Part shown: in pieces, positions 1-25,934 of the stretch | Position numbering within the stretch: position 1 is the first letter of the stretch | Layout of the letters: every line of letters starts with the position of its first letter | DNA from: Candidatus Thorarchaeota archaeon | Lineage (GTDB): Archaea; Asgardarchaeota; Thorarchaeia; Thorarchaeales; Thorarchaeaceae | Assembly (NCBI GenBank): GCA_016839605.1 | Contig: JAEOTX010000159.1 | Span: 1-25,934, forward strand | Length of the DNA: 25,934 nucleotides | Direction: 5' to 3' | Position numbers and translations under genes: made by a program | Notes under the pieces: generated by a model | Told to the model about the DNA's origin: nothing | Databases searched by the model: none | What the model saw: the letters and a program-made list of their open reading frames with translations, nothing else

Positions 1-540
1 AATCTTCATCCACGTGTCAGCATTCTCAACCCAGGTCTTGGTGTCGGAGGGTATTGCCTACCGAAAGATGGTTGGATTCTAGTTGAGTCAGCCCGTCAGT
101 TGGATGGTAATGGCGTTCTGATTCCTGCAGCTCGGCAGGTCAATGATTCCATGCCAGCACATGTGTCCAAAAGAATTCGAGATATTGTCTTGGACCTCTC
201 ACTGAAATCAACAGTTGGAATTCTCGGAGTCAGCTTCAAGCCGAACGTTTCAGACACGAGAAACAGTCCTTCACTGGAACTCATCAAACTCCTATGGCTG
301 TCTGGTATTGAAGTAGTCGTCTATGACCCTCTTGTTGATCAGAAGTTTGGTGATAGAAAAGCTGACTCCTTGGATGAGATTCTCCGGTCCTGTGAGATAG
401 TAGTCCTAGGTGCAGCACACGAAGTCCTTCTGGAGGAGCTACAAGAGAAGGATTTGAGCAACATCGTATTTGTTGATCCGCCAGGTGCAGCCTCAAACCT
501 CAAGGACCACGTCAGGAAGTATGTTGGTCTAAGTATCTAG
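1..540 (+). CDS. Nucleotide-sugar dehydrogenase (UDP-ManNAc/UDP-GlcNAc dehydrogenase, WecC/WbpA family), C-terminal part, truncated at the window start
   Basis: Frame 1 is open from base 1 and reads NLHPRVSILNPGLGVGGYCLPKD, the catalytic-Cys motif GGxCxxKD. It is followed by VNDSMP and GVSFKPNVSDTRNSP of the UDP-binding domain. Stop is TAG at 538-540. Confidence 0.9.
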   Translation, partial: NLHPRVSILNPGLGVGGYCLPKDGWILVESARQLDGNGVLIPAARQVNDSMPAHVSKRIRDIVLDLSLKSTVGILGVSFKPNVSDTRNSPSLELIKLLWLSGIEVVVYDPLVDQKFGDRKADSLDEILRSCEIVVLGAAHEVLLEELQEKDLSNIVFVDPPGAASNLKDHVRKYVGLSI

Positions 541-599
541 TCCAGACGCTAAACCAAAGCGTTTAATCAGAAGGCATGGCCAAAAAGAGATGATTTGAG

Positions 600-1367
600 A
601 TGAAGAAACTGCTTGTCACTCTCACGGTAGCGGAGAGTAAGAGGGTTATTGCAAGGGGATTGCTGAAGACTGAGGCAGTCCAAGACGCATGGAAGAATGG
701 ATACCTTTGTGTGACTATGGGAACAACGTCTGCATACCTGGTGGAAGAGATTCTCGGTGAATACGACAAGACTCGGCATATTGCAGGAATAACTGTAGCA
801 AAGGGTCTGGCAATTACTGATGGTGAGAAGCGATTCCCCGATGCCATCTTTCACAAGGGCAAACACCTTGAGCGAAAGAAGGTAATCGATGTTCTAGATC
901 AAATGGGTCCTGGTGATGTGATCATCAAGAGTGCAAATGCCCTTGGCTCGGACTATGTACCAATTGTTCTGCTAGCAAGCAGAACTGCTGGCACAGTCGG
1001 CACTTTCATGGGTTCAGCAATGGCTAGAAACATAACTGTGATCACGCCAGTTGGTCTTGAGAAGTGTATTCCAGCAAGCTATGATGAGTTCTGTTCGGAG
1101 TTCGGAATGGATGACTGGGATTACGCGATTGGCACTCCGGTAGGAGCAATATCAATCCCTGGTGCAATCACGTTCACGGAGATCGAAGCGCTTGGAACAC
1201 TTTTTGACGTGTCTGTGATGCCTATTGCCGCAGGAGGAGTAAATGGTGGCGAAGGGTCCATATCGCTCTATATATCAGGCGAAGATGAGAATGTCCAAAA
1301 TGCCTACGAGTTTCTCAAGGGAATTAAGGGCGAACCGCCATTTCCACATGTCGCACATGTGAAGTAG
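600..1367 (+). CDS. Conserved hypothetical protein, possibly ISOCOT (NagB/RpiA/CoA-transferase-like) fold
   Basis: 255-aa ORF with TLTVAESKRVIA, MGTTSAY, IIKSANAL, PVGLEKCIP and AAGGVNGGEG motifs. The fold assignment is my inference from the GTT and KxAxA motifs. Confidence 0.7.
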   Translation: MKKLLVTLTVAESKRVIARGLLKTEAVQDAWKNGYLCVTMGTTSAYLVEEILGEYDKTRHIAGITVAKGLAITDGEKRFPDAIFHKGKHLERKKVIDVLDQMGPGDVIIKSANALGSDYVPIVLLASRTAGTVGTFMGSAMARNITVITPVGLEKCIPASYDEFCSEFGMDDWDYAIGTPVGAISIPGAITFTEIEALGTLFDVSVMPIAAGGVNGGEGSISLYISGEDENVQNAYEFLKGIKGEPPFPHVAHVK

Positions 1368-1403
1368 ACAGCATCTATTACTGTAATCTGGAGCACCAAA
1401 GCA

Positions 1404-2168
1404 ATGAACGAAACTGTGATTCGCACAGAGGGACTCACAAAGATATTCGAGCAGGGGAAGAAGAGAGAGGTGGTTGCCCTCAATGAAGTCAACATTGATG
1501 TAAGTCGGGGCGAGGTTGTAGGGCTGCTAGGACCCAATGGAGCGGGGAAGACAACACTGATTCGTGTGCTGATAGGTCTCTTAACACCTACGGCAGGCAG
1601 AGCATACGTGTTGGGCAGGGATGTGACGGAGGAAATTGACTACATTCGAGAGAGAGTTGCACTTCTTCCTCAAGAGGCAGGAATCTATGAGAGACTCACT
1701 GCAAGAGAGAACATTGTCTACTATGGGGGTATGTATGGCATTCCTGAAGAGGAACTCCAGCAACGGGCAGATAGACTACTCGATATAGTTGGACTCCGTG
1801 AGAAAGAGGACTATCAGGTAAAGGGATTCAGTGGAGGAATGAAACGTAAGGTCTTGGTGGCCAGATCGCTGGTCAGCGAACCAGAGATTGTCTTTCTTGA
1901 CGAGCCTACGACAGGAGTGGACACAATAGGAGCACGTGTTGTCAGAAATCTCCTCAAGAAGCTTAGCTCAGAGCAGAACCGGACTATTATTCTTACAACG
2001 CACGACCTCAATGAAGTTGCGGAGCTCTGCGATCGAGTTGGAATACTCAACGAGGGTCATCTTGTGGCTGTCGGAAAGCCAAGTGATATCGAGGAACAGT
2101 TCAAGGCTGCTAACCTAGAAGAGGTCTTTGTTGGTCTGTTCACAGGAGAGGGGGTGTATGAGCAATGA
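1404..2168 (+). CDS. ABC exporter ATP-binding subunit (DrrA/NatA-like)
   Basis: Walker A GPNGAGKT, signature FSGGMKRK, Walker B VFLDEPT and H-loop TTHD. Confidence 0.95.
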   Translation: MNETVIRTEGLTKIFEQGKKREVVALNEVNIDVSRGEVVGLLGPNGAGKTTLIRVLIGLLTPTAGRAYVLGRDVTEEIDYIRERVALLPQEAGIYERLTARENIVYYGGMYGIPEEELQQRADRLLDIVGLREKEDYQVKGFSGGMKRKVLVARSLVSEPEIVFLDEPTTGVDTIGARVVRNLLKKLSSEQNRTIILTTHDLNEVAELCDRVGILNEGHLVAVGKPSDIEEQFKAANLEEVFVGLFTGEGVYEQ

Positions 2169-3376
2169 GCATGCTTTCTAGATTTATGCCAGACAGGAAG
2201 ATGAAGTATCTAGTCAAGAAGGAACTCAAATCCCTTTTCCGATCACGCTGGTTGATCTTCGGACTGATTATCAGCCCAGTCTTTGCTTGGCTGTTCGAGG
2301 GGGCATTCCTTTCTTTTGTTGTTGCACAGACTACCTCAGAACCTTCACGTGTGTTCATCACATTAGAAGACGAGGGAGTCTGGGGTCAAACTCTCTATGA
2401 TGCCATTGAAACTGACATGGATGAGCTGTTGATTAGCGAACTGTTGAGCATCACGAAGCAAGAGGGTGATGAGATGGTCGCAAATAGGACTCTATCGGTT
2501 TGGGTCCGTATACCTGCGAATTTCACGCAAGAGTTAGAGTATAACAATGTCAGTACGATGGTGATATGGGTCAACACAGGCAACTTCAGAGCCACTGCTG
2601 CTGGCAATAGAGTGGCTGGGTTTGCACGAGAAGTGATCGATGAAATTATTGTAATTCGTGACCTTCGAGTAAGCTGGCGTACGATATCCCCTGAAGCCAC
2701 CTATGGACACTCACTTGCAGTCTTTCTTGTCATGATAGTCTCGGTGATGGCACCATCTCCCTACATTGGTCAGTCGTTCGCAGGTGAGAGAGAGAAACAT
2801 ACGCTAGAGGCACTCCTAGTTGTGCCGATGAGCAGAGTTCGCATTCTTGTAGCCAAGCTCATTGCAGGTCTAGCCTTGACCATGGTCTATTCTGCATTCA
2901 CTGTTGTAGGGATACTGCTTTACAATTGGTCCATCATAGCTCGTGCCGTAGGTCTCCCACTGGCAGCCATGGACTACTATATCAACCTGTACACAGTGAA
3001 TATTGCTGCGATTCCGCTCATATTCTTCTGTCAGCTACTGATCCTTCTATGTGCTATCAGCATTGGAATTGTAATCTCTAGTGCGGCAAAGGACCAGGCA
3101 ACTGCTGAATCATTAAACAACCTTGTTCTCCTAGTGCCTACGATGGTAATTGGGATTCTTGGATTTACAGGGAGCATTCTTCAGTATGGCGGATTATTTG
3201 GTATATTCGTGCTCGCTATACCATTCAGCCATGCCGTCCTTTTCCTCAATGGGGTCCTGTCAGGGGCTGCAACCGCCGCAAGTCTGATGGTAAACGTTGC
3301 ATACATGCTTGGATTCGCTATCGTATTCCTCATAATCGGTGCTAAGCTCTTTGAGAGAGAAGCTATCATCGTTTAG
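2165..3376 (+). CDS. ABC-2 type exporter permease (NatB/YhgE-like)
   Basis: ATGA overlap with the ATPase gene. One N-terminal TM helix, an extracytoplasmic domain, the GEREKHTLEALL motif, then about 5 TM helices. Confidence 0.9.
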   Translation: MSMLSRFMPDRKMKYLVKKELKSLFRSRWLIFGLIISPVFAWLFEGAFLSFVVAQTTSEPSRVFITLEDEGVWGQTLYDAIETDMDELLISELLSITKQEGDEMVANRTLSVWVRIPANFTQELEYNNVSTMVIWVNTGNFRATAAGNRVAGFAREVIDEIIVIRDLRVSWRTISPEATYGHSLAVFLVMIVSVMAPSPYIGQSFAGEREKHTLEALLVVPMSRVRILVAKLIAGLALTMVYSAFTVVGILLYNWSIIARAVGLPLAAMDYYINLYTVNIAAIPLIFFCQLLILLCAISIGIVISSAAKDQATAESLNNLVLLVPTMVIGILGFTGSILQYGGLFGIFVLAIPFSHAVLFLNGVLSGAATAASLMVNVAYMLGFAIVFLIIGAKLFEREAIIV

Positions 3377-3384
3377 GCTGTTGT

Positions 3385-4779
3385 TCACTCAATTGGCCAT
3401 TTGGGCTGGATATCAATCCCAGCCCTCTCAAGGAGCTTTCCACTATGCTTTAGGGCTCGTTCCATAACAGAAGTTTCATCCAGAGAGAGTAATTTCTTGC
3501 TCCTCATCAGGGGCTTGCCATTCACAATCACTGTGTCCACAGCATGTCCACTTCCAGAATATACTAGGTTCGACACCGGATTAGTGACAGGAGTGAACCC
3601 GAGGTCTTTCATGTCAATGAGAATAATATCTGCAAGCTTTCCGCTCTCTAGGGAGCCAACGGAATCTGATAGTCCCATTGCTTTTGCACCGCCAAGCGTT
3701 GCCATCTCGAGAGCCTGTTCAGCTGTCACTACAAGAGGGTCGTCAACCTTTGCCTTGTGAATGAGAGCTGCAAGACGGGTTTCACGAATCATATCATACG
3801 TGTTGTTACTAGGTCCACCATCGCAACCGAGAGACACTGGTACTTCCATTTTGAGCATCTCAGGCACCCTAGCAAAGCCGGATGCTAACTTCATGTTGCT
3901 TGCTGGGCAGTGAGAAATGTTGGACTGTGAATCTGCAAGTCTTTGGAGGTCTTCATCGTCAAAGTGTATTCCATGTGCAAATACCATATCCGATCCCAAG
4001 AGGTCGTTCTCTTTTGCAAACTCTGTAAGGGTCATATCGAAGTTATCTCTCACATAGCGTACATCATCAATCACTTCACCCAGATGCATGGTCATCCTGG
4101 TCTCCTTTTCTCTTGCAAGCTGGGCCACATCCTGGAACAACTCGGGAGTCACAGCACCAAGAGACCTCAGTCCATACCACACCTGAAGTCGGCCATCTGC
4201 TTTCCCATGCCATTTTGAGTACATTCTGGCGGTCTCATCAAGACAAGCATCCTTGTCCTCGACCATTCCAGGATACATAATGTCCGCACTGTCAGCATAA
4301 CCTGTTGAGTCCATGATTATCTTCGAGAGTGCTCCTCTCATTCCAACCTTCTCAACAGCCTGAGCGATCCCATCAAAGCCGTACCTAGTGTGAATCATAC
4401 ATTCCAAAAAAGAAGTTGTTCCGGTCCGAATCATCTCAGCCATACATAACTCCGCTGATACTCTGCCATCTTCCTCTGTGAAGTTGCCTTGGAGCACCCA
4501 GACATATTTCTTCAGCCAGTCCACGAGTGAAACATCATCTGCACACCCACGAATGAGGGCCTGAGCGAGATGAACATGAGTATCAATCATCCCAGGCATG
4601 ACGATCATGTTCTTGGCGGCTATTACTAGTTCGGCCTTCTCTTTGGCAAGTTCATTAGATTTGCCAACTCTTGTAATCTTCTGGCCTTCAACTAAAACTG
4701 AGCCATCTCTTATGATACGTCGTTTTGGGTCCATTGTAAGGATGTAGCCATTCTCTATCAGAATCGAGTCTACTGACAA
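3385..4779 (-). CDS. Metal-dependent amidohydrolase/deaminase (MtaD/SsnA/Atz-Trz family)
   Basis: PGMIDTHVH (HxH), GTTS, MHLGE (HxxE), AHGIH, HCPASNMKL, LGCDG and GSLESGKLADI motifs. TTG start preceded by GGAGG. Confidence 0.92.
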   Translation of the reverse strand: MSVDSILIENGYILTMDPKRRIIRDGSVLVEGQKITRVGKSNELAKEKAELVIAAKNMIVMPGMIDTHVHLAQALIRGCADDVSLVDWLKKYVWVLQGNFTEEDGRVSAELCMAEMIRTGTTSFLECMIHTRYGFDGIAQAVEKVGMRGALSKIIMDSTGYADSADIMYPGMVEDKDACLDETARMYSKWHGKADGRLQVWYGLRSLGAVTPELFQDVAQLAREKETRMTMHLGEVIDDVRYVRDNFDMTLTEFAKENDLLGSDMVFAHGIHFDDEDLQRLADSQSNISHCPASNMKLASGFARVPEMLKMEVPVSLGCDGGPSNNTYDMIRETRLAALIHKAKVDDPLVVTAEQALEMATLGGAKAMGLSDSVGSLESGKLADIILIDMKDLGFTPVTNPVSNLVYSGSGHAVDTVIVNGKPLMRSKKLLSLDETSVMERALKHSGKLLERAGIDIQPKWPIE

Positions 4780-4842
4780 GTGACCGCCTCCGACTCTATT
4801 CAGTTAGCGCGTATGACATAATGATTGTGGTCAGCACTGAGG

Positions 4843-6618
4843 CTACTCAGCAAGTCGAAACTCAACAGATACTACCAGTCCCTTTTCAGGCTGACCTTTC
4901 ACGCGGTCCTGGACCTTCAGCTTGGCTCCATACTTTTCTGCTAGTCGACGTACTAGATGAAGACCTACGCCACCATATCTTCGACCTGCATCAAACAATG
5001 CTCGCTTCTTAGAAATATTCAGACCAGGCCCGTTGTCTGCAACACTCAGTTTGAACGACTCATGGCTAATCTTTCCATTTATCCAAATCTGAGGTGTTTC
5101 CCCTTTGTTATGTCTAACACCATTTTCAATCAGATTCCAGAGAAGCTGCGAGAGGGCGCCATCTGCAAATACCTTTACCTTCCTCGGGATTCCTGTGAGG
5201 TCAGGAGTAATGCTGTACTGGCTCACAAGCAGTTCAATCTCTCCTTCCAACACCTTAACCAAGTCTGTCGCAATTACGGGATCAGTCTTTGTTTCCTCGG
5301 CCGTTCTCACCTTACTAATCAAGGTCAGACATCTATGAGCGCCATCAAGTACATATTGTTTCGCTCGCACAATCTCATCAGGATTAGATTCCCTAGCCAG
5401 AAAATCGCCTCCAGCCAGAATTAGCTGCATCTGGTTGCCTACGTCATGCATAAGCAGGTCTAGTAGGAATCTCGATTCATTCTCTGCGGACTTCAGAGCA
5501 GAAACATCAGTGAATATTGCAAAGCTCCCCATGTACTTGCCTTCGGGATCACGGATTGGACCAGCTGAGGCCATGGTTTGAATCAGGTCTCCATATTTTG
5601 ACACGAGCGTTGTTTCGTAGTGTTCTACTTCCCCCTGTTTTCTGGCGTCAGCCCGCATCTTGTACTTCTCTGCTGTGACATCATGATGTATCGTTCGCCC
5701 ATGTTTTCCAATTAGCTCGTTCTCCTCATAACCGAGCATCTCGTTGAGAGCAGCATTTGTGTATACGATTATACCGTCCTCATCATCCATTCCCATTCCT
5801 GCAGTCATGGTTTCGACTAGTCGACGATAATTATGCTCAGACTCCTCGAGTCGGCGTCTATCGGCCTTTTGCTCAGTGATATCCATAGCCTGTGTGATAG
5901 ACTTTGTAGCGCCATTCTTCCCTGTCATTGTAGTGACATGGATACGTACATCTCTGGCTGCGCCATCTCCTCTTCTGATTTTGAACTCGTATGCAGGGGG
6001 TACTTTCTCTCCAAGCTGTCTCTTCCTATATCGATCAGCAACCAGCTCTAGACTATCAGGATGAATTAAACTCCGGAAATCAAAGCCAATCAAATCTGAG
6101 CGTTTCATACCAACTAAATCACACAACTTGTCATTCACATATTCCAAACGATACTTGTCGTCAATAATGCCAATGGCGATGAAAGTTGAGTACTCCACGA
6201 TGTACTCTAGAAGGTCCTTTCTTTGTTCAACCTTCTCTTCAAATGCAGTACGTCTAGACAGATCAACAAGGTACGCAACAAAACCGATTACCTTTCCCTG
6301 AGACTCTATCTTATCACTGTACACCTGAGTCGGGACTTGGACATTATCCTTACGGAGGACACGAAGACTCAGTGATGTAGGATTCTCTCCAGCCTCAAGT
6401 TGGATTAGACCTCGATGTACAAGCTCGATTTGCTCCTCAACAACAAGCTTGTCGATGTTTATCTTGTCATAGATATCCTTCATCTCTATCTTTAGGAGTT
6501 CACGTGCTTTGGGATTAGCATATCTTAGATTCAGGTCAGTATCAAATTCCAACACTGGGATTAGCATTTCATCTGCTACTTCTCTGAAGCGTTTCCTCAC
6601 TTTATCCATCTTTTTCAC
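4843..6618 (-). CDS. Cytoplasmic multi-PAS sensor histidine kinase
   Basis: Three PAS/PAC repeats (YANPKA, YVNDKL...DIT, YTNAAL...TDVS). H-box LLMHDVGNQM, N-box NLIENGVRH, G1 DNGPG and G2 GGVGL. No TM segment. The start may be ATG 6609. Confidence 0.9.
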   Translation of the reverse strand: MKKMDKVRKRFREVADEMLIPVLEFDTDLNLRYANPKARELLKIEMKDIYDKINIDKLVVEEQIELVHRGLIQLEAGENPTSLSLRVLRKDNVQVPTQVYSDKIESQGKVIGFVAYLVDLSRRTAFEEKVEQRKDLLEYIVEYSTFIAIGIIDDKYRLEYVNDKLCDLVGMKRSDLIGFDFRSLIHPDSLELVADRYRKRQLGEKVPPAYEFKIRRGDGAARDVRIHVTTMTGKNGATKSITQAMDITEQKADRRRLEESEHNYRRLVETMTAGMGMDDEDGIIVYTNAALNEMLGYEENELIGKHGRTIHHDVTAEKYKMRADARKQGEVEHYETTLVSKYGDLIQTMASAGPIRDPEGKYMGSFAIFTDVSALKSAENESRFLLDLLMHDVGNQMQLILAGGDFLARESNPDEIVRAKQYVLDGAHRCLTLISKVRTAEETKTDPVIATDLVKVLEGEIELLVSQYSITPDLTGIPRKVKVFADGALSQLLWNLIENGVRHNKGETPQIWINGKISHESFKLSVADNGPGLNISKKRALFDAGRRYGGVGLHLVRRLAEKYGAKLKVQDRVKGQPEKGLVVSVEFRLAE

Positions 6619-6788
6619 AGTTCCGAATCAGGGGTAAATTTGGCATTGCATCTAATTCACACGACGTCCGGGGATGACACAAGAAGTCAAAGCTCCTTAC
6701 GCCTGCACAGGGTAGGTTCCAGTATTTCAATTTGCTATACTTGAGGATTGCTTGGACAGATAAAACAGTCTTCCAGAATGGCAACAAC

Positions 6789-6794
6789 TTAAAG
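6789..6794 (+). promoter_or_regulatory. Putative archaeal TATA box for the fdx-WOR1-DUF362 operon
   Basis: TTAAAG preceded by A-rich CAACAAC, about 40-60 nt upstream of the candidate starts at 6833 and 6851. Confidence 0.35.
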
Positions 6795-6850
6795 GGTGCA
6801 CTGCCTCGGGAAGGAGGGTCACACGAGAGAGAATGGAGAGGTCAGACGAT

Positions 6851-7342
6851 ATGAAGAACTTACTCGCGATTGATGTCAGCAAATGTACAGGTTGCAGGAA
6901 CTGCGAATTAGGTTGTTCGGCAGTTCAGACAAGGACTTTCAATCCTGCAAGATCGCGGATCAAGATACTGAAGAATGAGATAGAAACCACTATTGTACCT
7001 ATGGTCTGCTTGCAGTGCGAGGTGCCATTGTGTGTCGACGCATGTCCCACAGGTGCAATAGTAAGGAATGAGCACGATACACTCTATGTACACGATGATG
7101 ATTGCATAGGATGTGGGAACTGTGTGACTGCCTGTATCTACGGTGGTATAGAGATCGAACCAATGACTAGGAAAGCCATCAAATGCGACCTCTGCGGAGG
7201 AGACCCAGCATGTGTTAGGGCGTGTGACTATGGAGCCATAGAATATGTTGGCGCGAAGGCTCGTGATTTAACAAAAAGAGCCAATGGAATCAGTGCCTTA
7301 TCTCCTTTCTATAGATATGAAGAGCAGGAGGCTGAACCATGA
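6851..7342 (+). CDS. DmsB/HycB-type 4x[4Fe-4S] electron-transfer subunit of WOR1
   Basis: CTGCRNCELGC, CLQCEVPLCVDACP, CIGCGNCVTACI and KCDLCGGDPACVRAC motifs. Start 6851 follows GGAGAGG (the ORF is open from 6833). ATGA overlap with WOR1. Confidence 0.92.
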   Translation: MKNLLAIDVSKCTGCRNCELGCSAVQTRTFNPARSRIKILKNEIETTIVPMVCLQCEVPLCVDACPTGAIVRNEHDTLYVHDDDCIGCGNCVTACIYGGIEIEPMTRKAIKCDLCGGDPACVRACDYGAIEYVGAKARDLTKRANGISALSPFYRYEEQEAEP

Positions 7343-9270
7343 CATTTCCATACAAAGGATATGCTGGGTATTATGCTGAGGTTGACCTAACCAAAGGCAA
7401 AGTACACAAACGTGAGATGGAGAAGGAATGGGCGAGGCTGTATTTGGGCGGCACCGGGGTAGCAGCGAGAATACTATGGGAAGAAACAGGTCCAGACACA
7501 GATCCACTATCACCTGAGAATGTATTGATTCTCGGGACCGGGCCTCTCACAGGAGTCATGTTCTCACCTTCCGGCAGGATGATGTTTGCAGCGAAAGGAC
7601 CCTTGACCGGCGTATGGGCAGAGAGTCATGTAGGCGGCTTCTTCGGACCTGAAGTGAAATACGCAGGATTTGACTTTGTGATCTTGAAGGGTAGGTCTCC
7701 AAAGCCAGTCTATCTCTTTCTTCGTGATGGAAAAGCGGAGCTGCTTGATGCAAGTCATCTGTGGGGTAAAGAAACCGATGTGACCACTGACATGATTCGG
7801 GAGGAACATAAGGACCCCGAAATTGAAACTGGTATTATAGGGCCCGCTGGAGAGAATGGTGTACTCTATTCATGCATCACTGTTGACCGGTATAGAGCTG
7901 CTGGAAGGGCAGGTCTCGGTACAGTAATGGGATCAAAGAACGTGAAAGCAATTGCTGCGAGTGGATCATTGGGTCTTGAGGCCCACAACATGGACAAATA
8001 TCTTGAGGCCAATGACGTTGAAATGCAGAAACTCTCCGATCCAATCTGGACGGACTCTCTGACATCGCTCAGGAAATACGGTACAACAGACCTTGTGGCC
8101 ATTATCAATGAGATTGGCAGATTGCCTACAAAGAACCATTGGACTGGATTCTACGAGGATGCTGATGACATAGGCCCAGAAATCATTGCAGAAAAGTACC
8201 GCACTGGACAGGAAGCATGTCATGGATGTGAGGTGGGCTGCAAGTATGTCTATCGAGTGAAAGATGGAAAGTTTGCCCATGGGCCTGCAGGAGGGCCAGA
8301 ATATGAAACGATTATGGCCTTCGGCTCAAACTGCCTCAATAATGATATCGAATCTGTCTTTCACATGGGCACACGCTGTGACCTTCTCGGAATGGACACA
8401 ATCTCATGTGGAAAGAGCATTGGGTTTGCCATGGAGCTATGGGAGAAGGGAATAATCACCAAGAAAGACACGGATGGACTTGACCTCTCGTGGGGCAATG
8501 TTGAATCAATGGTAGAGCTTGTAGAGAAGATTGCCAAGCGTGATGGATTTGGTGACGTTCTATCAAAGGGCGTGAGGAAGGCTGCTGAGATAATCGGTGG
8601 AGATGCATGGATGTATGCTGTGCATGTCAAGGGGCTCGAAGCCTCCGGTCAGGATCCTAGAGCCCACCAATCAATTGGACTGACATATGCTACAAATGCT
8701 AGAGGCGCGGACCATTTGAGGAGCCTTTCAAGCCTGGAAGAACTAGGCTATCCAGAGATTGTCAAGGCTCGCTTTGATGATGAAAAGACAGATGCTATAC
8801 TTGACATAATGTCACCTAAGCATAAAGGCGAGGTCGTTTGGGACATTGAGGACCTCTATGCATTGGTGGACAGTGCTGTGATATGTAAGTACGGCACTAT
8901 GTGGCCTCCAGTATACTACTTTGACACATTCAGCAATGTGATATCACCGCTCACTGGAATGGACGAGTGGGCACAGCCTAAGTTCGTCAAACAGGCTGCT
9001 GAACGCATCAATCACTTGAGAAGAGCATACAATCACAGACTAGGAATAACAAGAAAGGAGGAAAACCTCCCAAGAAGGCTCTTGAAGGAGCCTATGCCTA
9101 CCGGACCTTCGAAAGGTGGACTTCCTGATCTCGATGAAATGCTCGACGAGTACTATGACTACAGGGGTTGTGACCGAGAAACCGGCTTCCCAAAGAAGGA
9201 GAAGCTAGAAGAGCTTGGACTTGATTTTGTAGCGAAAGACCTTGGCAAACGAAAGATGCTGGCCAAGTGA
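7339..9270 (+). CDS. Tungsten-dependent aldehyde:ferredoxin oxidoreductase family protein (WOR1)
   Basis: DPLSPEN, GPLTG, IGPAGEN, GRAGLGTVMGSKN, the Fe-S motif CHGCEVGC, GPEYET, GMDTIS, DPR, RGADH and a distal Cys (ICKYG). GGAGG RBS upstream. Confidence 0.95.
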   Translation: MTFPYKGYAGYYAEVDLTKGKVHKREMEKEWARLYLGGTGVAARILWEETGPDTDPLSPENVLILGTGPLTGVMFSPSGRMMFAAKGPLTGVWAESHVGGFFGPEVKYAGFDFVILKGRSPKPVYLFLRDGKAELLDASHLWGKETDVTTDMIREEHKDPEIETGIIGPAGENGVLYSCITVDRYRAAGRAGLGTVMGSKNVKAIAASGSLGLEAHNMDKYLEANDVEMQKLSDPIWTDSLTSLRKYGTTDLVAIINEIGRLPTKNHWTGFYEDADDIGPEIIAEKYRTGQEACHGCEVGCKYVYRVKDGKFAHGPAGGPEYETIMAFGSNCLNNDIESVFHMGTRCDLLGMDTISCGKSIGFAMELWEKGIITKKDTDGLDLSWGNVESMVELVEKIAKRDGFGDVLSKGVRKAAEIIGGDAWMYAVHVKGLEASGQDPRAHQSIGLTYATNARGADHLRSLSSLEELGYPEIVKARFDDEKTDAILDIMSPKHKGEVVWDIEDLYALVDSAVICKYGTMWPPVYYFDTFSNVISPLTGMDEWAQPKFVKQAAERINHLRRAYNHRLGITRKEENLPRRLLKEPMPTGPSKGGLPDLDEMLDEYYDYRGCDRETGFPKKEKLEELGLDFVAKDLGKRKMLAK

Positions 9271-10274
9271 TGCGCATTTCCGAAAAGTCCAAGAGCAAGT
9301 GCAGTTGCAATGACACCATGTCAGGGGGCATTATAGATCTTGGTCCTGCGAAGTTCACAAGTGAGGGATCGAGAAACGCGTTTATTGAGATTGTTTCGGG
9401 ACTCAATCTTAAGCCCCCAGTGATCATCAAGCCCAATTGGTCATCATCATTGATTTTCACAGAGAGGGATATTCTAGATTGGACTCTTTCAGCACTTGAT
9501 GGTGAAGTATTGATCGTGGAGAGTTATGCAGCTTGGAGGACCAGACTGTTCATTGAACATGATGGGCCCCGTGATGAGAAGTTCCTAGAGCTTCTGGGGA
9601 CTCAGAAGAAGAAGGAATTTAGAGCAAATGACAAATGGTTCCTTAGATATTCGGGGATTGATGGTGTTCTTGAGAAACACAATGTAGAGTATCTCAATCT
9701 CTCCGAGGAGCTATGGGCTAATCGAGTATGCGAGCCAAATTTGGTGGCAGATTTTGTCGAGAGTCGGGCGGGAGTCATGGAGAATACAGCACTGTACGGA
9801 CTTGTTCCAGAGCGCTTGTACGATTTGAAGGGCGGCACCTTATTGAACCTGACAAAACCCAAGAGGTCCCTGAAAGCACATCATGTGTCACTCACTCTGA
9901 AGAACATGTTTGGTATGATTCCAAGTCCTTGGAGGGGCAAATATCATGGTGAAAACGATTCACTTCTCGACCAAAACATAGTTGATATCAACAGGATATA
10001 TGGCTCCTTATTCGAAGTGAGAGGGATTATTGAGTCGGTCTTTTCTACGTCTGAAACACTAGACAATTTCCTTCTTCCAGCTATTCATCGAAATCAAGGA
10101 TTGATTTGGGGAGGTTCAGAAACTCTTGAACTGGATGCCCTTGTTTCTTCTCAACTAGGACTCAATCCTAATGATGTAGGCTATCTGAGATTAGCAGCAG
10201 AACAAATCAAGCCTTGGAGTGACGATAGCGTAAAACTTGGAATGACGAATCCTATTGATTTCCCTAAGAGCTAG
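9267..10274 (+). CDS. DUF362-family protein
   Basis: VIIKPNW, IVES, KPK...HVSLTLKNMFG, KYH and LDAL...LG motifs typical of DUF362. GTGA overlap with the WOR1 stop. The true start could be ATG 9270 or 9318. Confidence 0.7.
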   Translation: MMRISEKSKSKCSCNDTMSGGIIDLGPAKFTSEGSRNAFIEIVSGLNLKPPVIIKPNWSSSLIFTERDILDWTLSALDGEVLIVESYAAWRTRLFIEHDGPRDEKFLELLGTQKKKEFRANDKWFLRYSGIDGVLEKHNVEYLNLSEELWANRVCEPNLVADFVESRAGVMENTALYGLVPERLYDLKGGTLLNLTKPKRSLKAHHVSLTLKNMFGMIPSPWRGKYHGENDSLLDQNIVDINRIYGSLFEVRGIIESVFSTSETLDNFLLPAIHRNQGLIWGGSETLELDALVSSQLGLNPNDVGYLRLAAEQIKPWSDDSVKLGMTNPIDFPKS

Positions 10275-10325
10275 CGCTTCGTCCATCGGGTAACTCTTAT
10301 GTTGGGGGACTCATCTCAAATTGGT

Positions 10326-11420
10326 ATGGCAGACCTTAGGATTGAGATAGCTGGAATGCGGTTCAGGAATCCTGTATTCACTGCAGCAGGACCTACCTCA
10401 AGAGATGGGATGACCCTGCTCAATGCTGCAGCTGGAGGCGCAGGAGGACTGGTTGCAAAGACGGTAAGCGTCAAACCAGCGGATGTGCCAAAGCCGAACA
10501 TGGCAGCTCTTGGCAGTGGAAGGCGTGAATCACGACGTGGTATCTTGAATGCGGAACTGTGGAGTGAACTTCCAATTGAGAGATGGTTAGAGAAGGAGTA
10601 TGAGATTGCTCTCGGATCCGGATTGCCTGTCATTGCAAGTGTTGGGTACACACCAGAGGAGGTCTCTGAGATTGCTCCCAAGATCCAAGCGAAAGGAGTG
10701 AATGCAATCGAGTTCAGCACGCACTATGTGGGTGGTCACGTTGAGATTGCTAAGGCGCTTAGAGATTCAGTGGATATCCCTATCTTTGTAAAGCTTAGTC
10801 CTAAGGTAGATGTTGCAAAGATAGCCAAGGACTTGGAGCCTATTGTTGATGGTATTGTTGGGATCAATACGTACGGACCGGTTCTTAGAATTGATATTGA
10901 AACCGGAAAGCCCGTACTCGGCAGTGATTTGGGAGAAGGATGGATGAGTGGAGCATCACTCAAACCTATTGCAATGAGATGTATAGCTGACATTGCTAGA
11001 AGTGTCAGCAAACCCGTAATAGCAGTGGGGGGAGTCACAACAGGAGAGGATGCCATAGAGTTCATGATGGCAGGAGCGTCTGCTGTTGAGGTATGCACGG
11101 CTGCAATTCTGCAGGGTGACACTGTTTATGGCCAGATAGTTGGAGAGATGGGCAAGTGGCTTGATGAACATGGATATGATTCAGTGAATGCCATCAGGGG
11201 AACAGCCCTTAAGCATCTGGACAAGGGAGTAAAACTAAAGCCGCCTCCGAAGGTAGATCTTGAGAAGTGCACAAGATGCGGTTTGTGTCCAAAATCATGT
11301 GTCTATCATGCTATCAATCTAGACAAGGGGAAGGGGACTTTCTCTATTGATTCAGAAAAGTGTGAAGGGTGCGGCATGTGTGTTTCAGTATGCCCATACT
11401 TTGCGCTTAGCCTGGAATGA
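10326..11420 (+). CDS. Dihydropyrimidine dehydrogenase PreA / class 1 DHOD-like FMN protein with C-terminal 2x[4Fe-4S]; atypical active site
   Basis: NPVFTAAGP, AKT, NAELWSE (like DPD NIELISE), VKLSP, INT, SG..LKP and GGV motifs, plus CTRCGLC...C and CEGCGMCVSVCP. Likely start is ATG 10326, with TATA-like CTTATG about 25-30 nt upstream (the ORF is open from 10299). Confidence 0.88.
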   Translation: MADLRIEIAGMRFRNPVFTAAGPTSRDGMTLLNAAAGGAGGLVAKTVSVKPADVPKPNMAALGSGRRESRRGILNAELWSELPIERWLEKEYEIALGSGLPVIASVGYTPEEVSEIAPKIQAKGVNAIEFSTHYVGGHVEIAKALRDSVDIPIFVKLSPKVDVAKIAKDLEPIVDGIVGINTYGPVLRIDIETGKPVLGSDLGEGWMSGASLKPIAMRCIADIARSVSKPVIAVGGVTTGEDAIEFMMAGASAVEVCTAAILQGDTVYGQIVGEMGKWLDEHGYDSVNAIRGTALKHLDKGVKLKPPPKVDLEKCTRCGLCPKSCVYHAINLDKGKGTFSIDSEKCEGCGMCVSVCPYFALSLE

Positions 11421-11439
11421 CCTACTTCAGCAAATGAAC

Positions 11440-12648
11440 CTACAGGTAGAGAATCTCTTCGATGCCTTCAGTCAGAAGAACTGCTCTGTCTGTGCTGACG
11501 AGATAATCATTTTCGATTCGTACGCCGCCAATCTCTTTCAGATAGACACCTGGTTCAATGGCCATTACATGACCAGACTTGAAGTATGATTCACGGTCGT
11601 ACATAGATGGGTTCTCGTGGACCTCAAGACCAATGCCGTGTCCAAGACCATGCGTCATTCCCTCTTTTGCATTGGGATTAAGTCTCCGAGAGTTGTACCC
11701 TGAGCGCTCTAGACTCTCATAACATGCCATGTTTACATCATCGATTTTAGCCCCATCCTTAAGAGCATCAACTGCTGCACCTGCTGCTATCTGAACAGAC
11801 TCGAACATGTCACACAGTTTCTCACTGACTGATCCCTTTACAAAGGTGCGAGTAACGTCAGCGACATAACGCTCCAGTTTCAACCTCGGGAACACGTCAA
11901 GAATTGTAGGTTCATCAGCCTTCAGCTCATCTTCAGGAGCACCTAGGTAATGCCAGTCGAATGCCCGCTTTCCAACAGCCAAGATTGTATCTGAAGCAAC
12001 CTCAGCGCCATGGTCAAGGAGGAAGTGCTCAAGAGCCAGCTTCATTCTCCCAACCGTCAATGGCTCGCCTTTATACATCAAGGTCTTTTTGGGACCTATA
12101 TCTGAGTCCTTGACCATCTCAAGTAGCTTAGAAATCCCACCCACTGTTGCATCTCCAGCCTTCTTTATAGCATCAATCTCTGCTGCTGACTTGGCTGCCC
12201 GCGCATCTCTCAGCAGGTCTGGGACCACTTTTACTTCATATCCCATTTTTTGGATAATAACAAGGCGTTCAGCTGGTATGTGATCGGGCACACCAATAAT
12301 CTTCCCTGTAAAGACGTTCTTCATTGTATCTTCCACAAAGAGATCTATATGCTCGCGCGCACTCTTCCCCTCTTTCATCAGACCGATGTATATCTCTGAC
12401 AAGTCATGGGTCCTTGTTATACGACTCTCCTTCTCGACTCGTTCCAGAGTGTTGAAGAAAGCAGCCACAACAGGCTCCGCTCCCCGATTCTTTACATACG
12501 TGATCTGATCTCCCGATCTGAATCCAGTCAGCCAGTAGATATCTGGCGTGTCAAATGCATTTCCTATAGCAATTAATCCGTCAATTTCATGCTTCTCCAT
12601 TAGTGAGTCTAAGTCATCTAACACTATCTGCACCGGTTTACACAGCAT
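11440..12648 (-). CDS. M24 family Xaa-Pro aminopeptidase/prolidase
   Basis: Creatinase-like N-terminal domain. Metal ligands in LDV, ADVTRT, HGLGHGIGLEVHE, IEPGVY and VRIEND. Confidence 0.92.
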   Translation of the reverse strand: MLCKPVQIVLDDLDSLMEKHEIDGLIAIGNAFDTPDIYWLTGFRSGDQITYVKNRGAEPVVAAFFNTLERVEKESRITRTHDLSEIYIGLMKEGKSAREHIDLFVEDTMKNVFTGKIIGVPDHIPAERLVIIQKMGYEVKVVPDLLRDARAAKSAAEIDAIKKAGDATVGGISKLLEMVKDSDIGPKKTLMYKGEPLTVGRMKLALEHFLLDHGAEVASDTILAVGKRAFDWHYLGAPEDELKADEPTILDVFPRLKLERYVADVTRTFVKGSVSEKLCDMFESVQIAAGAAVDALKDGAKIDDVNMACYESLERSGYNSRRLNPNAKEGMTHGLGHGIGLEVHENPSMYDRESYFKSGHVMAIEPGVYLKEIGGVRIENDYLVSTDRAVLLTEGIEEILYL

Positions 12649-12674
12649 ACTAACTAGCGAAAAAGGGTTCGCAT

Positions 12675-13598
12675 TCAGTACTGTGAGTAAGGCTTCATCC
12701 GTCTTTCAACCTGTTCTCGAGTTGGCAGGTCATAGGGACCAGTTGTTTCTACATTGAATGATGAGCATGTAGCACCAAAAAGACCTGCACGTTTTACATC
12801 GCCCGTTCGCATGTATTCCAGAAGAAATGAGATGACATATACATCACCGCAACCGGTGGGATCTGTCTGGGAGTTAGCTAGTACAAGGGGAATGTCCTTC
12901 TGCGTATTTCGCGTATATACTGTGGAGCCTCGTCGGTCCCGAGTAACCAGAACCATTCGTGGACCAATATTGAGGAGCTCGGTCACTGCGGAAAGCTCGG
13001 ATTGTGCATCATATGCTAGTTTGAGTTCCGCCTCATCAAACTTCACCACATCTGCAAGTGCAAGAATATCATCTCTTTCAGACCACTCTCTCTCAACGAT
13101 TAGTTCGTTTTCGATGCCTCGCAGAAAACCCTGACTGTCGATAGATATCAGAGGGCTCCCTACTCTTACAGATTCAATAGTTGAGTAGGTAATCTCATTG
13201 GCTGTCAGTGGACTGAAGTGGTAAATACTGGCACCCATGTACAGAGGAAGAATATCACTGGGGCTTATCGGCGAACCTACGGATTCAACTCTCTGCGTAC
13301 GGTTTCCTTCCACATCATATTCGTTGATGAACCTTGTACTCTTCTTTCCTCGTTTCTGGATTCCTGAAACGATGAGTCCCGCAGTCCTAAGAGTGTCAAT
13401 ATATTCATCCTCGAAATCTGCGCCGACGCAGCTGATAATTCCAGCACCCAAAGCACCAAGCTTTGGCGCAATCATAGCATATGCGGGGCCTCCGCCAATG
13501 GCTTCAGTTCTGCTTTCAGGGGTGATTATGAGATCCCTGCTCAGATGACCAATTACCACAATCTCCATCGGCTCTGCCTCTGTAGACACCTCTTTCAC
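12675..13598 (-). CDS. PfkB/ribokinase-family carbohydrate or nucleoside kinase
   Basis: VIGHLSRD, GGGPAY, VGADF and the C-terminal anion-hole motif DPTGCGDVY. Confidence 0.9.
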   Translation of the reverse strand: MKEVSTEAEPMEIVVIGHLSRDLIITPESRTEAIGGGPAYAMIAPKLGALGAGIISCVGADFEDEYIDTLRTAGLIVSGIQKRGKKSTRFINEYDVEGNRTQRVESVGSPISPSDILPLYMGASIYHFSPLTANEITYSTIESVRVGSPLISIDSQGFLRGIENELIVEREWSERDDILALADVVKFDEAELKLAYDAQSELSAVTELLNIGPRMVLVTRDRRGSTVYTRNTQKDIPLVLANSQTDPTGCGDVYVISFLLEYMRTGDVKRAGLFGATCSSFNVETTGPYDLPTREQVERRMKPYSQY

Positions 13599-13700
13599 TC
13601 TAGCGAATGCTAGAACAACAACACTCTAGCTAATAATTCCTCTGCATCACTGCCCATTTGATGAACATTGCAGTTACATGATAATCCTCGTTCATAAGTG

Positions 13701-13706
13701 TTAAAA
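13701..13706 (+). promoter_or_regulatory. Putative TATA box for the moaD-amidohydrolase-fdx-WOR2 operon
   Basis: TTAAAA about 30-40 nt upstream of the TTG starts at 13735 and 13744. Confidence 0.4.
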
Positions 13707-13734
13707 TGAAAAGAGTCCACGTTGAGAAACTGAG

Positions 13735-14025
13735 TTGGAGCTCTTGGCTATAGTCACTGTGAAATTCTTTGCAACCGTTCGGGAGGCTGTCGGAACAAGA
13801 AGTACGGAGATTGAAGCGGAAGATATCAAGAGCTTGCTTGAGAAGCTCAAGACGTCATACGGAAAACGGTTCATTGAAACGGTGATTGATGAGGAAACAG
13901 ACAAACTGAAACGATTCTATCAGTGCATGGTCAATGGGAAACGTATCGAACTCCTTGATGGTTACGATACTCTACTACAAGATGGTGATTCAGTAGCTCT
14001 CTTCCCGCCAGTGGGAGGAGGCTAG
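13735..14025 (+). CDS. MoaD/SAMP ubiquitin-like sulfur carrier protein
   Basis: VKFFATVREAVG, MVNG and the C-terminus DGDSVALFPPVGGG. The start may be TTG 13744. Confidence 0.92.
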   Translation: MELLAIVTVKFFATVREAVGTRSTEIEAEDIKSLLEKLKTSYGKRFIETVIDEETDKLKRFYQCMVNGKRIELLDGYDTLLQDGDSVALFPPVGGG

Positions 14026-14058
14026 ACTAGTCAATTGTTGCCAAGGGGGATATTCGAG

Positions 14059-15417
14059 ATGGTAGACCTTGTGGTCAAGAATGCCAAGCTATTGCTCCAG
14101 TCTGGACTAACAAGAGGGGGGCTTGGTGTAGACGCGGGTCAAATCTGCATTATTGCTACCGATGAACATCTTCCAGATGCTTCAACCGTTATTGATGCAG
14201 CAGGCAAGATCGTGATGCCAGGCCTGATAGACGGACATGCTCATCTACATGATCCGACTATGCTAAGTCATGAAGATTTTACCACAGGCTCACGTGCAGC
14301 GGCAGCTGGGGGCGTCACAACTGTGGTTGACATGCCACTCACGAATCAGATTGATTCGCCTCAGGCGGTTGAAGAAAAGATGGCGCAAGGCGAGTCCATG
14401 TCGATTGTGGATTTCACCTTCTATGCAGGTATGTTGAACTCTGACAATTACACAATGATTCCAGCAATGGTTGAGAAGGGGATTGCAGCCTTCAAAGCCT
14501 TCACCTGTGAGCCGTACCCAACGAGTGATGGTGTTCTAATCCAAGCATTGAGTGCTGCATCTGAGTCTGGTGGACATGTTACCCTGCATGCAGAGAATCA
14601 AGGGGTACTTGACGAATTCGCTCGGGAGATGGATGGGGAGTGGGATGCGCCAATAAGCCATTCACTTGCTAGACCCAATATCGCTGAGCAACTCGCTGTG
14701 AAACAGGCTGTGACAATAGCAGAGCAGGTAGGTGGCCATCTTCATATTGCTCATATCACCACCCGAGAGGGATTGGCAGAGGTAGAGCGGGGTAAGCTAA
14801 AGGGGACTATGGTCACTACTGAGGTGTGCCCTCATCACCTAGTCTTTCATAGAGATGAAATGAACCGACTTGGACCTAAAAGCAAGATGAATCCGCCGCT
14901 GAGATCGAGAACAGATAGATCAGCCCTATGGTCGGCGCTGCTCCGTGGAACAATCGATATGACTGTCAGTGATCACGCACCATGCCCCATTGATATGAAG
15001 GAAGCTGGTAATGATGACATTCGCAAGGCTTGGTCAGGTGTTGACGGGATTCAAATGATATTGAGAGTACTCCTCTCTGAAGGCATCAATAAGGGGAGGA
15101 TATCATTCACTCGGCTCTTGAATGTAGCATCTCTTAATCCAGCCAAATTGTTCGGACTCTATCCAAGAAAGGGCGTCCTAGCTGTTGGGGCTGATGCAGA
15201 TTTCGTGATAATAGACCCTACAAGAGAGGAGAAGCTGACATCTGAGATGATGTTCTCGAAGTGTGGCTGGACACTCTACGAAAACATGATGATGAAAGGA
15301 GCGCCAATAATGACGATTGTCCGCGGAACTCCAGTTTATGAGGAGGACAGAATACTAGTCGAGTCAGGTCATGGAAGATTCCAAGCAATGAAAGGTATAG
15401 CGCCATTTGAGGACTGA
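14059..15417 (+). CDS. Cyclic amidohydrolase, allantoinase/hydantoinase-like
   Basis: DGHAH, AAAGGVTTVVDMPL, FKAF (carboxylated Lys), LHAEN, HIAH, EVCPHHL, MNPPLR, SDHAPC, AWSG and GADAD motifs. ATG 14059 follows AGGGGG (the ORF is open from 14035). Confidence 0.88.
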   Translation: MVDLVVKNAKLLLQSGLTRGGLGVDAGQICIIATDEHLPDASTVIDAAGKIVMPGLIDGHAHLHDPTMLSHEDFTTGSRAAAAGGVTTVVDMPLTNQIDSPQAVEEKMAQGESMSIVDFTFYAGMLNSDNYTMIPAMVEKGIAAFKAFTCEPYPTSDGVLIQALSAASESGGHVTLHAENQGVLDEFAREMDGEWDAPISHSLARPNIAEQLAVKQAVTIAEQVGGHLHIAHITTREGLAEVERGKLKGTMVTTEVCPHHLVFHRDEMNRLGPKSKMNPPLRSRTDRSALWSALLRGTIDMTVSDHAPCPIDMKEAGNDDIRKAWSGVDGIQMILRVLLSEGINKGRISFTRLLNVASLNPAKLFGLYPRKGVLAVGADADFVIIDPTREEKLTSEMMFSKCGWTLYENMMMKGAPIMTIVRGTPVYEEDRILVESGHGRFQAMKGIAPFED

Positions 15418-15420
15418 AGA

Positions 15421-15909
15421 ATGACTGAACTGAAGTTTGTATTCGGAGACCCAGAGGTCTGCACAGGATGCATGGTTTGCGTAAATGTATGCAGCATGCG
15501 ATATTCGAAAGTAATTGGCCCTAGCTGGTCGCGTGTCAGAGCAGTAAGGATAGAACCAGGGCTTGATTTTCCCCTTTTTTGTAGAAACTGTGAGGACGCT
15601 CCATGCATGGCTGCCTGTCCAAACGAGGCGATAAGTCGAACTTCAAAGGGTGTTGTCATTGTGAACAATAAGAAGTGTACGGGCAGTGGTGAGTGTGTCA
15701 AGGCATGCCCCTATTATGCGATCAGACTTCATCCAGACACTGAGAAGGCAATCAAATGCATCCAATGCGGTGCATGTGTGGACAGATGCCCTGTGAACGC
15801 AATATGGATTACTACTGAAAATGAACTGAACGAGAAAGATGCGGATGGTAGACTCTCATCTCTGTATGAAAAACATGAGACTGAGCTATACAACAAGGAG
15901 GAGATATGA
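15421..15909 (+). CDS. DmsB-type polyferredoxin subunit of WOR2
   Basis: CTGCMVCVNVC, CRNCEDAPCMAACP, CTGSGECVKACP and CIQCGACVDRCP motifs. ATGA overlap with WOR2. Confidence 0.92.
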   Translation: MTELKFVFGDPEVCTGCMVCVNVCSMRYSKVIGPSWSRVRAVRIEPGLDFPLFCRNCEDAPCMAACPNEAISRTSKGVVIVNNKKCTGSGECVKACPYYAIRLHPDTEKAIKCIQCGACVDRCPVNAIWITTENELNEKDADGRLSSLYEKHETELYNKEEI

Positions 15910-17789
15910 TGAAGGGAATCGGAGGAAACAATCTCTGGATTGACCTGACAAAGGGTGAGATAGAGAAGCGACCAGTTGAAGAGGAGATGGTCAATGAGTA
16001 TCTTCTCGGAGCGGGATATCTCTCTCGGGTTCTTTACGACAACATACCTGTTGGAATAGATCCCCTTTCTCCCAAGAATGTGCTTGGAATTGCCACAGGA
16101 CTACTCACGGGATCGATGTTTCCACAGGCTTCGCGTCATGTAGTAGCTGCATTATCACCCCTCACCGATGTGTGGGGAGAGTCGCATGCAGCAGGATTCT
16201 GGGGACCTGAGCTAAAATTCGCAGGCTATGACGCCATCATCTTCACGGGGGCATCATCAGATCCAGTATATCTCTACATCCAGAATGACACTGTGGAGCT
16301 TCTGGATGCTTCCGATATATGGGGTACATCCGTCTTTGAAACTGATGACTGGATTCGAGAGAAGCATAGCAAGCGAGCAAGAGTGCTCTCGATAGGGCAA
16401 GCAGGAGAAAACAAGGTACGATTCGCAGCTGTGATGAACGACCGAGACCGTGCATCTGCCAGGTCAGGACTTGGAGCTGTAATGGGATCTAAGGGACTCA
16501 AAGCAATCTCTGTCAGAGGCACTGGAAAGCTAGAAGTCGCGGATCCGAAGGACTATCTCAATCAGATGGACATCTTCTATGAGAGGATGCTGGCAAATCC
16601 ATTCACAAAAGAGCGAGCCAAGTATGGAACTACCAATCTTGTTGAGTTGATGAATCACATTGGGAGACTGCCTAGCTATAACATGCGGCAGGGTGTCTTT
16701 GAGGGCTTTGAGAAGATCAGCGGGCATACCATCACGGAGAAACACTTAGTGAAACCTCGGTCGGACTGGAGCTGTCTACAGAGATGCGGTAGATACACGA
16801 GGGTAAAAGAAGGGCCATACAAGTACATTGGCGGCTCACCGGAGTTCGAATCACAATCCTCTCTTGGCTCTCGATGTGGAAACGACAACTTGGAATCAGT
16901 TCTATTCAGTCATCACCTGGCCAACATGTACGGTATGGATACAATCTCACTTGGTGCAACTATCTCATGGGCGATGGAGGCATGGGATGAAGGACTATTG
17001 ACGTCTGAAGACACTGATGGTATTGATCTCGCCTGGGGTAATCATGAAACAGTTGTCAAGCTCACTGAGATGATAGCTCTGCGAGAGGGTTTTGGTGATA
17101 TTCTCGCAGAAGGTAGTGTCCGGGCAGCCGAGAGGATTGGTCGTGGAACTGAGAAATTCGTTATGACGGTTAAGAAGCAAGAGATTGCTGGGCAAGAGCC
17201 ACGTGCTCAAAAGTCAATGGGACTAGCTGCCGTCACAGCAGCTAGAGGGGCAGACCATCTCTATGCATTCCCCGTTCTTGATGAGGCTGGATTTGACAAG
17301 GAGATCAAGGAGCGTTTTGGTGAGCAGTATCTACCTGAGATGGCCGACCGTCTGAATCCAAAATACAAGGGAATTATGGTGAAAGAATGTGAGGACTTCA
17401 TGGTAATGGTCGAGAGTGTTGGCCTGTGTAAGTATGGAACGCAGATTCCTCCCGAATTCTACTATGATGATGTAGCACAAGCACTAAGAATTCACAACGG
17501 CCTAGATCTTACTAGTGAGGAACTTCAGACTATAGGAGAACGAATTGTGAATCTTAATCGACTGTTCAACGTTGCCCGTGGCGTCACACGAAGCGACGAC
17601 CAACTTCCTGATAGATTGACGAAGGAAGGAGCACCAAAGGGACCATCGCCTGGTCAGGTGGTGGAACTAGACCAGATGCTTGACGAGTATTATGAACAAA
17701 GGGGCTGGAATTTAGAAAATGGTTTCCCCACAATGGATACTCTGAAACGCTTAGGTCTTGAAAAGGAAGGAAAAGCAGTCATCAAGTAG
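15906..17789 (+). CDS. Tungsten-dependent aldehyde:ferredoxin oxidoreductase family protein (WOR2)
   Basis: DPLSPKN, SPLT, IGQAGEN, RSGLGAVMGSKGLKA, SPEFES, GMDTIS, EPR, RGADH and LCKYG motifs. GGAGGAG RBS upstream. Confidence 0.95.
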   Translation: MMKGIGGNNLWIDLTKGEIEKRPVEEEMVNEYLLGAGYLSRVLYDNIPVGIDPLSPKNVLGIATGLLTGSMFPQASRHVVAALSPLTDVWGESHAAGFWGPELKFAGYDAIIFTGASSDPVYLYIQNDTVELLDASDIWGTSVFETDDWIREKHSKRARVLSIGQAGENKVRFAAVMNDRDRASARSGLGAVMGSKGLKAISVRGTGKLEVADPKDYLNQMDIFYERMLANPFTKERAKYGTTNLVELMNHIGRLPSYNMRQGVFEGFEKISGHTITEKHLVKPRSDWSCLQRCGRYTRVKEGPYKYIGGSPEFESQSSLGSRCGNDNLESVLFSHHLANMYGMDTISLGATISWAMEAWDEGLLTSEDTDGIDLAWGNHETVVKLTEMIALREGFGDILAEGSVRAAERIGRGTEKFVMTVKKQEIAGQEPRAQKSMGLAAVTAARGADHLYAFPVLDEAGFDKEIKERFGEQYLPEMADRLNPKYKGIMVKECEDFMVMVESVGLCKYGTQIPPEFYYDDVAQALRIHNGLDLTSEELQTIGERIVNLNRLFNVARGVTRSDDQLPDRLTKEGAPKGPSPGQVVELDQMLDEYYEQRGWNLENGFPTMDTLKRLGLEKEGKAVIK

Positions 17790-17803
17790 GAGTGGACATC
17801 ACA

Positions 17804-18298
17804 ATGGGGAAATTTCAGAGCAAGATGGATATCACAGTCTATGAGCACTTCAAGGACAAGAGCACTAAGCTCGTGTTTCTAATCCGCGAGTTGGAGCAGG
17901 TCTTAGGTAAGGAAAAAGCACACGAGATCGTTTCCAACTGGGCTGAGAAAAATGCAGTGAAAGACGTAAGCACCGTTGTGGACTCCTTAGATAGGCCGGT
18001 AGAATCCTTTGATGATGTTAAGGTGCTACTTAAGCACTGGGTAGATGCGCTCAACAAAGACAACATGGAGACTGTCGAGATTACTGAGGAAACGTCCACT
18101 AAATCTGTCTGCATAGTCACTGAGTGTATCTACGCTAAGGTATTCAATGACCTTGACGCACCAGATCTGGGATATTTGCTTCATTGCAAGCAAGACTTTC
18201 CAGCAACACCAGCCATTCATCCAAATATGAGATTGAAACGGTCTAAGACCGTTATGGAAGGACACGACTGCTGTGACTTCGAGTACTACTGGGAGTAA
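17804..18298 (+). CDS. L-2-amino-thiazoline-4-carboxylate (ATC) hydrolase-like protein
   Basis: VTEC.YA, LGYLLHC..D and LKRSKTVMEGHDCCDF, the family's Cys pattern. ATG 17804 follows GGAGTGG (the ORF is open from 17792). Confidence 0.8.
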   Translation: MGKFQSKMDITVYEHFKDKSTKLVFLIRELEQVLGKEKAHEIVSNWAEKNAVKDVSTVVDSLDRPVESFDDVKVLLKHWVDALNKDNMETVEITEETSTKSVCIVTECIYAKVFNDLDAPDLGYLLHCKQDFPATPAIHPNMRLKRSKTVMEGHDCCDFEYYWE

Positions 18299-18299
18299 A

Positions 18300-18317
18300 T
18301 GGATGCAGTTCCATCCA
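18300..18317. terminator. Small hairpin between convergent genes
   Basis: TGGATG-CAGTTC-CATCCA, a 6-bp inverted repeat immediately after the ATC-hydrolase stop. There is no strong T-tract. Confidence 0.25.
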
Positions 18318-18336
18318 ATGCTATCTGAGGAGTAGC

Positions 18337-18582
18337 TTAGTCAGATGCAGCACAGACATTCGTGACTGTGTCTTTCACACCATCGACCTTACGTAATGTA
18401 TCCACGACAAATGAACTCAAAGACTCAGGCGTCTTGAAACCGCCTTTGATCAAGAGGTCATATGCACCATAAATCAAGTGGGCTTCCTCAACCTCTTCTA
18501 GGTCGCGAACATGGACTAGAACATCACGGGCCTTTGCCGACTCGATTTTTGCCATGATAAAGGCTGTAATCACAAATTTCAC
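18337..18582 (-). CDS. Stand-alone Lrp/AsnC ligand-binding (RAM) domain protein
   Basis: 81 aa with AFIMAK, EAHLIYGAYDLLIK and LRKVDGVKDTVT. No HTH domain. Confidence 0.88.
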   Translation of the reverse strand: MKFVITAFIMAKIESAKARDVLVHVRDLEEVEEAHLIYGAYDLLIKGGFKTPESLSSFVVDTLRKVDGVKDTVTNVCAASD

Positions 18583-18716
18583 CCACCGAAAGACTACTTC
18601 GTGATAGTTCTCCTGTGGGAAACATAAAACTGTTCCTTCTCAGCAGCATATCCACTCCTCAGTACTTATTACTTGGTCTTGAAGGGCCGTTCGGGAACAC
18701 TGGGAGTGTATCTGCA

Positions 18717-19799
18717 ATGGAGGACAGCATTAGCCCCAATGTTAGAGAGGGCTGGACAGGCCCTGGACGACGCGATGGTGTAATAACGCCTCTCAAACCT
18801 GAGGACGATGCTCTGCACATTGAACTTGGGAAGAGGAACAACTTCGAGTGGTGGTATTTTGATGCGCATCTGGAAGGAGGATACACTGTTGTAGCCTTCT
18901 TCTATGCCGCTAATCCTAACCCAGGAATATCAGGAAAGACCGGCGTTGAATTAACACTGCTCAGACCGGACGGAAGAAAGACGCAGAGATTCATCGAATA
19001 CGAACGTTCTCAATTCAAGGCTTCTCGTGAGATACCAGACGTGAGAATCGGGAAGAACTACATGAAGGTTGACTACTCTCAAGGGGACCTACCAGTCTAT
19101 GAGATATTCTTGGATGAGGAAGAGCTAGGATTCCACCTCACATATCGGAGCCAAGTTCATGGTTGGAAACCGGGAGATGGTCATTCGCACTTTGGCGGGA
19201 AGGGATATTTCGCGTGGGTTGTCCCATTTGCAAGAGCAGCTGTTGAAGGGACCGTTCGTGACGGTGATGAAACGTTCTCTGTCACTGGCGTCGGATATCA
19301 CGACCACAATTGGTTGAATTTCGCGTTCCAGAGAATAATAGAATACTGGATGTGGGGGAGAGTGTATTCTGAGAACTACACTATCTCATATGCGTACATC
19401 AAATGCAACAAGAGCGTGGATCATCACACTGTGAAGGTGCTAATGCTCGCGAAGAATCAAGATGTCATCCTTAGTACAGGAGAGTACGAGTTCATCCCTG
19501 AGGATTTTGAATTTAATGAGGATGCAAATCATTTCTACCCCAAGTCCTTGACCATAAGAGATCCCGAAAAACTAGAAACCGTGATGAAAGTCCAGAGAAT
19601 CTTGGAGTCAGAGAACATGCTTGACAATTTCGGGGCACTTCTACGGTTCGCCGCTAGAAGGATATTACGACTCCAGCCAGGATACTTCAGACTGCTATCT
19701 GATTTCACTGTCAAAGTGAATCATGATGACAAGGTAGTAGAGGAATCTGGTACTACACTTCATGAAATCGTGGCCTTCAAGTCTATTCTGAAAGAGTGA
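18717..19799 (+). CDS. CrtC/AttH/tocopherol-cyclase-like (double beta-barrel) protein
   Basis: FEWWYFDA, GYHDHNW and WMWGR motifs. Likely start is ATG 18717 (the ORF is open from 18615). Confidence 0.7.
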   Translation: MEDSISPNVREGWTGPGRRDGVITPLKPEDDALHIELGKRNNFEWWYFDAHLEGGYTVVAFFYAANPNPGISGKTGVELTLLRPDGRKTQRFIEYERSQFKASREIPDVRIGKNYMKVDYSQGDLPVYEIFLDEEELGFHLTYRSQVHGWKPGDGHSHFGGKGYFAWVVPFARAAVEGTVRDGDETFSVTGVGYHDHNWLNFAFQRIIEYWMWGRVYSENYTISYAYIKCNKSVDHHTVKVLMLAKNQDVILSTGEYEFIPEDFEFNEDANHFYPKSLTIRDPEKLETVMKVQRILESENMLDNFGALLRFAARRILRLQPGYFRLLSDFTVKVNHDDKVVEESGTTLHEIVAFKSILKE

Positions 19800-19802
19800 G
19801 TA

Positions 19803-20582
19803 TTACTCATGGATTAGGACACATCGCATGGAAATTGATCCGTAAATCACCTTTCCTGCTGAATGGCTGACTCGTTCCTGAAGCTGTTTCAAGGCAAGCA
19901 CATAGAGTAGAGGGAGGTAGTGTTCATTTGCCCAGAATGCCTTTCCTGAGTTTGGCATGAGTTCGTAGTGGATTAGAGAGTGGTGATCATCCGCATCTAT
20001 CCTGCCTGCAATATCCTCATCGAACTCGTATGCCCAAGGATACCCTACGTGGTTCATCCTCGCTAGAGTCAAATTATGTACAATGTTGCCACTTCCAATG
20101 ATTAGGACTCCCTCTTTTCTTAGCTGAAGGAGTTCTCTTCCAAGGTTATAGTGTTCCTGTGGATCTAGTGCCTGATCAAGACTTAGCTGTAGCGTTGGAA
20201 TGTCTGCTTTGGGATACATTCTCGTTAGTACAATCCAGGCGCCGTGATCCAATCCTCGTGATTCGTCGGGGTAGACGGATTTCGCTTTGACCGTTTCCTG
20301 GATTCTCTTAGCAATATCTGGGGCTCCAGGAGCTGGATAGACCATATTGTAGAGCTCTTCCGGAAATCCATAGAAGTCATAGATTGTTTCTGGGCGAGAT
20401 GTTGTAGATACGAATATTCCACTTGATACCCAATGAGCGGAAATGCAGAGGATAGCCTTTGGCCTAGGTATCCGTGCAGCAAGATTCGCCCAGTTCGCTG
20501 CAAACTCATTGTTCTCAATTGCGTTCAAAGGTGATCCATGCCCAATGAAGAGCACTGGCATGAGAGATTCTGACTCTGTCAT
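19803..20582 (-). CDS. ygiD: Extradiol ring-cleavage dioxygenase, YgiD/4,5-DOPA dioxygenase (LigB) family
   Basis: FIGHGSP, ISAHW, YDFYGFP, RGLDHGAW, GSGNIVHNL and EHYLPL motifs. Confidence 0.88.
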   Translation of the reverse strand: MTESESLMPVLFIGHGSPLNAIENNEFAANWANLAARIPRPKAILCISAHWVSSGIFVSTTSRPETIYDFYGFPEELYNMVYPAPGAPDIAKRIQETVKAKSVYPDESRGLDHGAWIVLTRMYPKADIPTLQLSLDQALDPQEHYNLGRELLQLRKEGVLIIGSGNIVHNLTLARMNHVGYPWAYEFDEDIAGRIDADDHHSLIHYELMPNSGKAFWANEHYLPLLYVLALKQLQERVSHSAGKVIYGSISMRCVLIHE

Positions 20583-20631
20583 TGAACCAGCGTCAGCACA
20601 ATCGTGTATTAAGGGCTAACATATGGCAAGA

Positions 20632-21684
20632 CTAAATCCAACCTCTGCGTCTAAAGTAGAGCACCAAGACTAATGTGATGAGTAGCATTGCCATAAGGAA
20701 AACAGGGTACCCATAGATGAACTCCAGCTCTGGCATCCATGGCCAGTTCATTCCGTAAATACTTGCCATCAATGTGAGAGGGATGAAGATGGTGGAGATG
20801 ACAGTGAGAACCTTCATCACTTCGTTCATCTTATTGCTCATGCTTGAGAGGTAAATATCAAGCATTCCTGTGATTCCCTCTCGATAGGTCTCTGCGAGAT
20901 CGGTCACTCGAATTACGTGGTCGTAGAGGTCTCTAAGATAGACCTTGGTTGTTTCAGCGACAAGCTCAGTATCATCTCTGTTGAGAGCGAAGATTACCTC
21001 CCGAAGAGGCCAGATATACCTTCGAAGAGCCAATACCGTTCGCTTTAGCTTATAGATGCGACCAAGGACATCAGCGCTGGCGCCCTCAATAAGTTCATCC
21101 TCTAACTGCTCTATTCGCTCACCTACTTCTTCAAGGATCCTGAAGTAGTTGTCAACAACAACATCCACAAGAGCATACCCAAGATAGTCAGGACCATCCT
21201 TTCGGATTCTCCCGGTTGGTCTCCTAAGCCTATTCATAATTGCTTCAAAGATGTTCTGGGAAGACTCCTGAAATGAGAGAAGGACGTTGTTCCCCAATAT
21301 GATGCTTACCTGCTCGGAAACAACACGTCTATCCTCTCCGATGCTGTCGAAGAATCTTAGGACTAAGTAGACCTTATTCTGCAACACCTCAACCTTGGGA
21401 CGCTGACCTACACTTGGGATGTCTTCCAGAATCAGTGGATGAATGTCATAAGTTTCTCCCAGATACCTGAGAATCTCTAGGTCATGAACTCCATTTACAT
21501 GGACCCACTTCACATTCACTGACTCATGGGGAGGGTCGCAGTCTTGCATACTGTCTGCATCGTACTCGCTCATCTCACCTTCATTGTACTCAACAATCTC
21601 AATGGTGACCTTCTCAGTCCGCTCGATTCCTGTATGTACAGGAGTTCCAGGTGGAAGACCTACTTTGCTTGTTCCATCCGGCAT
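20632..21684 (-). CDS. corA: Magnesium/cobalt transporter CorA
   Basis: GLPPGT N-terminus, HPLILEDI...QRPK, NEVMKVLT, the YGMN signature, the MPEL loop and two C-terminal TM helices. Confidence 0.96.
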   Translation of the reverse strand: MPDGTSKVGLPPGTPVHTGIERTEKVTIEIVEYNEGEMSEYDADSMQDCDPPHESVNVKWVHVNGVHDLEILRYLGETYDIHPLILEDIPSVGQRPKVEVLQNKVYLVLRFFDSIGEDRRVVSEQVSIILGNNVLLSFQESSQNIFEAIMNRLRRPTGRIRKDGPDYLGYALVDVVVDNYFRILEEVGERIEQLEDELIEGASADVLGRIYKLKRTVLALRRYIWPLREVIFALNRDDTELVAETTKVYLRDLYDHVIRVTDLAETYREGITGMLDIYLSSMSNKMNEVMKVLTVISTIFIPLTLMASIYGMNWPWMPELEFIYGYPVFLMAMLLITLVLVLYFRRRGWI

Positions 21685-21818
21685 GAAACACCCATCCAGC
21701 GCTGTTTAACCTATTTGACGAACTGCTACGTCTACATAAGAATCCATACTGTTGCTGATAGTAGATATCAGTCGACAGAACTATCACTAGGTTTCTCTCA
21801 CCCCATCAAGGAGCTGAT

Positions 21819-22496
21819 TTGTTGGGTTCCATAAGCAGTGTTAGAAGACTGATCGATGAGCAGCACTTCCCTCTCTGGGGAATTGCTGGTTCGATAATTG
21901 GACTCCTCTTCATCCTTGGGTCACAAATACCCTACACAGGAAGCGAGGGTGAGCCTTTCTCAATGTTTAACCACTTTGTATCAGAGCTTGGAGAGATTGG
22001 GGTCTCTGAGTTTGCATTACTCTTCAACATAGGAATGATTCTCGCGGGCATTATCTTCATCCCATTCATGATTGGACTAGGACTTCACATGGATAATATC
22101 ATCTCAAAGATTGCAGGAGCAGTGGGTGTCTTCTCCGCCGCATCGATTTCTCTGGTTGGAGTATACCCAATGAACTACCTTGAAGCTCACACACTATGGG
22201 CGATGTCTTTCTTCCTAAGCGGAATGGTGATGGTAGTGCTATGGACAATAGCTATCCTAATCCAAAAGGATGTGAAGATACCAAAGGAGTTCTCAATGGG
22301 CGGACTCATCAACTTCGTAATCTTCTTCCTCTTCCTCTACGGGCCTTGGGAATCATTTTCCGATCTCACCACCCGTCCAGACATCTGGATGGTGCCTACT
22401 CTTGAATGGGGAATATACTTTGCAATCATTGGATATTTGCTTGTCATGGCAGTCTATGTGTGGAGGGGGCAGCAGAAATCCTCTGCAGGACCTTGA
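21819..22496 (+). CDS. DUF998-like multi-pass membrane protein
   Basis: About 6 hydrophobic helices with the FVSELG, FN.G, GVYP...H and late EW motifs. Confidence 0.7.
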   Translation: MLGSISSVRRLIDEQHFPLWGIAGSIIGLLFILGSQIPYTGSEGEPFSMFNHFVSELGEIGVSEFALLFNIGMILAGIIFIPFMIGLGLHMDNIISKIAGAVGVFSAASISLVGVYPMNYLEAHTLWAMSFFLSGMVMVVLWTIAILIQKDVKIPKEFSMGGLINFVIFFLFLYGPWESFSDLTTRPDIWMVPTLEWGIYFAIIGYLLVMAVYVWRGQQKSSAGP

Positions 22497-22500
22497 TTCT

Positions 22501-25404
22501 CTACTCCAGGAGTAAGGAAACTCTGCCGGGCAAAGCGAATCGAGCCTTGTTCTGCGGGTCATAGTCTGGTTTTGCTGCGTCGTGGATGGTCACATCCATG
22601 CCAATCTCTGAAGAGATGTATGTTGCCGAGTCCTTCAGTACTGCCATCTCTTCCTTGGCGTTCATTGAATGGTCCCACAGTCCATTTTCTTTCGCGATTC
22701 TGTCCACGATTCCCTTGACTTGTTTCCCATGAGTTCGAAAATCTGGATTTGACATCAGGTGTTTCATGATGTCTCCAACAATCAAAGAGATTTCCTTGGT
22801 TCTGATGCTATTCATTGCTTGGAACATCCATTCTGGAGCCACATAGATGTGTACAGCAGACGCCTTCTTGTCCTTCAGCAATTTGACAATCTCCCGGATA
22901 TCGCGCACAGTAGACTCTACAACCGTATGTGCCATCTCAGCAGACGGGTCTATCAATTTCTTGTCCGCCTTTGGCCAATCAGCCAAGGACACGTATCCAT
23001 CTTGGTTCATCTTGGACCAGAACTCCTCGCTGACATGAGGGGTCATTGGAGCTATCAAACGAACCCACCGATCACACACGTAAGCCATTGTACCATCGCG
23101 TTCCTCTTTAGAAACCTCGGTGCGATTCACGTAATGATTGACTGTTCGAATCATCTCCGACATGACTGTTATCGCATAGTCTCGGATACGGAAATTATCC
23201 ATGTAGTCAGTACACTCTTGGACAATTGAGTTTACACGAGAAAGAATCCATCTAGTGATCCCTGTTGGCTTGTCTTTCTTTCTGTATATCTTAGGTGTCT
23301 TCGTGGAATATTTCTTCATGATTTCGCTGAACTGTCTGATACGATTCCTTACAGCTGGAACATCGCGCTCGCGCCAGTCCATGATACTTCCGGGCTCTGC
23401 AGCTGATACCGCATAGGTTCGGAAAACATCAGCGCCGTATTTCTTGGGCATCTCTCCGAGAGGCAATGTGTTGCCCTTGCTCTTGGACATCTTCCCTCCC
23501 TCCATGTTCATGTGTTCATTCAGACTGATGCATTGAATCCAATGTTTCTTCGGGAATATCGCAGCATGATGAAAGATTGCGAAGCTCAAGTGGTTTGATA
23601 TGTGGGAGGGAGCTGTGTGTCGCTGGTCATTTGGATACCAATAGAGGAATTCATCGCGCATCGAATTCAGTATGTCGGATGAAACCTCTGTTTCCTGTGC
23701 GACCTTCTCAGCTTTTCCTTTTCCTAGAAAAACATAGTCAAAGAAACTCAGTGTTAGTTGTTCTGGCTTCAGCTTGTTCTGATTGATCTTGTGAGCAATC
23801 GTGTAGAATGCCATATAGATAGTTGAGTCGGATAGAGCTTCTATAATCCACTCGGGATCAAAGGGCAGCGGAGTCCCAATGCCTCTTCTTCTTGCACACG
23901 GTCTCTGGGCTAACCAGTCGAAAGTTGACTCGAACATGATCCTGAAGTTTTCAGGAATTATGCCCATCATTTTCAAAGCATCCCAAGCCTTATCCTTCCA
24001 CCCTGGGCTCTCATAATCCAAGAACCATTGCCCAGCCAAAACTGCGACTTGTACATCAGTTCCACACTTGCAGACAACAGGTCGTTCGTCAGGTTCGTAG
24101 AACACGTCACCTCGATTCTCCGACTTCAACCATTTAATGATATCATCCTTGACTCCGCTTACTTGTCTTCCAGAGAATGGCCCACAGTTATCCATCATGA
24201 CTCCTTCATAGAACTCAGCCTTGTAGACTTCTTGAGTCGCCTCTTCCAACTTCTCCTTGTCTTTCTGTGACGATACTCCCAGCTTCTCAACAACATCCTT
24301 TGTTAGAAACTCGCTCCCTCCCTCGATTTCAATCATAATGACGACATCAATCCCTCGGACGTCATCAGCAGATATCCCATAGGCTTGCAATTCCGTTGGA
24401 TCTTCCCATAAGTCCCGTAAGGCGATATAGTCGAAGGGTGCATGACCAGGGACAGAATAAACAACTCCGGTTGCATTGTCTACATCCACGAAATCTGCAG
24501 GAAGAATCGGTATGTTTCGACCATCGTGAATCGTCTGGCACGACTTGCCGACAATCTTGGAGCCAGGAAATGTGTCCAAGATCTTAACTTCCTTAGCCTG
24601 CAGTTTCAACTTCTCTGCAGCTGTGGATGAAACAATCCAAAGCTCACCATTAACGTCAGCTTTGACGTACTTTGCTGTCGGATTGATCCACAAGTTGGTT
24701 ATGCCAAAGGTTGTTTCAGGTCGCAAGGTCGCTGCTACTAGGAATCCATCCTCAAAGGGATATTTGAGGCTAGTGAACTCCTTGACTTTCGCAGTATTAC
24801 CCTCCTTTATGTCATCCTCACCGACTGGATTTCCGCAATTGGGACAATACAACAGCGGATGAGCGCCCTTTTGGATGTAGCCCGAGTCCATCAGCTTTTG
24901 ATACTGCCACGTGATAAAGCGGTTATAGATATCATCACCCGTTGTGAATTTGCGACGCCAGTCTATGCTGTAGCCGAGTGCTTTGAAGTCAGCCGAGATT
25001 GTTTCTGTGAAGAACAAGACTGTAGCCCAAGGATCTGTGAACTTCTTCACCTGGGCGTTGACCTCTTCCTCACTATCTAGATAGACGCGAAGATCGCGTC
25101 TGTACTGTTCAATGGCATCCTCATCCCCTCTTTTGACTCTGTCCACCATACCGAAAATGGGTGTGCCTGTAATATGAGATGCCATTGGATACAGAACGTT
25201 GAACCCCTGCATTCGCTTGTATCGCGCAATTAGATCTCCCACGGTGTAGGTTCTTCCATGTCCCATATGCAATGCACCGTTGGGGTATGGATAAGGCACA
25301 GTCAGGAAGAACTTCTTTCGGTTTGGGTCGGGATCTACTTCGAAGATACGATCCTTCTCCCATTGTTTCTGCCACTTCTTCTCAATCTTGGCTGACTCGC
25401 TCAT
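22501..25404 (-). CDS. leuS: Leucyl-tRNA synthetase, archaeal/eukaryotic type
   Basis: PYPYPNGALHMGH (HIGH), IDWRR, the CP1 editing domain (ATLRPET, GVVYSVPGHAPFD), LSDSTIYMA, KMSKSKGN and the archaeal C-terminus KARFALPGR. Confidence 0.97.
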   Translation of the reverse strand: MSESAKIEKKWQKQWEKDRIFEVDPDPNRKKFFLTVPYPYPNGALHMGHGRTYTVGDLIARYKRMQGFNVLYPMASHITGTPIFGMVDRVKRGDEDAIEQYRRDLRVYLDSEEEVNAQVKKFTDPWATVLFFTETISADFKALGYSIDWRRKFTTGDDIYNRFITWQYQKLMDSGYIQKGAHPLLYCPNCGNPVGEDDIKEGNTAKVKEFTSLKYPFEDGFLVAATLRPETTFGITNLWINPTAKYVKADVNGELWIVSSTAAEKLKLQAKEVKILDTFPGSKIVGKSCQTIHDGRNIPILPADFVDVDNATGVVYSVPGHAPFDYIALRDLWEDPTELQAYGISADDVRGIDVVIMIEIEGGSEFLTKDVVEKLGVSSQKDKEKLEEATQEVYKAEFYEGVMMDNCGPFSGRQVSGVKDDIIKWLKSENRGDVFYEPDERPVVCKCGTDVQVAVLAGQWFLDYESPGWKDKAWDALKMMGIIPENFRIMFESTFDWLAQRPCARRRGIGTPLPFDPEWIIEALSDSTIYMAFYTIAHKINQNKLKPEQLTLSFFDYVFLGKGKAEKVAQETEVSSDILNSMRDEFLYWYPNDQRHTAPSHISNHLSFAIFHHAAIFPKKHWIQCISLNEHMNMEGGKMSKSKGNTLPLGEMPKKYGADVFRTYAVSAAEPGSIMDWRERDVPAVRNRIRQFSEIMKKYSTKTPKIYRKKDKPTGITRWILSRVNSIVQECTDYMDNFRIRDYAITVMSEMIRTVNHYVNRTEVSKEERDGTMAYVCDRWVRLIAPMTPHVSEEFWSKMNQDGYVSLADWPKADKKLIDPSAEMAHTVVESTVRDIREIVKLLKDKKASAVHIYVAPEWMFQAMNSIRTKEISLIVGDIMKHLMSNPDFRTHGKQVKGIVDRIAKENGLWDHSMNAKEEMAVLKDSATYISSEIGMDVTIHDAAKPDYDPQNKARFALPGRVSLLLE

Positions 25405-25547
25405 GTGTGAATGCCTCTGTTTAATATTGAAGTGCTATTGGAGCCGTAACTAGTATCCTCTATAAAGGACACGCAAAAGTCAATCGTTCTAATAGTCGAG
25501 AACGCAATCCATCCTGGCTCACTCAAAGCTGTTCACGTGACAGTCCC

Positions 25548-25553
25548 TTATTA
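25548..25553 (+). promoter_or_regulatory. Putative TATA box for the last ORF
   Basis: TTATTA lies 26-31 nt upstream of ATG 25579, the spacing expected for a leaderless archaeal transcript. Confidence 0.35.
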
Positions 25554-25604
25554 GAGCTTTGGGCAACTTGATTTGGCCATGACCTATGAGCCGCCAAGGA
25601 TAGA

Positions 25605-25934
25605 GTGAAAAGGAATATCGAATTCGCCCGGCCTATGGGAGACAGTTGGACGCGAGCATCCAGTTCCGAATATATCGACATACATGAGAAGCTATTTCCA
25701 TATCAGCGCGTCCTAGAGTTCTTTGAGGAAGTCGAGTCAGAGTATGAAGTCCTGAAATATTGCAGTGGTGCGAATGAAAGGGGAAGGTGGATTTTCCAGA
25801 TTTATAGTATCGAGTTTATCGAAGAAGTAGCAGACCTTCTGAAGGGCTTTCAAATGGCTGGAAATCCACATGGGACCATCCTTGAGGTAATGAGTGGAGA
25901 CGGGAAGCTCACGGAGTTCTTGAAACCCCTAGTA
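25605..25934 (+). CDS. Hypothetical protein with a SAM-binding-like motif, truncated at the window end
   Basis: The frame is open from GTG 25605 to the window end and finishes ...ILEVMSGDGKLTEFLKPLV, resembling class I methyltransferase motif I. It is absent from the ORF track because no stop lies in the window. Confidence 0.6.
   Translation, partial: MKRNIEFARPMGDSWTRASSSEYIDIHEKLFPYQRVLEFFEEVESEYEVLKYCSGANERGRWIFQIYSIEFIEEVADLLKGFQMAGNPHGTILEVMSGDGKLTEFLKPLV

Follow-up and report, generated by a model that had tools for sequence, protein, structure and literature searches.

A two-module AOR-family gene island of Thorarchaeota with a possible role in the reductive degradation of purine-type rings

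The reductive degradation of uric acid and of 2,8-dioxopurine (yanthine) has been described in E. coli, C. difficile and C. sporogenes, with XdhD/DOPDH, YgfK or UacX, SsnA, HyuA, YgeW/UacY, YgeY plus YgeX as its enzymes (PMC12507026; bioRxiv 10.1101/2025.04.24.650524). UacX is thought to be ferredoxin-dependent and to require the reduced form (PMC12507026). Tungsten or AOR enzymes are mentioned in neither PMC12507026 nor bioRxiv 10.1101/2025.04.24.650524, and a description of a tungsten-linked purine variant could not be found in the literature open to search.

The tungsten AORs of 'clade 87' are represented by AorABC from Aromatoleum aromaticum (8c0z) and WorABCSL from Acetomicrobium mobile (9mqx) (PMC6365974, PMC12318220). 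Their known third partners are an FAD/NAD subunit in type N, Bfu subunits in type BF and a quinone module in type U, and reports of types BF and N come from Bacteria only (PMC6365974, PMC12318220). The characterised members differ mainly by the electron-accepting module on WorSL (PMC12318220). BamB (4z3w), which is the tungsten-carrying subunit of the class II benzoyl-CoA reductase, also belongs to the AOR family and has a polyferredoxin partner. It acts on an aromatic ring and shows by precedent that chemistry in this family need not involve aldehydes. In BamB, tungsten is ligated by a Cys and the Glu/His second shell is missing, and in WOR5 an altered residue at the second-shell Tyr accompanies a different substrate (PMC12096430).

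The window analysed here is a stretch of 25,934 nucleotides from a Candidatus Thorarchaeota archaeon. A preliminary description had listed nine genes between positions 3385 and 18298, two ferredoxin and WOR modules among them, and all nine were confirmed at these positions by profile-domain matches. The gene spacing (gaps of -4 to 24 bases) points to two tight operons. The first (g07-g10) contains Fd1, WOR1 and a PreA-like reductase, and the second (g13-g17) contains MoaD, a hydantoinase, Fd2 and WOR2. In both operons the ferredoxin gene overlaps the WOR gene by 4 bases. Three conserved neighbours were absent from the earlier list: an M24 hydrolase, a PAS-domain histidine kinase and an AsnC-type protein.

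Fd1 (6833..7342, plus strand) is an AorA/WorS-type polyferredoxin. Its 16 Cys are enough for four [4Fe-4S] clusters, and its best PDB matches are 8c0z_C (AorA, 115 bits) and 9mqx_E (WorS, 101 bits). WOR1 (7339..9270, plus strand) is an AOR-family pterin subunit (AFOR_N 252 bits, AFOR_C 415 bits). The second module consists of Fd2 (15421..15909, plus strand), of the same type (15 Cys; Fer4 families) and 37% identical to Fd1, and WOR2 (15906..17789, plus strand; AFOR_N 244 bits, AFOR_C 425 bits), which is 43% identical to WOR1. The same can be observed in AorABC and WorABCSL: a pterin subunit of AFOR_N and AFOR_C with a Glu/His pair and a [4Fe-4S] site, a four-cluster small subunit whose gene lies immediately upstream, and an operon that includes a MoaD-like gene. 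Against 9mqx, WOR1 scores 441 bits and WOR2 439 bits; WOR1 also scores 421 bits against 1aor, and BamB is much more distant from both (244-256 bits).

WOR1 keeps the CxxCxxxC...C ligands as well as Glu313 and His448. These two residues, responsible for aldehyde oxidation in AORs, are present in both WORs, unlike in BamB. Together with the closest solved relatives of both proteins, which are broad-spectrum AORs, they count against WORs that act on a ring. However, the surroundings of the pair are altered. WOR1 reads 'SGQDPR' and 'RGADH' where the solved AORs read 'PAYDPR' and 'RGGCH', and WOR2 reads 'AGQEPR' at the first of these sites. The second-shell Tyr found in all five aligned solved aldehyde oxidoreductases is a Gln in WOR1 and WOR2, and the Cys adjoining His448 is an Asp in both, unlike in 1aor, 9mqx, 9g7j and 9q1t. 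In WOR2 the first [4Fe-4S] Cys ligand (Cys288 of Pf AOR) has also been substituted by Asp, a change that is conserved within families f1 and f12 and that f15 does not show. These substitutions, like the ring hydrolases in the operons, set the island apart from AorABC and WorABCSL. As for whether the WORs fall among the characterised aldehyde oxidisers, the missing Tyr sets them apart, and the retained Glu and His are those of aldehyde-oxidising AORs. Members of the WOR1 clade occur in families f1, f12 and f15, and WOR2 is conserved at about 80% identity across Thorarchaeota. The Tyr-to-Gln exchange is also present in clade members from unrelated contexts, namely L132 (an Anaerolineae 2-oxoacid dehydrogenase operon), L133 from Zhaonella and a paralogue on contig C179 of the source genome; therefore it marks the clade and not the pathway. 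Action of the WORs themselves on the ring is possible but somewhat doubtful. WtpA could not be found in the source genome (80% complete), which counts against the tungsten reading.

The reductase of operon 1 (10299..11420, plus strand) is a UacX/PreA-like FMN protein of the DHO_dh fold (DHO_dh 108 bits; Fer4), and its translation probably begins at Met10 (base 10326). Two CxxCxxCxxxC motifs are present, and the C-terminal domain is of the 2x[4Fe-4S] type. Against it, all NCBIfam models score under their cut-offs. The reductive pyrimidine (Pyd/PreTA) pathway comprises dihydropyrimidine dehydrogenase, dihydropyrimidinase and beta-ureidopropionase. The island resembles it in combining a DHO_dh-fold reductase with two [4Fe-4S] clusters and a cyclic amidohydrolase. 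However, the NxSCPH loop with the catalytic Cys is deleted in the window reductase, and the window contains no beta-ureidopropionase. The same deletion occurs in homologues from an XDH-linked cluster (L118) and a Bacillota cluster (L135), whereas the loop is kept in the PydA-like protein and PyrD of the source genome. This PydA-like protein belongs to a complete Pyd set on contig C102, together with a dihydropyrimidinase (36% identity to E. coli HyuA), a CN_hydrolase and a class III aminotransferase. A pyrimidine substrate for the island is thus unlikely. Since the pyrimidine pathway is encoded elsewhere, a purine-type substrate becomes more likely, and the island probably serves the breakdown of a purine-type N-heterocycle. 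Of the purine/pyrimidine system proposed at first, the family comparisons back the purine-type half, and the pyrimidine half is made unlikely by C102.

In place of the third partners known from AorABC and WorABCSL, the island thus offers a DHODH-fold FMN/Fe-S protein. This could mean that the pathway degrades a ring while the WORs are genuine aldehyde oxidoreductases that power the UacX-like reductase. The aldehydes would derive, for instance, from 2-oxoacids of peptide fermentation or from the pathway itself, and the polyferredoxins would pass on very low-potential electrons. The heterocycle would be the electron sink, and the PreA-like protein a new 'plug' on the WorSL wire, comparable to AorC and WorABC. 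We regard this as unlikely, though it has much in its favour: the conserved Glu313 and His448, the solved relatives with their AorA/WorS partners, the exchangeable electron-accepting module of the characterised enzymes, the ferredoxin dependence assumed for UacX and the adjacency of WOR1 to the PreA-like gene in every family. In addition, the C179 paralogue, the nearest to the island's WORs, lies beside a class IV aminotransferase and a glutamate dehydrogenase, the classical setting for aldehyde-forming amino-acid catabolism. It leaves unexplained, however, the replaced second-shell Tyr and a second WOR module that is co-transcribed with the hydantoinase and MoaD instead of the reductase. Equally unexplained is the total absence of the XDH family from the families that bear the island; natural purines require redox chemistry at a ring carbon to reach 2,8-dioxopurine.

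An XDH-family gene was found in 0 of 76 genomes of f1 (the family of the source genome), 0 of 19 of f12 and 0 of 1 of f18, 96 WOR-type genomes in all. In the source genome itself (80% complete) no XDH-family gene was found either. In the sister family f5, an XDH-family gene is found in 26 of 28 genomes, and a canonical molybdenum form of the cluster is present. Its locus L118 encodes XdhC, both XDH parts (MoCoBD and FAD/2Fe-2S), a YgeX-like PALP enzyme, a UacX-like reductase, SsnA-like and HyuA-like hydrolases, OTCace and YgeY (60% identity). Judged by gene content, the WOR modules occupy the place of these molybdenum enzymes in the homologous cluster, in line with the earlier proposal that WORs stand where xanthine dehydrogenase would be. 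Because the Asgard families are kin, the complementarity of XDH and WOR amounts to few independent lineages, and one genome of f6 (G004) has both kinds.

A 12-gene core is syntenic across 16 Thorarchaeota genera (45-85% identity). In four further Asgard families (f12, f15, f18 and f6) a smaller core is found in rearranged order: polyferredoxin-WOR1-PreA-like reductase, polyferredoxin-WOR2, MoaD and COG0402 amidohydrolases. Because the core is kept in 16 genera and its smaller form recurs rearranged in other families, the gene grouping exceeds chance. Two OTCace carbamoyltransferases adjoin the cluster in f12, and an SsnA-type hydrolase sits inside it in other families. Counting against a urate-type reading, the window has no SsnA-type, YgeW, YgeX or YgeY gene, and in the Thorarchaeota genome G239 the SsnA-type gene lies about 47 kb from the cluster. 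The flanking LeuRS, ABC-2 transporter and DUF998 genes are often syntenic too.

Outside Asgard, the two AFOR genes of locus L135 in a Bacillota MAG are embedded in a complete set of the ygeW/X/Y-ssnA-hyuA type, and there is no XDH gene within 20 kb. Its HyuA-like, YgeY and YgeW proteins are 39% (to E. coli HyuA), 43% and 38% identical to their counterparts, and the locus also encodes SsnA-like, UacX-like and MoaD proteins, two PALP proteins and a relative of the window's COG0402 enzyme. An archaeal contig (L131) joins two AFOR genes to DHO_dh and Amidohydro_1. The predicted co-occurrence of WORs with PreA-like and amidohydrolase genes is thus found in five Asgard families in varied order, the MAG and the contig; ring enzymes are not near two of the six AFOR homologues from other phyla, and outside Thorarchaeota the prediction did not hold for the hydantoinase. 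The 73 loci of other phyla that contain its relatives have no WOR, which counts against a common pathway. Together with the 11 AFOR loci of the genome and the often syntenic flanks, this could suggest no shared pathway at all: ordinary AOR operons and MoaD would lie beside unrelated nucleotide-metabolism genes in a conservative gene order. Such a coincidence is very improbable. Overlaps of 4 bases and gaps of 3-9 bases join the ring enzymes to the WOR operons, and the association outlives rearrangement in f12, f15, f18 and f6 and is seen again in the Bacillota MAG and the other archaeal contig.

The COG0402 amidohydrolase (3385..4779, minus strand; Pfam Amidohydro_1 244 bits; HxH and HLGE motifs) had been labelled SsnA-like, which is rejected: model scores and grouping make it guanine/8-oxoguanine/MTA-SAH-deaminase-like, and the true SsnA type is encoded elsewhere in the genome. 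Among NCBIfam models, DadD comes first (404 bits, cut-off 522) and 8-oxoguanine deaminase next (323 bits), and the SsnA model gives 216 bits (cut-off 444). Likewise, it matches E. coli GuaD with 144 bits and SsnA with 70 bits, and in the PDB it is closest to the MTA/SAH deaminase 4f0r. The COG0402 proteins split into groups A and B, and the window gene belongs to group A. Its orthologues (51-77% identity) lie inside the cluster in f1, f12 and f18. The hydantoinase/allantoinase-like enzyme (14035..15417, plus strand) reaches 348 bits with the allantoinase model (cut-off 358) and 326 bits with that for D-hydantoinase (cut-off 393). In the PDB, L-hydantoinase 1gkr is closest (268 bits), and D-hydantoinases and allantoinases come next; the identity to E. 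coli HyuA is 29%. All metal ligands (HxH, carboxylated Lys, His, His and Asp) are invariant. Orthologues with at least 59% identity are confined to f1 (75 of 76 genomes), and the nearest relative outside Thorarchaeota (43% identity) adjoins an SsnA-type hydrolase, MocA and XdhC.

The MoaD/SAMP-type protein (MoaD/ThiS; 13735..14025, plus strand; TIGR01687 moaD_arch 78 bits, cut-off 49.5) is the sulfur carrier for pterin cofactor synthesis and has counterparts in the f12, f15, f18 and Bacillota clusters. The M24 hydrolase (11440..12648, minus strand; prolidase/creatinase fold; Peptidase_M24 130 bits) has distant PDB matches throughout (best: prolidase 1pv9, 90 bits) and may cleave an intermediate of ureido or amide type. 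Its gene is syntenic in f1, and the clusters of f12, f15 and f18 lack it. The PfkB-family kinase (12675..13598, minus strand; PfkB 77 bits), a candidate sugar or nucleoside kinase with distant matches to TM0415 and MJ0406, is syntenic in f1 only. The PAS-domain sensor histidine kinase (4843..6618, minus strand; PAS_9, PAS and HATPase_c domains) is a candidate regulator, with a syntenic gene in most Thorarchaeota loci. The stand-alone AsnC/Lrp ligand-binding (RAM) domain protein (18337..18582, minus strand; AsnC_trans_reg 50 bits) follows WOR2 in nearly all of them. Two of the genes first listed as one cluster do not belong to the core, which otherwise stands. The DUF362-like gene (9267..10274, plus strand; a weak match of 26 bits against a cut-off of 24) is found in 0 of 20 related loci, has no paralogue in the genome and is an insertion confined to the genome's close kin. 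The ATC_hydrolase-family gene (17792..18298, plus strand; PF14196 70 bits) is a variable accessory gene, found in only some Thorarchaeota loci (L004, L021, L028, L029 and L039).

The same enzyme logic could be directed at another substrate, for example a pterin, a compound resembling hydantoin or creatinine, a modified nucleobase, a 5'-deoxyadenosine-derived base, or another N-heterocycle or cyclic ureide. The COG0402 gene tops with 5'-deoxyadenosine deaminase and TRZ/ATZ models (all below cut-off), the hydantoinase is nearer to L-hydantoinase than to HyuA, the YgeW, YgeX and YgeY genes are missing from the window, and the bacterial urate pathway has nothing that corresponds to M24, PfkB and ATC_hydrolase. 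We nevertheless consider a non-purine substrate rather improbable: the loop deletion groups the PreA-like protein with homologues from complete urate-type clusters, the SsnA-type hydrolase and carbamoyltransferases lie inside the island in other families, and the AFOR-bearing Bacillota cluster carries the full urate-type gene set.

Overall, the island shares with the uric-acid pathway the DHO_dh-fold FMN/Fe-S reductase with the architecture of the ferredoxin-dependent UacX, ring hydrolases of the COG0402 and hydantoinase types, and a gene for pterin-cofactor maturation. Carbamoyltransferases, M20 and PALP enzymes accompany the WOR-linked core in other Asgard families and the Bacillota MAG. It differs in its deaminase-like COG0402 enzyme, its extra genes and, above all, the two AOR-family modules with polyferredoxins instead of an XDH-family enzyme. 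Tentatively, and at slightly less than an even chance, we read it as a tungsten-type variant of reductive purine ring degradation of the uric-acid/2,8-dioxopurine type. The deaminase-like enzyme would first generate an oxopurine. The two WORs would then accomplish the ring-carbon oxidation and dehydroxylation, as XDH and XdhD/DOPDH do in bacteria; the hydrated amidine C-H carbon would resemble an aldehyde hydrate. Electrons would be exchanged along WOR1, Fd1 and the UacX-like reductase, which would dearomatise the ring. Subsequently, the two rings would be opened by the hydantoinase-like enzyme and an SsnA-type hydrolase encoded elsewhere (candidate on contig C2). Carbamoyltransferases (OTCace on C197 and C141), a carbamate kinase (C161) and a YgeX-like lyase (C158 and C179) would complete the pathway. 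If this is true, the AOR family would have an undescribed job, in place of the molybdenum xanthine dehydrogenase.

Two WorSL-like modules, each composed of a polyferredoxin and an AOR-family pterin subunit, share operons with ring enzymes, one with a UacX-like reductase and the other with a hydantoinase-like hydrolase. The island that contains them (3385-18582) probably serves the degradation of a purine-type N-heterocycle. The window is contig C90 of a Thorarchaeota (Asgard) genome, G000, which is 80% complete. All genes named in the preliminary description were recovered by an ORF listing and family scans of the window, and an M24 gene, a sensor kinase and an AsnC protein could be added. The minus-strand genes for a COG0402 amidohydrolase (3385-4779) and for a PAS histidine kinase (4843-6618) are followed by a first plus-strand operon consisting of the polyferredoxin Fd1 (6833-7342), WOR1 (7339-9270), a DUF362-like gene (9267-10274) and the PreA-like reductase gene (10299-11420). 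Between the two operons, the minus strand encodes a hydrolase of the M24 type (11440-12648) and a PfkB kinase (12675-13598). The second plus-strand operon contains MoaD (13735-14025), the hydantoinase-like gene (14035-15417), the polyferredoxin Fd2 (15421-15909), WOR2 (15906-17789) and an ATC_hydrolase (17792-18298), and the last gene of the island encodes a small AsnC-type protein (18337-18582, minus strand). The intergenic gaps within both operons range from -4 to 24 bases. An Rfam scan of the window returned no matches.

Two genes beyond the island deserve mention. The only match of the 394-residue protein at 18615-19799 (plus strand) is weak (24 bits, CrtC N-terminal lipocalin domain); it has no paralogue in the genome, and no counterpart was found in related loci. 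The LigB-family protein at 19803-20582 (minus strand) scores 272 bits against a curated cut-off of 233 for 4,5-DOPA extradiol dioxygenase (YgiD type), an oxygen-dependent enzyme that is unexpected in a presumed strict anaerobe.

The island is conserved throughout the window's own Thorarchaeota family (f1). Among 301 Asgard genomes, hydantoinase orthologues of at least 59% identity were found in f1 only (75 of the 76 genomes), and the PreA-like gene is present in 72 of these 76. Across Thorarchaeota, the orthologues share about 80% identity for WOR2 and about 70% for the hydantoinase-like protein. A core of 12 genes is syntenic in 20 loci from 16 genera, namely COG0402, histidine kinase, Fd1, WOR1, PreA-like, M24, PfkB, MoaD, hydantoinase, Fd2, WOR2 and AsnC. 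The DUF362-like gene was found in none of these 20 loci and ATC_hydrolase in few, so that both, initially counted as members of the system, fall outside the core. Synteny often extends to flanking genes, LeuRS among them, and within one family it is thus insufficient evidence of function. In the single-contig Thorarchaeota genome G245, the hydantoinase and PreA-like genes lie 1.8 Mb apart (C1 245206-246267 and 2076566-2077663); either the island is split there or the assembly is wrong.

WOR1 and WOR2 share 43% identity, and both contain the AFOR_N and AFOR_C domains. Their closest solved relatives are WorL from A. mobile (9mqx), AOR from P. furiosus (1aor), AorB from A. aromaticum (8c0z) and 9g7j, all of which are broad-spectrum tungsten aldehyde oxidoreductases; much lower matches were obtained with FOR, BamB and WOR5. 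The best matches of Fd1 are AorA (8c0z_C, 115 bits) and WorS (9mqx_E, 101 bits). Fd1 contains 16 Cys and Fd2 15, as befits four-cluster polyferredoxin small subunits. Judging from the relatives of the WORs and Fd1, the modules are AorAB/WorSL-like. Both WORs retain the catalytic pair Glu313 and His448 (P. furiosus numbering). Their retention speaks for an alternative in which the role of the island is the same but the WORs are true aldehyde oxidoreductases that give low-potential electrons to the reductase. The PreA-like protein would then be a new WorSL 'plug', comparable to AorC or WorABC (PMC12318220). This is the main alternative, though it is considered rather unlikely.

Other active-site positions have diverged. 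In place of the second-shell Tyr (PAYDPR motif), both enzymes have Gln, within SGQDPR in WOR1 and AGQEPR in WOR2, and the Cys preceding the catalytic His (GGCH motif) has become Asp in both enzymes (RGADH). Among the solved AORs that could be aligned, which define this contrast, both the Tyr and the Cys are present in 1aor, 9mqx, 9g7j and 9q1t (Haloferax WOR83). In WOR5, a change at the second-shell Tyr accompanies a different substrate class (PMC12096430). The preliminary description had named a position within characterised aldehyde-oxidising clades, combined with activity on aldehydes only, as evidence against its proposal, and the Gln and RGADH signature sets the WORs outside these. All of the surrounding clade carries the signature, even those members whose gene contexts are unrelated. 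On sequence grounds, the WORs fall outside the characterised AOR groups, the signature being no proof of function.

The [4Fe-4S] cluster of WOR1 has four Cys ligands, while that of WOR2 would be bound by Asp, Cys, Cys and Cys (D-x2-C-x3-C), with the Asp at the position of the first ligand, Cys288 of P. furiosus AOR. This Asp is kept in the orthologues from f1 and from the Asgard family f12, whereas Cys is present in the orthologue from f15. No WtpA gene was recovered from the 80% complete genome, which does not decide the choice of metal. A structure-based complex prediction pairing Fd1 with the PreA-like protein scored 0.00, which weighs neither way. The closest paralogue of WOR1 (45% identity) is located on contig C179 (L130:6896-10471), where it shares an operon with genes for a polyferredoxin and a class IV aminotransferase; a glutamate dehydrogenase gene is nearby. 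Its orthologues in the Asgard families f15 and f18 are located within the ring-degradation island.

The PreA-like protein combines a DHO_dh domain with two CxxCxxCxxxC motifs and has no FAD domain, which is the make-up of the UacX form of the YgfK/UacX-type flavin reductases. It is 35% identical to the homologue in an XDH-linked cluster (L118) and 39% identical to that in a Bacillota cluster (L135). The UacX assignment was made through these two homologues. An alignment located the catalytic NxSCPH loop in the genome's PydA-like protein and in PyrD. The loop is deleted in the window's PreA-like protein, in all WOR-linked homologues, in the XDH-linked homologue of the Asgard family f5 and in the Bacillota homologue. 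By this shared deletion, the window's reductase belongs with the proteins that occupy the UacX position in purine-type clusters. The listed ORF (from 10299) is probably nine codons too long at its start; the real start would be at 10326, as the orthologues begin at the Met of 'MADL'. Selenocysteine in the orthologues was considered and rejected, since the in-frame TGA seen in several of them sits upstream of the real start (L012:4678-4768).

Pyrimidine catabolism had been proposed as an alternative substrate range for the island, and it was rejected as unlikely. The window has neither the NxSCPH loop in its reductase nor a beta-ureidopropionase gene, and a complete reductive pyrimidine set sits on the separate contig C102 (L129:1-5700). 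This set comprises a PydA-like Fe-S reductase (truncated by the contig end), a class III aminotransferase, a CN_hydrolase of beta-ureidopropionase type, a dihydropyrimidinase, a cytidine-deaminase-fold protein and a second CN_hydrolase. Its counterpart in the same-genus genome G134 (L121:5006-15031) carries a TnpB-like gene (Cas12f1-like TNB domain) inserted between CN_hydrolase and dihydropyrimidinase. De novo pyrimidine synthesis (PyrC and PyrD) was suggested by the cyclic amidohydrolase, which exceeds the cut-off of the loose pyrC_multi model (315 bits against 279). This reading was likewise rejected: a better PyrD with the catalytic loop is encoded on C207 (214 bits), another DHOase-like gene on C106, and the closest solved relatives of the amidohydrolase are hydantoinases and allantoinases.

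The reference for the purine-type clusters is the reductive uric-acid/2,8-dioxopurine pathway, described in 2025 in two papers that report it from bacteria only (PMC12507026; bioRxiv 10.1101/2025.04.24.650524). XdhD/DOPDH reduces urate to 2,8-dioxopurine, which is dearomatised by YgfK or by the ferredoxin-dependent, DHO_dh-fold UacX. The rings are opened by SsnA and HyuA, and the last steps (YgeW/UacY, YgeY and YgeX) remove the ureido groups and cleave diaminopropionate (PMC12507026; bioRxiv 10.1101/2025.04.24.650524). A textbook molybdenum-type cluster matching this pathway is present in f5 (L118:3448-18949, genome G026). It encodes XdhC, the molybdopterin and FAD/2Fe-2S subunits of XDH, a YgeX-like PALP protein, the UacX-like reductase (a PreA-like homologue, 35-38% identity) and SsnA-like and HyuA-like hydrolases, with OTCace and a YgeY homologue (60% to E. 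coli) nearby.

The presence of XDH differs between the Asgard families. A match to PF02738 (XDH family), as expected for XdhD/DOPDH, was not found in the 80% complete host genome. When the XDH molybdopterin domain was searched across the 301 Asgard genomes, no match was obtained in f1 (0/76), f12 (0/19) or f18 (0/1), against 26 of 28 genomes in f5, 19 of 21 in f22 and 9 of 11 in f14. The absence of xdh that the preliminary description wished to see checked is therefore borne out for the host genome, as far as it is complete, and for the 76 genomes of its family. One genome, G004 from the Asgard family f6, has both a WOR cluster and XDH. The pattern is the complementarity that would be expected if WOR modules displace XDH, with few independent lineages behind it. 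Aldehyde oxidation by the WORs would leave the absence of the XDH family from the WOR-type families unexplained.

An all-against-all comparison divides the COG0402 proteins into two groups, and the window's member belongs to group A, with 144 bits to E. coli GuaD versus 70 bits to SsnA. It reaches 216 with the NCBIfam SsnA model (cut-off 444), so no SsnA-type enzyme stands beside the reductase here. The earlier label 'SsnA-like' thus referred to the wrong subgroup. NCBIfam and the PDB place the protein among 5'-deoxyadenosine, MTA/SAH, 8-oxoguanine and guanine deaminases, with every model below its cut-off. The SsnA-like group B adjoins Fd1-WOR1-PreA-like in f12, f15 and f18; the host genome has its group B gene on contig C2, and about 47 kb separate this gene from the island in the single-contig Thorarchaeota genome G239.

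L-hydantoinase, D-hydantoinases and allantoinases are the closest relatives of the hydantoinase-like protein, whose metal ligands are intact. The protein shares 29% identity with E. coli HyuA (183-207 bits) and scores 326 with TIGR02033 (cut-off 393). Its co-transcription with WOR2 is also left unexplained if the WORs are aldehyde oxidoreductases. The nearest relative outside Thorarchaeota (43% identity), on an archaeal contig, adjoins a group B (SsnA-type) hydrolase, MocA and XdhC. Related loci were sought with a four-sequence alignment, and WOR was absent from all 73 loci of other phyla with hydantoinase relatives, which rules out the hydantoinase as an anchor of the WOR association. YgeW/UacY, YgeY and YgeX were not found in the window. 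Candidates for downstream steps are encoded elsewhere in the host genome: OTCace on C197 (58%) and C141 (49%; identities to the in-cluster pair of f12), carbamate kinase on C161, YgeX-like PALP on C158 and C179, and M20 on C179.

The association of WORs with the reductase extends beyond Thorarchaeota. PreA-like orthologues of 51-58% identity occur in four further Asgard families (f12, f15, f18 and f6), where the gene adjoins a WOR1-type gene and its polyferredoxin. A WOR2-type module, MoaD-like genes and a pair of COG0402 amidohydrolases accompany them. Gene orders and orientations vary between these clusters, and the Thorarchaeota-type hydantoinase, M24 and PfkB are absent from them; in f12, two OTCace carbamoyltransferases adjoin the cluster. 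In a maximum-likelihood tree, WOR1 and WOR2 form two well-supported clades, each extending across f1, f12 and f15, which indicates that the pair is old and has been retained.

Outside Asgard, six homologues of the WOR from the f6 cluster (47-54% identity) were looked up. At the Bacillota MAG locus L135, two AFOR genes lie amid a COG0402 gene resembling that of the window, an SsnA-like gene, a UacX-like gene and a HyuA-like gene whose product is 39% identical to HyuA of E. coli. The same locus encodes two M20 proteins of YgeY type (one of them 43% to YgeY), an OTCace resembling YgeW (38%), two PALP proteins and a MoaD-like protein; XDH was not found within 20 kb. On the archaeal contig L131, two AFOR genes are accompanied by genes of the DHO_dh/Fe-S and Amidohydro_1 families. 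Two of the six give partial hints only (Bac_luciferase directly upstream of AFOR, a second AFOR, a DHOase fragment), and the remaining two stand in unrelated contexts, with 2-oxoacid dehydrogenase genes (Anaerolineae) or with an XDH-type enzyme and MoaD (Zhaonella). The neighbourhood conservation anticipated at the outset thus holds for f1, f12, f15, f18, f6, L135 and L131, and fails for these last two homologues. As UacX-like and amidohydrolase neighbours occur with only two of the six homologues, the clade could not be upheld as a dedicated pathway marker. The association of WORs with ring enzymes recurs in distant lineages, yet the WOR clade is not dedicated to it. An F420-type Bac_luciferase gene was also observed directly upstream of AFOR in three unrelated contigs (L131:7902-8906, L134:222-1232 and L136:7879-8883); an F420-dependent 'luciferase-family' reductase has been proposed in place of YgfK/UacX in Chloroflexota (PMC12507026).

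As shown by comparison, the WOR arrangement takes the place of the XDH-containing arrangements of related genomes. In the proposed route, the deaminase would first yield an oxopurine. The WORs would then perform ring-carbon oxidation and dehydroxylation, as XDH and DOPDH do in bacteria, and the two WORs would correspond to these two enzymes. An aldehyde hydrate and a hydrated amidine carbon are alike, and enzymes of the XO family act on both kinds of substrate. WOR1 would be wired to the reductase through Fd1, after which the hydrolases would open the rings. That the WORs act directly on the ring is conceivable, with the balance somewhat against it. Only tentatively can WOR1 and WOR2 be put forward as tungsten-pterin purine hydroxylases/dehydroxylases, which would be the first AOR-family enzymes known to act on N-heterocycle ring carbons and would replace the Mo (and Se) dependent XDH and DOPDH, with WOR1 in a WorSL-UacX complex where the oxidation of a ring carbon would be coupled directly to dearomatisation. 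The mixed contexts of the WOR clade, and the closest paralogue on C179 with its aminotransferase and glutamate dehydrogenase, favour aldehydes as substrates instead.

To our knowledge, all characterised enzymes of the AOR/WOR family act on aldehydes and acids, or on benzoyl-CoA (BamB). A literature search retrieved no relevant work joining AOR or tungsten enzymes to purine or ring-hydrolase genes. Both 2025 papers on the 2,8-dioxopurine pathway are silent on tungsten and on AOR enzymes (PMC12507026; bioRxiv 10.1101/2025.04.24.650524), and a 2025 tungsten-enzyme review does not mention a purine or heterocycle substrate. None of the WOR types BF, N, M and U has a DHODH-fold partner, whereas the window's WOR1 shares its operon with one. 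If the WOR modules replace xanthine dehydrogenase, the known chemistry of tungsten enzymes would be widened and the WorSL "nanowire" family would gain a new type of electron output. In the more conservative reading, aldehyde oxidation driving ring reduction would likewise be a new coupling. The island offers a clear set of proteins for expression and assay. Being near-universal in f1 (hydantoinase and reductase alike), it probably matters to the physiology of these archaea, and purine degradation of this kind would open a route to dead-biomass purines for sediment archaea in which the XDH family was not found.

Follow-up and report, generated by a model that had tools for sequence, protein, structure and literature searches.

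A short Ser-x-His-Tyr loop in place of the catalytic cysteine loop in a UacX-type flavoprotein encoded beside AOR-family enzymes in a Thorarchaeota archaeon

We report that a flavoprotein gene in a 25,934-nt stretch of Candidatus Thorarchaeota DNA (GenBank assembly GCA_016839605.1, contig JAEOTX010000159.1; the whole stretch is called the window below) encodes a member of a clade of dihydroorotate dehydrogenase (DHOD)/dihydropyrimidine dehydrogenase (DPD)-like proteins that carry a short Ser-x-His-Tyr (SxHY) loop where canonical enzymes have their acid/base cysteine. The clade is what Li et al. (2025) call UacX and Barba et al. (2013) call DHase X1. On balance, the protein, P0001, probably reduces an oxopurine-type ring with electrons fed to it by Fe-S clusters, a function that we hold with somewhat better than even confidence.

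Translation of positions 10710-10739 on the plus strand gives EFSTHYVGGH. A sequence-only reading of this DNA had held that the catalytic Cys loop was lost, that EFSTHY stood in its place, and that the loop was short, and these points were borne out by the translation, by phmmer alignment, and by an AlphaFold2 model (Table 1). In the phmmer alignment, the P0001 loop is about 13 residues shorter than that of pig DPD and contains no Cys; in the model, a strand at residues 136-140 leads into a 6-residue loop (141-146), and a helix begins at residue 147. The substitutions that had been read by eye (N to S, S to H, and C to Y) were recovered without gaps by MAFFT alignment with the PyrD and PreA proteins of the same genome, which placed S140, H142, and Y143 at the positions of DPD Asn668, Ser670, and Cys671, respectively. 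Likewise, the AKT, KLSP, INT, SG, GG, and NAELWSE motifs that had been said to remain are all present, together with eight Fe-S cysteines; the FMN residues kept are K54/T55 (AKT), K165 (KLSP), S217/G218, and G244/G245. Trp88, in place of DPD Ile613, was found only in the SxHY clade and its sister clade, and Trp215, which is invariant within the SxHY clade, stands at a position occupied by Gly in canonical enzymes.

Table 1. Features of the window discussed in the text, in order of position
Feature	Coordinates	Strand	Basis or remark
Amidohydrolase, DadD/MtaD/guanine-deaminase/SsnA superfamily	3385..4779	-	Best match 5'-deoxyadenosine deaminase
Polyferredoxin (Fer4_11 type), proposed electron wire	6833..7342	+	4 nt overlap with AOR start
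AOR-family tungsten-type oxidoreductase, AOR1	7339..9270	+	Pfam AFOR_N and AFOR_C; closest solved structures are AORs
Weak DUF362-like gene between AOR1 and reductase	9267..10274	+	26 bits (cut-off 24)
UacX/X1-type FMN and 2x[4Fe-4S] reductase gene (P0001)	10299..11420	+	ORF, translation, Pfam; 373 aa
N84-A-E86-L-W88-S-E pocket motif, equivalent to DPD N609-I-E611-L-I613	10548..10568	+	Alignments
E138-F-S140-T141-H142-Y143, end of strand 4 and short loop, replacing ELNxSC(P) of DHOD/DPD	10710..10727	+	Alignments, AlphaFold2 model, invariance
N190-T191, equivalent to DPD N736-T737, pocket residues kept	10866..10871	+	Alignments
G-W215-M-S-G, flavin/substrate-side loop	10938..10952	+	Alignments
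C-terminal 2x[4Fe-4S] ferredoxin domain	11250..11408	+	Pfam; eight invariant Cys
ThiS/MoaD-like small protein	13735..14025	+	Recurrent in islands (cluster 4)
Cyclic amidohydrolase (allantoinase/hydantoinase/dihydroorotase-like), candidate ring-opening partner	14035..15417	+	NCBIfam
Second polyferredoxin (15421-15909) and AOR2 (15906-17789)	15421..17789	+	Pfam, AOR tree

The true start of P0001 is probably the ATG at 10326, because homologues begin at MADL (residue 10) and residues 1-10 have a pLDDT of 59 in the AlphaFold2 model, whose overall pLDDT is 95.8. Residues 13-286 match DHO_dh (PF01180; E 7e-31, 107.9 bits against a cut-off of 27), and residues 318-370 match a C-terminal 2x[4Fe-4S] domain. 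Pfam searches of the 373-residue protein returned no FAD/NAD(P)H module, no Pyr_redox domain, and no old yellow enzyme (OYE) match. P0001 scored under every NCBIfam PyrD and PreA cut-off: 165.4 vs 269 for PRK07259, 162.7 vs 270 for TIGR01037, 119 vs 330 for archaeal PyrD, and 182.3 vs 335 bits for PreA. The top Foldseek match of the model was pig DPD (TM 0.82), and comparison with DHOD 1A/1B gave TM values of about 0.8 when normalised to the target and 0.67-0.70 when normalised to the query. Annotation pipelines label such proteins "dihydroorotate dehydrogenase" or "4Fe-4S binding protein".

Across 117 full-length homologues (55-92% identity), S-T-H-Y does not vary. Only 58 of 373 columns are invariant in this set, and just three other stretches of 4 or more consecutive columns match STHY in being at least 99% conserved throughout. 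This conservation is far beyond chance. The Tyr of SxHY was also invariant in a 20-member alignment and is substituted in a few divergent clade members, the His is nearly invariant, and the short Ser-x-His-Tyr loop is a feature of nearly all of the UacX/X1 branch. Trees were built with FastTree and with IQ-TREE (LG+C20), with the loop columns left out of both. In the IQ-TREE phylogeny, the SxHY clade (SH-aLRT 99; 45 rows) took in every SxHY protein sampled, including P0001 and the Clostridia proteins L193 and L197, and both the Cys-loop PreA/PydA clade (99) and PyrD were separate from it. The archaeal proteins formed their own subclade in FastTree (95), and the sister clade of the SxHY clade carries an E-L-V-S-Y motif and has similar neighbours. 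These results sustain the earlier proposal of a distinct subfamily rather than decay, for which conservation of STHY within a clade had been suggested as the check.

We rejected decay of P0001 because STHY is invariant in its homologues. Loss of the loop Cys does remove a residue that is essential in DPD, in which C671 donates the proton to C5 and the C671A variant is inactive (PMC8097209), but the SxHY motif is kept across archaeal and bacterial phyla, the reading frame and Fe-S cysteines of P0001 are intact, and its model is of high confidence, so that a decaying or catalytically dead paralogue is scarcely credible. Slightly less improbable, though still very hard to sustain, is that P0001 carries out the usual dihydroorotate or dihydropyrimidine dehydrogenase reaction with a different acid/base residue. 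In class 2 DHODs, Ser replaces Cys, and P0001 shares its fold and FMN motifs with class 1 DHOD (PyrD 1A/1B) and its FMN barrel and C-terminal 2x[4Fe-4S] architecture with PreA/PydA (pig DPD domains IV-V and E. coli PreA), including equivalents of N609, E611, N736, and T737. However, the same Thorarchaeota genome encodes a canonical PyrD (ELNLSCPH) with a PyrK-like gene adjoining and a canonical Cys-bearing PreA (ELNVSCPHG), P0001 being a third paralogue, and because canonical pyrD and preA are present, we rejected P0001 as the organism's own DHOD or DPD. Moreover, the profile scores lie far below the PyrD and PreA cut-offs, the clade is separate, and Asn668, which binds the pyrimidine, is replaced, as are Ser670, on the same mobile loop, and Cys671. 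P0001 further differs from class 1 DHOD in having no PyrK, and from PreA/PydA in its shorter loop, in Trp at the I613 and Gly positions, and in having no PreT gene beside it; no PreT/GltD-like NAD(P)H subunit was found among the ORFs of the window.

Li et al. (2025, PMC12507026) proposed that UacX reduces 2,8-dioxopurine ("yanthine") in a ferredoxin-dependent reaction, and Barba et al. (2013, PMC4016543) described the DHase X1 clade with a hyuA/ygeW/ygeY/ssnA/xdh gene context; we use "UacX-type" by the gene-context criterion of Li et al. The searchable text of these two papers mentions neither the missing Cys nor the STHY motif. An assay of UacX is described in the Methods of Li et al., but the searchable text gives no result for it. 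Our searches found no published activity for any SxHY-clade member. A precedent is the ferredoxin-dependent PydA, since PydAc shows that a ferredoxin-fed enzyme of the DPD family works (PMC7332683). UacX (C. difficile, Q181U4) and DHase X1 have the same PF01180 FMN domain and Fe-S clusters as P0001 and, like it, have no FAD/NAD(P)H module. P0001 falls into one clade with the Clostridia proteins that replace YgfK near SsnA, and the pocket residues are the same: the Thorarchaeota and Clostridia proteins are identical at 18 of 19 pocket/FMN positions, with an overall identity of 51-54%. They differ in the remainder of the loop, where the Thorarchaeota protein (STHYVGGH) is 4 residues shorter (against STHYVGTDxxP), and in gene context, as the neighbours of UacX/X1 are a bona fide SsnA and a homologue of Se/Mo xanthine dehydrogenase, whereas the archaeal gene lies in a polyferredoxin-AOR operon.

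The genes for the Clostridia proteins lie in complete 2,8-dioxopurine (reductive urate) clusters, where a bona fide SsnA gene flanks them on one side and a hydantoinase gene on the other. At the L193 locus, YgeY (683 bits), YgeW (787), carbamate kinase, YgeX (673), SsnA (697), D-hydantoinase (621), and Se-XDH (1445), all above their NCBIfam cut-offs, are encoded together with the STHY protein, and no YgfK was found within 20 kb. At other sampled SsnA loci, YgfK occupies the place of the STHY protein, and YgfK and the UacX type are interchangeable in gene clusters. A Chloroflexi clade member is located between a bona fide SsnA and YgfK. The bacterial members in urate clusters have no AOR nearby. 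One further candidate beside an SsnA-like gene, from an Oscillospiraceae locus (L173), was rejected as a UacX and is a Cys-bearing PreA with a PreT gene. The replacement of YgfK by Clostridia members in complete 2,8-dioxopurine clusters, together with the separate PyrD and PreA of the Thorarchaeota genome, makes a different, purine-derived substrate, as had been suggested from the sequence, the best-supported reading.

YgfK, also called DOPOR (NAD(P)H:2,8-dioxopurine oxidoreductase; E. coli, C. sporogenes), reduces 2,8-dioxopurine (10.1101/2025.04.24.650524); in one of two studies, that of Li et al., its activity depended on coupling to SsnA. The N-terminal domain of YgfK aligned with the P0001 family in hhalign (probability 98.4%), with the YgfK S-T placed on S140-T141 of P0001 and an N-x-E motif in both; the sequence-only reading had called for this comparison, and the S-T pair is indeed common to both at the same positions. 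The likeness is at the profile level only, as BLASTP of P0001 against the YgfK N-terminal domain was near blank (E 0.013). The motif T-L-S-T-x-H-G-C-P is invariant in YgfK, the characterised E. coli enzyme included, and its His comes one residue later than H142 and is aligned with Y143. Unlike P0001, YgfK keeps a loop Cys, so that the substrate does not require a Cys-free mechanism. YgfK (TIGR03315) is also far longer, at about 1000 residues, and its FMN domain is fused to Fe-S domains and to GltD-like FAD/NAD(P)H domains.

In the window, the polyferredoxin and AOR1 genes, and the AOR1 and DUF362-like genes, overlap by 4 nt, and the gap before the reductase gene is 24-51 nt. No public RNA run was listed as containing the operon, a result that is uninformative about its expression. 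In the AOR tree, AOR1 falls in an orthologous line whose genes immediately precede the reductase gene in many archaea, and AOR2 in the line that comes after the cyclic amidohydrolase. The Fer4-AOR pair upstream of the reductase is conserved across phyla: of 91 loci, 40 have an AOR gene immediately before the reductase gene and another 23 have one a single gene away, and AOR-linked loci occur in Thor-, Hermod-, and Promethearchaeota, Nitrososphaerota, Thermoproteota, Bathyarchaeota, and Coprothermobacterota. The DUF362-like gene (cluster 19) is not core, being found in 6 loci only, those of the closest Thorarchaeota relatives. The cyclic amidohydrolase recurs as cluster 7 in 42 loci and scored 347.7 against a cut-off of 357.85 for allantoinase and 326 against 393 for D-hydantoinase. 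The amidohydrolase at 3385..4779, which recurs in the islands as cluster 3, was rejected as an SsnA on scores of 404 bits for 5'-deoxyadenosine deaminase vs 216 for SsnA. The islands also carry Bmp/PnrA nucleoside-type ABC transporter genes, carbamoyltransferases, PALP enzymes, and SsnA-like and deaminase-like amidohydrolases. Cyclic and deaminase-like amidohydrolases are present in the window, no bona fide SsnA, YgeW, YgeX, or XDH was found in it, and PF02738 had no match in the 80%-complete genome; the best SsnA-like gene of the genome (340 bits, under the cut-off) is on a separate 6-kb contig with uninformative neighbours. A Hadarchaeum clade member directly follows an SsnA-like gene and has no AOR nearby. 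Our literature searches yielded no relevant work on archaeal AORs together with purines or DHOD-like enzymes.

This gene order could mean that P0001 acts on no heterocycle at all and is the electron-output (diaphorase-like) subunit of an AOR complex, passing electrons from aldehyde oxidation to a soluble acceptor. By gene order, P0001 would then be the analogue of AorC in AorABC. The conservation of the order polyferredoxin-AOR-flavoprotein, with genes overlapping or close together, and the lack of an NAD(P)H module in the reductase would fit such a role. Nevertheless, we consider it unlikely, as clade members in bacterial urate clusters and in Hadarchaeum have no nearby AOR, and few parts of the protein are as strongly conserved as the DPD pocket residues and the STHY loop, a pattern that would be unexpected for a mere relay. 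A better, though still minority, case can be made that P0001 reduces some N-heterocycle other than 2,8-dioxopurine, such as a purine or oxopurine isomer, a 5-substituted pyrimidine, or a hydantoin-type or pterin-like ring, with the archaeal AOR-linked subclade having a substrate of its own. The archaeal islands contain OTC-like, ThrC-like, and allantoinase-like enzymes rather than YgeW, YgeX, and HyuA equivalogs, and no bona fide SsnA equivalog; therefore, the pathway and substrate may differ. The separate archaeal subclade in FastTree points the same way, and the sister E-L-V-S-Y clade, whose neighbours are similar, shows that pockets of several kinds arose in this radiation. Against another ring stand the 18 of 19 pocket/FMN positions common to Clostridia proteins from complete 2,8-dioxopurine clusters, the S-T pair common to YgfK, and the SsnA-like genes that adjoin the reductase gene in Hadarchaeum and Nitrososphaeria.

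Returning to reduction of an oxopurine-type ring, the reading that we prefer, the motif, its conservation, the clade membership, the gene contexts, and the fold are observed, and from them we infer what P0001 acts on, how electrons reach it, and what Tyr/His may do; for the archaeal subclade, it is gene context that points to the exact substrate. Electrons would arrive singly via the Fe-S clusters of the reductase, in Thorarchaeota likely from the polyferredoxin-AOR pair of the same operon, and would reduce FMN. FMNH2 would then give a hydride to the C-H carbon of the ring, most likely that of 2,8-dioxopurine or of a closely related compound, and the substrate would lose its aromaticity just as uracil does when DPD acts on it; the neighbouring cyclic amidohydrolase and/or an SsnA-like enzyme may open the reduced ring. 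The predicted pocket keeps Asn-x-Glu and Asn-Thr and presents Ser, His, and Tyr on a short rigid loop in place of Asn668, Ser670, and Cys671, and a bicyclic substrate would fit well with the added W88 and W215. In DPD, C5 is protonated by Cys671; here the proton may come from Tyr143, possibly via His142, or may go to a ring nitrogen instead, and conservation is what speaks for Tyr/His as the donor. Old yellow enzymes, in which flavin hydride transfer is coupled to a Tyr proton donor and His binds the substrate, belong to a different family and offer a mechanistic analogy only, although theirs is the chemistry that the sequence-only reading had suggested for the His and Tyr of the loop.

More tentatively, and with a good deal less confidence than in the function of P0001 itself, we suggest that many anaerobic archaea and Coprothermobacterota may run a reductive purine pathway on tungsten AORs rather than on Se/Mo xanthine-dehydrogenase homologues. 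As many as three AOR lines, each specific to a position, might (de)hydroxylate purine carbons, and direct electron exchange might link their polyferredoxins to the Cys-less SxHY reductase, perhaps within a single complex, so that a conversion such as hypoxanthine to dihydro-dioxopurine would be internally redox-balanced. In that case, the SxHY loop would embody a Tyr/His dyad for C- or N-protonation, a mechanism without precedent in the DHOD/DPD family.

In the textbook account of the DHOD/DPD family, flavin hydride transfer goes together with acid/base catalysis by a Cys (or Ser). That a whole widespread clade dispenses with the acid/base Cys and keeps a Ser-x-His-Tyr loop raises the question of how the second hydrogen is delivered. 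The signature E-x-S-x-H-Y, N-x-E-x-W, and G-W-x-S-G separates UacX-type purine-ring reductases from PyrD and PreA, and the "unknown" N-terminal domain of YgfK is connected with these enzymes by a common fold and S-T motif. Moreover, the reductase is tied to AOR-family tungsten-type enzymes in Asgard and other archaea. If these AORs do act on purines, this would be new chemistry for the AOR family and would offer a way to recycle nucleobases anaerobically in sediments.

The DHOD/DPD-family reductase in this window carries E-F-S-T-H-Y in place of the catalytic Cys loop that follows strand 4, and the replacement is strongly conserved. E-(F/Y)-S-T-H-Y is present in 121 of 121 proteins with 55-92% identity to the reductase, and among 117 full-length homologues, in which 58 of the 373 columns are invariant, STHY is among just four stretches in which four or more consecutive columns reach at least 99% conservation. 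The sequence-only reading had allowed that the loop might vary among close homologues, implying decay, and this was not borne out. The longest ORF starts at 10299, and homologues begin at MADL, matching an ATG at 10326. These homologue starts and the low model confidence of residues 1-10 suggest that the ATG is the real start and that the first nine residues of the longest ORF are probably not translated. The Pfam DHO_dh domain (a dihydroorotate-dehydrogenase-type FMN barrel) spans residues 13-286 and is followed at the C terminus by a domain that bears two [4Fe-4S] motifs, whose eight cysteines are all invariant. This architecture is the same as that of PreA and of domains IV-V of mammalian DPD. 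The reductase scores far under every curated cut-off (PreA, 182 versus 335; PyrD, 165 versus 269).

Features of the window, with strand and basis where given
Feature	Position	Strand	Basis or remark
AOR gene upstream of the reductase	7339-9270	+	
Weak DUF362-like gene	9267-10274		only in closest Thorarchaeota relatives
EFSTHYVGGH coding stretch	10710-10739	+	translation, inside ORF 10299-11420
Second AOR gene	15906-17789		
ATC-hydrolase-like gene after second AOR gene	17792-18298		kept in several Thorarchaeota loci (cluster 15)
967-aa ORF	22501-25404	-	

In a gapped phmmer alignment with pig DPD, AIEFST---HYVG..G-HVE lies opposite 26 DPD residues. A MAFFT alignment with the PyrD and PreA proteins of the same genome reproduced the ungapped loop alignment previously made by eye, and equates Ser140, His142, and Tyr143 with Asn668, Ser670, and Cys671, respectively. 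An AlphaFold2 model from 103 sequences (pLDDT 95.8, very confident) contains a strand at residues 136-140, a six-residue loop at 141-146, and then a helix; its best structural match is pig DPD (TM 0.82). The earlier claim that the FMN motifs and an NAELWSE-type motif remain agrees with the phmmer and MAFFT alignments, where the DPD pocket and flavin residues K54/T55, N84-x-E86 (N609/E611), K165, N190/T191 (N736/T737), S217/G218, and G244/G245 are kept. Two tryptophans are new, W88 at DPD Ile613 and W215 at a Gly of the canonical enzymes. The protein is a conserved FMN/Fe-S reductase whose pocket is remodelled. Because C671 of DPD is the proton donor to uracil C5 and a C671A variant is inactive (reviewed in PMC8097209), replacement of this residue means that the ordinary DPD mechanism cannot operate in the reductase.

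A phmmer search of the full library recovered a large radiation of PreA-like proteins with three loop groups: canonical Cys loops, a short E-L-V-S-Y loop, and E-x-S-x-H-Y (SxHY). In trees built from the barrel only, with the loop columns excluded, SxHY proteins form one clade (FastTree support 94, 57 rows; IQ-TREE LG+C20 SH-aLRT 99, 45 rows), with the E-L-V-S-Y group as its sister (95) and the Cys-loop PreA/PydA clade separate (99), as expected of the distinct subfamily that had been proposed. Cys-bearing forms are basal on the PyrD-rooted tree, which fits loss of the Cys loop. Across 20 aligned members, Tyr143 never varies, Ser140 and His142 almost never do, and the Thr position is variable (T/I/V/L/C); the Tyr is replaced in a few divergent members of the clade. 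The SxHY and E-L-V-S-Y clades may have the Tyr in common. The E-L-V-S-Y loop is even shorter, and an Oscillospiraceae member (locus L016:5600-13600) is flanked by SsnA-like, GltD/YgfK-C-terminal-like, and cyclic amidohydrolase genes, an arrangement that resembles a "split YgfK" and possibly marks another heterocycle reductase.

The same genome (80% complete) encodes a canonical PyrD (loop ELNLSCPH), adjoined by a PyrK-like gene, and a canonical PreA (ELNVSCPHG plus a 2x[4Fe-4S] tail), which is split over two contig ends (loci L083 and L084; contigs C137 and C102). The reductase is therefore a third, specialised paralogue. The PreA gene adjoins a class-III aminotransferase gene, likely representing an ordinary reductive pyrimidine pathway apart from the gene neighbourhood, or island, of the reductase.

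We looked for bona fide SsnA, which marks the reductive urate (2,8-dioxopurine) pathway, in 300 Clostridia genomes and retrieved 13 loci. Full-length YgfK is encoded beside or near SsnA in 8 of the 13, and a ninth has a partial YgfK-like match only. Three lack YgfK and instead encode an SxHY protein (ELSTHYVGTD); in two of these loci it adjoins SsnA, and in the third it lies ≈6 kb downstream. Identity of the three proteins is 46-47% with L132, an SxHY member from an archaeon, and 51-54% with the Thorarchaeota reductase over the barrel. The reductase shares a clade with proteins that take the place of YgfK in urate clusters. The order in one of the three loci (L193) is sigma-54 regulator, YgeY, YgeW, carbamate kinase, diaminopropionate ammonia-lyase, SsnA, SxHY protein, D-hydantoinase, and selenium-dependent XDH, and every pathway enzyme exceeds its NCBIfam cut-off. 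The name "UacX" was coined for precisely this arrangement: in the accessible text of Li et al. (2025; PMC12507026), UacX is a PF01180 enzyme without the FAD domain that stands in YgfK's place in C. difficile and is proposed to be a ferredoxin-dependent 2,8-dioxopurine reductase. Barba et al. (2013; PMC4016543), in the part available, named the same group "DHase X1" from the same neighbours. The searchable text of neither paper mentions the missing cysteine, and the literature searched, in its accessible parts, yielded no reported activity of UacX itself. A Chloroflexi SxHY member between bona fide SsnA and YgfK and a Hadarchaeum member directly after an SsnA-like gene fit this picture. In one Chloroflexia MAG (L013:7001-12504), a single urate-type cluster has three candidate reductases: SsnA is followed by a 303-aa STHY protein that lacks an Fe-S domain, then by bona fide YgfK, and last by a PreA-like protein of 464 aa whose loop is long and Cys-free (ELSMMHGEPG...); the accessible text of Li et al. 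describes Chloroflexota as having neither YgfK nor UacX.

YgfK has been shown experimentally to reduce 2,8-dioxopurine, according to the accessible parts of two studies (PMC12507026; 10.1101/2025.04.24.650524), one of which (Liu et al.) calls its N-terminal domain of unknown function. This domain aligns with a DHOD/DPD-type FMN barrel, with AAGP, KTV, N-x-E-W, K-L-N-P, T-N-T, M-S-G, and S-G-G motifs recognisable. The comparison with YgfK suggested by the sequence-only reading gave a match to the SxHY alignment at 98.4% probability in hhalign, which sets the invariant T-L-S-T-x-H-G-C-P of YgfK (VTLSTMHGCPP in E. coli, L205:13061-16159) on E-x-S-T-H-Y, so that S-T is shared at Ser140-Thr141. Judging from these alignments, the proposed and proven dioxopurine reductases carry Ser-Thr at the positions of Asn-Leu in pyrimidine enzymes, and His within the next two residues. 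The loop of YgfK keeps its Cys, whereas that of the SxHY clade has none.

The reductase is linked in an operon to a polyferredoxin-AOR module. By their coordinates in the window, the polyferredoxin gene overlaps the AOR gene by 4 nt, this gene overlaps the DUF362-like gene by 4 nt, and the reductase follows after 24-51 nt. In other Thorarchaeota, the position of the DUF362-like gene is taken by a CBS-domain CLC chloride channel or by a small ORF on the reverse strand. Of 91 loci encoding a member of the BLAST cluster to which the reductase belongs (one, L015, holds a canonical Cys-loop PyrD), 40 have a same-strand AOR gene immediately upstream, and in 23 others AOR lies one gene away; AOR-linked loci occur in Thor-, Hermod-, and Promethearchaeota, Nitrososphaerota, Thermoproteota (Korarchaeia-like), Bathyarchaeota, and one Coprothermobacterota genome. 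Island AORs (those of the window and of loci L129-L162) fall into three position-defined orthologous lines, upstream of the reductase, downstream of it, and after the cyclic amidohydrolase, which suggests three distinct conserved functions. The islands also contain SsnA-like and deaminase-like amidohydrolases, a cyclic amidohydrolase, OTC-like carbamoyltransferases, and a ThrC-like PLP enzyme, and those of some lineages also have a nucleoside ABC transporter of the Bmp/PnrA type. Other loci have FlpD/MvhD-like genes (cluster 13) in place of the ATC-hydrolase-like gene. An XDH-family Mo enzyme (PF02738) was not found in the 80%-complete genome; three further genomes with an island, two archaeal and one from Coprothermobacterota, carry PF02738 outside it.

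We consider it reasonably probable that the reductase acts on an oxopurine-type ring and is fed through its Fe-S clusters; that the substrate is specifically 2,8-dioxopurine is a more tentative proposal, and reduction of another heterocycle is unlikely. The operon could also mean that the protein is a mere electron-output subunit of AOR, but clade members work without AOR and the pocket is strongly conserved, making this role improbable. That the protein is an ordinary DHOD or DPD with a different acid/base residue is very improbable given the loss of Asn668 and the canonical paralogues in the same genome, and decay deserves still less credence with the loop intact in every close homologue.

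For an oxopurine reductase, electrons would enter through the two clusters, from the polyferredoxin-AOR module or, in bacteria, from ferredoxin, and FMNH2 would transfer hydride to the ring's sole C-H carbon. The second hydrogen may come from Tyr143, perhaps with His142, or may be added to a ring nitrogen followed by tautomerisation; either way, a carbon-directed thiol would be unnecessary. An amidohydrolase would then open the reduced ring.

The family is already known and named (X1 in 2013; UacX in 2025) and so is not categorically new. In the accessible parts of the literature searched, the clade-wide swap of the catalytic Cys loop for E-x-S-x-H-Y, the S-T motif common to this clade and YgfK, the large archaeal SxHY subclade, and the fixed linkage between that subclade and AOR-family genes appear to be undescribed. 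The different accessory enzymes in archaea call for caution about a shared substrate, but the archaeal and Clostridia proteins are identical at 18 of 19 pocket positions, which argues that both act on the same or a very similar substrate.
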